From contig JABANN010000161.1 of the NCBI GenBank assembly GCA_013115125.1, forward strand, positions 1-58,841: a stretch of 58,841 nt of DNA, given 5' to 3'. The DNA comes from Perkinsus olseni. Taxonomy: Eukaryota. The translations under genes and the position numbers were made by a program. Shown here piece after piece: positions 1-58,841 of this stretch; the first letter of the stretch is position 1; the number at the start of each line of letters is the position of its first letter. The notes beneath the pieces were generated by a model. That model was not told the DNA's origin. It saw nothing but the letters and a program-made list of their open reading frames with translations, and did not search any database.

Positions 1-70
<70 letters not shown>

Positions 71-71
71 G
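1..71. repeat. (TGT)n microsatellite, about 23 units, at the 3' end of an intron
   Basis: Perfect TGT repeat from base 1, ending just before a GCAG acceptor (71-74). Confidence 0.95.
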
Positions 72-74
72 CAG

Positions 75-405
75 AAAGCCTTGAAGGTGGATATGCGTGT
101 TGGAGCACCGTCGCCTGGCCATAAGGCAAGCATCGACCACATGCTGGAGTATGCTGTCTATGGCCCTCACTGGATCGGAAAGTCAGTCGGATCATGGCGG
201 ATCATCAGAATCGGACCCCGCTAGGTACCTCCCTCACACTGGTGTGAAGGGCGGCGGCGAAGGCCTGTACTGTATACAGCCCTCGGCAGTAAAGTCCAAT
301 ATGCACTGGGGGAAGCCCTTCCACTATACCAGTCTAGCTAACGATGCTGGTTACCAGCCTGATAAGCACGAAATGTGGAAGTTCATGGCCGTTGACCCAC
401 GCTGA
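75..405 (+). CDS. 3' end of an uncharacterised gene (two exons, intron about 182-224)
   Basis: KALKVDMRVG...HWIGK splices in frame (AA|GT...AG|G) to YLPHTGVKGG...VDPR*. Confidence 0.5.
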
Positions 406-691
406 GCAAGAGGTGTTTCTCCCTGCATCTTGTTGTGATAGTTACTTCTAACTGCCACTCCTGTGCCTTCTACGGCCCAGCAGCTCTTCGACTCCTTCTC
501 TTTTCAGTCGGGAGTCACTCACTCACGGAGTCCATAACTATGATGCTGTTGATATCTTCACGTTCTTGCTAGAAAACAAGATCGTAAAGTCTGTCTCGAA
601 GTGGGTGAGCAAGTCTCAATGAGACATCTCGAAGTAGCATAGGTTGGGATTTCGAAGATGACCATCTCATTCTTAGTGATACGGGGAAGGG

Positions 692-1810
692 ATGGTATCA
701 AAACGTATCGCATCAGCGTTTAATCTACAGCTAATGCCCGGTGGTCTCTCGAGAGGACAGCCTCACAGCCTGTCTTGCACAGCGCTGCCAAGCGCCGCTC
801 TCTCCAATCCGTCCGGGTATTCCGGTGCGGTCAGTCGTGAACAGCGGAGGGTGATGAGAGATCGACAGCAGTTGAACGCCTCTTCAGTTCTGTTGACGCA
901 GTCCATTGATGATATCAAGAGGCTGAGAGATAAGGCCCGGCTTATCCGCAATCGTCGCTCGTCGCAGCTGAGCACGCACTTTGAAGAAACTGGATTCTCA
1001 GAACAGGGTCTATCCCCGCTGGGGACGCTCCAATCGCTCTGTGGCTGGCCAGACCGGGAGGCGTCATCGGTTCTGAGAAGACGTGTGCACACCGATTTGG
1101 ATACCTCTCTGCGGTCCCTGCCAGTCTGCTCGAGTGAAGTAGCCGCGGCTAGAAGGAAGGTCAGTCGGCGGCCGAGTAAGATGCTCATACGCAAGTCCTT
1201 CGAGGATGCACCTGAGACTCCCATTAGAAGGGTACCGGATGGGTATGGGCGGAGAGTTCTCACATCGACCCCCTTGGATTTCGGGGATGTATGGTACGGA
1301 GAGGAAACAGCCGAGCAAGCTCGCGCTCCTGGCCGAGCTAACGTCTGCGATGAAGGGCCTCCACGTGCTGAGAGAATAGGCCTCGCAGAGGGCCTGAGAC
1401 AAATCCGTGAGCTCCTTGAGCGTACAGAGCGGGCGATGGAAGAGCAAGCGGATCGGCGCCCTGTGGTGGAAGCTGCTGTGCAGACCGACGCCAACGGCAA
1501 TCGCGCTGAGGTCGGAGTTCAAGTGGACCTGGCTGGCGATGATGGTTTTGTATTGGGGATGAGGAAGCAGGATTATGAAGGAAAGGTGGAGGCGAGCGAG
1601 CCCAGTTCGTGCCCTGCCTCGACGAGAGCAACCAACTCCGCGTCGGTATCCTTGATCCACGGTGAGGCCGTGAGCCCCTTAGCGGAAGTAAACAGCCCCC
1701 CGATGGAAGCGCAAGTCGCCACTCGCGGTGACAAAACTGGGCCGATGACTGATTGCTTCCGCGGCGCTTGCGAACTGTTGAGTAACTGGCGAGGACGACG
1801 GGGCCGCTGA
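692..1810 (+). CDS. Hypothetical protein (Arg/Ser-rich, coiled-coil segment); true start uncertain
   Basis: 372-codon ORF; no recognisable domain. Confidence 0.55.
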   Translation: MVSKRIASAFNLQLMPGGLSRGQPHSLSCTALPSAALSNPSGYSGAVSREQRRVMRDRQQLNASSVLLTQSIDDIKRLRDKARLIRNRRSSQLSTHFEETGFSEQGLSPLGTLQSLCGWPDREASSVLRRRVHTDLDTSLRSLPVCSSEVAAARRKVSRRPSKMLIRKSFEDAPETPIRRVPDGYGRRVLTSTPLDFGDVWYGEETAEQARAPGRANVCDEGPPRAERIGLAEGLRQIRELLERTERAMEEQADRRPVVEAAVQTDANGNRAEVGVQVDLAGDDGFVLGMRKQDYEGKVEASEPSSCPASTRATNSASVSLIHGEAVSPLAEVNSPPMEAQVATRGDKTGPMTDCFRGACELLSNWRGRRGR

Positions 1811-1983
1811 TTGCTGGCTAGTGCCGATGCCGCGCAGTATTTGTAGCATCGGAGATCGTAGCACGACACCATCATAATGCATAGCATAGTTATGTATAGT
1901 TAGTGAAGCATCGCTTTCATCTTGCGTTACAGTAGTTATAGGTGATAGTGACTTGCCCACTCATTGGAACGTTCCACTCGTCT

Positions 1984-2021
1984 TGATGGCGATCTGATGG
2001 CGATCTGATGGCGATCTGATG
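1984..2021. repeat. 11-bp tandem repeat (TGATGGCGATC) x about 3.5
   Basis: Seen directly in sequence. Confidence 0.9.
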
Positions 2022-3909
2022 CACTGGGATGTCTGATTTGACGTCTCGTTCGACGCAAACTATTCTCAAAGCATAGCCGTGGCGATGGGCCTCCTTGTAG
2101 ACGCGGGGTATACTGTACGGGAAGATGGGATGTCAACACCGATGCATCAGCCTCTCATATCGTGCTTGGAGGGAGGGGAGGTCGTTCAAGAGAGCTAGCC
2201 GCTGCTCACCAGCCTCGCTTATGAGGCCACTTGGGCTCTCATATACACCTGCCGGAAATGTGTCTAGCATTAAACATGTGAACTAATGGTCATCCCTCCC
2301 TCGCACGAAGAGGACTCAGCGTTTAGTCAGGGGTCCTGGCGGCCGATCGCTGGGCTCAGGTACTGCTCTTACCTTCTTGAATAGTATTCAAGAGCATTGC
2401 TGGTCACGGATTTCTCTACGTAGCGTTCCAGTACGGCGATCTCGCGTACACTTGATACAGTTGACCAATGAGAGGCCTCATTATCGGCTCGTTTCTGTGT
2501 GGGGCGGTCGTATCACAGCAATTCAACTACGCACCATACCCGAAAGAGATGCGACTTATAGAGGTGCAGTTGAGAGATGGTCATCCTTCGGGGTCTCCCC
2601 TCTTCGGCCGCTTAGGTGCAGCTTCAGGGATCGCCTGAGCCAGACTCACCCGCCTCCAACTGTTCTTTCAGAGCAACGTACCAACTCATGCCGATTCCCT
2701 CATTCCAAGGTTAGTTTCTCTCCCCTGCTCCAAAAGCAGTTTTTGAGACGTCCTACCTCAGAGCGGCAGTTAGTATGCTTCACGTTTGACCTCCCTCGAA
2801 AGGGCTTGGTGGTTCTCCGTGGTGTCCCCGAGCCTGCGGAGATCACTCTAGACCTTGTATGTCAAACAAGCTTGCCCGTAGCCCGGCTGAGCTCTAGCCA
2901 TTCTTCAAGGTAGGCGGACTATGTGAACAACCACGATGTTTGTCGACACCGTTCGAGATCTCTGCAGCGTGTTGCCCGGTAGAGGACTGTCGGACTGATC
3001 ACGGAAAGACTCCAATGGGGATTTCTCGTCTCGCCGAGAAATGAATTCCACAACATACGTTCGATGTTCGTACGTCGACTCGTTGCTGCAAGACTTGGGT
3101 AAAGCATAGATTCGTCCGCATGAGCTGGTGAAGTGGATTATCCCCTATTGTAGGAGCCCTCTCTTGCCTCCTCCAAATGGAAGCGCGAAGGGTATGACGT
3201 GGCTGAGCCCATCGGATGATATCACACACGTGAACGTTCATTTTTATATCCGACCATCCTCGAGTCTTCAAGTGTTGCCTTGCTTATCCCCGAGGTGTGT
3301 TGCAATGGCAAAGGAGCCGCTTACTTTGCAAAGTGCTGTGGTGAGTGTGCAATACTGAATGGGTTTTGTGTGTTTTCGAGAGATGTATTTTCAGGGAGGA
3401 TATTGCCCCTTTCTCACGCTCATCTGCTGGACGCTACTCCTCGTTTTGTCATACATTTATTGTCTCATTGAGTATAGCGGTATAAAGTGTGCCGAAGTCG
3501 TTCTACTGTTCGCAGCGTATGAGACTCCTTCGCCTTGGATCCGCAGTTCAGTTATAGCGCTTCTGGTTCGTGGTATCTTCTGTTTCTGACTTACTCGGGA
3601 GTCCCGAGTCGGGACTCTCATGCGGTGTTCCCCTCGCTGGCCATTCGCTCACGTTACGGGCACTACGCTCATGTTACGTGTGTCATGGGCACTATAACAC
3701 CAAGGTGTTGTGTCAAATACAATTGATTGAGGGCCTAGCCCTTTCTTCAGTGGGTTACAAGACTTGAGAAATCCTTCAGAATTTGAAGTTAGCCGTCTCA
3801 GACAGCCGATCTCCCAAAGCTGCTCGTTTCACCGGAGAAATTAGCTTCTCAATCTGCAGCGGCTGCGGATCCAGTCAGAACATCTGCCTCAGAAGTTATA
3901 TCACGAAAT

Positions 3910-3981
3910 AGTCGCTACCCGGATTTGAACCGGGGTTGTCACGGCCACAACGTGACGTCCTAACCACTAGACGATAGCGAC
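3910..3981 (-). tRNA. tRNA-His(GTG)
   Basis: GTCGCTA TC GTCT AGTGGTT AGGAC G TCACG TTGTGGC CGTGA CAAC CCCGG TTCAAAT CCGGG TAGCGAC: complete cloverleaf, 7/7 acceptor pairs, GTG anticodon. Confidence 0.95.
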
Positions 3982-3995
3982 AGATTCAGAACTGG

Positions 3996-4091
3996 AAAAC
4001 TTCACTCGCTGTGATCGTTAGTCTGTGATACGACCGCAGCAAGGACCTCCAGATCTTCAGTCTGGCGCTCTCCCAACTGAGCTATCTGGGC
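3996..4091 (-). ncRNA. tRNA-Phe(GAA) 5' two-thirds fused to a 14-bp hairpin and T4 (pseudo-tRNA or tRNA-derived ncRNA)
   Basis: Canonical nt 1-52 GCCCAGATAGCTCAGTTGGGAGAGCGCCAGACTGAAGATCTGGAGGTCCTTG; no TTCRA loop or 3' acceptor strand; hairpin at 4005-4043. Confidence 0.8.
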
Positions 4092-5794
4092 TACAAAAAC
4101 AGTCTTATTCTTCGGAGCCGAGCAGGGCAAATAGCTGGACGCAAGGGTCGGAGTAGGCGGAAAGCGACAACCGATGCTTATGAGGTTCCCAGAACCTTCG
4201 GCTGCGACTAAAGCCTTCCTGATCACGCGAGCAAGGTTGCCGTGAACCTAACGATTAAGATCCGAAGAGATTACGATCCCAGCTTATCGGCACGTTGCCC
4301 GGGTGGGCTCAGCCACTGTCCAAGCACTGCTATGACCGAGTTTTTCTCCGCCTCATTGCTATCAGGGTGGCCTGAGGATCAGGTCCTGAGCCGCTCTCTG
4401 TCGGAGATTCTCTGAACTTGACACAGTAAGGAGTGGTCGGAGGCAGACTGCCTCAGGAAGTTTGTGGAAAGCCAGGAGTTGCCTCCAACAACTCGGTGGT
4501 CACCAGCGGAAGAAGCGAGAACCTTCCTCGCTTTCTCGCAACAGAAAATTGAAGTCTTTATGTTTGTGTAGCGTTATTATTGTGGTAGGCAGTGGTTGGC
4601 CTTCCACCGATATTCTACTCCCGTGTAATTCTGCTCGGCAACTTCGGGGCTAACCTAATACCGAATTTTCGCGCGATATTTACGACGCGGAGGCTTTAGA
4701 AAACCTTTAGGACGTGTATATTCGTCTAGGTCGCCTCGAAAGTGTCATGGTAGCAATCCTACGTAGAAGAATCGGCGAAATTACCACGCAGAGGCCAGGC
4801 GCACAATACATAGACTTGTGCGCAACGGTCCTGCGATCAAGATCGCAGTACCTCAACGAAAGTACTTAGAGCTAGTATGGTGCTAGATGAGAAACAACCG
4901 TACAAAGTAATGGTTATGATGATGGCGGACGCGAGTTTGACCCAGCCCGCCACTCCCTGGATGTGGAGGTAGGATACTAGAGGTTGGAGCCTCCAACCTG
5001 GTTGCTGTGTCGAGTCAACACTGTTGGCCGCAGCCATCCAAGTCTTGTATGGCTGTGGTCTCGGATTCCGAGAGGAAGGGAATTGTCGGTCGGGCAAGTA
5101 GATAGTGTAGTCGCGGCTTACATTGGGAGGTTTACATTAATGAGCATGCAGACGAAAAGAGCATTTCTCAAGATGGCAGCAATGCTCTCGGATCGGACGA
5201 TTCAGGTTACGAACCTATCGAGGATTTTTCATCTTCCTCCGACAGTCCTTAGGTTGCTTTTCCGTCATCAATGTTATGCGAGGCCCGCATTGCGAGCTGC
5301 CAGAGTCTTCATGAATGTGATGTCTTGTTGTTGATTTGTCCTAGGATCGTGTGCAATGTTGCGATAGCGGAATTTTTCCTCGATATATGCCTGTTGGGAA
5401 GAATGATCTACTGCCAAGCGCTATCGAATTTTCATGCAAATTTCTATTATGAGAGACACAGTATTGTGCTGATCCGTCGGAGGCGCCCAAGGCCCTCAAC
5501 CGTCTGATGAAGGCTATTATGGACCACTTGGATACCATATCTGCTGATCGGAGAGGCACCCAGCAAGACTAGCGACGGATTCGGGAGCAGCAGTGCAGCG
5601 ACAGTGGGAAGAGCGCAGCAGCTGCCGACGCAAGGACGAGGCCCAAGACTTCAGGCTAAGAAGACTGCAGCAGCTGGCAGGCGGAAGAGGTTTGAAGGAC
5701 GGCATTGCGCAGGATTCATAAGGAAAGCTTCAATCGACTGAGTGCTCCTTTGGAGACATTTTATCGAACAGCATATCCGGTGAAGCGTTTGTTA

Positions 5795-7527
5795 CTACAC
5801 CTTTTCCCGGGCAAATAAAATGCTTTTCGTTTGATTTAAAAGGGCCTGGAAAACCGAAGTTTGTTTTAAAAAGTTTTCATCCACTTTAAACACTTTAGCA
5901 ATTTTAAAAACCTCATGTCACGCATATTAAATCCCACTTTTCATGCAATTTGAAATATACTACATTAGCCGCCTGTCAGGATTACTCGCGTAGTGAACCC
6001 GACCCAAAAGATGTACTGCAACTCAGAAGCAACCAAACGTATAGATAATACCCAAGGCGACACGAGTCACCAAAGCTATACGATACGTCGACAAACAACG
6101 TCAGACAACTTAGTCGAACAACTACGTCTGATTACGAAGCTACGAACGTAATCGATCTAGCGAAGCTTAGCTTGAAGCACCCGTCCCGCACTACACAAGT
6201 GCACAATTGTGCAGCGCTGTCCCGATTCCGGCCGAAACCCCACTTCACACCGTCACACGCCGAATTAGAGGGCGCGCGCGAAATTCGCGCATCCTCATTG
6301 TTCATTGCGTGCCTGATTAGGCGTTGCATTCCGTAGCTTTTGTCCCAATATGGTCAATGCCAATGCTGCCGGACGCCCACCCGCCCGCCGTGGTGTGCAA
6401 CCAGGGAGCGTGCGTGGTAAATACACCAAATATCAAGCTGACGTACGTCAACGAGTGCTGAGAGCTCAAGAGAAGGGGCTGAACTGGAAGGATGTTGCCA
6501 TCGCAAACGACGTGAAAATCAGCACGGCGAGAGGGTGGCTGAGACGCGAGGCCCTCGGTCAAGCTCCTAAAGCACGCGGTGGAAAGCGAGACGTGGCCAT
6601 GAAGATGATGGAGGTGCACGAAGAGTTTCTGCTCGAACAACTCGAGCACAACTGTCACTTGACTCTTGGAGAGATGATGGAGCTGCTAGAGAAGGAGTTC
6701 GACCTAAACATCAGCATTAGCACTATAGCAAGGCATTTGGACATGAAGCTATTTACCCTCAAACAGGTGAGAGCCATTTCCCATACGTTTTCTCACTACT
6801 ACGAGATATTGCTCACTCTCAGGCGCGGTTCGAACCACAGGGAGTGAACTCTGCCATCAACCGCAGCAAACGAAAGCAGTATGTTGAACGATTGCTACAA
6901 TTATCTGCCGATGGTTATAATATCCTGTATCAAGATGAAAGTAACATAAGTATCTACTGTCGGAGGACTCAGGGCAGAGCCCAGGCAGGAGACAGAGCGG
7001 TGAGCATTACGCCAAACACTCGAGGGCCCAATTTACACTGCATAGCGGTCTACAGTAGGAGCGAGGGCGTGGTGTACTCTCAGCTGAAGAGAGGTAGCTT
7101 GAAGAAGGAGGCTTTCATAGAATGGTTCGTCGACATGCTACGGGCGGTTAAGGAAGTACTCGAGTTGCCGGATACGGTATATAGTACACAGAGTAGCTCT
7201 GGACAATGTGAAACTGACATGTCACACGTGGCAGCGTTCCTCCAACACGAATCATTGTAGTGTCCTACCGTGTTTCATGAGCTCGGAGTATGTGTTCGAG
7301 TTGCAGGAAAGGATCGTACTAGCAGAATGATTCAGATAGCGAAATTGGATCAAAATCGATTTAAATAGAATGACACGGGTTAAATCGTATTTGCTCATAA
7401 TATTAATTTGGGTGACAAAACGAATTTGGTTTGACAATTTTTTAATTCCAATGACACTCGCTAAATTGCTATCAAAATGGTTTAAACCGAACGAGAAAAC
7501 ATTTTATTTGCTTGGGAAATGGTGTAG
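5795..7527 (+). mobile_element. IS630/Tc1/mariner-superfamily DNA transposon, defective
   Basis: About 45-bp imperfect TIRs (left CTACACCTTTTCCCGGGCAAATAAAATG; right, reverse-complemented, CTACACCATTTCCCAAGCAAATAAAATG) flanked by TA at 5793-5794 and 7528-7529; AT-rich subterminal DNA; transposase inside. Confidence 0.9.
6350..7280 (+). pseudogene. Transposase (HTH plus partial DDE domain) with intron 6767-6822; C-terminal catalytic part missing
   Basis: HTH-like N-terminus (LTLGEMMELLEKEFDLNISISTIARHL) and first Asp motif YQDES; no intact DNAxxH or PYSPxLNPIE motif. Confidence 0.8.
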
Positions 7528-8050
7528 TAGCAGTTATTCCGCCGTAGACTACGGCCTGTGGCGAGGCACGTGACAGATCAAGTGAGCTCGCCAGTTTTTC
7601 AACCTCACAAGTAGACAACCATCTCAAGTTGAGATTCTCAACTAGAGGCCCGTTGCGATGTCCCTGCCCAAAGTGCCGGAATAGTTGCTGGTCTTCTCCG
7701 TGCTGACTTCTAACCTCACCAGACTCGTTCTCAGACTTAGTCAGGCTTCATGCAGCTCCTTGGCCACCGGATTAAAGTCATTTGCCGAATTTCGGCAGTC
7801 CTCTTCGCCCAGCCATATACTTCTTGTGGCGCGCGTACAAGCTTTGCACGTGTATCACGGGCGGCCGCAGATCCATAATATGTCTTCTGTCCCCGCATGC
7901 CTGATTTACTCCGTAAATTTTACTGAGAGCCTCCCCCGCCCCCTTGAGGGAGACTTCGCCCTGAGGGACGCTTGAGTGATCCACGCGCGGCAGGAAAAGT
8001 GGCTTAGTGGTCTTCACTTCATCGGCATCTTCGTAGATTATACTCATCTC

Positions 8051-9757
8051 ATGATGGTACCCCTTCCCAGTCAGCTATTCCGTCTCCTCACGCTACTCAC
8101 CGCCGTTCTGCGCATCCCCGCCAGCGGTGGATCCACCCGTATGCAACTGGTAAGGAATACGTACTGCACCACCGGCCGAAGGGAGATTGGCATCCGTGGG
8201 AGCAGAGTCCCCTGCGGTATCTCTGACCAGGCTGGCACAGAAGGCCTTCCACTGCCAGGCATGGATGAGGGTGTCCTCACTTCAAGGGAGGATATCATTC
8301 TCACCAACGATGGTATGGTTCGAGTTACAGCTCTTCCCAATAGGCCGTACAAGTACCTACTTACGGCCAACTCAGAACGTTATAGTAGATTTGAGGAGAT
8401 CTTCGGAGGAGTTGCGACGGTCATCAACGAAGGCACAATGGATGTCAATGATGACTACGAGGCCCAAGGCAACGCTTTCAGACATTCGGCTAATCTAACT
8501 CAGTTCGGTTTCACTGAGCGTGAAAAGGCTGACCTCGACGGGGCCCCTGTACGAGTGTTTGAGGGCTTCGCCGCCAACATGCCGGGAGGCGATGTACTCA
8601 GCAACTTCGCCAAGGAGGGACTGGGCCCTGACGTCTTCACCATCTACATGGATGAGAAAGTTGAAGGCGAAGTGTTGAAAATGGAGGCCAGGAACAGCTA
8701 TGCGGGCAATGAACTTCACCAAGAGGTCAGGGTAACGGTTTATGGTGACCTTGACGGAGACATGAGCATTGAGGAGGCCGTTGACGAGCTCCATGATACT
8801 TACGCGAGTTCTTCGAGTACGGTGGCTAGAGCCTTGGCACAGAACCCGTTCGCGCGGACTGCAATCGATGGTCAGAGACACATGCCCGATGTAATTTCAG
8901 GAAGGTATCTCCCAGAGGAGGAACGCTTGTTTTACAAAGCTCACGAGGGGCGATGGGGGACTCTCGACTGGATGAAGTCTGGGTCACGTGCACGAGGTCT
9001 ACGTAGCGCGAACGTGTCGAGCCTATTCCCCCCTATCAAGTACTTTGAGATCGAACAGAACAGTGCTGCTGAGGAGTACTTCAAGAGCCACCACCAACCT
9101 AGGAGGCTGGTAACACTACACTTCCCCAAGGATTGTGACCTGAAGAAGAAGCCCAAAGATAATATTTTCTGTGTTGAAGCAAGTATAAACAGGGACGGGA
9201 GTAAGAACACAATTGATGTCTCTGGATCCCTGTTCGACCACTACTCTCCTGATAAGCGCATTGCGGCTGGATTCAAGGTGGTTCAGGAGAACAACGAAGC
9301 TGTTGACTTCCACATATCTGGCGGGGGCAGTGCTGTCGTCTTCTCGACCGACGGGGAAGTCCGTCTGGAAGCAACCGCCAATCTTGTCATCCTCGATGGT
9401 GGGAATCCCAGACATTTCTCAGGCGCAGTGGAGATTGCCTGTGGTTACAAGCTCACTGGCGAGGTGTCGCTGAAAGCTTCGTCCACCGAATTGCTCTCGG
9501 CCACGTTCGGTGGTGTAGGTGTTGTTGGCGGCGGTAAGAATAACCTGCTTGGCAACTATATACCCTTGAGTGGAGGACTCGATGCCGGAGTCGCCGGCTT
9601 TATCGTGGCGGGTAAGTTCCTAGTCCAATCAGCTGGCGGTAGCTTCCTGAGGTATACCCTCGATTTCCCTATAGCCTATGGCATCTGGGCCCCGTTCTAC
9701 AAGCACACCGGTACGCTGTTGGTCTTCAATGAGACCGAGTTCAGCCTTCTGAGATGA
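8051..9757 (+). CDS. Intronless secreted protein of unknown function (about 568 aa)
   Basis: Long ORF; hydrophobic signal-like N-terminus MMVPLPSQLFRLLTLLTAVL; Gly-rich, beta-like C-terminus. Confidence 0.8.
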   Translation: MMVPLPSQLFRLLTLLTAVLRIPASGGSTRMQLVRNTYCTTGRREIGIRGSRVPCGISDQAGTEGLPLPGMDEGVLTSREDIILTNDGMVRVTALPNRPYKYLLTANSERYSRFEEIFGGVATVINEGTMDVNDDYEAQGNAFRHSANLTQFGFTEREKADLDGAPVRVFEGFAANMPGGDVLSNFAKEGLGPDVFTIYMDEKVEGEVLKMEARNSYAGNELHQEVRVTVYGDLDGDMSIEEAVDELHDTYASSSSTVARALAQNPFARTAIDGQRHMPDVISGRYLPEEERLFYKAHEGRWGTLDWMKSGSRARGLRSANVSSLFPPIKYFEIEQNSAAEEYFKSHHQPRRLVTLHFPKDCDLKKKPKDNIFCVEASINRDGSKNTIDVSGSLFDHYSPDKRIAAGFKVVQENNEAVDFHISGGGSAVVFSTDGEVRLEATANLVILDGGNPRHFSGAVEIACGYKLTGEVSLKASSTELLSATFGGVGVVGGGKNNLLGNYIPLSGGLDAGVAGFIVAGKFLVQSAGGSFLRYTLDFPIAYGIWAPFYKHTGTLLVFNETEFSLLR

Positions 9758-9774
9758 GCATATAACCTCATGGT

Positions 9775-10530
9775 TTCCATCTTGACCACAACCAGCGCTA
9801 TTCTGCTCAGGCGCGATGAAGCTCTACGATTGAGTAATGTCGGTCATGCTCGTCAACTTCATCATCGTCAATTGTGCGCGTATATAGCGCAGTAGTCGCG
9901 CTCTTGACAGAATGGCTTGCTATGTCCGTCCATTTTTCATATTATCCTTCGTCTGTCGATCATGTTCTTGAATCGCTCTATTGTCTAGTCCCTGCATCGT
10001 CGGCATGGACTGTCGGATTGCCGCTCTGGGTAAGGCGTCCCTCATGGCTCCACTTTATTACTCAGTACTACATTTCATATACCTGATCTTGAGCTTCGCT
10101 CACGCGGCCAATGCTCGCTTCTCATTAGTTCTATAGAGTGTCTTGATCTTGTCTTTCAACTACCTTCCAGTCACATCTGTTATGACCTCTTGTTATGCTG
10201 TCATCATGTCAACTCTGTTCGTCGTACAATTCTGCGCTCAAGTCTTATACTTATGGATGAGAAGCTCTCCATTACTCTGAAGACATCACAGGAGTCATCG
10301 ATGGAGCCATCACATCCATTACTCAAGCAAAGCTTTGTTGATCGAAGACAGTTTAGCAGGTCATGGTCAAGTGGCGTTAACAGTTCGGGCTTAAGACTAA
10401 ATCACCACTCACATTATAGCCTGCCCAACAGCGACACATGGCCTCATGAAAACCTCTTGTCTCCGACTATTTGCACGAAAACTGGAGGACATATGAATTC
10501 ACCGTCAACACCACTCCTGACTGTAGGGAA
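9775..10530 (+). mobile_element. Possible decayed LTR-retrotransposon integrase relic
   Basis: Across stops and frameshifts: CRSC (zinc-finger half), SVDHV...YCLV, then ...ENWRTYEFTVNTTP, in integrase order. Confidence 0.3.
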
Positions 10531-10588
10531 AGATGGACGCAACTGGCGTGAGTGAGCCGAGCGTTGCAAAGACGGAAGGCGGAAAGCC

Positions 10589-11600
10589 TTAGAAGGTCCT
10601 TTGAGACATTTCTAGCTCAAGGTTCTCCGGCTTATAGACAAAGGAAGCTCCCCCACGAACACACGGAGGAATGACTTAGCTTGATAGAATCGAAATATCG
10701 GAGGAGTAGGGTCAATGTTATCGTAGCTTCCTTGACGGCCATACTCTGCCCAGGGCATTGACGGGAGCCTCCACCAAAAGCGAGGTGCTCACGAACCAGG
10801 GACCGGTCTACAGCACGGCCATCAGGCGAGAGCCAGCGTTCCAGCCTGAGATTACAAGCATACCTCCAAGGAGACTATCAGGAGCCTAACATCGCGAGCA
10901 ACTGCCACGCTTTTCTTCTCGAAGCTATATTCTCGCGTGCTTTACGACTTGGCCTCTGCTCGCTGTCTCCATTGGAGGTGTCTCACCGATTTCGTGTTTC
11001 AACCACTCGCGGAATGAAGGTGCAAGTACAAATTAGTAATATTCCTCTGTCCTATACCATTAAAGACTCAGAGAGTGTCGTTGAATGAAAAGTCACCGGA
11101 GTTCTGTACTTGAAGGTTGTGCCGCTTCGAGACTGCGTCGTCATGGCTTTACGTAAAAGTGTCACCACGATCGTCCCAGAGGGTATCGGCTTCCCGTCCA
11201 GAAAGGTATCACGGATGCACTCATTGGTCAGGAACGGACCGGCCGGCTGTAACTGAAGAATTGCAACATTACCTTCACACGACCTGATAAGAGCTCACTC
11301 TGAGAGTCTCCAGTATGCAGCACTCAACGTAGGCTAGCTTGCTGAGGTCTTCCATCGTTTTGGGGTCATGGCCGAGGACGTCCACCTCGGCTCTGGCCTT
11401 AGTTTGAATATGGGGGTCGAGTGAAAGGAGATAGAGGCACCAGGAGATTGTCACGGCTATGGCATCGCCACCAGCAAGCAAGAACCTGGTGGATACACAA
11501 GGTGTAGTGAAGGCACTCCACCCTACCGCCTCGAAGGCGACGCCTCCGCCCATTTGTCGAGTATCATCATTGCACGACCGAAGACTAGCCTATTCTGAAT
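10589..11600 (-). pseudogene. Cytochrome P450, C-terminal half only
   Basis: I-helix FLLAGGDAIA, K-helix ETLR, LERW and heme motif FGGGSRQCPG; stop at 10589; no room for an N-terminal half before the aconitase stop at 11831. Confidence 0.8.
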
Positions 11601-11830
11601 AGGGCAGTCGCATGAACCAGCCGAGATCTGTTGATGAAGCTGACTCCTACTATGCGCGGTACTAAACGTATTGACACGAACTTCACACTGACCCATAACG
11701 AAAAGTGTCACTTCAAAAAGATGAATACAGATCATGATGGACCACGAAAGGGCACTTCGTTGAGAAGTATAATGCCCGTGTCGGTGGTGAGCAAAACATA
11801 TGACGAGCATGGAGCCAACTCGGCGGCAAC

Positions 11831-14800
11831 TCAATCGGTAGAGGCCAACTTCCGCAGGACATACCTGTAGAAGATCGAGCAGATCTTCAGTACTCATGCA
11901 AGAGCCAACGACGAATGTCCGGTCCGCTCACAATCGCTCGTGCTCAGCGGCTTCATAAATCTAGCAGAATAGTGGCCGCACTTACTGCAGGATGCCGCCG
12001 TGCTGAAAGTAAGTTAGTTCAACTTCGGTATCTAGTCTGACGAGAACCCCGAACGTCGGCGTGTCCTTGCTCGTCGTGTGGACAGTAAGCATCTACGAAA
12101 GACCGAGCATCTCCCTCGGCATTTGGATCTCACAGTCTCCCACCTGCCCAACCGTCAAGTCGCCACCGTTGATATCGATAGAATAGCGCTCTCGACCGTC
12201 GAGGCCGAGAGTGTCAGCATCCACTCCTTCTGGGAACTGCAGGGGCAGTATACCCATACCCACCAAGTTGGACCTGCGCCCCAGAATCATATTCCTCTTT
12301 AGCGTGCATGCGCCAACCTGTGGATCCTCTCATAGCTCTTAGCAATGACCGCCTTAACTCCCTGAAGGCTCGGACCCTTGGCCGCCCAGTCTCGACTTGA
12401 TCCACTGCCGTACTCGGAGCCGGCTAAAATCACCAGCGGCTTGCCATTTTGAAGATACCTCTCGGCCGCATCATAGACGAACATCTTCTCGCCCGTCGGG
12501 ACGTACTCTGTCTTTGGACCAACCTTAACAAGGAGCGTCGGTGCGATCGTGTAACCCGTCCAGCGGAGCTAACCTTGCCGTCCATCAACTTGTTAACAAG
12601 GCGTATGTTTGCGAACGTCCCCCGAGCCATAACCAGATAGTTGCCTCGCCTAGAGCCGTAGGAGTTGAAGTCTTTCGGTTCAACTCCGTGGTCAATCAAA
12701 TAGCGACCCTAAGTCGGGCAAGGTGGGATCAATCAAAGGGTATCTAACCCTACTCCGGGAGAGTCGGGAGTGATCTTCCCTGCCGGGGATATGTGGTCCG
12801 TCGTGATCGAGTCTCCGAGGTTCAGCAGGCAGTAGGCGTCCTTTATGGACTCCAGAGGGGTTGGAGCCAGCTGAGTCTGAACACGAAGAAGCGCGTACTC
12901 CTACAAGCAAGAATCCAGACAAGCCGGTAGATAGAATCACGAGGACCCCCGGAAGCAGCTTGCCGAGGAATCCGATCTCATGAGAGTGCGAAATCCCCGT
13001 ACTTTGGAGAAGAAGGGCGGATTAGTTATATAGGTAGAATCGTCGCTCCACTCGAACTGATTGCCTGTCGGAGCATGTAGCTCATTCCACCTGACCAGCA
13101 TGCCATCATCGACCTGGATGCACTCGACCCAAACCTACCTCTTGTTTTGGCTGATAACCTTGGCGTAATTCTCTCGGAACATTTCCGGCCTTACACACTC
13201 CATCTCGATCCGAGCGATCTCGTCGCTAGTCGGCCAGATGTCTCGGAGATAAACAGGGCCCTCCGTCCCTGGACAGCAGAGCTATCACAACACACGCCGT
13301 CGACCAGAGATAGCCGTCACCTTGTCCGAGTGGTTCCTTATCGAAGTCGATTGTAACCCTTCCAGCTAGAGCATAGGCCACGACCAGAGGAGGTGAGGCC
13401 AGGTAATTAGCTCTCGTGAGAGGATGAACCCGACCTTCGAAATTCCTGTTCCCGGAGAGTACTGCTGCTACGACCAGGTCGGCATCGGTGATTGCAGAGC
13501 TGACCTGAGATGACGAAGCCCTCCTTCTCTCGAGTTTCGCCCCTGATGCCCATCTATTATTCGCATCCGCAGCAGCAGTAGTATGCTGGTGGTCGGTGAG
13601 CTGTCTACTATGCTACCGATATCTACACTGCCAGTGTAACACTGGTCGCGAGAACAGGGAGACCGAGAAGCAGGTCTTAGATAAAAACCTGTTTTTAAAC
13701 GAAAATTTGTGAGAGAACATACATCCAATTTCGGAATCGAAACGAGAGAATTCGAGCGGTCGAGCTTGATAAATTCGGAGATGAGGGTGATGGAGAGCCT
13801 TGCCTCCGGATCAAGATCTCCACTGTTGCCAATACAAGTCATACACCCAAAACCAGCAGTAAAGAAGCCTAGATCCTCCAGTGGTTTCAGCAGATCAGCC
13901 TTGCGTAAGTAAGCATCCACCACTCCGCTGCCAGGGGACAGTGATGTCTTGATGTAAGGAGACACCTATCACAAAAAGGGGGGTATGATCCGCCCAGGTT
14001 GCCCTCGCGTCAGCGCTGACATCTCACCTTGAGCCCCTTGTCTCGAGCGTTCCTCGCCAACAAGCCAGCACCGAGCATCACTCCGGGATTGGACGTGTTA
14101 GTGCAGGAAGTGATGGCAGCGAGGACCACCGAACCATGCTCTAGCGAGTAGTCTTTGCCCTTGTATGAAAATTTCTTCACTCGTGCTTGCTCGGCCTTAA
14201 AGAAGATTCCGATCTCAGAATCATCCAAGCCCTCCTCCCCTACCTTGTCAACATTGAAGCCCTTAAAGGATGTCGAGGGCGTTGATAGACCAACAGTGAA
14301 GTCCCTGGGCAACTCTGATACCGCCACTCGGTCGTGTGGCCTGCAAGGAGTCTTCCAGTTGTTCCGGCTGTACAACCAGACTTATTCGCACCTTTTAGGG
14401 CCGCTGACACAAGGCTCGATAGTGGCCAGATCGAGTTCCATGATGTCTCCCGAATACTCAGGCTCTGCGGAACCATATAGCTGACAATAGACAACATCGA
14501 TAGACACATCGATTCTACGGCCAGGCCAACATCAGCCACGACACACGAGATCGTGTCCCGGCCGGACTGGACTCCCAAGGAGACGGTTACTAGCCTTTTA
14601 CCTGGAACATCCCCTGAGCTCTGAGATAGGCTTCAACGTTGGCCACCGTTTCCCTCGACCTGCCGGTCTGCAGGAGATAGTCCAAAGACTTCTGGTCAAC
14701 TCCGAAGAAGCCCATCGTCCCACCATACTCCGGAGCCATGTTAGCGATGGTAGCACGATCGGCGAGGGACAGATTCGCGCACCCCGGGCCGAAAAATTCG

Positions 14801-16361
14801 ACGAACTTGCCCACAACGCCTGAGGCAGAGCAACACGGACAGATGACTATACGCGAGTCACACGGGAATCTTAGGTCGATCACAGTACATGACGAGTTCC
14901 GAAACCCTCTAGTACCTCGTTTTCTGAGCATATTAGTACAAGTGAGTACCAAATCCGTGGCCGTGGCTCCAGCTGGCAGCTTACCGGTGAGGCAGAAACC
15001 TACCACCTCCGGCAGAACCATCGATATCGCCTGAAAAAAGCAGCATCCCTCTTCAGGGAGGTATGTCCCCTCCTCCTCGTCGTGTACTACCTGTCCAAGC
15101 ATCACAGCCTCCGCTTCAATGCCACCAACACCCCATCCCGCCACACCAAGACCGTCTATCATCGTAGTGTGGGAGTCCGTCCCAACCAGGGAGTCCGGGT
15201 AGAGCAAGGCGCCGGACTTTTCATCAGCCCCCATGACCACGCGAGCCAGATACTCGAGGTTAACTTGGTGGACAATTCCCGAGCCCGGTGGAACGATCTT
15301 GAGGTTGTTAAAGGCACTGGCTCCCCACTTCAGGAACCCGAAGCGTTCTCGGTTACGCTTGAACTCGAGCTCTTGGTTCTGATGCAAAACAGCCATGCGC
15401 CTAGAAGAAACGGGTACCGCAAAGAACGATATATTCTGGATGATACCCTCGGGCTCGGACGGATTGCGAAAAAAAGAATGTACCCAATTTCACGAAAAAT
15501 TCACCTATACTTCTCCGTCAACCTATACTATCTCACCCGTTCCAGAGCCTGGGGGTTTCTCGAGTAGTCGACCATAACCGAGTGATCGATGACCAAGTCC
15601 ACCGGGACCAGCGGGTTGATCTTAGCAGAGTCACCACCGAGACGAGCCATAGCGTCACGCATCGCAGCGAAATCCACAACTGCTGGCACCCCTGTGAAAT
15701 CTTGCAGGATGACACGGGCTGGCTTGAAGGGAATCCTGAGAGAGGTCGGTTGTGGGCGCCTGCAATCACCTCTATGCAAGAGCCTATCGCATCCGCAGCT
15801 TCACGGTTCAACTAGCGCAATACTAATACCAAATCATCCACAAAACGTGATCGGAGCCTTCCCCAGGATGTACGGAGAGCTGATTTCATATCAAAAGATC
15901 CCCAGAACAGACTGCTCGGCGTAGCACTTAAGGACCAGGCAACACCCACTCAGTTTGGGACTTCGAAGTCTTGCTCCAGTTGAGAATATTCTCAACATCT
16001 GAGGTCTTCACCTCGAACTCATCACAATTACGAACTGCTGACTCTAGCAGGACCTGGTTGGGGCAATCGCGACTTTAATGATGACAGATGACAAAACTCA
16101 CCCTGATGGACAGCGGCAGTCGCTCCAATCGAGAATCTCCTGACAGGAATTATCAATGCCATTGCGAGGTCCTTCATTACGAGCGCACACAGTTCACTTC
16201 AAGCGGCCCAAACGTGACTCCATGAGGGTCCACCCTGCCGTACCTAGCTCCTTAAGATCGTAGTAGTAGTGACCAGTAGTGCCGAGGGCCTTGTAACACT
16301 TCTGGAAGGGATTAGCCTTCGACGAGTAGCTCCGACGAAGAAGAAGATTTCTCCCCAGCAT
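11831..16361 (-). CDS. ACO: Aconitate hydratase, AcnA/IRP type, with mitochondrial-like presequence; multi-exon
   Basis: Motifs [82 protein letters not shown]-terminus [14 protein letters not shown]. Confidence 0.97.
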
Positions 16362-16439
16362 AAAGGAAAAATGATTTCCTATCACCGAAGATCCCCGTGA
16401 TGCCCAGAGAAAACTCACTACCGATCGCGAACGGATATT

Positions 16440-18155
16440 TCAAGAAACGTGTGATGAATTACGAAAGTTGTGGTATGTGCTGCTTTGACAAAGGCTAGTG
16501 ATACCCCAGGTGATGTTAGCCAGGTCGAGCGCCGTGAGCCATGAAGACTTGGCAAGAGTAAGGATCTGCTCTCGGAAAAACTCAACCAAATTCACTCCGG
16601 CGGGCACCACAGACGGCAGTGTTACGGCCGACCAAAGGATATTGCTGATGTCTCTTCCAGTAAAGGCTGACGGACGTACCTCGCCATCTTTAACCTGAAG
16701 AACGCGAGCGTCTCTGCTGTTGCACACAGTCTCGAGCACGAGCAAGCGGAGCGAGGCAGGCTGACCTCTCTTTCATCTCACTAAATGGGATTGCTAAGAA
16801 TTTCCATCATCACTAGGTGCTGGCTAACGTGCTCTCTGAGAAGCTCGTATATTTCCGGTAGCATACTTCCGAAAGAGGAGGCCTGAAGAATCCTCTCTCC
16901 CCTACTACCAGTGCCGCAAGCAGCACGTCCCGGGCGAGCCTCTGGGTTGGTGACTCCAACCAGGTGGTAGTGTCTAGCAGGTTTTGCTCATACGCTTTCC
17001 CCAAGCTCCACAGGGATATCGCCAACTCTCGAGCACTCAATTGCAATATCTTGTCACTGCTCAATCTGCAAGCGTCAACCTAAGATACTCGATATATTCA
17101 TAAAGCTAGACTCCATCGTCACGACCCTACCACGTGAGTAACAATCGCCTCCATAAGATCGCGACGCTCGGAATATCCTTCACTGTGCGCAGGCGGGGAC
17201 GCCACTGTCCACAAAGTGTTAGCCAGATTTTGCCCCTCCAAAGGCCGCGATAGTCGGCCCTCGTTCAAAACCATCGCCGCCTTCATGCTCAGGCACCGCG
17301 GTATCGCCTTCTCTGTCGAAGACCAGGCGAATAGAGTGTTACTCACAAACTGAGCAGAGAGATTATACGATCCAAGGCCTTCCACGATCGTTTTATACTA
17401 TTCCAATACCCAACCCGCGGTACCGAAATTACGGCTTGGACCCTCCGCGATCGCAAAAAATATTGAGCGAACAGACACTGGAGCTCGGGATCTCTCAGCA
17501 TGCACACTGGCGCCCATACTATCCACCTTGATACACCCTGACGATGCGGTCCTGTGGCAGTTGCATCCCCACGCTGCCGCTCCCCAAGATTTTCCCATCG
17601 CCCTCTCAACATGGTCAAAGATCTTCCACAGAGCTGTAAGCTCCTTCAACTTCGACAAAACTAAAATATCTTCCCGGCTCTACCTGAGGATCCACGCTCC
17701 ATTCTTCGAGATGTGAAACCAATTTCATCAAAATCTCATCGCGCTCTGCTTGCATCGGTATGAGCATCTTCGAGCATCCCTTCAATCTCGCCAACCGATG
17801 CAATGCTGTTGCGGAATTCTTCGGTGACACCTAGAATTGATTTTAGTGACAGTCGCCGAACCTGGCAGCTTAGATCGAGTACGTCCCTCCACAGGAGCTG
17901 CAAACGATGTCCCAGAATAAGACGAGATACTCATCTCGTTCGGCTCAAATGCACCACACACATCCTCACGCACCCCTAGAGTGCTACTGCTGGGTGAAAA
18001 AAGTTACACAGCAGGCAGCCAGCGGTGAGCGTCTCTAGTACCGTATCCTGCCTCAGCAGTATCCTCACTATACCCACTGCATCCTTCCGTTTGAATGCAT
18101 GGTGGATTTCCCGTTGGACGGCCTGACTCCGCCGCAAAGACGATATTGCGATCAT
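16440..18155 (-). CDS. OPR/FASTK-like helical-repeat protein, probably organellar RNA-binding
   Basis: Repeats QNLANTLWTVA, RELAISLWSLGK, RDISNILWSAV, LDLANITWGI and N-terminal NSATALHRLA; basic N-terminus from ATG 18155 (inferred). Confidence 0.65.
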
Positions 18156-18183
18156 GCAGCAGACAAGGCTTCAACAACTCAGA

Positions 18184-18213
18184 AGGTCGCAGGTTCGATT
18201 CGAAGCGACGGCA
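18184..18213 (+). other. tRNA-derived variable loop/T-arm (B-box) remnant, intergenic
   Basis: AGGTC GCAGG TTCGATT CGAAG CGACGGC A. Confidence 0.55.
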
Positions 18214-18308
18214 TCCTCCCCCTCCCCTCTATTGACGGAACACCACCCAGCACACACTTGTTACCGAAACGTAGTGGTAAAACGTGTAACGGCTTCGAGA
18301 GACCCCTC

Positions 18309-19878
<1,570 letters not shown>

Positions 19879-21201
19879 TGTACAGAAGAGGGAACGGAAA
19901 ACACTAAGTCGAAGCACTTGAGTGTCGAACCGATGCTATCGAGATTTTCGCGGCAACTTTTTGATCCGCCCTGGCCTGTAAGTTCCCTGAACTCTCTCGA
20001 GCTGCATTCAACGATCGAGGGCCGTTTTGGAAGCGGCTCACGATTTTGGTCGTCGGCCAGAAGATCGACGCTTTAACTCCACACTAACTCACGACTGCCG
20101 ACTACCCTAGATGGATTCTACCGAGCCACCGGCGAGTCCAGTCTCAAATTGGAATGATGCCTGATACGTCAAGTAGTGCATGGTGAAAACAGCCACGTTT
20201 ATCAGCTCAAAGTGCGCCTAGGGCAGTCGGTTGATTTGTCTCCTAGGTTGGATTCAGTTCAAGAGACACCGGCGAAAATCGATTATCAGGCCGGCGCATC
20301 TCAAAATCTCGCTCGCCCGAAGATCTGAAACGCCTCGACCTTCAGGATGGATGCTGAAAGATACGCGACTGTTCTTGACCCACTACGCAGCGTAATGGTG
20401 AGTGACTCATCAACCTGGGCCTGCGGAGGCTGTTTATTCGTTTGTTGTCACTCTTCATTGCGGGTGAGCTTCGTTTACTGGGGGACTCCCAGTTGATTGC
20501 CAGAACGCAACAACCCTCGAGAGGTTGGAAGATGCTTATGAGAGAGCTAAGGAACGCAGGCGAGACGGGTGCAGGGTGTCTCACCACCGGCGTCACGTCA
20601 CCTGTTGTAGACAGTCTCGGACGTGCGCTAAGAGCTATGGCGTGCGCTAGACGTGCGCGTGCTGGTGGCATACCACTCTCCCAAACGAGAAATGCATTTT
20701 GTTAGAACGCTCGACCTCGGATTGGAGCGCGGAAGGAGAATTGCGTGGTGGAGAGAGCGCAAAACGTCAGTGGCCAGACACAGTGAATTAGTGGCAGCGA
20801 AAAGTTGGTGGGTTGGAGAAGGCTGGCTTGCTCGACTGACAGGGCCGACACTCTCTGACAACACCCTTAGCAAGACGCTCTGATCACTACACCAAAATGT
20901 TCGATTTTAGTCATCGTCGTCAGGCTACATGAGGGCGAATGGATGAAAGCAACTCCATCAAATTTAATCATTTTGTGAGTTGCTCTTTCACACGTGCCGC
21001 CGGACACGATGGCACGTGGCTCCTCGCTTGAGACCGGCAATTGAGACATATCAACGCAACGCCTCAAGTCTTAGACAACACACCAACACCTGCAATAACA
21101 TCTTCGTCAGAATCAACGTGGGAAGGTACTTACATAAAAAACCATCATCATTGAGAGCAAAGAGGCCATCAACAACAACCACATCACTCCTTTGCAACGA
21201 A

Positions 21202-23721
21202 CTAATAATGACGGTGGCACCGGCGGAGCTGGAAGACGTATCCTTCACTGAACCTCAGAGTCCATTCGTCGTTGGTTTCAAATCGAAGTTTAGTTTCTTC
21301 GGGAAGCATCGGTTCCACTGAATAAGCGTGCAGCCCAGCCTCGAAGAATTGCATTGATAATCGGCCTCTTTGTTCTCCGGTCAGAGCGTCCAGATCTAGA
21401 CTCAGCTCCTTGCTCCCATCATAGATAGAACCATTCAGTGGTACTCGGTAGGGACAGACGGTCGGCAGAGAAGAGGGGAATACGAACGCGAATGAAACGA
21501 TCCACGGGTTGTTATCATACACTCGCAGTGTGATGGCGCCGAAACCATGGGAAGCTGTTGGAGTGCAGTAAAAAACAGGACAGCTATCACTTCGATCATG
21601 CGGCAGTCTTGGACATGATTGGCCTTTTTCCGACCTCAATCTGAGAACAACGCTCTTGTGGCCTTGAGAAGTTAGGTTGTGATAGTCGAAGTCCAGACGA
21701 AGGTTCCTGTCAGCGGCGCCGTTTCTTCTCGTTTCATCCTCGTATAGCCTCACGTTGAAGAAGCTGTACCCCTGACCATCCGCTGATGTCGGGGCGATAC
21801 CTCTCGCGGACGCAATTCTTGCCAAAGTCGACAAGGCATGCAGCCTATCCTCTCTTGATAGGGTGAATATTTCTAGGTAAAAGCAGTTAGGCGAAGACGT
21901 GCAAGAGGCCCGTCGCAAGGGAATGAGTGCCGTCTTTCTATTCGCCCATCTATGCCTCGCCTTTTTGATTTCATTTTTGCGGTCTGCTTGACTGCTCGCC
22001 GCAAACTCACTATCCTCGAACTTCAGTTCAACTGCGAGTTGCTGACCGTGATGTGAGACCTCGACAGAAATGCTATCATTCACCGCTCTATCGAGCCCCA
22101 TACCCTCATTGACGTAGACGCCAGGCGTGACACTAGCGGCTGCAAGGGCTTCGGCACTTGGCTCGCCAGCGCGCGTTCGGGTTTGGGCTTCACTTCCCCT
22201 CGAAGCATTTCCAAAACGGCGCTTCAGCTTCGTAAACATTGACGCTGATGTCGCTGGCGACACTTTCCGTTGCTTGTCGTGCCGAGAAGGACCTTCCACA
22301 GAGGCTTTCTTCCTGACGGGAGACTCGGAGTCCCGAGCTGTAGCCGTTTTCTGCACAGGACGCTTACATAACTTGGGAATCTTGCACGACGACGGATGCT
22401 CCCCCGGGGATGACGGTTTACTGGATTGCACCGAAACTGGCGAGGGATTGTTGCTGACGCTTTTCCATAGAGGAAATTGAACGTTACCAAGACGGATTCT
22501 CATCGACGGCTTCGTGAAAACCACTACTGGTCTGTACGGCATTTTCCGACCCTCGTTAAGCTCCTCGACGACGTGCCACAAAGCGCTTCCTTTCGAGAGC
22601 CTGTACCCCACGAGGCTCTTCCCTCTCCGGTACACCTTCATATCGTGTGTCTCGCACCAGAAACCATTAGACTTTGTCACCTTCACAATTATTTCCGATT
22701 CATCGAACTTAACGTTGATGTACACTTCCAGACTGGTAAGGTGTCGTAGAAATTCCCGAGGAATAGATGCTTGATACAACTGATACCTATCTTTATAGCC
22801 CTCCTCTCGTTGCCGCTTCTGCAGCACTATATCAGCGTAATGATCACCGTTATCAGTTTTCAACAGCGCCTGGGGAGTCCGGAGGAAGCAGAGGGATAAC
22901 ACATTCGTAACGATTCCCATTTCGGCGAGGTGAAAGACGGCGCCAGCTTCGTCCACCTGTATTTCATAACACTGTCGCTTGCCACTCGAGGAAGTCTTTT
23001 TTGCCATCACTATTGGCCCTATGTCAACCGTGTTGTTCTCCTCGGCGCCGAAACTCATCCTGCATTGCAAGGCATCATCACCAGCTTTCCTCTTCTCAAC
23101 CACCATTTGAATTTGAACACCCTCGTTCGATATGCCCTGGTAGTATCCAGCCATGTCGACCATCCTTTCATCACGATGGAGCTGGACAACAAGACCTTCG
23201 CCAAACTTTATCGTGGTCGGTTGAAGGGGACGAGGACACATCAGAATGCTTCCGAGCGGCACTGCTCTGTTGCTTTCATAAGCCATGACAGTAGTCAATA
23301 CATCAAGAAATCGTTTCGGCTTGGAGACGATAGTGGCGACATCAAAGATAAAACACCCGTCTCTTCCGGGAATGACGAGAAGACTTCTAGTTTGGATTAG
23401 CTTAGCATTATTATCGGACATCTCCAAGGCGAGGCCTATGGTCGCAGGCTCGTCATTCACGCTAGATCTCATCGTCACGCGCGCGACTCCGCGCTCACCA
23501 AAGGCGGGCGGCAATGACCAAACACTGCTGACGAAATACCCGTCCGCGGTCAGGAGATCGTCGTAATCATCCTTGGCGATCGGGAGTCTTAGCCCACTAT
23601 TCCCCCCTTCGTTTCTTGTGGACGCCACGGCTCCTAATTTCGTGGCGCGTGACGATGATATGAGCCAAGACGCGATGAAGAAGATACGACCAAGTCGTTG
23701 AAGCATACGGGTTCTATGCAA
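21202..23721 (-). CDS. Intronless 839-aa protein with signal-like N-terminus and central low-complexity basic linker
   Basis: Long ORF; RIFFIASWLISSS hydrophobic segment. Confidence 0.8.
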   Translation of the reverse strand: MHRTRMLQRLGRIFFIASWLISSSRATKLGAVASTRNEGGNSGLRLPIAKDDYDDLLTADGYFVSSVWSLPPAFGERGVARVTMRSSVNDEPATIGLALEMSDNNAKLIQTRSLLVIPGRDGCFIFDVATIVSKPKRFLDVLTTVMAYESNRAVPLGSILMCPRPLQPTTIKFGEGLVVQLHRDERMVDMAGYYQGISNEGVQIQMVVEKRKAGDDALQCRMSFGAEENNTVDIGPIVMAKKTSSSGKRQCYEIQVDEAGAVFHLAEMGIVTNVLSLCFLRTPQALLKTDNGDHYADIVLQKRQREEGYKDRYQLYQASIPREFLRHLTSLEVYINVKFDESEIIVKVTKSNGFWCETHDMKVYRRGKSLVGYRLSKGSALWHVVEELNEGRKMPYRPVVVFTKPSMRIRLGNVQFPLWKSVSNNPSPVSVQSSKPSSPGEHPSSCKIPKLCKRPVQKTATARDSESPVRKKASVEGPSRHDKQRKVSPATSASMFTKLKRRFGNASRGSEAQTRTRAGEPSAEALAAASVTPGVYVNEGMGLDRAVNDSISVEVSHHGQQLAVELKFEDSEFAASSQADRKNEIKKARHRWANRKTALIPLRRASCTSSPNCFYLEIFTLSREDRLHALSTLARIASARGIAPTSADGQGYSFFNVRLYEDETRRNGAADRNLRLDFDYHNLTSQGHKSVVLRLRSEKGQSCPRLPHDRSDSCPVFYCTPTASHGFGAITLRVYDNNPWIVSFAFVFPSSLPTVCPYRVPLNGSIYDGSKELSLDLDALTGEQRGRLSMQFFEAGLHAYSVEPMLPEETKLRFETNDEWTLRFSEGYVFQLRRCHRHY

Positions 23722-25128
23722 CTGAACTAACCCTTACAATAGTGACGTGGCCACAGTCAGACACGACCGCTGTGATTGTAACATGCCCACAGCTAACGTG
23801 GCACCATCACAACCAAGCTCAGCCACCTCGGCCATCATCTCGGTATGTGTGTCTGTTCGAAGTGCAACACCGTCACCGGCGTGGTTGGACACAAACCCGA
23901 TGCCGACTGCTGTTCCGACGAGCCGAATGAACTAACTATACCATCATTCCGAGACAGGCTATCGAACCCACGAAAAATCGCTACTCCGGAACCGAAGTAT
24001 TGAAAGCAGATTTCACTAGTCACAATCATTGGCGGGGGTTGGTTTGCGAAGCACTGAGGATATCATAAATGTCCTCGAGACAGAGGAAAACCCATCCACG
24101 CTCGAAAAGCGGTGAAAAGCGCCCTAAAATGGCTACGCCCGCTCTTCGCTGGGCCGCACGTCTCGAGGACCTGGTGCCGAGGCTTTCCTGTCCGCCCGGA
24201 CACCTTAATCGTGAACGCCATGATCCAGACTATTGACTCAAAATGACACGAAGCCCGCTGGTCGACACAGCACAAGCCGAACTGATGGTCAATGGTGTGT
24301 AGTGATCCGCCTCTCCTTATCGTTGTTTTATTCGGATACACCATTGTGTTCGACCTGTCTCTGCGGCGTGTGCAGGTCAATGATATCTTAGCGCCCTTTG
24401 TATATTGCTCTGGCGTGAAGCTAGTAGTTGCTATTGAGACTAATTTTGATGTATGCATAACTAAGAAGTATCAAGAGCCTAACTTCCTTTCCTATGTCAC
24501 AGCTTCCGTCGAGTTCTAAGGGTGGCGAGATTCCTGCTGTTTCTAGTGAACGGCCTGGTCAAGCCGGGAACACTACAGTGCGCTGTAACGGTAATCACCC
24601 GCCACCTCCGATGGCCGCCCTCCCTTAACCTGCCATTTTAAATAGAGTAAGACATGAGAGTTGCCCGCAAAAATCGCTCAGGCGTTGCAGTGAGTCTGAC
24701 TAGCTAGCTCATTCCCTTCTTCGTATATCGCTCTTCCGTCGGCCTATGCCCCCTGCGTGTTTTCGTTACATCTGCGCCGGATAACACGAGCTCGAATCCT
24801 TCGATCGCTCACTCGATAGCTCCGTAATAAGAGGGAGACGCAACAAGCCAGAAAGGATCTCCATTGACCGGCCATATTAAGCTCTAGCCCTGTGTTCCCG
24901 CTGCGAGGGAATCTTCCCCGCGCAAACCACCGAGGCCACTCATTTCAACTCATATTCGGCCCAACGGTCATCGGTCTAAGCGTAAGCACAGGCTGCATGC
25001 TTGATGAATTCGGATATAAACCTGTGAGAAGAAAGAGGGAAGGAAATTTCTCCGCTCGAATGTATCCCTGAGGAAAGCTTCTTGCCGAACCGTCTTATTG
25101 CACTGCATATCAACGCTACAGAGAGTCA

Positions 25129-26850
25129 CTAACTGCGCACATCGGCTTCGAGTCTAACCGAGTCGGAACCGTTAGCGTTGGACTCTAAACTCACACACAC
25201 AGAGGGAAGGCCCCCAGTGACAACACCACACCCTATCAGCGTTAGCTCAAACAGTCTCTCGTTCAATCGGGACTCCTCTAGTACTCGGGAGCACAAAAAG
25301 ATCAGTGGCATCGAAATTGTCAATCGCAACTCCTCCGTCCACCTCGGATACAGGCAGGTCCTTGCCACTCGACTGTGATACCAACGACGCCCGAACCTAA
25401 GACGATTTCTTTTTTTCCTTCGCTTCCAGGAATTCTCGAAAGCCCGAGGTGGAAGGATAATTCTCGACGGAACCCCCAATGCGAGCTCGGTCTCCGTTAA
25501 CGACTTTACTCAGGATGAATCGAAGAAGCGGTACGAAAGGAAGCACATATTCACAAAGCACGCACTGTGCACTTGCTATTCGACTCAATAAACTTTCACG
25601 AATGAATCCAACAATAGTGCTAGTTTTACATGCCTAATAGCAGTAGCCTTTTAATACACATTACAGAAGACTGTGGTCATTAACACCCCGCCTCACCAAA
25701 TGCTGCATCGCCACAGGGCCGGGCTTCACACCAACCAGCGCCAACCCCGCAAGCTCCTTCTCAACTCCGGGAAGAAGCGTTACCGCCCGCGACCCCGACC
25801 AGCCACTCAAAAAGGCTCCCCATTCGGCTGGTGGCGTGACCACTACTTGAACCCGGATCGCCTCCTTGACAGTCGGCTCTAGCTTCATGCGGATCCGCAT
25901 TTGGACGACCTCGCCGACGACCGCCACGTCTTTCTCGAGAACAGTCTGGACGACTACGGTGTTAAAGTGACTACTCAGGTGTCTCGCCGAGGGGGTTGCC
26001 AGATTGCCAGGGCTCGGTGAAGCTGCCGATGGTTTTACTGGTATTTCAAGCATAACAACTGGGAAACTAAACGCTGAACCTCCACAGGAGGGTGTTTCTC
26101 AAACGGAGGAAACGCTGGTGACAGTAAAACCGTCTCCTTGATCAAGAGTCAGCCGCCTCGGTCACTAGAAACACAACAAGGTCAGGTGCTGGACACAGGA
26201 ACAACATGGTCACAGAGCATGCCCACGACTGCATCCTCAATGACCATCATCAGAGCGGCCAATGAACGGGTGGCACGCTAACGCAGGGTTACCTACGGAC
26301 GACCCTGCGAATCGCTCGTGCACTATACCGAACAGTGTTCAGTATAGAGAACGAACGTGTTCAGTGAACACGACATGATGATTGATCAGGACGACTGCAA
26401 TTTCGTCAACGGGATCAATGTTTTACTTGCCAGCATCCCCCAGACCACCGTGCCCCCACTGGAAGAACACAACAGCTGGCAGTGGCATGATATCGCACAG
26501 GGTTGTACACGGAAGGGCATGGAAAAGGAGGCAAAAGCCTCCACAGGACAACAACTCTAGGCTAGCTGAAATACGCTCGGCAAACGGCTGATGCATAAGA
26601 CGACTTCTTCTGGTTCGTCGAGGCCAATGTAGCGAGGACCTTCCCACAGAGGTCGCCTCGTGCCATCGCAGCAGCTGTGGCCGATGGAGCCGCTGAACTA
26701 CTCTTGGACGAGGCCCTGAAAGAGACAACATCTGGACACTCCGGTTTAGAGCCTCCCCGCGATGATTAACCATCGGGCCCTTCTCGGAAGTGCAAACGAC
26801 ACAGCCGAGCCGAAATAACAGGCGTCCGGATGACCGTGAGAGCGGGCAGA
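25129..26850 (-). CDS. Multi-exon hypothetical protein, possibly TRAPPC11 C-terminus-like
   Basis: Ig-like segment AVVGEVVQMRIRM...AFLSGWSGSRAVTLLPGVEKEL...VKPGPV resembles the TRAPPC11 C-terminus (by eye); boundaries approximate. Confidence 0.3.
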
Positions 26851-26949
26851 TCATTCGAGCTGCTTACGGGCAGCCCTCCTGCGTGATCGTCACCGATCCT
26901 CCTCGCCGAGAAACCGCCAGTTTCACATCACCGGACTCGAAATGGCACG

Positions 26950-27645
26950 AATGCGTGCCTTCCCCTCTGCGCAGCTTCGCATCGATCACTTTCTGAGAGG
27001 AAAATTCGTGTATTAAAACTAACTTCGCTCCGCCGCACCTGCGTTTTGCTATGCTTGTTCACAGATGGGCCTCGGACAACAGGAGCTACTGTTGGTTGGG
27101 CCTGAAAATCATACCACAAATCCCGCAAATCAAAGGAATCACAAGCAAGAAAACCCGTCCAGAGACAACAAAATTTCCCCTCCTAAACTTGCCTTCCTCT
27201 TCGCCATCTCAGCCTCATGCCGCCGCCTCAGCTCGTTGACATAGTCGTCCTGGATCGCCCGCATCTCCTGCCGTTTTCGGTTGTGCATCTCCAACTCATC
27301 CGCTGTCATATTTCTGAACTCTGGACTCTGGCACATGTCCGTGATAAAACCATCCGGCGTGACGTCGGCAGTAATGCGGCCTTTCATTAAGAATGGCGCC
27401 AGGACGGAGCCGCAATACCAGCGGACGTTATGCTGGAGCTTAGTCACTTGTGCTGAGGGAAATGCTACCCGACGGACCCTGAGGTAGGGAACAAACCGAA
27501 CCTACACCGTACCACTTTCTGCTAGTCCCCACAGTCGGATAAAACGATGATAAACTAGAGCTTCCAAAATACCCAAAACCGACCCTGCGAGCTCTACGTG
27601 CCACCCCCTCCTCTCCTTCACTCACCTAGCTTCAGATGGGCATTG
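26950..27645 (-). CDS. Hypothetical protein with C-terminal coiled coil
   Basis: Coding-like exon KLQHNVRWYCG...EAEMAKRK and upstream exon; boundaries approximate. Confidence 0.45.
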
Positions 27646-28049
27646 TAGCAAAAGAGAGAAGAAGTAATGATGCTTCCTTGGCGATGCATAAACCTCTCGA
27701 CTGACCTTCACACTTGCCTTCCTCCTACCGCCAGAGGAATCGAGGCCTTCGAGGCTGCAGATCCCCCCCGTATTACGAACCTGCGCAGTAGTCGTTTGTG
27801 GTTAGTCCAGGGAGGCGCTAGGGAGGTCAATGATTCGGAATCCGAATTTCGGATACACCAGCGCGAAGGACGCCAAGATAATTGTGTTTAATGGGTCAAC
27901 CAATCAGAGCGTCAGAAAAATCGGAACTACTCGCGAAACTCCCATATTGCGAAGGTTGGGAGTGTGAAGAACAGTGTGTAGCTACGCTCTGACACGTTCG
28001 ACCCTCCATCAGTGTCAGAGCCAGCAGTCGGGCAGTAGCCTGTGTCTGC

Positions 28050-29250
28050 GGTTTAACACAAAGCTAGTAGCACTTCATCACTGTTCAGTAGGACACGAGA
28101 GAACTGCCATACCCGATCTGGGTCGAGTCAGCGGTCTCTAGTGTCCTACCTCCACATCTAGGGAGCGGAGGGCTGAGTTGAGCTCGTGTCCGCCATCATC
28201 ACAATGTGACGATCACAACCATCACATCTCATGTTTGCATCGGTTGCTAGAGCTTTACTAGCTCTAGCAGTGAACGCCATTGAAGTACTGCGGCGGCTCA
28301 GGCCGTACAGCCTACTGCGCACAAAATTTTGTCCGCCGACGTACAAACGAACGATCTTTTCGCTCACGCCGATCCTCCTACGAGGGATTCACACCACAGA
28401 TCACACCCAGACAGCGACGACACTGGTTTTATGTGAATACCAACATGGATGAGCTAGAGGGACCCACCTGCGTCTGCCACTGCACTTGACCATTGGCAGG
28501 CAGGTTGACATGGCAGATGTAGCTGAGGGCGTGCGGCACTGTTATCACCCCGCTGGGCGCAAGCTCGCTGAGCGCCTCTATACACGTCCCAGCTCCCGCC
28601 AAGTTCTTCTCGACATTCGAAGAGATCCGAAGGTCCAATAGACTGAGAGGAGACTTTTATAAAAACACCCCTCCCCGGAATCGAACCTGCGCCTTACGGT
28701 TTATTTCTCTGGTCCACGCCGGTATGCCGATAACACTTAGCCTTCGCACCCCAACCACCCGTTGGTAGCTGCTCAACTACCAGCTCTTGTTGTCTATTGG
28801 AATCCCACACTCGACACTCCTTCTCGTCAAATAGTTTCTGAGAAAAAAAGAGGATCTTCATGACGACCACGCCTGCTACGAGAGAGTCACTCGAGGGAGA
28901 ACCCAGCATGATTCAGTCGCTAGCCTATGGGCGTTGGTATGGTTGCGAGTGGCGCGCGCCCAGTTGATCGATCGCACCAACGGCCAATTTCAGAGCAACC
29001 TCATCCTTCACTTTCCCACAGCGGTCGAATGAGACGTACGACTGAAGTAGCATGAGAAAGCTTCCCACCTCCTCTCTGGCGATCTCGAGCCACTTGGGCA
29101 GCATGATCTCCCGGCTGCAGACCTCTTTCACAGCCTCGGACACAGTAGTGACGTTATTGGATACCCACGACCCGACCAGCTGACTACATTCCAATCGCTG
29201 ATTCAGTTGAAGCATCTCCTTCCCTAGCTGCATTGTCTCTGGTGGGGTGG
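28050..29250 (-). CDS. Multi-exon hypothetical protein (contains CDGC motif)
   Basis: Successive minus-strand ORFs joinable by GT-AG introns, e.g. 28643-28697 (RNKP|LLDLRISS). Confidence 0.5.
28643..28697 (-). other. 55-nt intron carrying tRNA T-loop, 3'-end spacing and T5
   Basis: GT AAGGC GCAGG TTCGATT CCGGG GAGGGGT G TTTTT ...CTCTCAG; splicing joins two ORFs in frame. Confidence 0.65.
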
Positions 29251-29599
29251 GGAATCGGAAATTCCTGAGGACGATGACATCTCGTAACTTCGCCGTGCGC
29301 TTCTAGACCCTCTATAGTAATGACCATCATACTGTTAGGAATCACGACTTAGTAATTTTGACGTAGCAGCAATGACATCACTCTCCAACAGCAAGCATCC
29401 TCATGCTCATTACCTCGGGTGTTGACGACCCGGCCTCTGACGCTCCGGACAGGTCCCCCACGTCACCACTTCCTTCCCCAATCTTGCCAACTGGACCACT
29501 GTAACAGTCTTTCCGTGCTCCACTAGCACACAGTTGGATGTGGACGCAAAGGCCTGTCAACAGCCACCACCGATCTACACGGCCACAGCGGCAAGGGAA

Positions 29600-30511
29600 A
29601 AACATGATTGCTCCCAATGAACTACTATTTCCAAATGCACCGTTCTATCAATAATACCTTTTTTCGTCATTGATGGCAATACACTTTTCCAAACAGAATG
29701 ATCTCACCCAAAATCGAAGCAACAAATTATAAAACTCATCGTCAAGGCCATCCTTCGAGAGTATCCTTTTAATCACGACAGGATTGCCCCTATAACGGAT
29801 ATCGGCAACCCACTTCTGTCATTCATCCCGATTATCTCACCTTCCTCTCTTTAATACCATCTTTCCACCACTTCGGCGTCTTCACATTGTCACAGACCCA
29901 CGCGGCGATGCCCTCCGGCCGAGTGGCGGTAGCAGTCGAATAGCTCATGAACACCGACTCGCACTTCATAGTCGATCCAGCCTCAGCGGCCTTCGCTGTG
30001 CGGACCACCTCCGTCGGAGCGTCTTCTTTCACTTCCACCATTTTCCTACAAGCAACCCAGAGTGAATAGCGCGCGCCCGACTGATCGATGAGCATCCTCC
30101 TACTCACCCCAGCTTCCAACACTTTCCTTCGATCTTGACTCCATCCTTAGTCTTAACCACGCTGATCACATTGTTAGTCTTCGGGTCGCTGTATTCGCAC
30201 CACTCCTTCCCCGGAACGCGCTTTGCACGTATCTTGCAAGCTTCGACATTAGATACTCCGCCGAATCGATCACACCTCACCTTATCAGCCCAACTGTAAG
30301 ACGTTGAGGGAGTTGTCTGAAATGAGGAGATACTCAGCCGACCTCGAAGAAAAAACTGGCAGTGCCCAAAGATATCATTGCGCAAAACGGCAGCTATCCT
30401 CCACGATTTCATCATTAGCCGCGGGCCCTTGCTATCCGAAGACGCTGCTGTCGCCTCGCGTGCCGTTTGATGAACCCTCAAAACACTACGGAGTCTTCTA
30501 TTGACAATCAT
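29600..30511 (-). CDS. Multi-exon hypothetical protein
   Basis: Coding-like ORFs 30104-30511 and 29832-30122. Confidence 0.45.
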
Positions 30512-31193
30512 CCACTTTAAAGCGCGAAAATCACGAGTTGGTAGTTCTATGCTCAGCCTAGCCTGGTGGTCTCTGGGCTGCGGTTTCTTACAGTTACGAT
30601 CGCCTTAGATCGCATCAAGTACCGACAAAAACATTTTTATTTTTTACAAGACGCAAAAGAGAACACCCCGACCTACCGTCGTTATCGCTGGCCGCGTCGT
30701 GAGGATTCTCGACGACTGAAGGGAGAAAACGAATAACAAATCTCTTACAGGGCCCCAGCCTTGTGATTTGGAGACAATCGTTGTGACGTTCACAGTCCTG
30801 CTTTCTGTGTAGCTCAGCGTCATGAAGGGGCAATTTCCTATCCATACTGTAGAACGTCCGAGTCAGAGGATTGTCGAGCCCTACCACTATGCCCAATTCG
30901 GGACAGGTTAAAAGACCGCAACCCCGATACACAGGGGAATCGGAACCGCGAGACGTTCTCGTTCATGTGAAGACACAAGTCTTACCGATCCGGGAGGGAT
31001 GGGCCTCGTGGCTGCATTCAGATTGGTCGAAGAATCCTGCAAGGAGAAAAAGTATTACCCGAGCGACATCCGAGTAAAGTAGATAATTTCTATTCGAGGA
31101 TGCCCAGGAGGAGCGAATGAACGACTGGACTCGTCTGTCTCTGTTCAAGGCAGAATAATGCTCGTAACGATGCGCCACAGGTGAACCTCATCC

Positions 31194-32423
31194 TCATTGA
31201 GCATTGCTGTTCATTGAGGTTTCACACGTATAGAAAACGAAGGAACTCACCCGAACCGCCCTGCCATTCACTACACCACTGGTTGTGGTAGTACTGGTCG
31301 TGGTTGTAGTAGTGGTCGTCGTTGTAGTGGTCGTGGTAGTTGTGGTAGTAGTGGTTGAGGTAGTTGTGGTAGTAGTGGTCGTGGTCGTGGGAGTAGTGGT
31401 AGTGGTAGAAGCGGTGGTGGTCGTGGTTGTAGTAGTGGTCGTCGTTGTAGTGGTCGTGGTAGCAGTTGTAGAAGGGGTAGTAGTGGTAGTTGTAGTAGTT
31501 GTAGAAGGGGTAGTCGTGGTAGTGGTAGTAGTTGTAGAAGGGGTAGTCGTGGTAGTGGTAGTAGTCGTTGTAGTGGTAGTTGTAGTGGTCGTGGTCGTTG
31601 TGGTAGTAGTGGTCGTTGAGGTAGTTGTGGTAGGAGCAGCTGTTGTGGTCCTAGAACTGATGGCGGTCGTAGCAGCAGCGGTGGTGGGTGTACTGGAAGT
31701 GACAGTAGGGGTTGTCGTAGTCACGAAAGGCGTGGTTGTGATGGTATGAGTAGAAATCGTAGGAGGTATCCTAGTAGTGGTTGTAGGCATCCCGCTACTC
31801 GTCGACATACTGCTCGATCTAGGCGTGGTCACGGATGCAGTTGTCGCTGTACTCTGAGTGCACAAACAACCATAAAAACAGTCCAGGCCGGCTACACCCG
31901 GAAGTAGGACGAAGACGAGCCGTTGACAAAGACATCAGACAGACGAGCCGTCCAAGACTCATCGGTCGAGGCCGCAATTTCTTACCTCATCATCATCGTC
32001 GTCAACATCAGTAGCAGGGACAGTGGTAACCCTCTTGGTGGCCGCCGCATGCCGATGAGAATTGGCAACCTGCACAGGACGGATGGATATTATTGATCCA
32101 CCTTTAACGAATGTACGGGGTTCGGAAGCTAACATTGTTAGACTTCCAGTACCCGCCATCAGGACAGGTAAACTTCCACCGGGCCCACGCAACCAGTTCT
32201 TTTCTACTTCGCCGAAGTCTACAAATTGTTTGCGCAGTTTTGGAATCAACTTCCGCATGTCTCTACTACCGACTATGATGAGCGGCCTGGGAGGGTGACC
32301 GTGACGGGTTCGTTGAACAAAGGGCGAGCGAAACTTCTGGCGGTTATAGTATCCTGTATCATCAGTGCTACATATATTTTTCGCATACTTATAACAGCAG
32401 TGGGCCAATATTAGTATGGCCAA
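31194..32423 (-). CDS. Thr-rich mucin-like protein (partial model)
   Basis: About 190 codons dominated by Thr using all four ACN codons, with repeated T(n)PS units. Confidence 0.75.
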
Positions 32424-33799
32424 ACTTGAGCCACGACTTCACAACTAGATTCCTCCTTCTTTCACAAATGAAACCCCCTACTTGAGGATGTGCCCGCAGA
32501 ATCTTGAGGGAAACTGATTGATGTCTATGCTTTTCTGACGACTAATGAGGTAACAGAAGTCTAATGCGATACCATAAAAGACGAAGCGACGCGTTTCATA
32601 GGAAAATGCTGTTGGCCTATCTGTGAACTATGATTCTGATGCCGTCATCATAGAAGAATACGAAAGCTTCAGTGGCCCTTCTTCACGAAAGATTTCAGCG
32701 CGAATAGAGCAACACATCCACGTCGTGGTCTGCTCTGTCGACCGCATGGACGATTAACGTCCGTCACGCGCCACGAAATCCCAAACCCTATAGCGAGATT
32801 CGACAACCATTGCTCCATGGGAAAAGGTATCTTAGGTTGGTTTAATGTGCACGCATGCACAAGATACGTTTCTTTCCGTTGCTTCGAGTCGCATTTTCCG
32901 AGCCCCAACCCTCCGAGATTGCTCACCAGCTCATTGATAAGATTGATCCTCTCCAACATTCTGTTAGGCCGTTCTCCATCGGCATAGACATCGCGCTCGC
33001 CCTGATGATCGATCTCGTTTTTCCCAGCCTCTCCACAAGAGCAATATCCGCAGCAGCAAGAATCGCCACAGCCGCAACCCGAGAATCTGACCAAAATCTT
33101 CGCTGTGCGCAAAGATACCGCCTCCTAAATCCCGGCAACTTACAGCATAGCTACTCCGAGGAGGATACAAGTCACAAAGATGCGCTTCAATGAAGACATT
33201 ATAAAGGGGCCTGACCGACGAGCAAATCACACTTGTCAGCGGCTCGCAAGCAGCGGTTTCTTGTGCCCTATTGTGAGCCCAGAGGTCCCTTAATACAGCA
33301 CAACAGCCGATATTAAATTTTCCCGACATACTTGATTCATTGTAATGATTCTCAATGATGAAAAGTGTGATGTTAGATTTGACCCCAACGTCATTCGGTG
33401 ACCCTCTGCCATCCCCCCTCTGGCAACGATTCACCCCAACACTCGTCCGACCATACCATACGATTGTACAACGCAAGTCCAGGGAGAACAACACAAGGGT
33501 ATCTTGTCGTCTCACATGTCACCAACAAGAACGCGCACTCGGAAGATTTTCGCACTCTAAACGTGCAGTGCTTTCTTGTTCTCTTTCCCAACCATCATCA
33601 CGTTATCGTCTTCATCCTGAAAGACGTTGAAAACCGTCCTGTCCGAGGCTTCAAGCGTCGACCTAATATACTATGACCGACTCCACAGTAGTCAAAGAGC
33701 TGGGTGCAGCCCTACTAAAGGGGAATCTCCACAACCAAAACGGTTAACTTTAACGGGGAGAAGACGGACGAAATTGGGGAAATTCAACCCGCACTGATT

Positions 33800-35452
33800 T
33801 TCTACATAATGAATCAAGATTCCCTCGGTTATACAGGTATCCTACTCAAAAGCGAATTCTACGAGTCCGAAAGATACTCACCTCCGGTACCTCCGATACA
33901 GTGTAGCTGTCGTTTGAGGAGCTACTGGGCTCCGTCGGCTCATCCATGGCCAAAATCATATTACCCAGACGTTCCTTCCCAGAGGCATCAATGGCTTCCT
34001 GCTGCCTCTGCAGTTCAGCCAGCCTCGATCCATCCACTAGGGGCTCGGGTTGGGGTGGCATGTGGTGGTGACAGCAGCAACCACAACCGCCATATCTGAC
34101 AGTAATATACCCATGCCGAGGATCGAACCTGCGACCTTGATAGCCGAAAATAACGCTTCCTTGAAGTTGTTCCTTCCATGGAGACTGCAGGCGCCTCACT
34201 GTACCGATATGAGTAACAGTTCATCATCATTGCAAGTGTCAGAGCATAGAGGCATTCACAAGCGGCAATGAAGGGGGAGTGCCCGCCATATCCAACGAAC
34301 CCTCGTTGATTTGGGCAAAATGCGGTAGGTCTGCCACTTTCAATTGTTTTACTCGTTGTTTCTCCATTCTCACAGGTGTCGCAACCATGTGCAGAAATAC
34401 ATGGACGACACCATTACACCAGAACGCCCGCTTGAGAGATCCTCGACAGAAGCCGATCGAGCCCCTTTAACCTCTCTAGCTCGCTAAAGGACTCCCGCAA
34501 TAGTATTTCCCAACGGTACAGCATTTCACACGATGACGATTGCTCCCAATTCAAATCGACACACACTGGGATTGCGGGATATACCAATTGTAAAACGGAG
34601 AATCGATTCTGGAACCACAATTTACGCGTAAAAATCGATTCCAGAATCGATTCCGAGTTTCCGAAGCACTCAATTGAACAGGTGGGACTGCATCGGCACG
34701 ATTGGATAAAGACAGAAGAAGTCAGTACTGATGGTATCTTGCATACTACAGCAACCACTGCTAGTACTGTTAACGACACGCCCAATATAATTGGGAAGAG
34801 ATTGAAAGAAAATACGTCAACTAGCCTAGCGACCCTGAGACCCTCTCTGGAACTCACAGGAAGGCCATCATGATCATCGCAAGGGTGGTAATGATGTTGA
34901 ACGATGGGAAGGGCATTTGCGCGAATAATAATAAGAGGCCTGTCAAGGGCTGAGTACAACGAGGTGCTGCGTGCTGTGGGTTAACCGGACACCGAGTTTC
35001 TCTATTCATGAGCTCACCAACGACCAAAAGACCTCTTATTCTCGGGCCACGCTTCCCTGACCCACTGCTTTCGAGGTCCGCACATCGCGGCAGGGGAACA
35101 GCTGAAGTCAGGACGAGAGCGGAAGCAGAGGAGCTCAGCGTCCCCAACCGGAACGAAAGGACGTATGGTAGAGGGCAATCGTTATCGTCAGGTTGGGGCA
35201 GTGGTGATTCCGAGGGGGTTCAACTAACCGAAGCTGGAACTAGTTTATTAACCAAAGAATCAGTCTTGAACCGGCTCGGACAAAGGGCACTATCAAAAAT
35301 GCAAGCTGCGGGAATCGAACGCGGAGTCTCCGCGTATCGAGTTTACAAGTTACGGTGCTCCACCACGGAGATATCACAACCCGATGTGAAGTGAGTTTAG
35401 ACGAACGGTTACGCGCTCAACGACCAGAGGTCTTCGGGGATAAATCGACATT
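33800..35452 (-). CDS. Multi-exon hypothetical protein
   Basis: Series of minus-strand ORFs; intron 34096-34135 joins RYFRLS to RYGGCGCCC; boundaries uncertain. Confidence 0.4.
34096..34135 (-). other. 40-nt predicted intron whose donor lies in a tRNA variable loop (AG|GTC), followed by a T-loop
   Basis: AAG|GTC GCAGG TTCGATC CTCGG CATGGGT A TATTACTGTCAG. Confidence 0.55.
35295..35380 (-). pseudogene. Degenerate tRNA-Thr(TGT)-like element with T5
   Basis: TATCTCCGTGGTGGAGCA (D-arm-like), CTTGTAA loop, GTTCGATTCC, then 5+7+1 nt spacing to TTTTT; acceptor stem unpaired. Confidence 0.55.
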
Positions 35453-35544
35453 CGTGATGCGCTTCGCTCCGCCCAGAAATTACCGCGCGCCACGAAATTA
35501 ACACATCACATCATCACTTGTTGCTTGGTGGCAGTTTTGCTGAA

Positions 35545-36401
35545 ATGCCAAAGTATTTCTGCGAGTATTGTGATATCTTCCTGGCTCACAGCAGCTTCTT
35601 CGGGAGGAAGCAGCACTCAACGGGTCGGAAGCATATTCAAAATAAAATTGAGTAAGTCGCTGGAGGTCTTCCTTCGACCTTTTTTGTATCTTCCTAGCTC
35701 GACCTGAAGATATTCTTCAGTTACTACACCGAGCAGATGAAGGAAAAGGGTGTCGGTGTCCCCAATTATGATGATCAGCCCGAAGCTAAAGGTAATAACG
35801 CTTTCACGTTCTAGAATCGTTCCTAATAATCTGGAGAGGAATCTTTCGCTCCCGACCTTTTTTGTATAGGTCGCGCATGTAGCCAGTTAAGATACGAGGT
35901 TTCATACTTCCTTTAATCATCATCCTCCTTCTCCTTTCAGCCCTCGGACCAGTAACCTACCCCTCGGCCGTCGCCCCCGTGGGCGGCTCTCACCCCTACG
36001 CCCCTCCCTTCGCTGGCAAGGGCTTCGGAAAGGGCAAGGGCATGCTCTTCGGGAAGGGCTTCGGTAATATCTCCACTTCCAATACCACACTTTCCGTATC
36101 AAACCACGCTAGCAACTGTTGCTAAGCAACACCTTTCTGACTTCGAGATCGCGTCTCCGCTTAGACTACGTTATTCTGAGTGCACCAGTGTGGGGCTAGC
36201 CTCCTTACTCACAACCCACTGTACGAGGCTGAGAATAGCCATCCTTACACCATTGCTTGTAGTTGCGCTCGAATTTTTATGCTACTTTCACACGACCAAC
36301 CTCTATGCCTTCAGGATTCCCTATGATGGGTAAGGGCTTCCCGATGCCTCCTCCCCCCGGACCCTTCGGCAATCGCCCCCTCGGCTGAGCACTCAACGTA
36401 G
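35545..36401 (+). CDS. SNRPC: U1 snRNP protein C (4 exons)
   Basis: [31 protein letters not shown]1-C zinc finger; Pro/Gly/Met-rich tail. Confidence 0.93.
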
Positions 36402-36494
36402 AACCTCGAGGCCAAGTTAAGACGTTGCATCGGTACTGCCCTTTCTGTTGTGTTGAAGTTATGGTATTAATTTCGGCAGTTTTCACGGCCGTCA

Positions 36495-38170
36495 ATGGTC
36501 GCGTCGGGAGGAGCGTATGGCACTTCGGCAGCTCTCAATCGGTTAGTCCGGAAGGTGGATGAGTTGGAAGTAACAGCGGAGCGGTGGCGGAGACAGCGGG
36601 AGGCGGAAGAGGACATCGCAAAGGAACTAGCTACTCTCAATACTGTAATACAGGGAGCTCGGAAAGGACGCGAATGGCGATACATGGCGGAGCGAAGGCT
36701 CTTTATTCAGTGGGAAATCATGATGAGGGTGGTGCCTGAGCTGCTTCGGGGAAGGGCAGAGTTTATTGCGGGATTTAGCGTCTCATGAACTTGTCAAACC
36801 TTGGGCAAGTTAGTTGAAAGTCGCTCTCGGCAGTCTGAATGAGTGAGGCGCGGATGTAGTCTGAAAGTTCGGGTGGTCTCGTAAGAGGTCCGTCGTGGAC
36901 TGGGTCGTGCTGTTGCGACCACTTCGAGGGAGGGAATATCTTTCTCGTTCAGAATCTTCGCTGTGCGCGATATTCAGATGCCATCCAGCAGTTTTCATAT
37001 GGGAAGGGCCTGGGGGGTGGGTCGACGGCCTGGCGGCTGTTTTGGAGACTTGGACGAGCAATCCGACGGTGAGGAGTCGGACGATGATCTCGCCACCACC
37101 GATTCTGAGGATTACGAGGCATCTGAGTAGGTTATGCGATCGTGCCTTCTTACCTGGGAGAGAAAGTGCAACGAGGTTTTATGGGGGAAAATGTCATCAT
37201 CCAAAATTCTATCCCGTTGCACAAACGTCGCCGTGACCGGTTGTTCACGAGCAGTAGGTGAAGGGGGAGCAGCGCTGGGGCAGTGACGCTTTGCTCCCCT
37301 TCAAAAACCCAACGTCCACTTTCTATGTTGATGAGTCATTCCCGTCCGTAATGAGGAACCGTTAATAAATACGTTTTTTGTGCCCCGGAGGACCTGAATC
37401 ATCTTGTTGTTAATGAATGTGACAAGCATCTTGCATCCCGTTATTGACGGCTTATCTTCGATTGGAGATCGCAGCACCTCCAGACTGCTTCCCAGGTCCT
37501 CGGAGTTCGACACCAGCGGAAGTTCTTGCGAGGCTGAGGACGATCGACCATCGGGAATTCCTTGGTACGTATCAACTCCTCGGTCCAACCGTCGGAGCTC
37601 GAAGACCTACTTTGACTTATTCGGTCTGGACGAAGATGATAACACCATCGCCACGGCAGAACGGATAAGAAAGGTAGTGGCACCGGGAGTTCGGGCGGCG
37701 ATCTCGTTAACGTAGCACACCTGAATTTCGTGGCGCGCGGCGTTTGTAGACCGGGCATGGGGATCTCCTTCACCATATACCATGGCTTGCAGGCATCTTT
37801 GGGTACCGTCAATGGAGCTCCGGCCGTTGCAGCACCCACGGTGTCCGGCCCATCACATTCGGCCTTGCTTGATGATGATGATGAGGTGAATAGATGGTAC
37901 TCACCGGAGTATTCTCTGGAGGCTGAAGGTAGTACTAAGGGGGTTGCTTCCACTTCTATCGCTTCCGGGGCCCTGGATTGATGGAATCATTTAGTATCTT
38001 TTATTCTTCGCGGTGAGCTCGTGTGTGAGTTAGCCGGAAGGTTTCTAGGCACGCGCTCCTCAATCTGCATCTAGTCACTTCGTGTCACCATTGGCATACC
38101 TACCGTCACCCCGATACCCGCTCCTCAGGTGGTGCCTGGTACAGGGACTCCAGCGTTCTCAGCAGACTAA
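36495..38170 (+). CDS. Multi-exon hypothetical protein with N-terminal coiled coil
   Basis: ORFs 36495-36788, 37404-37715 and 37730-37981; boundaries uncertain. Confidence 0.45.
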
Positions 38171-38186
38171 GGCTCAATATTGAAGG

Positions 38187-40453
38187 ATGGAGGGAGTGGG
38201 ACTTAAAGGTACGAGTGTCTGAGGTTTACTATTCTTCATAGAAATCACAACGTATCAATACAAAATAGTAATTCCCAATTTTGGTATTTGGCAAGATCGG
38301 TTCAGACTTCGGAGCACGACGATTACGAGATTTCTGTTGGTTTAGGTGCAGCTGCAGCGGCTGCAGGCAATAGCTCAGGCTGGTACTGAGAAACGCACTA
38401 TCATGGCGAAGCGGAGGGAGGAGGAAGAGGAGCAGAGTCTGCTGGCCGAGGAGAAGCGACTGAGGATGATCGAGGAGAAGAAGAAAGTCGAGGCAGAGAA
38501 GAGGATGGTGGTGGACGATAAGTAGTATTCCGTGGACGCCTGTTTCTGGGGAGGGTCGTGGGATGCTACTGGGTAAGGGTACTAGCGGTGGTATCGCCGT
38601 CTTGTTTTGTCCCTAAATTTTCAATGAGAATTTTCGAGGGTGCGTTGCTCACTAAGTCAGTGAGTCAGTCGAGAGTTGCTTTGAAGATTGTAGTGATGGC
38701 TCGTTACAATCGAAAACAGGAGGGTTCTGTGGAAGGGTTACCGATCCTCCTGTCTCCTCGCAGTTGGTCAGAAATCTGGCAGAGCGCACTCGAAAGATTC
38801 CGGAAACGATCGTTCCTTCAGGACAGCGGCCGAAGCAACTCCACAGTCCCCTAAGAAGCTAGCAGCTCCAGCTCCCCAGCCGCCGAGTACTCCAGATTTC
38901 GCGCGCCCCGAAATTAAGGAGAAGCCGATAGCAGTGCCAGTGCAGCCACCAGCAGTGGAAGAGGCGACTGGGGAGACCTTGCAGACTGCTGGGTTGAAGG
39001 CCTTGACGAGTTTCACTGACGTATGGGGGCGCAAGGCTGAGCTGTCGAAAAAATACCGACCTGCCTGGAAGGAGATCTGTACGACAACATCGCCTCTTTC
39101 ACCGCTCAAGGACGTCCGTTTTCATCAGGTATTGCCGCCCAGCAAGTGTCGTCCACTCGAAAGAGCATCACCCATACCGCAGCAAAGGCGACGCGAGTGC
39201 TTAGCCGTAACAAGGATAATGAGGAGGCTGTCAGGTTCCTGGCATGCGTAAGTGATGGGATAGGGATCTTCGGGCGTGCGCTTATTACGTCATCTGTGGA
39301 CGAAATTCTTTCGTTCTGCCGCCGTACGTAGTTTAAGGTCTCAGTAGCTCTTAACAGTTACAATTCTTAAGACATCTGAAGCATTTTCATCTGACTTTGA
39401 GACTTTTCCTTTCGAGTCTTCACATGTTCATGCGTGTCGTTAACATTGAAAGTGCTGAATTCTGGCAACTGGCGCATCTCAGGCTTCCGCGGAGAAGTTG
39501 ATTTCGTGTTCGATCAACAACAGTTTGGACTTCGTCTGGACGACCGCCTACCACATTCGCCTGGTCGCGGAGAATCTTCAGTCCGAGCCTGCACATGTCA
39601 GAGACCTGTACCTTCACGCCCTGGTTGGGTGCCTCAATTTCAAGTAGGCGGGCCTGTGGCGAGGTCGTTACATATTTTGGAGTGTTGTCAGGTGCCCTTG
39701 GATCTCCTGGATTGATGTGGGTAAGGCTACTAAGGCGGCCGTGAAACACGTTGACAGCACGGACTGGTTCAAGGAGCAGGAGGTGGGCGAGGGGCCAGGG
39801 TCTTTCTATTAGACTATGTCTATGCGCCACTCTCGGGCTGCGTCTCTTGTAACCCGTTGCGGCGTGGACCAGGAGGTTGACGGAGGATGAGTTCCTCAAT
39901 TTTCTATGCACTTTGACGTAGATCAACCTCCTCTATCCTCTGAGCCAGCGGCTCCCATCCGATGATCCTCGCTTCTCCTCAGACTTTCGTTTGCCTCTGG
40001 CTCGCCCTCCTGCTGGTGTTCCAAGACATAACCTGCCTGTGGCAGTGGTTGGCTGCCTTAGTCACGGATGCTCATCGACAAGGTGAGACACGACTCCCTT
40101 CGAGACTTCATCGCCCTCCGCCTGCAGACCCGGCCCTGCCGATGCTGGTCCACTGTTACCTTCGAGTATGTCGTTACGATCTGGTGAAAAGATGGTTGGG
40201 CCCGAATCAGGGCGGCAAACTGGAGCGTCTCTTCGCTGGCCCAATCCGAGCTCGGATACGAGAAGTATGCCGTGAGGCCTCGACTGCCATGGCCAGTGAA
40301 TTTTTACAGATCCGCTCCCTCAACCGATCGTCGGCGGTGGTGGAGCACTACGGTCTTCTTTGCGAGACTGAATTGGACGACCCCAATATTGGGCCACCCG
40401 AGGGCGTGGAGGTCCAGGCTGATGAGGAGTCGGAGTTGAACTCAAACGTGTGA
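38187..40453 (+). CDS. Coiled-coil plus helical-domain protein, possibly GLE1-like
   Basis: E/K-rich N-terminus; LWQWLAAL...LVHCYLRVCRYDLVKRWLG.NQGGKL resembles the GLE1 C-terminal pattern (by eye). Confidence 0.4.
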
Positions 40454-40816
40454 CAATATTCTCTGCATAAAATCGGCAGGATGCGTTGACTTCTCGAAAG
40501 CTGGGGACTGGCAAGCTGCGGTCTTTGTTCCACTGTGAAGGCTAGTTCTTTTTCATTCGTCGTTTTGGGAGGCTTGTACTGGTCTTTGACTTGCCTCGGT
40601 TGTAGTGACGCGATTTCGGTAAAGTTGGGTAGTAGATGCGAGATTGATAACAATTATACTGCTAGCCTTCTAAAGTACTCACGCATCTTGCGCGTGCGTA
40701 CTTACAAGTACGCACACGCGTTGCAAGTGGTCCTTAGACAGCCTTGGGACTCAACGACTCAGACACCACTCCCTGCCCACCTCGAGTCCATCCTCGCTAG
40801 TGTGCTCCATTCCACG

Positions 40817-41425
40817 ATGGCTTCTACTGTGTCCGCCCCTCCCACAGCCGCCACCACGGCCGCATCGTCGTCTGGACCCTCCTTCCTCCCCCTGGCCCTC
40901 GTCGACAAGTGCGTTGGCAGTCGTATCTGGGTTATCATGAGAGGAGATCGGGAACTGGTGAGAAGCCCTGCCGTTGCATTGGTGGCTGCAATGCTCCAAC
41001 AGGTTGGGACTCTGCGCGGTTTCGATGACTACGTTAACATGGTCCTGGACGATGTGACTGAATAGTAAGTGCCAATGGCTAGCAACAGTCTGCACAACGA
41101 ATTCTGGCAACAACGATTTCTTCTTTGACGAGAAATATCGATATTTGTCTACTGTCCGTGCGAGTGTGAGATTCTTATCTAATCTCAGTAGAGTAAAAAG
41201 GGTGCCCTCAGGGCGCAGCGAATTCTTAGCAACCATTCGTTACTGATGGATGGTTATTGTTATGATCAGTACCATGCTCCCCGACGGAGGCAAGCGTGTC
41301 GACAAGATCGAGTCCATCCTCCTGAACGGCAGTTCAGTTGCCTTGGTAACAACATCATTCTGTTGACCACTCCCCGCCAGACTCGTCCTCTTCAGCTCGT
41401 TCCCGGTGGCAGCCCCGAGGCCTAG
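40817..41425 (+). CDS. LSM5: Sm-like protein LSm5 (4 exons)
   Basis: [45 protein letters not shown]...[15 protein letters not shown]. Confidence 0.96.
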
Positions 41426-42466
41426 GTGTTGTTTGGCTTCCTCAGCTGTTTCGATTGGGCCTTCGGCGGAGTATTGCGTTGAGAAAAGGCGAGGGAAATA
41501 TTTCTCCATGGCACCTTCCTCCTATTGACGGGTAACTCCACATCTCTCCAATAGCTTGCTCAATCTTTCGGTAGTTCCCTGGATTAAAATTAACGTGTAA
41601 ACCGCTGTTTCTGGCAGCCAGCATATTGGTCAGCAATACTCAGCAACACAGGAGAGTACTGTTGGTATTAGAAACCGTCTAGGGTGCAGTCCAATAACGA
41701 TGGGCCACTATCAATAATAATATCATCCATAAACAACGGAGGTATACTGTACCGGAGCCAACCCACACTATAAAGGATTCTGATGCTGCATTAGAGATGA
41801 CCATCCACAGGGATATCATCAACCAGAATAATACTCGTGCGCTGCAGAGGGACCTGAAGGGAGGAACAACAATCGCCAGTATCATTAATAGGGAAGTTTA
41901 TGGTATTACAATATATAGTCTATTAATAACAGATCTATTATAATGTACGTTATGTGTGAGACGCACGGTATGCACCGGTACGAGTCCTTAGGAACAGATT
42001 GCGCAACGAAACCCAAAACAGCACGTCCAACGATATGCATAGTACCAACACTAACAACACGTTGACATGTTTTGATACCCACACCCACAAGCAGCCCCCC
42101 TACGATCATAAACATTATTAGTAAATTGTTATAACGACAGACGAGGCCCACCTCGTCCACTCCACGTAGGGCTCCGTCTGTCCGCTACTTGTAACAACAG
42201 GATCTAGTCGAAGCACGCGGCCAATACTCCGCGCCAGATTCTTGCAGGGATCCATGAGGAATCCAAACTCGATGCTGGCCACCGGCCGACTCCACCGAGA
42301 GCCTCGGTACCTGTCCAGTGCATGCCCAGGAGCGACGCTCAGAAATCCCTCCTGACCTCAACGGACGGTTGTACGAGGCATCGCCGCGCTTCGACGGAGG
42401 TATGGCAGGTGGCTCGGGAGCTGCTTCCTCTCGACCAGGGGGTGGCGAATCTTCGAAAGCTTCCAT
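41422..42466 (-). CDS. Multi-exon membrane protein of unknown function
   Basis: ATG at 42466, Pro-rich start and several hydrophobic exons. Confidence 0.4.
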
Positions 42467-42499
42467 TCGAGATGACTTAACGAAGAGCGGCGATCATTC

Positions 42500-45345
42500 C
42501 CTTACAAATTCGATTCGGTGGCGTTGTAGTCTGCAAGGTCGGTAGCGGCTGAGGTCCGCTGGATTCCCCATGGAAGAATGCGTGTTCCACCACACATCGA
42601 AGGCGCCCCAATTTCGATCCCTGATTGAATGGGCCTATGTTCAGCTATCGGCGCCCTCCTACCTGAGGTGGCCCTCGAGCTCTCTGGCTGGCCCGGCCTG
42701 CCGTATCCGGAGGTCGACTCTGGCCGGTGACGAGAATGGTCCGTCCCCAGAAGGAAGATACCTGCGAGAAGGAATCTTGAAGCTCTGCCGTCTGCCAAGG
42801 CCAACCTTCATAGCATCCGCGATTCTTTTGATATCATGCTTGAAGTCAGACAAGAAGGAGGCACTCCGTAGTAGTGCACGATACACCGGGTTAACCTACA
42901 GGTGATCGTCACAGGCTGCCGATGGCCCCGAGCTGCTACATCCTCGACGAAAGTCTTGGCAAGGGTGGAGGGCGTGGTGAATACCGCATTTCCGCCGCCT
43001 TGTGGGGGAAGGGAATTGATCGCGATCTCCGACATTAGCCGGTCGTTCACAACGCACTCGAACAGGACGACCAGCATGTGCACCTGCACGGGCAACTTAG
43101 GAGAGCACTCGAGGCAGTTCCAGGTAGCTTACGAAACTGTAAATTTCCGAGGAGTTAAAGAATTTCCGGTCGTCTTCGCCCTCCATCAGCATATCCTCGC
43201 ACGTGCCACTGACGGCTGGATGCGTGAACACCACTTCCATGAGGGGATAGTACCTGGGAAGGGGAGGCCGACCTGAGCCAGGGGAACACAACCAGCAGCC
43301 GCTTTACAGTGGTAACGCTTCCATGTTCACGGGATTGCGCAGTAGCCGCTGCATCGCTGTGACGTAGTACGGCCATACATCGGCGTCTGCGACGGAGGGG
43401 CTGCCCAGCCAGGAGCCTTGATAAGGACGATGATGAGCTGAGGGGGTCCTTGGACGCTTACCGGCTCCCCAGGGCTGCAGCAGCATTATCCAGATCTTGA
43501 TGAGGTAGACGGCGGTCTCGCTGCTCACTGACGAGGAGGCCGCCGATTTGTCCTTGCAAAGTTTCCTGTTCAAAAAAAGGAAAACGTTGGGCGGAGCGAA
43601 GCAGGGAGATGCTCACAAGTGGAGTAACTCTACGATGGAGGGTAGGAGGACTTGACACTCCGGCGGGAAGGAGGGGGGCAGTGGCGACCGGCTGCCGTCC
43701 CGGTCACCGGAAAGCAGCGTCCACTGAGATGGGAAGAGTGAAGACACAGTGCAGTAGGGGACATTGAAGCCGACTGGGTGCAAAGAGACAGAAAAGAGCG
43801 AAGCATTCAAAGGTCGCTGTGGACATATAACCCGAGGCGAAGACAATGGAAGATGGGAAACCGCAGACACGATACGGGGTGGCGCTTCAACGATCAACTT
43901 GAAACACTCACGAGCGAATGCCGGGGACAAGCCGATAGCCGATGGTATTATCTCTCTCACAGATTGCTTCGCTACTATTCCTATAGCCACACGATCGCCC
44001 AGGAGGACTGACCTAGCCTTGGCTAGGGGGGAGTATCTTACCTCCTGATCGGACATTCCACCGAAGGCTGTTGAGCCTCGAGCCTCCTCGGCATCAATGG
44101 CGGTGATGGAGGCTGACAAGAAACAAGACGCCATCAGCATGCTCGACGGCGAGGCAGCCAGTACACCGATTTTACGTTGCGCAGTCGGAGATTCAAGAAA
44201 CTTAGACGAAAGTAGAGCTCCTACTGTCAATCCTGGCTCCGGGCAGCAGCGAGTGGATGGCAGGCCGATAAGAAAGAAGCTGTCACATGAGATCGAAGAG
44301 TCGAGAAAACCTCTTGTACGCGAGCGACTCCCGAACCCATCTCATTGTAAACTCTCTGCCCCTATTCTGCATGGCATTTTGATAAGGAAGACGCCATGAC
44401 GACAGGCTTACCTCTCAATGAGTCCAAGGCCAAGACACGGATACACACCGTCCGCAGTGAGCGTAGCAAGGGCACGTCTAGCTTCATTTGGGCCACACCA
44501 ACAGGGCCACTCAACTGCGGGGATATCCAGAACGGAGTAACCAAGTGGACCAGCAGGAGGCCCTGAACTCGGACTACAGTCGGCACTCCCCTACTCCCTT
44601 ACCATGCGCCGCCTGTGCTGTTTTTCTCCAGGACTTGTGCTGTCAGACTCCCCTGAGGTCATAGGGGTTTGGTCAAAATACCTATACAGACCACGTCTGG
44701 TCACCTCCGACTTCCGGCATCTCCCTCAGCGACGTGCACGGACGCAAGCTCACCTGGCCAGATACAAGTCCAAGAGCCTATCGTAGGCGTCCGAAAAGGC
44801 CTCTCCTGTATCCGAAGGGCAGCGTCTCTGAGAGGACAAGGCCAGGGCGTGAAGCTGGCGTAGTGTGACCAACCTTAGACGAGCCGATGCCCAACTCGTG
44901 TGAGGACCAGAAGTCCTTACGACCGCTGTAGGAGTGCTGACTGCGCCTGACGAAGAGATAGTGGTGGTGCGAGCAGGGACGGACCCCTACCCGGCAGCGA
45001 CGTCCATGGCCGATATTGGACCGGAGATCATCAGATAGACGAAGCAGAAGAGGAAGTACTCCTGAGAAAGTCTGAGTAACTGTGAGTACAACTTCTCACA
45101 CTGTTGGAGCCAATTGAAGGAAAGGAACAATCGTGAGGCCTCCGAGAGGCGGCCACTGGCCATGCCTGTGGGTTGTGTCGACCTACCTCAGCAGTGAGTT
45201 GGATGGAGCGAGAGTCGGACTGATAGCGGTCGGGTAGCGAGAGGAACTCACAGAGTGCCTGAATGAAGGCTGTGAGGCGTTGTGGTAGTGAAAGTAGCAT
45301 AAAATGATAACGGCAGTGGATACACGGGCGAGAGGCCAAGGACAT
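42500..45345 (-). CDS. Large multi-exon protein, possibly SMPD4-like
   Basis: LIKIWIMLLQPW, VWPYYV and RPIQSGIE occur in the order of SMPD4-family motifs (by eye). Confidence 0.35.
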
Positions 45346-45479
45346 CGTGCCGTGTTTCCGTAGTAGGTGGCTAGGAGGGTCTGGCCAACCAGCTTAGCAC
45401 TCTACGCATGGACGCTGTCGTCGCCAATGGCTGCGTCATCACCTCGCTAAGCGAGGCTCGCTTGAATGCTGGGCAAATT

Positions 45480-48218
45480 TATTATCACAGCACCAGCAGG
45501 AGAATAGACGACACAAGTATTGCTTCTGTGTAACAAAGCCACCAGCCTGGAGACCCACGCAAAGTCGCAGCGAAGCGCGAACTCACGTCACGAGGCTTGG
45601 CCCTCCGACCGGCTGACCCCCCTCCGAGGGCGTAAAACGATCGCTGACTGGTGGCATGGGCGGCGTCAAACTGCTCCCCTGTCTGTATCAGTAGCTCCCT
45701 TTGTGTGGCCGTTGGCAGCACTGAGATCGGCAACAAGTACCTGCCGGAAACTGTGGACCGGGCGGAGGCTAGACGGGCCCCCACCTCAAATTTCCGCCGT
45801 ACACGACCCGACCGGAAGGGCCCGGGACGCCACTCTGAGCTGCTACTAACTCCAGCAGTGGCCCCTTGGGGTCGAACACGCCCAGAATAATAGAGTCCAC
45901 CGTGCCTGGGATGAGGAGGGCGTGAAGAGGGGCGCCGAGCGAGGACCTACTTGACTCAGCCCTCAGCCATCTCGAAAGGCAGAGCATTATCTGGGGCAGA
46001 TAGGCCAGCAGCTCCGAGTTCAGTTTGCTAGTGCCTGACCGAGAACCACTCGGTGTGCCTTCTCATTGTTGTTAAGGCCCTTGCCTGCCCGGCCTAGTGC
46101 CGTCTCCTGTCTGCAGTAGGCTTCTAACTTCCTCGCGCTCTCGGCCGGGCTATCGAAACCATTGACTATCTGAAGCACGACAGCCTAGTAGCTTCTAGTA
46201 GCAGCAGCGGTACCTCCTCGAGGGACTTCGCGTCTGTTGTGTACTGTTGTTGACGAGAGCCGGGCAGGAAGCCCCGGTGAAGCAGGTTCGAGGCCTCCGC
46301 CCCCAGCCCGGTGGCGCCGAACGACCGATGGTGAGAGTCCGTTGAAGAGCCGGGGAACATCACTACCACTCTTGAACGTGAAAGGGGGTGAACTCAAAAC
46401 ATTCAGAAAAAATCACAAAGGTTTGCTGCTGCTGCCGCTGCTGCTGCTGCACGTGGTGGTGTCGGCCATGCCCGTCATCATCATCGAAGCGGCCTTTAGC
46501 ATGCGATACTCCTCCATCTTGGCGTCGAAGGCCTCGATGTACCTGCAAGGTCGCCTAGGGTTTCTATCGGACGTTCGACCTTACGGTGCCCGCTGGTCGT
46601 CGGTCATAGCCAGCCATTGCCGGGCCGCGATAACCCCGAAGGCAGAGGCTTCTATTGGTCGGCTGGGATCTAGCAGACGGGCCATGAGAGCCTCTCGTCC
46701 GCGGCAGAGCTCACTCAGTTTTCTAGCGTTGTGCAGCTGCACTCTGGCGAAGGCTAGGTAGGCACTGCACGGCCGCTGAGGAGTTGTTAAGGTGTTGATT
46801 TCGGAGAGGAGGTCCTTGTGAGGGGCGGGAGGGGCCGTCGTCGCCTGGGAGCTCACCAACGGGGGTGTGGACTCTGGGTGGCTGGGCTGGGAGCCTGAGA
46901 TCATAGCCAAATCAATGACGACGGTTGCTGCCGACGAAAGAAACACAGGAGTGGTCCTGCAGGAGGTAACAGGGAGGCGTGAGCTACCGCCGGGCTAGTT
47001 GTTCCCGTGAGAAGTTGTACTATCGATCCAAAGTCTCGCACTGCAGTGGTTATCGGGCGTTGGCTACCGTCAGGAATGGTATCTCTCAAGAGCCAACCAT
47101 GTGAATCTTTGCGCACCGCCTGGATTTTTCCGGGAGATGAAAAAATCCATGTTCGCAACCTGGACTCCTCGAAAACTACTCCGCGGCAATTGGGCTCATA
47201 GAGCTGGATGAGGTCCGGGGCTCTTTGCGTCAAGTCACGCACGAAAAGGGCTGGGGAAGCCTAGAAGGCCTACTGGCCCCGTTCATTCTCTTTAGTCTCT
47301 TCGCCGGGCGCCCATAAAGGGCGTTGATGCTCATCCTCTTGCCACCAACGACGGCATCACCCGGCCCGAGTGCCGGTGGGGGAGCCCGAGGGAGGCCAGC
47401 GAGCTGTGCGATGAACTGAGGGGGAGGTACGGACTGATGCGACACTCCGACAGGGCGACGAGCGATGGGAGAATTGAGAGCAGCGCATTACGATGATCGT
47501 ACGACGGATGCTGACCTACGTCAAGTCTGAGCTGGGGGCGTGCGTGCAGAATCGCAACCACCATCTCGAATAGGTGATGGTCTGGCACGGAGGCGAACAT
47601 CTGACTGATGCCAGCTCTAGTCGAATCTTGTTGACTCATATCTTGCAAGAGTCGACCTATCGCCAACACCAACCCTCTCCTCCCCTGGCGCCAACAGCCG
47701 TCACCCTCTGGACTCCAACGCAAGAATGTAGGCTCAGTAGCTAGAACCGATGGTAGGTTGTGAGTGCTCAACGCTAGAAAAGTCTTCAATAGTCAAAGTA
47801 GCAGCAGCAGCAGCAGCAGCAGCAGCAGGCCTCTAATTGGAACACTCTATCATTCCAGCTGCCGGGGCGAGACCACCGGAGTCCACTCATCCTCGTCGTC
47901 ATCGTCCCCGTCTATCTCCCAAGGTTGCACTGTATTCTTTCGTATTTTGCTTGCAGTGTTCACACTGACATTCAAGTTGGTCAGGCGTTCGTCCAGTAGG
48001 GATTGCTCGAGGGTAACAGTGTCGCAGGGTATGAGCCTGAAAGACAAAGAGTATGTTGCCACAGCACCAGCGTTACACCATGACTCATGTTCAATCGGCG
48101 TGGTTGGAACCCGAACCCGACGTGGTCATCGCAGTACCCAGCCCGGGAAACCCGAACTCACGGATGTTGCTCATGAAAGTGTCACTTTACATTGGAATGT
48201 GTCTCTGAAATTTTCCAT
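45480..48218 (-). CDS. HMG-box-containing protein (locus limits uncertain; may be more than one gene)
   Basis: PQRPCSAYLAF...AARQWLAMTDDQRAP|YIEAFDAKMEEY HMG box at about 46500-46790. Confidence 0.65.
47800..47826. repeat. (AGC)9 microsatellite
   Basis: Seen directly in sequence. Confidence 0.9.
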
Positions 48219-48259
48219 GTTCTCTCCCAAGGCTACAGGGGTATGCGTCTTTATCGTAC

Positions 48260-50721
48260 TTACTCTCGGCCAGGGGTCATCGTAGCAAGGGTCGATTCCC
48301 GCTTCAAGAGAGCGCCCAAGGCCCCGAGGTAGTGGGCATGACGGAAATAGAGGGCCTTCATGCGGCCTCCCGTCCAGAAGTTGAAAGACGACTGTATCGA
48401 GCTGAATACCTGACAGAGGGAATCTTAGCTCGATGCTTGCAAAAAACAAAAGATACTCCTAAGCAAGGTCATCGACCTACCTGCAGCAGGTGAGTATCCA
48501 AAAGATACCCCACAAAGACCACATTGTCGATGCCGTACAGGCTAGCATGAAGATACGCCAACTGACCTGTGTTCATGGACATGAGGTTCATCAAGGACCT
48601 CGCTATCTCCGAGCTTTTCACCTGCCCACCACCATCAGCGTATTGCCCTGCCATCTCTCGCTCGGCATTCCGCTTACATGCTCCCGTTGTTCCTTGTTAT
48701 TAGCCTTACCGAAGCTCGAGGCCACAGTGTTGCCCTTGAGGCCTATGGATGGATAGTCACCGCCGTAGATGTCCGAAACCAGCAAGTCCAATGGTGAAAA
48801 ATCACAAGTCTTGCCGCACCGTAGAATATCTAAGAATAGTAAAAACAGGAATCGAACCCGCGACCTACGCGAGCGAAGCGCACCGGCCTAACCAACTGAG
48901 GTACCTGCAGGTGTTCTCGAACACTTTGCTGGAAGCATATGCCTGGCCATCCCCATCACCGTCGCCCCGCCTATCGGAGACCCTCCCACACGATACATCG
49001 ATCTGCCAGAAAGCAATCCTCCCCGAACCCAGCCAGGCGTCCTCATCATTACATTGGTGAATCCACTCTGTAAAAACTCGTACCGCTCTTCATGCTAACC
49101 ATAAGGAACGGAAAGATACTTTGGAACTTCTCCGACTTCACAAACTCCATTCCCTCGACCAACTCGGGATTTGACGGCAGAGACCCCGCCAGATTGACCC
49201 CCTAAAAGCAACCCTACAAGATCAACCATCAGCCCCCTCCTCTACTACTGAGTCCTTCCCGATGTTAGGGAAGTAGAAGCACTCTTGTGGGACATGCCGC
49301 AAAACGTAGTTGATCCCAGCCAGCACACAGGCCGACTCACGATGCCGCTCGCACCTTGCCCCCAGTGAGCGCTCGATAGCTGACACAGACGAGATGGTTG
49401 GACTTGGCCGTCGGATGAATGCTCCTAGTACAGTCCTGAAGCCTCCAAACACCGCTGCCTACTCCAGCGAAGGAGTTGCCCTTGCTCTTCCTTTGTAGTG
49501 ACAGGAGGTACTGGCCAACCTGAATGAGAATTCTGCTGCCAATGGGCTTGGGAATGATACAAAAACGGCGCGATAACCCACTGACTAGAAAGGCCACCCC
49601 GGCCGACTAACGCTCGAGCTTCTCCCCGAAGCGGCAACAACTTCAGTCACCAAGGGACCATTAAACCCGTTCTCTCAGCAGCGGCGGATATCGAGCACGT
49701 GCATTCATACCGCCAGCGATCATCCCAATGGTCAGGCTGCATCAGCGACTCCTCCCCAGTGAATCATACCTCTGTTGATAGGAACTGTTGTGTATCATTA
49801 AGGTCAAAATCCACGAATCTTATCTCGCTCGCATCGTCCGTACTCCTTATCGTCCAATCCTCCATCCCTTCGTTCCACTCACTAGACGCTAGGGAAGATG
49901 CTTGCGACTCCGTACTGTCAGCCGGACTCTCGGCGGGGCTCTCATCGCCTACAGTGCCACAAAGTATCAAGAAACTGTTGCGGACCGCTCCCAAGGAAAG
50001 CGTGTAAGTTTGGAAATCCCAAGATAAATTTTAAGTCAAGATCCGCTATAATGTAGAATTCACCCCTGCACAACCAATTAACCTCTCTAGATGTCTCGTA
50101 CCGCACCATCCACAATAATTGCTATGGCGAGGACTTTGCTCGAAGGCCATACAGTTCAAAAGGCCCGGGTACACCACAATTGATCTTCTGACTAGTAGAG
50201 GAGACTGGAGATGGACTGCGAGGAGGAGTTCTTCCGCCAAATCGGTTAAGATGGCCCGGTGGTCCAACACCGTCTGATTAGCGGAAGGTGTGGTACGCGG
50301 ACTACTGCTTCAGTACTTTCTGAAGCAGCATATACTCCCGCTCCAGCTATTGTCGGACTCTGTCAGTCCGACTCCTTCCTCTCGTCGATAATGCCTCAAT
50401 CCCTCGAGCGCTGCCTCGCCCTCCTAGCTAACGAATCATGCGTACAACGCAGGTCGATGCTCGTTAATTGTACGGATCACTTCCTCATAACAATTTCCAA
50501 TCTCTACTACATTATCGACGACGCAGTAACAACCAAACGCCCCGCCGCTGCCGCCGCCCACTACTACTGCTTCCTGCGGAGGCGTGTCTATGCGACCTTC
50601 TCCGCCCAGCCAGAAAACTGAGGTCAGTTGGTATGGGGCAGTCATCGGTGTCGGAGGCCCGGACGCGGACTGCAATTTTACCGATGTTGCCGCCAAGATC
50701 CACTCCGACGAGATTACCCAT
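48260..50721 (-). CDS. PANK: Type II pantothenate kinase, divergent
   Basis: VGVDLGGNIGK, FPFLMVSMKSGTSFYRV, RVGGSPIGGAT, DLLVSDIYGGDY..IGL...VASSFGK, FWTGG..KALYFRHAHYLGALGA. Confidence 0.9.
48830..48904 (-). other. 75-nt PanK intron consisting of a tRNA-Arg(TCG)-like body
   Basis: G TA CCTC AGTTGGTTA GGCC G GTGCG CTTCGCT CGCGT AGGTC GCGGG TTCGATT CCTGT TTTT ACTATTCTTAG; removal restores the PanK frame (GCA G|AT). Confidence 0.85.
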
Positions 50722-50981
50722 AATAATGGAAAAAAGCAACCTGCTTGAGTCCCCTCCGGAATGAGCTTCGCTCCGCTCATCATACACTCCTTTTTTACTT
50801 AATCACGAAGAACATACTCCTGGCTGATCTGATGCCGTCGGGCGCGCGCTATTGCACGCCATTTTTTTTCAAATACTGATTTGTTCTAACCAGCCTTCAA
50901 TTACTCGTTCAACACAGCGACAAGACCGTTTAGGATTCATAGAAACTCATGATTGTGATAAAAAATGAAAACCCCAAAAAA

Positions 50982-53900
50982 TCAGATACGACTTTCCGTC
51001 TTCAGATTGATCCCCGGGCCCACTACACTCGGCACCTAGTGAGAGCGCCCATCAGAAGCAGATACCCCAGCAACCCGTCTCCGTGGACTACCTCGACATG
51101 CACACTGGCCCACTCGGGTTCTCGGCGCTGCTTCAACGCTCTGATGCCCTCGGCTGCCTCCTTCCCAGCACGGAGGTGAGCTATCACAGTCGCCACTGAA
51201 CGGGTGAGCTCCGCTGTCCCCTGGAAAAAGGCGGAGCGTAGTTTTTTCGGCCGCCTTCAGTGCTGCCCACCATCTCCTTCTTTTCCATATTAAAAGCCAG
51301 TTTCTTCAACTCACTGACAGCATGAGGTTCGCTCAGTCTAATGCGATCAGCCACCGCTTGCAGGGCCGAGTCCAAATCGGTCTTCCTCTGAACTACTATG
51401 TCAACAATCCCTGAGCTGACCAGTCCGACGCCGAGGGAGGCAGAGACTCCTACCGGCTGCCTTCGCCTCATCGGCGTCGATCGGAGTGGCTAGCGCCGCT
51501 AAGCGGACGGCTGTCAAGGGGCCAACACGGCGTATGACAAAGGGAAGGATAGTCGCTGGACAAACGCCTGATGGGAGGGGAGATCCACTCGGCCGGAACA
51601 AAGCTTTTTCCCGGGGAAGGCTAGATGGATTCATCCGAGCGGGCATGGGCCAGGCTCATCAATGGGAGGTGACTCAGCCGTCGTAGCAGAAACATCTCGG
51701 ACTGAATGGAGTGGAAGATGGGGCAAAGTATGGACGAACTCCGGAGTTGTGAGTATTTCACGCACGATTATACTGATCTGGCTAGACGATGGAGTGCTCA
51801 GTAGTTCGACACCGAGGTATCCCGGGCTGAAGTTCAGCGCGTCGGGACCAAATCCAATATCTACGATAATGATCAGACTACCAAGTTTAACCTCGGACAG
51901 TGTGAGCTCGGTGCTCTCTCTAGAAGCGATGACCATATCGCAGGCAGCAAGGAGTCCCCATCCACCGCCAAACACGCGCCCTGATACCGCGCAGACTAGG
52001 AACTGAGAGCAGACCACTCACAACCCCGACGATTTAACCAGGCTGCTGACCTGGGGAATTCTGGCCAGTTGAGTGAGAACTCGGACGAAATTACTCGCGC
52101 CTTCAACGTTTTCAGCCAAGGACCTGCCGCCACCAACTCAGTGGAACGGCCGAGATCCCCCAACCCACTCACACGGCTCGACTCCTGCTGAACTCTCTGG
52201 GGTCCAGACCAGCGCAGAAGGTACGGCTGTCCGGAGTGGCCCTCAGCACGACCAGACGAACCTGCACTCAAATCAACAACGAAGCCGTTCGAATGACGGT
52301 CTACATTGCGGCGGACGTCAGCGTTGTTGGTGAGGAGATCTGTGCACCTAGTCAAGGAGCCCATCATCTCGTCGGTAAGGGAGTTGTGCTCCTTTGGTCT
52401 GTTCAGTATCTACGATTGGTGTGGTATTGTTCTAAAAAGCGATTGGGAATGCTAATGATGATCTGTGGTTGACATTGTTCGCCGTTCCCCATGCCCTTAT
52501 ACGACTGTCCTTTTTTACTCATTATTTTGCGTCAATCCGCCCGTGCGGTATGTTACAGCCCTTCCCTCCCGACCGGCACTCCTACCACACCTCCCTCATA
52601 TTACGATCTCAGCGACGTGCTTGGATATGTGTACGACAAAGTCGAAGCCTTTGCCCGAGAACCCCATGCACTCTGCCGAAAAGTGCTGCAGCTCCGGCAC
52701 CTTGCTAGGCCGAACGTCGTCCAGCTGATACAGAGAGGGACCGCAATAAGAGGTCCCCAGAGGACGGCCAAGCTTACCGCTATCGACGGCATGAGGAGAG
52801 GCATCTGCAGAAGCATCTGACCGTAGGACTTGCCGAGGTTGTCCGCATGCAGAGAGGCCATACCTAGGAGGATCGTCCCTGTGTGGCTAGCGGCTGAACA
52901 GGTGCTCACCTCCGCCGCCGAGTATGTCGGTCAGCAGGAAGTTGAAGGCCCCGAGGCCAGGGACGTCGTAGCGTACCTGAGGTACCCTAGGGGGAGGAGA
53001 GAGCGAAGCGCTTACACAGGACGTGCTGGGGAGGTTCCACCGACTCTTGAAAAACTGTCGGACGGCATCAGCAGTGATTTGATGCTTGATGAATGGCAGA
53101 TATCTGAGTAAGTACGAACAGTCGTATCTATAGTCGACCGTGGTAAGATACGGAATAGGTGCCCGGAGTAGTGTCACACAGTTCAGACTGGGATCCACCA
53201 TAACCGATGGACGCCCTCGTGTCACCTCTCATTCCGAGCGAAGAGTCCAACATTAACATTATTCCCTTTGTCACCAGATCTCGCATAGCATACACGAAGC
53301 AAATCGACCTGATAAAAGATACTCTTCGGCTATTTTGTAACACGCAAGGTCGACCTCAAGATACGCTGCGATGACACTGCTATCCGTGAACAGTAAGCCT
53401 TGCAGAATCGACAAGATAGCACCGGAAACTATTCCCTAGTCGATCATCATTTCAAGTGCTCAATCCCGGCAGTCAGCGATCAGCAAGTGGGGCACCACCG
53501 AGCTAATGACATTAGCTGCCGAAGCGCGCGGGTTTTTTTAGCATTATTCTTGCACGGCATGAAAAATACGGAAATTGCGGTATGATACTGCACGAGTTCC
53601 AACTGTAGGTTTCAATACCACACTTCTGAAGCATCTGTACTATCACAGCGGAATTATGTCGATCGTTCATGACTCTGGGAAGGTCACAGACCACAGGAAA
53701 AATTCCAGAAAAAAATTAGAAAGCTTCACCGTATGGACCTCCCGCCCCCTGCAATTTCGAGCCCACGATGCCCAGAGTTGACCGCGGCCAATCGGACAAT
53801 ACACTTAGCGGGCCTTCTTACTGTCTCGCAAGGAGAGAACTCATGAGGGTCCGCGGCCTGAACGACGGGGACGCGTTCTGTGGTATGGGGCCAATGGATA

Positions 53901-56291
53901 TTGACCGGCCCTCCTGATGGCTGCAGTTGCCGCTCAGCTCCATTCCCTGGCGAAAAGATCTACTGGAAAAAGGATAGAAAGGATGAGGTACCAATTTGTA
54001 TCTTAGGTGGAAGCTTGCTCTTGGCGGCTAGCATCGGAACCATGCGGATGATCGCTTGCGGCCGGGCGCGGCCTCCAGTGAAGCCAATGGTGCCTGGGCC
54101 ATGCTAACTTCAGCATAATCTCTCAGGACAAGACCCACACACACTATCGTGTATCGCTCGCAACTCGTGGTCTCGAGGTCCCGGGTTCGATCCCCGGACT
54201 GGTATTTTTTACCTGGAGCCATCGACGTCCCTGCACTGATGAGCTCGTTGGCTAACAGCTGCAACACCTTCCTGTCTTGATGCTTCGCCGCCATCCGTAC
54301 CACTGCCTGTGAGTTAAATCAAACCAGCCTCACGTCACCCTCCCTCGGACGCACCTCGAAATCGCTGCCGATGGTCTCGATCCTGGTTTCGTCCAGACTG
54401 ATGCCCAGGTGCCTCTCGACCCCTGCGACCAAGGCCTCAGACGCTCCCCAGTGACCATCCCCTCACGTTTGATAATCGCCTCCACCGTCTTGCGTGCCTT
54501 GACCTCGGCATTGTGGCCTCTGACGATGATACTAGTGGAGACCTTGAAGCCGTCTAGGTAGGTACCTCACATCAAGGCAGTAAAACAGGAACCTTCATCA
54601 AAGCAACAATATCATCTACCACAAACTTTGTAGGTTTCCGTCGGACACTTCCCTCGAGCGTTGGACACTCGTACCACATTATTCCCAACTTGATCCACCT
54701 TGACTTGGGTGAAGTCACATACGACGTCCGGGACCTGGTCAGAGGTCTGTTGCACGGCAGAGCAAGGATGGCGCGCCCGTTAAGGGAGCCTGCTCAGATG
54801 CGCTGAAGTCGGTTTTTAACAGGAGAACAAGATGCGGTCATGGTTCACAGAAGACAGAGTTCACCAAAAACGAAGCGATTCGAAGAATAGGGAGAACGTG
54901 GTGGATGCCAAGGTGTAACGGTGTAAGGTGAAGGGATGATACATTTTCGTATGTTGCAAGGATCAACCTAAGATATCCCGGCGCATGAGTATCATTACTA
55001 GGGTTACATGCAATAGGAAGTCGACTGGCCTCTGCCCACACACGGACTAAAGCGACGTTGACAGGTAGTACAAACGACACGAAAAAAATACTTTCTGTGA
55101 CAAAAGGCGATAAGGGAAGTGAGACCACTATGCCTCCAAGTGGCAGGTGTGGCTGGAGGCAGCACTCACATGCAGGCCATGGTGGCCTCACTTTTCGAGC
55201 ATTACATTTTCCGCTACAGGCTGTGGTATTACTACTTACTATGTAGTTGCCAGGATCTCCAATCTCGTACAGGATTTGTTCCTTCACACCTTCAACCTAA
55301 GATACTCCTATATTCCCATACCACACCATCCGCTAATCACCATAACTCTGCCCCCTGTTCCGGGAGGCTTCGAAAGCAAGAACTCCCCACTAGCCAGGAC
55401 CTCCGCAATGGGGTAGCCTATGTTCGACCTGCCCACGGCAACTACGCCCCTCCTAAGCATCCTCCAGTACCATCCTTCCGCCACTCCCGTCTCGAGACAG
55501 TCCGTCATGAGCCCACCAGTGGCCTGGGCGCCGCACTCGAGGACGTGACCGGCCAGAGTCCCCGAAGCCATCAAGTCAAGGTCCTCCATAGACCATCCAA
55601 ACCTATCCAACTTACGCATGGCGAGCCCTCGCTGGCACCGTCCAGGCCTACTCATGAATGAGAGGCGCTAGCACCAGGGCCGAATCCACCACGCGGCCAG
55701 TGACGACGATATCCGCACCCCCAGCGAGGCACTCCACGATCGGAGCTGCTCCGAGATACCTATTTTGGGGATTCTGAGGAGGTGGTGTGTCGGAGGCCAT
55801 GACCCACACGTTAGCAGTGGTGAGACTCTTCCTGTGAGGGACATTGTCGATGAGATCCCCGATTTCCTTCAATACATCATCACCATATACCACACCAACT
55901 GCAACTCAATCGACTGATGTTAATTTTATGCTACTTTACTACCTTTAACCTCTCCCCAACCCCTCTCCTCATAAACTTTCTCAATAGCCGCCTTGCATGC
56001 TTTCGGGTTCAGCCCGCCGGCGTTAGTGATGAATTTGATCCCCTTCGCTTTGGCCTCTCCGCCCACCATCTTAATAACCTCTATAAAATCAGTAGCATAT
56101 CCCAACTTTCTTCCAGATCGTTGTTTGGCCGCATACAACAGCGACATGGTCAGCTCAGCTAGATAGTCACCGATAAGGTACTCCACTCGTCCTCTGCTCA
56201 CAAGCTGCGGTGCCGCCGTAAGACTGTCTCCCCAGAACCCACAGAAGCCTCCAATCCTCACACTATCTCTGCTGGCCACTGGGGCTGGCAT
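50982..56291 (-). CDS. AtuA (DUF1446)-family protein fused to an enoyl-CoA hydratase/crotonase domain
   Basis: GFWGDS, DYLAELTM, YLGA.PI, TGRVVDSAL, AGHVLECG.Q.TGG, ARSGDKG, then in-frame ILNRPKEHNSL, VFGGGWGLLAACD, LSEVKLG. Confidence 0.8.
54159..54210 (+). pseudogene. tRNA 3' half with perfect T-arm and T6, antisense within AtuA intron 54094-54212
   Basis: CTCGTGG TCTCG AGGTC CCGGG TTCGATC CCCGG ACTGGTA TTTTTT. Confidence 0.75.
55117..55193. repeat. Inverted repeat (14/16-bp arms, inner 8-bp stem) in a 505-nt intron
   Basis: AAGTGAGACCACTATG ... CATGGTGGCCTCACTT; inner TGCCTCCA/TGGAGGCA. Confidence 0.75.
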
Positions 56292-56599
56292 GAATGGCAA
56301 ACTACGCGGCGACTCTCTGGCAACAACAGTAGTAGCGCGTATCGCAAACGTGCCATACCGAGTACCGCATTTTACACTACTCCTGAGTACTTCTTCAAGT
56401 ACTACACCCCCCGGTCCATATCGACGACGCTCCTCCCCGTCCGTCCCAGCTACGAGTTTCACTAAGTCGCGATCTTGCCCGTTACAAAGCTACGGCCAAG
56501 ATTCAGCATCGCCTCCCGTCCAGGATGCACGATTTGTGCAGCTTTGCCAGCCCCATGAGTGCAATTAACAATCAGCCGATCACGGCCGCCCATTGAAGG

Positions 56600-57784
56600 A
56601 GCCTTATGAACTCAACAGTAGTGGTGTGAGGGACATGGTCAAGATATGTAGCAAAGCTACTTGGAACTTATGGCCTCGACTCTGGCTTCTATGCGAAGGT
56701 GCCACCAAGAGGTTGTAGCTGTGGCGGTAGCATAAAACAAAGACACGTGATCTGATACGATACAGGAGGCCACAACAGGCAAACTCAACTACCAATGCAG
56801 CTGCAGTACAAAGTACAAGATTAAGACATGCTGGCACACAGTAAAGGCATGCAGGAATCCGTCACGCGCCACAAAATTGCCTTCTTACCGTCCACCACGC
56901 AGGAGCAGCTCAAAATTGGAGTCCCCTGGCCAGAAATTCTAAGGAGGCAACGAAGTCCAGGCTGCAGGGAAGGACGAGGAGCTCACTCCGCCACGATCCA
57001 TGATGTCACCAGTGAACCTAACGACCCCTCCGGCTGCTGCCGACTGGCGAGCCTGATGCGGTCGTTGTGTGGTACGGATGGCAGAGGGACTTACTTGGGA
57101 AGGAAAGACGAGGGAGAGGAGGAAAAATGGAACGATGAGGCGAACCATTGGAGGGGCCGGAGAAAGAAGTCTGTAAGTGGAAAAGACAACCCGGCGGTGA
57201 TTGACTGCTCGATGGCTGTATGAGGGCACAACGGTAAGACAAGGTTAATCACATGCTCGCACAGCCCGAGGGAATCCATCAATCTTGCCGAAGATCATCA
57301 ACCTAAGATACCCTAATACGAAGCATGCCAGACTCCCAGTCACTCACTCCGTAGAAGTCATGGACTTTCGAGCGTTTGGAGGGGAAGAAGAAATAGTCCT
57401 ACCAACAGGTCCCTCAGTGGCGTCGAGGATCGCTGTTACCGATACTACATCGTAACCGCTCCTAACATCATGACGCAAAGCCCTGGTCCTGCGCTGTATC
57501 CTATCAATAGTCGAAGGCGCCGAGTTCAGTCTGTCAGCCTGTTCTTCGAGGCGGTTCAGCGTAGTGGCTGTGAGGAAGCACGATGTGGTAATGGAAATGC
57601 GGTCAGAGACTGTCCCACCGGCTCTGTCACTGGCAGAGGTGAGCCCACTCATCGCCCCGCTGGCCGCCTCGTTGAGCAGACCTGAAGGAGGGCGCCCGAG
57701 CACATCGGTCTGGGTGGAACCGATACTACTTTGACTTCGCTCGGCAGCATCATCCAGGTAGTCTGAAGAGCGAGCGAAGCCCAT
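56600..57784 (-). CDS. Hypothetical protein(s): coiled-coil exon plus hydrophobic exons
   Basis: ORF 57344-57784 starting at ATG, plus downstream minus-strand ORFs. Confidence 0.4.
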
Positions 57785-58841
57785 TGAATGCTCAATTGAA
57801 GCATCAATACGACCAAATGGTCATTTTCGGGAGAACCTCCGGTCTCGTTACGCGCACTATTACAAGCTATTGCCGAGAGTGACGTAGTGACTGCTATTAA
57901 CAGCCACCACGCTATTCTCGGCCAACGCAGTTTCTTGTAGAGAACCCTTCAGTTTGGGAACTGAACGCCTCACTTGAGAGGTACACTAGCACATCTTCTA
58001 CGGTGGAAGGTGCCGTTCCATCTATCACAGACGGCGAAGGCCCCAGCTTACCATCACCCTTGGACAGTATCGATGACCATCCATCCTTCAACGCCTGCTC
58101 GAGGGAAGAATGACTACTAGTCGGACATGCAAGACTTACCCTCCCGAACGACCTGGCTGCACCAGTCGCTGTCCTTCGACCGTGTCCTGAGGAAGGTCCC
58201 TCGTCAGACTGCCGCAGCGCATAGCTTACTCAAGAGAGCTGCTCCCGTGTTCTTCAGGGCGGCACCGGTATCTTTTATTCCGTCTTGTACGTCCTCAACA
58301 TCCCTCACCACAGCGTCCCTGGTTGATTGTTTACTACTACGCCAGAACCCACCGAAGAGGTCGCTGAAGAATCCCTGAAGGGTCGTCAGATGGTCCCGAG
58401 GGAGGGGAGACGAGGGCAGGCTACTTTATGTGTGACTTTGACGGTAGTGACCACAGATGGCAGGAGAAGGCTTATGAGTGATACAATGAGTACTCTAGTA
58501 GAAGAGAATCTCATATTAAGGGGCCTGATGGTGAAGACCTGGTGATGGTCGGGATTCTGACACCTCAAGCTGCATTTACAACGCATTCTGCTACAGCCGA
58601 TCAGTCATGGGGGCAGCGAGACCCTCGGATGTCCCAGAGATAGGGTCCAGTCCACAGTACCACGATGGTATTTATACAGCAATAGGTTAGCAATGACGAC
58701 CGAGTTTAAAAGACGCTGATCCGATTGTTAAGAAAATGCAAGAGAGCAAGACTGCCAAGAGAGGCTGAGGCTTGCTCGCAGCGCGCCCATAAGATTTCTC
58801 AAGTCGCCCAAGATTTTTCTCGAGCTGCCCGTCGCAGTTCT

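Follow-up and report, generated by a model that had tools for sequence, protein, structure and literature searches.

tRNA pseudogenes, fragments of tRNA genes and the tRNA-derived heads of SINEs occur in non-coding DNA. In yeasts, ETC sites and chromosome-organising clamps are isolated B-boxes, some of which lie in or beside Pol II genes. Curtis and Archibald are said to have demonstrated in 2010 the gain of a spliceosomal intron from captured organelle DNA.

For the genus Perkinsus, the sections of Kojima and Jurka (2013, PMC3706591) considered here describe more than 500 copies of five tRNA types in P. marinus, together with five families of tRNA-targeting Dada DNA transposons, which split tRNA genes and leave tRNA fragments at the transposon ends. 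For zebrafish Dada, mismatched tRNA fragments are proposed there to result from one-ended transposition. Introners, as described in excerpts of PMC11282704 and PMC7789003, form families whose members are nearly identical and carry terminal repeats, and are found in dinoflagellates, which are relatives of Perkinsus; neither a tRNA-derived introner nor any introner from Perkinsus appears in these excerpts.

Here, we describe six short T-arm/B-box sequences in a stretch of 58,841 nt of Perkinsus olseni DNA (the window). Protein identity assigns the window to P. olseni, a mollusc parasite among the alveolates, and not to a fungus. Like tRNA pseudogenes and SINE heads, they contain a B-box/T-arm, have lost the cloverleaf, carry a Pol III terminator and are located in introns or intergenic DNA. 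Unlike these, they are only about 19–62 nt long and lack a SINE body or tail, and two of them each form essentially all of an intron of roughly 50–75 nt. Dada activity in the same genus accounts for abundant tRNA genes and tRNA-gene fragments, and copy c48849 begins with TACCTC, which resembles the TAGCTC target. Disruption by Dada was defined by a fragment abutting a Dada element with a target duplication of 6–7 bp; neither a transposase domain nor a common sequence adjoins any of the six copies, as judged by domain search and blastn. The transposase-like frames seen in the window are Tc1/mariner-like only (6317–7257). An 843-aa reading frame (21205–23733, minus strand) considered as a transposase had no Pfam match, and 21335–23335 showed no coverage by X7 RNA.

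As in the yeast ETC sites, the B-box consensus appears here without a working tRNA gene, but terminators and tRNA spacing are retained in four copies, favouring a recent gene origin over a stand-alone site. In the introns described below, as in introners, the ends of putatively inserted DNA coincide with splice sites; however, the six copies share the T-arm only. Foreign filler as intron sequence is also found in the intron from captured organelle DNA, whereas the position of the pantothenate kinase intron described below seems to be older than its content.

Results

Six Sites Match the T-Arm/B-Box Consensus

The motif GTTCGATYC had been noted to be in excess outside real tRNAs. It is present six times in the window, compared to a mean of 1.10 in shuffled sequences, and none of 100 shuffles contained six or more. 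The 16-mer AGGTCSCRGGTTCGAT, for which four copies had been claimed, does occur four times (0.00 expected). Allowing up to three mismatches, a 19-nt T-arm pattern retrieved exactly the same six sites in the window (1.02 expected), and a eukaryotic control of 373,474 nt with similar GC content had no match. No tRNA gene was present within the 80 control loci. With six sites against about one expected and none in the control, the excess is real, and the match of the six sites to the T-arm/B-box consensus is not due to chance.

All six copies match the 11-nt B-box consensus GGTTCGANNCC at 10–11 of the 11 positions without being part of a functional tRNA. When two mismatches to this consensus were allowed, 32 matches compared to 29 expected were found in the window, which is noise. 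The 9-nt core of the B-box is perfect in every copy, and the three-mismatch T-arm search of the window yielded no copy with a damaged core. The features of the window are listed in Table 1.

Table 1. Positions of the motif copies, host introns and other features in the window; copies are named after the position of the motif.
Feature	Position	Strand	Basis or details
GTTCGATYC motif	18193+, 28678-, 34120-, 35312-, 48849-, 54185+		
c18193, T-arm 5′ strand and loop only	18184..18202	+	T-stem 1/5 paired; no T-run
c28678, parts	T-arm core 28677-28695; positions 66-73; then T5 28661-28665	-	
c34120, T-arm and 3′ part at tRNA spacing	34104..34137	-	degraded T-run (TATATTA)
c35312, T-loop, 3′ strand, positions 66-73, T5 (35295-35299)	35295..35329	-	motif and T-run
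c48849, parts	D-arm-like 48885-48903; anticodon-arm-like stretch; T-arm 48848-48866; T5 48841-48845; then acceptor	-	
c54185, tRNA-gene 3′ fragment, antisense to host	54176-54210	+	perfect T-arm, positions 66-73, T6
55-nt phase-2 intron, Perkinsus-specific gene	28643..28697	-	P0158 exon junction
75-nt phase-1 intron, pantothenate kinase gene	48830..48904	-	exon map of P0002
119-nt phase-1 intron, AtuA/enoyl-CoA-hydratase gene	54094..54212	-	exon map of P0009
Intact tRNA-His	3910-3981	-	ARAGORN; Rfam 61.7 bits; sole intact tRNA in window
Truncated tRNA-Phe(GAA), 5′ two-thirds, ends at T-arm start	4038-4091	-	Rfam 27.4 bits
66-nt repeat	28136-28204 / 4914-4982		

Structure of the tRNA-Derived Fragments

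In an all-against-window blastn, the copies have 17–37 nt of the T-arm and its 3′ part in common; blastn and alignment within the window revealed no shared sequence beyond this, and no common body, tail or terminal repeats. This is in agreement, within the window, with the earlier view that the differing 3′ tails argue against a single SINE family. The T-stem sequences are unlike one another, as they are between tRNA species. Stem pairing had been described as mostly lost; in the T-stem, all five pairs can form in two copies, three of five in three copies and one of five in the remaining one, leaving four of six T-stems not fully paired. The reported run of T5–T6 behind four copies, mostly at tRNA spacing, was also found. 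It starts at tRNA position 73/74 in c28678, c35312 and c54185, while in c48849 T5 directly follows the T-stem; c34120 has a degraded T-run and c18193 has none. The T-run right after position 73 in three copies, together with the lack of CCA, indicates that gene or primary-transcript sequence was the source.

The six fragments originate from tRNA sequence, and none of them is a functional tRNA, for which we required a cloverleaf reported by a tRNA finder and at least 29 bits with the Rfam model RF00005. With default settings ARAGORN reported no cloverleaf at the six sites and tRNA-His as the sole tRNA. Under relaxed settings, the predicted tRNAs contained introns hundreds of bases long, and the loosest setting gave about 100 calls; all of these were regarded as spurious. 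The Rfam tRNA model gave 18.9 bits for c48849 (E 0.1, 181-nt search), recognised only the T-arm hairpin at c54185, and detected nothing at c34120, c35312 and c28678 in small-region searches; c18193 was covered by the whole-window scan only. For the three fragments with a T-run at position 73/74, no 5′ acceptor partner without mismatches was found within 600 nt, and allowing one mismatch gave just two 7-mers, both distant from the fragments. The truncated tRNA-Phe lies 57 nt upstream of tRNA-His, and no candidate for its missing 3′ part adjoins a T-arm.

Three Fragments Reside in Predicted Introns

Four copies had originally been assigned to introns. The gene models and alignments described below support this for three of them (Table 1) and not for a fourth; of the other copies one is in 3′ flanking and two are in 5′/intergenic DNA, and both orientations relative to the host genes occur. 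The earlier observation that the GT donor lies in or next to tRNA-derived sequence holds for the three supported introns, each of which has the first base of its fragment at intron base +2 or +3. Subtracting the fragment from two of these introns leaves only about 20 and about 13 nt. These remainders are too short for an intron, so that the fragment is the intron body and not an add-on. That an intron of about 50 nt can be almost all tRNA fragment illustrates how little sequence these introns require. The 54 introns that we modelled are a biased set, because the genes were chosen for holding fragments.

A sense-oriented 3′ fragment of a tRNA gene makes up almost the entire 55-nt intron, whose donor GTAAGG overlaps the AAGG of the variable loop. 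In P0158 (P. olseni; 96–98% identity over the flanking exons), for which the gene model was taken from an annotation, amino acids 341 and 342 are joined across the intron, and retention leads to an in-frame stop. No distant homologue supports the gene model, and none of the RNA-contig joints listed, which come from the part of the window before 38000, spans 28643–28697.

The pantothenate kinase intron contains c48849 in sense orientation, corresponding to tRNA positions of about 7–65 and including a D-arm pattern with three mismatches (0.01 expected). Retention of this intron also results in an in-frame stop, and a chytrid homologue aligns continuously through the exon junction. In 13 of 80 unrelated eukaryotic (metagenome) pantothenate kinase loci, a GT..AG intron is present at the same codon and in the same phase (1), while the T-arm motif is absent from all 80. 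Since codon and phase are common to these 13 loci, the intron position most likely predates the tRNA-like content.

In the AtuA intron, the donor GTAAAAAA consists of the complemented terminator and two further bases. The AtuA homologue P0024 (44% identity) can be aligned continuously through the junction. The final 45 nt of the intron resemble an intron of normal size (GTGGGT..CAG), suggesting that an old intron was extended. A reading frame at 54841–55296 (minus strand) had no homologues and lies inside an annotated 505-nt intron.

Outside introns, c18193 is found about 110 nt past the stop codon of the spermidine synthase gene (minus strand), on the opposite strand. Copy c34120 is situated about 60 nt upstream of the likely ATG (near 34063) of a minus strand gene, where an unspliced RNA contig (34066–34887) runs across it without a joint. 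The 5′/intergenic copy c35312 precedes a plus strand gene, in which 35652–35720 is the first intron with RNA support; here too, an RNA contig (34858–35413) covers the site without a joint.

Discussion

Probable Debris of a Mobile tRNA Complement

With somewhat more confidence than doubt, we regard the six sites as debris, that is, as decayed or truncated tRNA-gene copies that are most likely by-products of the unusually large and mobile tRNA-gene complement of Perkinsus. Each copy would begin near the variable loop, include the T-arm and end with the Pol III terminator, with one longer copy comprising positions of about 7–65. Beyond the common 17–37 nt, copies derived from distinct tRNA species or from separate events are expected to differ. 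The fragments, which are probably neutral, would persist only where they are harmless, in short introns, a 3′ flank and 5′/intergenic DNA, and in three genes a fragment now occupies most of a very small intron. The fit to small introns may be explained by tRNA-gene features that resemble splice signals: AGGT or AAGG of the variable loop could give or abut the GT donor, and the T-run could represent the pyrimidine tract in sense orientation or provide GTAAAAAA in antisense orientation. The fragments may have arrived when Pol III primary transcripts were copied with 5′ truncation, when tRNA-gene DNA was captured in the repair of a break inside an intron already present, or when a tRNA gene once nested in the intron eroded. 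If the sites are debris only, non-coding DNA of Perkinsus would be unusually rich in tRNA fragments (six in 59 kb versus none in the 373-kb control). Two observations do not fit easily: cores are perfect in all six copies although four T-stems are broken, and the three-mismatch search gave no damaged core, where plain neutral decay should produce intermediates; and the fragments begin at +2/+3 in all three introns and make up the body of two.

Possible Intron Creation or Capture at Donors

Alternatively, insertion of a tRNA-gene fragment might create a new spliceosomal intron, with the fragment supplying the GT and the T-run and being removed by the spliceosome immediately. The 55- and 75-nt introns are almost wholly fragment, the donor is at the fragment edge in three of three cases, the 55-nt intron belongs to a lineage-specific gene, and the Perkinsus pantothenate kinase has three extra residues beside the junction compared to the chytrid homologue. 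We nevertheless consider intron creation unlikely. The proposal that new introns arise from tRNA genes or cDNAs does not hold for its strongest example, the pantothenate kinase gene, as position and phase of this intron recur in the 13 of 80 motif-free unrelated loci. Furthermore, the final 45 nt of the AtuA intron are already like a normal intron, and three copies are not in introns at all.

A related scenario, to which we likewise give little credence, is that 5′ splice sites repeatedly take up pieces of Perkinsus tRNA genes, spanning variable loop to terminator, which then serve as the bodies of minimal introns. AGGT/AAGG or the complement of the terminator flank would then serve as GT donor and the Pol III terminator as pyrimidine tract. 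Such capture would replace intron sequence, with true gain in lineage-specific genes (e.g., at 28643–28697), and the B-box might be kept for TFIIIC. If fragments were preferentially captured at donors or B-boxes kept, Perkinsus would offer a tractable case of Pol III gene DNA recycled into Pol II architecture and a view of intron-sequence turnover at fixed ancient positions.

Possible TFIIIC Sites or a Repeat Family

Selection on the B-boxes as TFIIIC sites (ETC-like), or as short Pol III units in or beside Pol II genes, is in our view quite improbable. The combination of perfect cores and broken T-stems, without any partly damaged core, is the sole hint of a role for TFIIIC or Pol III, and it is confounded by the route of discovery, since the search query was this very core. 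The terminator is kept in four copies and c48849 retains an A-box-like D-arm, but the A-box is absent from the other five, and placement and orientation are mixed. Moreover, the T-loop is invariant among tRNAs and stems vary between species, so that mismatches outside the core need not mean decay.

That all copies belong to a single dispersed repeat built around a tRNA-derived core, whether SINE, MITE or introner, is very unlikely: six copies in 59 kb, GCAGGTTCGAT in three of them, pairwise alignments of up to 37 nt and other repeats in the window (the 66-nt repeat of Table 1 and a 30-nt intron motif) would favour this, but within the window the copies have only the T-arm and its 3′ part in common, T-stems differ as between tRNA species, and a window-wide repeat scan found no fragment flanked by an inverted-repeat pair.

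A further observation in the window is an X7 RNA joint that connects 34651 to 35482 (depth 14); it has one extra G, is not of the GT..AG type and shows no terminal repeats.

Excess and anatomy of the tRNA-gene fragments

The B-box core GTTCGATYC occurs six times in the window, a number reached in 0 of 100 shuffles (mean 1.10), and a longer 16-nt version occurs four times versus 0.00 expected. A scan of the window with a 19-nt T-arm pattern, allowing up to 3 mismatches, recovered these six sites and no others (1.02 expected). As a control we used 373,474 nt of metagenome DNA with a GC of 0.51, comprising 80 loci that surround pantothenate kinase genes. The 9-mer was found four times in this DNA, equal to 0.63 per 58.8 kb, and both the 16-mer and the 19-nt pattern were absent from it. 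The motif excess of the original prediction (six 9-mers, four 16-mers) is therefore borne out against shuffles and expectation.

Features of the window (c, tRNA-gene fragment named by its position; P0002, P0009 and P0158, proteins used for gene models)
Feature	Position	Strand	Context
tRNA-His	3910-3981	-	sole intact tRNA in window
Truncated tRNA-Phe(GAA), 5′ two-thirds	4038-4091	-	57 nt upstream of tRNA-His
c18193			~110 nt beyond stop codon of spermidine synthase (-), on the opposite strand; after last RNA-supported intron of that gene
c28678	intron 28643-28697 (55 nt, phase 2)		fills intron; P0158 joins aa 341/342 there
c34120, c35312			in ~1.4 kb between - strand gene (likely ATG near 34063) and + strand gene (first supported intron 35652-35720)
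c48849	intron 48830-48904 (75 nt, phase 1)	-	pantothenate kinase; annotated protein joins aa 266/267 there
c54185	intron 54094-54212 (119 nt, phase 1)	antisense	5′ end of intron in AtuA-type gene; P0009 joins aa 401/402
Pantothenate kinase gene	46416-50721	-	P0002 (723 aa) maps exon by exon
AtuA-type gene	50985-56291	-	P0009 (898 aa, 99% identical) maps here
~30-nt motif	18810-18839, 36275-36304, 45279-45304, 55924-55953, 56708-56737		five copies
66-69-nt repeat	28136-28204; 4914-4982 (inverted)		copies 86% identical
Tc1/mariner-like DNA transposon	5790-7532		37-nt inverted ends 5790-5826 / 7496-7532, 86% complementary
843-aa reading frame	21205-23733	-	intronless
Periodic repeats (9-15 nt)	31239-31745	-	inside reading frame

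In tRNA orientation, the copies have only 17-37 nt in common, covering the variable loop and T-arm and, for some pairs, extending into the 3′ part. T-stem pairing is complete (5/5) in c48849 and c54185, reduced to 3/5 in c28678, c34120 and c35312, and to 1/5 in c18193. A T5-T6 run stands directly at position 73/74 in c28678, c35312 and c54185, and c48849 has T5 after the T-stem, which confirms the four copies predicted to be followed by such a run; c34120 shows TATATTA at the expected place, and c18193 has no such run. CCA is absent from the copies, which points to gene or primary-transcript sequence as the source, and not to mature tRNA.

Only c48849 keeps more of a tRNA, namely a 19-mer resembling a D-arm (3 mismatches; 0.01 expected) and an anticodon-arm-like stretch. 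The Rfam tRNA model gave 18.9 bits for this copy (E 0.1 in 181 nt), not reaching the threshold of 29 bits, recognised just the T-arm hairpin in c54185, and nothing in c34120, c35312 and c28678. For the three copies whose T-run begins at position 73/74, no complementary 5′ acceptor strand was detected at a distance of up to 600 nt. None of the six copies is a working tRNA gene.

In the truncated tRNA-Phe(GAA), the D and anticodon arms are intact and the break lies exactly where the T-arm begins. It ends in AGGTCC, a stretch overlapping the position from which most of the 3′ fragments are recognisable.

Three fragments lie in short introns

Contigs of sequencing run X7 have GT..AG (or CT..AC) joints, identifying X7 as spliced RNA of the window's organism, and run X8 is DNA of a relative, about 5-10% diverged. 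At 48678-48827(-), a 50-aa exon matches pantothenate kinase proteins named as P. olseni at 100% identity and one named as P. chesapeaki at 90%. Retention of the 75-nt intron leads to an in-frame stop, and a chytrid homologue aligned straight through the junction with a 3-residue gap only. At the junction of the 119-nt intron, an independent AtuA homologue (44% identical) is gap-free. The exons flanking the 55-nt intron are 96-98% identical to P0158, which comes from a different P. olseni haplotype, and retention of this intron also results in a stop. Because the encoded protein has no Pfam family and the protein search gave no other protein besides P0158, this intron rests on annotation and reading frame. 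Both c34120 and c35312 are covered by RNA contigs without a joint.

Four fragments had been predicted to be intronic; this is correct for three (c48849, c54185 and c28678) and not for four, while the underlying observation was otherwise largely right. In all three introns the fragment starts at intron base +2 or +3, in agreement with the predicted GT donor at the fragment edge.

The resolved introns (n=54; 39 from P0002 and P0009, 14 from RNA joints, plus the 55-nt one) have a median length of 52.5 nt, with 33 of at most 56 nt and 12 above 150 nt, in a set biased towards genes that were modelled because fragments are present in them. Without the fragment, the 55-nt intron would measure about 20 nt and the 75-nt intron about 13 nt, so that the fragment is the intron body in both. 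The final 45 nt of the 119-nt intron (GTGGGT..CAG) would correspond to an ordinary intron in size and ends. Fragments of tRNA genes in non-coding DNA are already known; unusual here are minimal introns that consist almost entirely of them.

Age of the pantothenate kinase intron

For comparison we used the pantothenate kinase genes of the 80 metagenome loci, which are 27-41% identical and include none from Perkinsus. By tblastn, the alignment passes through the junction in 70 loci, several of which have a stop-containing insert there, and shows a break or no cover in 10. We inspected 17 loci with a break or such an insert. In 13 of them a phase-1 GT..AG intron interrupts the homologous codon (L055, L059, L060, L061, L063, L064, L067, L068, L069, L072, L073, L074, L075), the homologous intron is absent from L052 and L065, and the anchor was not found in L057 and L058. 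The junction reads ..FD G/gt..ag/AG-ML.. in the 13 loci and ..PA G/gt..ag/AT-IL.. in Perkinsus, and in all of these the split codon is located 15 residues before the D preceding LLVSDIYGGDY. The T-arm pattern occurs in 0 of the 80 loci.

The same position and phase in very distant eukaryotes are most simply explained by an old intron; parallel gain at this site is possible but less likely. In this, the clearest case, the tRNA-like sequence would then have moved into an intron that was already there, or taken the place of its content. This contradicts, in its best case, the view that tRNA genes are a source of new introns (13 of the 17 loci inspected among 80).

Origin and persistence of the fragments

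Our data demonstrate that the copies originate from tRNA genes, have lost their function, and at three locations lie in introns with the donor at the fragment edge, and that one of these intron positions is old. Most likely they enter non-coding DNA as by-products of tRNA-gene turnover. One possible route is that Pol III primary transcripts are copied with 5′ truncation, in which case the 3′ end and its T-run would be expected to be the constant part. Fragments may instead have served as filler where intronic breaks were repaired, or be the eroded remains of tRNA genes formerly nested in introns. Fragments would persist in tiny introns because by chance they supply what such introns need: the variable loop can provide the donor (AG/GT or GTAAGG) and the terminator a pyrimidine run or, in an inverted fragment, GTAAAAAA. 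In introns kept near 50 nt, a fragment of 35-60 nt fits only directly after the donor, which makes the adjacency less surprising than at first sight.

For P. marinus, Kojima and Jurka 2013 (PMC3706591) describe five families of Dada DNA transposons with tRNA genes as their insertion sites, three of them with the target TAGCTC within the A box, and give gene counts of 349 for tRNA-Leu-CTT, 116 for tRNA-Gly-GGA, 46 and 9 for tRNA-Ile, and 23 for tRNA-Tyr. For zebrafish elements they propose one-ended transposition, leaving mismatched tRNA fragments behind. On these data, frequent tRNA-gene fragments in Perkinsus are unsurprising. In a search of the freely accessible literature, PMC11282704 and PMC7789003 included, we came across no account of spliceosomal introns derived from tRNA or of Perkinsus introners.

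Explaining the copies as debris does not account for a 9-nt core that is perfect in 6/6 copies when the T-stem is broken in 4/6; a mismatch-tolerant search found no copies with a damaged core in the window. Selection on the B-box or breakpoints within the T-loop could produce this pattern, and so could natural stem variation between tRNA species together with how the copies were detected. It keeps a putative TFIIIC role alive, if at low probability.

Other repeats and elements in the window

Of the five copies of the ~30-nt motif (A)GAGGTTGTnGnTGTGAAAGTAGCATAAAA, at least three are found within short introns, in both orientations. The 11-mer GTAGCATAAAA within the motif is unchanged in 5/5 copies (0.59 expected even with 1 mismatch). 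The likeness between copies fades upstream, resembling 5′-truncated retrocopies with a terminal A-run.

One copy of the 66-69-nt repeat is part of a long intron, at a distance of about 450 nt from the tRNA fragment; the second is close to tRNA-His. X8 contigs pile up on this repeat (bin depth 1372 versus ~90) and have loose ends at 28107 and 28203, indicating a high-copy element. Reading frames enclosed by the inverted ends of the Tc1/mariner-like transposon have weak matches below cut-off (HTH_32, 30.3 bits, cut-off 33.7; DDE_3, 23.5 bits, cut-off 28.6). The 843-aa frame, intronless in an intron-rich genome, has normal X8 DNA cover, no Pfam match and no cover by X7 RNA contigs; a silent gene, either an orphan or one of a mobile element, is a possible explanation.

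In one contig of the RNA run, 34651 is linked directly to 35482. The 830 nt passed over contain c35312, and the joint carries an extra G and lacks GT..AG ends; the contig may represent a haplotype that lacks the segment, or an assembly chimera. Another RNA contig stops at 19905, and the complement of its loose letters is TCTTGGCTCA. This looks like the 3′ terminus of the spliced leader of Perkinsus; if so, spermidine synthase would be trans-spliced at 19905. Finally, the periodic region at 31239-31745 is a coding repeat of low complexity: it contains 31 overlapping copies of a 174-nt unit, and many joints conflict there in each of the four runs.

What the first reader, a model, noticed from the sequence alone, without database searches (positions are those of the whole stretch)
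48830..48904. A spliceosomal intron that is a tRNA body
Seen: the 75-nt intron must be removed to keep conserved PanK motifs in frame. It maps gap-free onto tRNA numbering 7-65: G7-T8 form the GT donor, then A14 G15 G18 G19 A21, a 5-bp anticodon stem (two G-U), C32 T33 TCG, AGGTC, a 5-bp T-stem with TTCGATT, T5 and a TAG acceptor. A and B boxes are intact; the acceptor stem is absent and the D-stem weakened. Inference: an intron born from a tRNA-Arg gene, or an intron-encoded acceptor-less tRNA mimic or Pol III element.
Basis: partly seen in the sequence, partly recalled or inferred. Interest (0 to 1): 0.85.

Follow-up and report, generated by a model that had tools for sequence, protein, structure and literature searches.

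The report
Spliced intron made from a tRNA gene
A short intron in the pantothenate kinase gene of the mollusc parasite Perkinsus olseni is really spliced out and consists almost entirely of a decayed tRNA gene, which is a rare case where the DNA source of an intron can be identified.

Summary
The window is Perkinsus olseni, not a fungus. Assembled transcripts from two metatranscriptome runs skip exactly 48830-48904 (75 nt, GT..AG on the minus strand). Removing it gives the annotated pantothenate kinase.

Intron nt 2-60 align end to end with a tRNA body (positions 8-65). A tRNA-body covariance model built here scores it 32.4 bits, E about 3e-8 over the whole window. The best unrelated sequence scores 11.4 bits. 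None of 5000 shuffles reaches its motif-and-pairing score.

It is not a working tRNA. There is no acceptor stem, the D stem is broken, position 37 is C, and it scores below 8 held-out class I tRNAs at 37-57 bits. It is no more stable than shuffles.

Best reading: a tRNA-gene fossil that now is the intron. G7-U8 serve as the donor, and the oligo-T terminator is probably the pyrimidine tract. The Arg(TCG) assignment rests on the anticodon triplet alone. Nothing supports a Pol III unit or tRNA mimic.

A second intron 5 kb away (54094-54212) carries another tRNA relic, antisense, also against its donor. Whether the PanK intron was gained, and whether such introns are common, needs the genome and orthologues. 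Neither was available.

The parts
48905..49002 (-). Upstream PanK exon; it ends ...CTGCAG with one base of the Asp codon
   Evidence: RNA contig pieces. Translation SMYRVGGSPIGGATVMGMARHMLPAKCSRTPA matches Pfam Fumble profile positions 169-193.
48830..48904 (-). The 75-nt phase-1 GT..AG intron
   Evidence: Skipped in X1 and X2 RNA contigs. Ends are GT..AG. The annotated proteins P0001 and P0002 use the same junction.
48903..48904 (-). GT donor, equal to tRNA positions 7-8
   Evidence: Sequence. The R1 alignment starts at U8 = 48903.
48892..48903 (-). A-box-like segment TACCTCAGTTGG (tRNA 8-19), with one mismatch (C at position 10) to the recalled A-box consensus
   Evidence: Sequence. The strict A-box pattern does not match here; a relaxed one does.
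48867..48883 (-). Anticodon arm: 5-bp stem (two G-U) and 7-nt loop CTTCGCT, with TCG at 48874-48876
   Evidence: Sequence. The pairs are kept in the R1 alignment and in the minimum-energy fold.
48862..48866 (-). Variable loop AGGTC
   Evidence: Sequence; R1 alignment.
48845..48861 (-). T arm GCGGG-TTCGATT-CCTGT. The B box GGTTCGATTCC lies at 48848-48858.
   Evidence: T-arm scan. The B-box pattern occurs 4 times in the window. R1 alignment.
48841..48845 (-). T5 run, directly after (and overlapping by one base) the T stem. It is terminator-like and probably serves as the pyrimidine tract. The acceptor 3' strand is missing.
   Evidence: Sequence. B box followed by T5 or more: 3 sites against 0.067 expected.
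48830..48840 (-). Tail ACTATTCTTAG with the AG acceptor. TATTCT (48833-48838) is repeated in the exon at 48823-48828.
   Evidence: Sequence. The repeat was read directly and is post hoc.
48678..48829 (-). Downstream PanK exon (..ILRCGKTCDFSPLDLLVSDIYGGDY..)
   Evidence: RNA contig pieces. Pfam Fumble E 5.1e-12, profile positions 199-246.
54094..54212 (-). Related case: 119-nt intron of the neighbouring gene, carrying a tRNA relic on the opposite strand
   Evidence: Junction TSMAPG|TIGF agrees with the annotated protein P0009. No RNA was laid here.
54147..54210 (+). tRNA relic: degenerate body, perfect T arm, 7-nt acceptor 3' strand and T6. The AC that follows is the complement of that intron's GT donor.
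   Evidence: R1 21.8 bits, E about 5e-5. T arm has 5 of 5 pairs. Rfam finds only a T-arm match.

Best explanation
The segment is an ordinary, used U2-type (GT..AG, phase 1) intron of the Perkinsus olseni pantothenate kinase gene. Its sequence is a fossil of a tRNA gene.

Shown:
- The spliceosome removes exactly these 75 nt.
- Nucleotides 2-60 are homologous to tRNA positions 8-65 in one unbroken register.
- An oligo-T run follows at once.
- The copy has lost the acceptor stem and most of the D stem, so it cannot be a working tRNA.

Inferred:
- The tRNA-derived DNA itself supplies the splicing signals. G7-U8 act as the GU donor behind an exon ending CAG. The Pol III terminator-like T run acts as the pyrimidine tract. 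A short tail supplies the branch site and AG.
- Only 11 nt between the splice sites are not tRNA body or T run, while typical introns here are about 50 nt. So a copy or fragment of a tRNA gene most likely entered the coding sequence, for example as filler DNA at a repaired break or as a dispersed tRNA-gene copy, and thereby created or wholly re-made this intron.
- The tRNA part has no present function beyond being spliceable spacer.
For: Splicing:
- Two RNA assemblies skip 48830-48904.
- 20 runs from 12 studies each hold 0.54 of the sampled words. By my arithmetic, exon-only words would give about 0.55. Only two of these runs were laid.
- Pfam Fumble matches run colinearly through six exons.
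- The spliced translation is identical to annotated PanK.

tRNA origin:
- R1 gives 32.4 bits over the full model 1-58, E about 3e-8. The next non-tRNA hit scores 11.4 bits.
- 0 of 5000 shuffles reach its score.
- It ranks second of 117,570 window positions.
- It scores highest of the 11 real introns of 57 nt or more (25.5, against 22 or less).
- It is the only Rfam tRNA hit in the 9.9 kb that holds the 34 mapped introns.
- blastn against phages: 22 of the 40 listed rows lie under annotated tRNA genes, and the best cover intron nt 2-58 in register.

Fossil status:
- ARAGORN makes no call.
- Rfam 18.9 bits is below the gathering score of 29.
- Eight held-out class I tRNAs score 37-57 bits on R1.
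- Fold z = +0.30.

The intron is essentially all relic:
- 59 nt of body, 4 further T, and an 11-nt tail.
- Median intron length is 50 nt (n = 34).

Context:
- P. marinus is reported to hold hundreds of tRNA gene copies, and transposons that insert in them (PMC3706591, sections 10 and 13 read).
- This window also holds a tRNA-Phe relic and a second intronic relic.
Against: - No orthologous DNA was seen, so gain, age and the state before insertion are not shown.
- The P. chesapeaki protein is colinear across the junction. That says nothing about whether an intron lies there.
- In an all-family Rfam scan the tRNA hit is not significant on its own: E 5.6 in 9.9 kb, and it is not listed at E up to 10 for the whole window. 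Unrelated families score similarly there.
- R1's E-values are rough by the tool's own statement.
- R1 and my motif score were set up after the hypothesis was stated.
- No target-site duplication or flanking microhomology typical of break repair was found at both ends. There is only a one-sided 6-nt repeat at the 3' junction.
- The second intronic relic is antisense. That fits random nesting of tRNA genes in introns as well as it fits intron creation.
Confidence: 0.6

Rival explanations
1. An old intron once hosted a complete nested tRNA gene, or received a tRNA fragment. The tRNA then decayed and the intron shrank towards the roughly 50-nt norm, with the donor sliding onto G7-U8. The tRNA did not create the intron.
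For: - Perkinsus is rich in tRNA gene copies (PMC3706591, sections 10 and 13 read).
- Introns make up about 4.1 kb of the roughly 10 kb spanned by the two mapped genes, so neutral insertions would often land in them.
- The neighbouring 119-nt intron holds a relic in the opposite orientation and keeps 53 nt of unrelated sequence.
- Short introns dominate: median 50 nt.
Against: - Nothing but tRNA-derived sequence lies on the 5' side of the PanK intron, and only 11 nt follow the T run. Nearly all of the supposed older intron would have to be gone and both signals re-made.
- Both relics abut the donor site, which random nesting does not predict.
Confidence: 0.3
2. The tRNA-like body is functional now. 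It could be a Pol III transcription unit or TFIIIC-binding site inside the gene, or it could yield an acceptor-less tRNA-like RNA after splicing.
For: - A perfect B box, a near-consensus A box at normal spacing, and a T5 run right after the T arm.
- 16 of 17 conserved tRNA positions are kept.
Against: - No acceptor stem, 2 of 4 D-stem pairs, C at position 37.
- No ARAGORN call and Rfam below the gathering score.
- Fold no better than shuffles.
- Zero depth over the intron in both RNA assemblies. This is weak evidence, because these are small poly-purpose libraries assembled into contigs.
- Conservation across species could not be tested.
Confidence: 0.07
3. It is one copy of a tRNA-derived, intron-generating repeat family (introner-like or SINE-like) that has seeded many Perkinsus introns.
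For: - Two introns 5 kb apart carry significant tRNA relics, and both abut the donor.
- B box followed by T5 or more occurs 3 times, all in annotated or RNA-supported introns, against 0.067 expected from shuffles.
- Relics share the motif of a T run followed by AC.
Against: - No near-identical copy of the intron exists in the window.
- The shared core is only about 17 nt of generally conserved tRNA sequence.
- The weaker sites are not significant by R1: E 0.32 to about 6.
- The shuffles destroy natural T runs, so 0.067 is an underestimate.
- No terminal repeats or target duplications were seen.
- The genome could not be searched.
Confidence: 0.12
4. Chance resemblance of a GC-balanced intron to tRNA motifs.
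For: - The Rfam hit alone is weak.
- The individual blastn E-values are 0.05 to 7.
Against: - 0 of 5000 shuffles reach its score.
- R1 places it 21 bits above the best background hit in 117 kb.
- The D loop, anticodon arm, variable loop and T arm fall in one gap-free register.
Confidence: 0.01

Closest known systems
Spliceosomal introns derived from captured organellar DNA (Curtis & Archibald 2010, 'A spliceosomal intron of mitochondrial DNA origin'; the Daphnia intron homologous to mitochondrial 16S rRNA). Both are described in the review PMC3443670, of which I read passages only.
   Same: An intron whose body is recognisably copied from a pre-existing non-intron sequence. Repair-mediated insertion of filler DNA is the proposed route.
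   Different: - The source here is a nuclear tRNA gene, not organellar DNA.
- The donor GU comes from conserved tRNA positions 7-8.
- Gain is not shown here by comparing species.
- The review text has 0 occurrences of 'tRNA' or 'SINE'.
p-SINE1-like intron of rice CatA catalase (Iwamoto et al. 1998, 1999). I saw these only as reference-list entries in PMC3151243. That p-SINE1 is a tRNA-related SINE is recalled, not checked.
   Same: An intron attributed to a Pol III-type, tRNA-related element.
   Different: - No SINE architecture here: no tRNA-unrelated body and no tail.
- The T run follows the T arm directly.
- Copy number is unknown.
- The organism is an alveolate parasite.
Introners and introner-like elements (Gozashti et al. 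2022, PMC9860276, which I searched for terms only; van der Burgt 2012, seen only as a cited reference)
   Same: Inserted DNA that brings or co-opts splice signals and is removed as an intron.
   Different: - Introners are defined by many near-identical intronic copies, often with transposon hallmarks. No such copy was found in this window, and the genome was not available.
- PMC9860276 has 0 occurrences of 'Perkinsus', 'tRNA' or 'SINE'.
Dispersed tRNA genes and Dada transposons of Perkinsus marinus (Kojima & Jurka 2013, PMC3706591, sections 10 and 13 read)
   Same: - The same genus.
- Hundreds of tRNA gene copies.
- Breakage of tRNA genes at TAGCTC (positions 8-13). That is where both intronic relics here begin.
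   Different: - Dada elements insert into tRNA genes, not into protein genes.
- No Dada sequence was looked for or seen next to the relics.
- The coincidence of position 8 is an observation only.

Membership tests
U2-type spliceosomal intron | GT..AG termini | tested here: met
   GTACCT...TCTTAG on the gene strand.
U2-type spliceosomal intron | Absent from mature RNA at exactly these borders | tested here: met
   X1 and X2 RNA contigs skip 75 nt, joining 48829 to 48905.
U2-type spliceosomal intron | Removal restores the reading frame and colinearity with homologues | tested here: met
U2-type spliceosomal intron | Branch site and pyrimidine tract upstream of the AG | tested here: inconclusive
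   A T5 run sits 11 nt before the AG. No clear branch consensus could be defined from the gene's 8 introns.
Functional tRNA gene (Rfam RF00005) | Complete cloverleaf with a 7-bp acceptor stem | tested here: not met
   ARAGORN finds only tRNA-His in the window. Flanking bases give no stem. The T run replaces the 3' strand.
Functional tRNA gene (Rfam RF00005) | Score at or above the family's gathering threshold | tested here: not met
   18.9 bits against 29.
Functional tRNA gene (Rfam RF00005) | Conserved nucleotides: U8, A14, R15, G18, G19, A21, Y32, U33, R37, Y48, G53, T54, T55, C56, R57, A58, C61 (list recalled) | tested here: met
   16 of 17 are present. Position 37 is C.
tRNA-gene relic (pseudogene) | Significant, in-register similarity to the D, anticodon and T arms of tRNAs | tested here: met
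   R1 32.4 bits, model positions 1-58, E about 3e-8. Held-out class I tRNAs score 37-57 bits. 0 of 5000 shuffles reach its score.
tRNA-Arg(TCG) descent | Closest to the organism's own tRNA-Arg(UCG) gene over the whole body | not testable with these tools
   No Perkinsus genome is held. Among 28 available sequences the closest is a phage tRNA-Thr; a metagenomic tRNA-Arg(TCG) is second.
Introner / introner-like element | Many near-identical copies in introns of unrelated genes | tested here: inconclusive
   No near-identical copy in the 58.8-kb window. The genome is not available.
tRNA-derived SINE | tRNA-related head, then an unrelated body, then a tail | tested here: not met
   The T5 run follows the T arm directly and only 11 nt remain.
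Pol III type 2 transcription unit | A box, B box and oligo-T terminator (consensus recalled) | tested here: inconclusive
   The B box is exact, the A box has one mismatch, and T5 is present. No transcript was seen over the intron in X1 or X2, which is a weak test.

The most novel reading that the evidence does not exclude
In Perkinsus, dispersed tRNA gene copies act as recurrent seeds of new spliceosomal introns. Their built-in features would make them spliceable on arrival in either orientation: G-U at positions 7-8, the AG|GU in the variable loop, and the oligo-T terminator (or its A-rich complement followed by AC, which reads GT on the gene strand). The PanK intron (sense) and the 54094-54212 intron (antisense), both with the relic against the donor, would be two products of one process. 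That process might be linked to breakage of tRNA genes at position 8, where Dada transposons cut.
Probability: 0.15. Interest if true: 0.8.

Novelty: new variant of a known kind. Interest (0 to 1): 0.55.

Why it matters
Very few spliceosomal introns have an identifiable source. The known cases are captured mitochondrial DNA and transposon-like introners. Here the source is a tRNA gene, and the tRNA's own conserved bases serve as splice signals.

If comparison among Perkinsus species shows a gain, this would be a clean and datable example of how ordinary Pol III gene DNA becomes a Pol II intron. It would also link the unusual abundance of tRNA gene copies in this genus to the evolution of its gene structure.

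There is a practical point too. tRNA scans with relaxed thresholds may flag such introns, and gene callers should not treat them as tRNA genes.

Tried and rejected
- Whole-genome search: no genome is held for this window.
- Earlier notes by place and by sequence: nothing.
- Raw-read RNA runs X23 and X24: 0 reads laid, so no test.
- Rfam on the bare 61-nt body, hoping for a truncated tRNA alignment: no tRNA row was listed, only weak YrlA and tmRNA T-arm matches.
- Thermodynamic stability as a sign of function: z = +0.30, rejected.
- Isotype assignment by similarity: inconclusive. The metagenome pattern scan gave a single tRNA-Arg(TCG) from an unknown organism.
- Search for copies of the intron in the window: only core matches of 18 nt or less.
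- T-arm-like pieces at 18184-18201(+), 34122-34139(-) and 28677-28687(-): not significant by R1, with E 0.32 to about 6. I do not count them as relics. The first two can also be read as similar short peptides.
- R1 hits at 52035 and 46242: hairpin-level only.
- Pfam on short exons of the neighbouring genes: nothing useful.
- Enrichment of relics in introns: rejected as an argument, because introns are a large share of the non-coding DNA here.
- Literature searches for a tRNA-gene-derived spliceosomal intron: none was seen among the listed titles and abstract starts. Supplements were not seen.
Full report
**What the window is.** The exon just downstream of the finding is 100% identical to NCBI proteins named pantothenate kinase 1 of Perkinsus olseni, and 90% identical to a P. 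chesapeaki protein. P. olseni is an alveolate parasite of molluscs. No whole genome is held for the window, so everything below rests on the 58.8-kb window, public RNA assemblies, protein collections and papers.

**Is the intron real?** Yes.
- I laid two metatranscriptome assemblies and two raw-read RNA runs on 47900-49900. The raw-read runs gave 0 reads, so they are no test.
- X1 (one 928-nt contig) and X2 (one 1306-nt contig) match the exons without a single differing letter. Both skip 48830-48904 (75 nt, CT..AC on the + strand). They also skip the gene's other introns: 7 of 8 joints in each run, and 8 between them.
- After adjusting ambiguous cuts, all eight introns are GT..AG on the minus strand.
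- The spliced frame is open. It reads ...PAKCSRTPA|D|ILRCGKTCDF..., exactly as in annotated proteins P0001 and P0002.
- All six exon translations I tested hit Pfam Fumble (PF03630) at colinear profile positions 96-334. The intron falls between positions 193 and 199.
- All 20 runs that hold the stretch (12 studies) hold 0.54 of its sampled words. By my arithmetic, exon-only words would give about 0.55. Only two of these runs were laid, so this is inference.

**Is it tRNA-like beyond chance?** Yes. On the gene strand the intron reads G7-T8-A9, a weakened D stem around AGTTGGTTA, a 5-bp anticodon stem with loop CTTCGCT, AGGTC, a 5-bp T stem with TTCGATT, then T run, ACTATTCTTAG.
- A simple score counts 17 conserved positions (list recalled) plus 14 stem pairs. 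The intron gets 25.5, with 16 of 17 positions and 9.5 pair points. Five thousand dinucleotide shuffles average 16.3 (sd 1.4, maximum 22) and none reaches it.
- Over all 117,570 positions of the window, only the true tRNA-His gene scores higher (30.5). A tRNA-Phe relic scores 24.5 and the best unrelated site 23.0.
- I built a covariance model of the tRNA body (positions 8-65) from 13 tRNAs, none chosen for likeness to the intron. I ran it over the whole window with filters off. Results: tRNA-His 54.2 bits (it is in the training set); the intron 32.4 bits over the full model, E about 3e-8; a site at 54147-54197(+) 21.8 bits; the Phe relic 21.6 bits; the best remaining hit 11.4 bits. The tool warns that these E-values are rough.
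- Rfam's full tRNA model, which expects an acceptor stem, gives 18.9 bits against a gathering score of 29. That is E 0.31 in 551 bp and 5.6 in 9.9 kb when multiplied by 4227 families. The hit is not listed for the whole window. So the all-family scan alone would not have carried the case.
- blastn against 2.3 Gb of phage DNA gives only marginal E-values (0.05 to 7). But 22 of the 40 listed rows lie under annotated tRNA genes, and the best cover intron nt 2-58 in register.

**Is it a working tRNA or a stable RNA?** No sign of either.
- ARAGORN calls only tRNA-His.
- There is no acceptor stem. The T run sits where the 3' strand should be.
- The D stem keeps 2 of 4 pairs, and position 37 is C.
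- On R1, the eight held-out class I tRNAs score 37-57 bits, including two annotated as possible pseudogenes at 37 and 41.5. One further held-out class I gene with an odd T loop scores 25.2. The intron's 32.4 bits is that of a worn copy.
- Its predicted fold (-17.3 kcal/mol) is no better than shuffles: z = +0.30, and 116 of 200 shuffles fold at least as well.
- Both RNA assemblies have zero depth over the intron. This is weak evidence against an abundant intron-derived RNA.
- The B box is exact, but the A box has C at position 10.

**Which tRNA?** Unresolved.
- Only the TCG triplet says Arg.
- A metagenome scan for D loop + TCG + T arm returned one contig, with a tRNA-Arg(TCG) from an unknown organism. 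It matches 43 of 56 aligned positions.
- A phage tRNA-Thr matches better, at 47 of 55.
- No Perkinsus tRNA-Arg was available.

**Context that changes the picture.**
- Mapping the annotated proteins P0002 and P0009 onto the window gave 34 introns with a median of 50 nt. The 75-nt intron is therefore about one tRNA body longer than a minimal intron. Apart from the body and the T run it contains only 11 nt.
- Among the 11 mapped introns of 57 nt or more, it has the top tRNA score. The second belongs to the 119-nt intron 54094-54212 of the neighbouring gene, on its antisense strand.
- That intron's junction (TSMAPG|TIGF) agrees with annotated protein P0009. No RNA was laid there.
- On the + strand it carries a degenerate tRNA body, a perfect T arm, a 7-nt acceptor 3' strand and T6. 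The next two bases, AC, are the complement of the intron's GT donor.
- So two introns 5 kb apart hold significant tRNA relics, one in each orientation, and each sits against the donor.
- The pattern 'B box then T5 or more' occurs three times in the window against 0.067 expected from shuffles. All three are in introns. But shuffling destroys natural T runs, and the third site (the 55-nt intron 28643-28697, junction supported by P0008) is not significant by R1, with E 0.32.
- Other T-arm-like pieces at 18.2 kb and 34.1 kb are at chance level.
- Introns make up about 4.1 kb of the roughly 10 kb spanned by the two mapped genes. That relics lie in introns is therefore not in itself remarkable.
- Kojima & Jurka (PMC3706591, sections 10 and 13 read) report for P. 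marinus hundreds of copies of some tRNA genes, for example 349 tRNA-Leu. They also report Dada transposons that insert at TAGCTC, which is tRNA positions 8-13. Both relics here begin at position 8. I note this without being able to test it.

**How it most likely works and arose.**
- Shown: the spliceosome removes the 75 nt, and the body is tRNA-derived and defunct.
- Inferred: G7-U8 behind an exon ending CAG serve as the donor. GTACCT is a usable donor here, because the intron 53947-53991 starts with the same eight bases. The terminator-like T run serves as the pyrimidine tract.
- Almost nothing else lies between the splice sites. I therefore favour entry of a tRNA gene copy or fragment into the coding sequence, creating or fully re-making the intron. 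This follows the model proposed for introns of mitochondrial-DNA origin (review PMC3443670, passages read).
- Two weak pointers agree. A 6-nt repeat (TATTCT) links the intron's tail and the first bases of the next exon. Perkinsus PanK also has three extra residues just upstream of the junction compared with two fungal or animal-type kinases. Both observations are post hoc.
- The main rival is an old intron with a nested tRNA gene that decayed and shrank. I cannot exclude it without orthologous DNA.

**Novelty.** In six literature searches I saw no report of a spliceosomal intron made of a tRNA gene body. I judged this from listed titles and abstract starts only. Supplements were closed and subscription journals are mostly absent from the library. 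The nearest precedents are the mitochondrial-DNA introns and the p-SINE1-like intron of rice CatA, which I saw only as reference entries. I therefore rate this a new variant of a known kind. It is of moderate interest as it stands, and of higher interest if a genome-wide scan shows that tRNA genes seed introns repeatedly in this genus.

Noticed in passing
window 54094-54212 (-), relic 54147-54210 (+): The 119-nt intron of the neighbouring AtuA-like/enoyl-CoA hydratase gene carries an antisense tRNA relic: perfect T arm, acceptor 3' strand and T6. The relic ends 2 nt from the exon, so the intron's GT donor is the complement of the AC after the terminator. R1 gives 21.8 bits.
   Followed up: partly
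window 3910-3981 (-) and 4040-4091 (-): An intact tRNA-His(GTG) gene. About 60 nt upstream on the same strand lies the 5' two-thirds of a tRNA-Phe(GAA) gene whose T arm and 3' end are replaced by unrelated sequence (Rfam 27.4 bits, R1 21.6 bits).
   Followed up: partly
window 28643-28697 (-): A 55-nt intron (junction NKP|LLD supported by the annotated protein P0008 of another P. olseni record). It consists of GTA, a B-box-containing T-arm-like segment, 8 nt, T5 and an 18-nt tail. It resembles a shortened version of the PanK intron but is not significant by R1 (9.4 bits, E 0.32).
   Followed up: partly
window 18184-18201 (+) and 34122-34139 (-): Two sites share the 17-mer AAGGTCGCAGGTTCGAT (variable loop plus T-arm half) with each other and nearly with the PanK intron. 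The second lies 26 nt before the acceptor of a predicted intron of about 760 nt (protein P0010). Both are at chance level by R1 and might instead be similar short coding motifs.
   Followed up: partly
window 53947-53991 (-): A 45-nt intron of the neighbouring gene starts with GTACCTCA, the same first eight bases as the tRNA-derived intron. This donor, which lacks G at +5, is therefore used elsewhere.
   Followed up: no
window 46416-56291 (-): Public gene models differ here. The P. chesapeaki protein P0004 joins the upstream hydratase gene to PanK. P0002 joins PanK to a downstream HMG-box region. P0003 skips the two exons before the tRNA-derived intron. The X1 RNA contig does continue from the PanK domain across a 227-nt intron (48037-48263).
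   Followed up: no
window 48823-48838 (-): The hexamer TATTCT occurs in the intron tail (48833-48838) and again at bases 2-7 of the next exon (48823-48828). This could be a templated copy made during repair, or chance.
   Followed up: no
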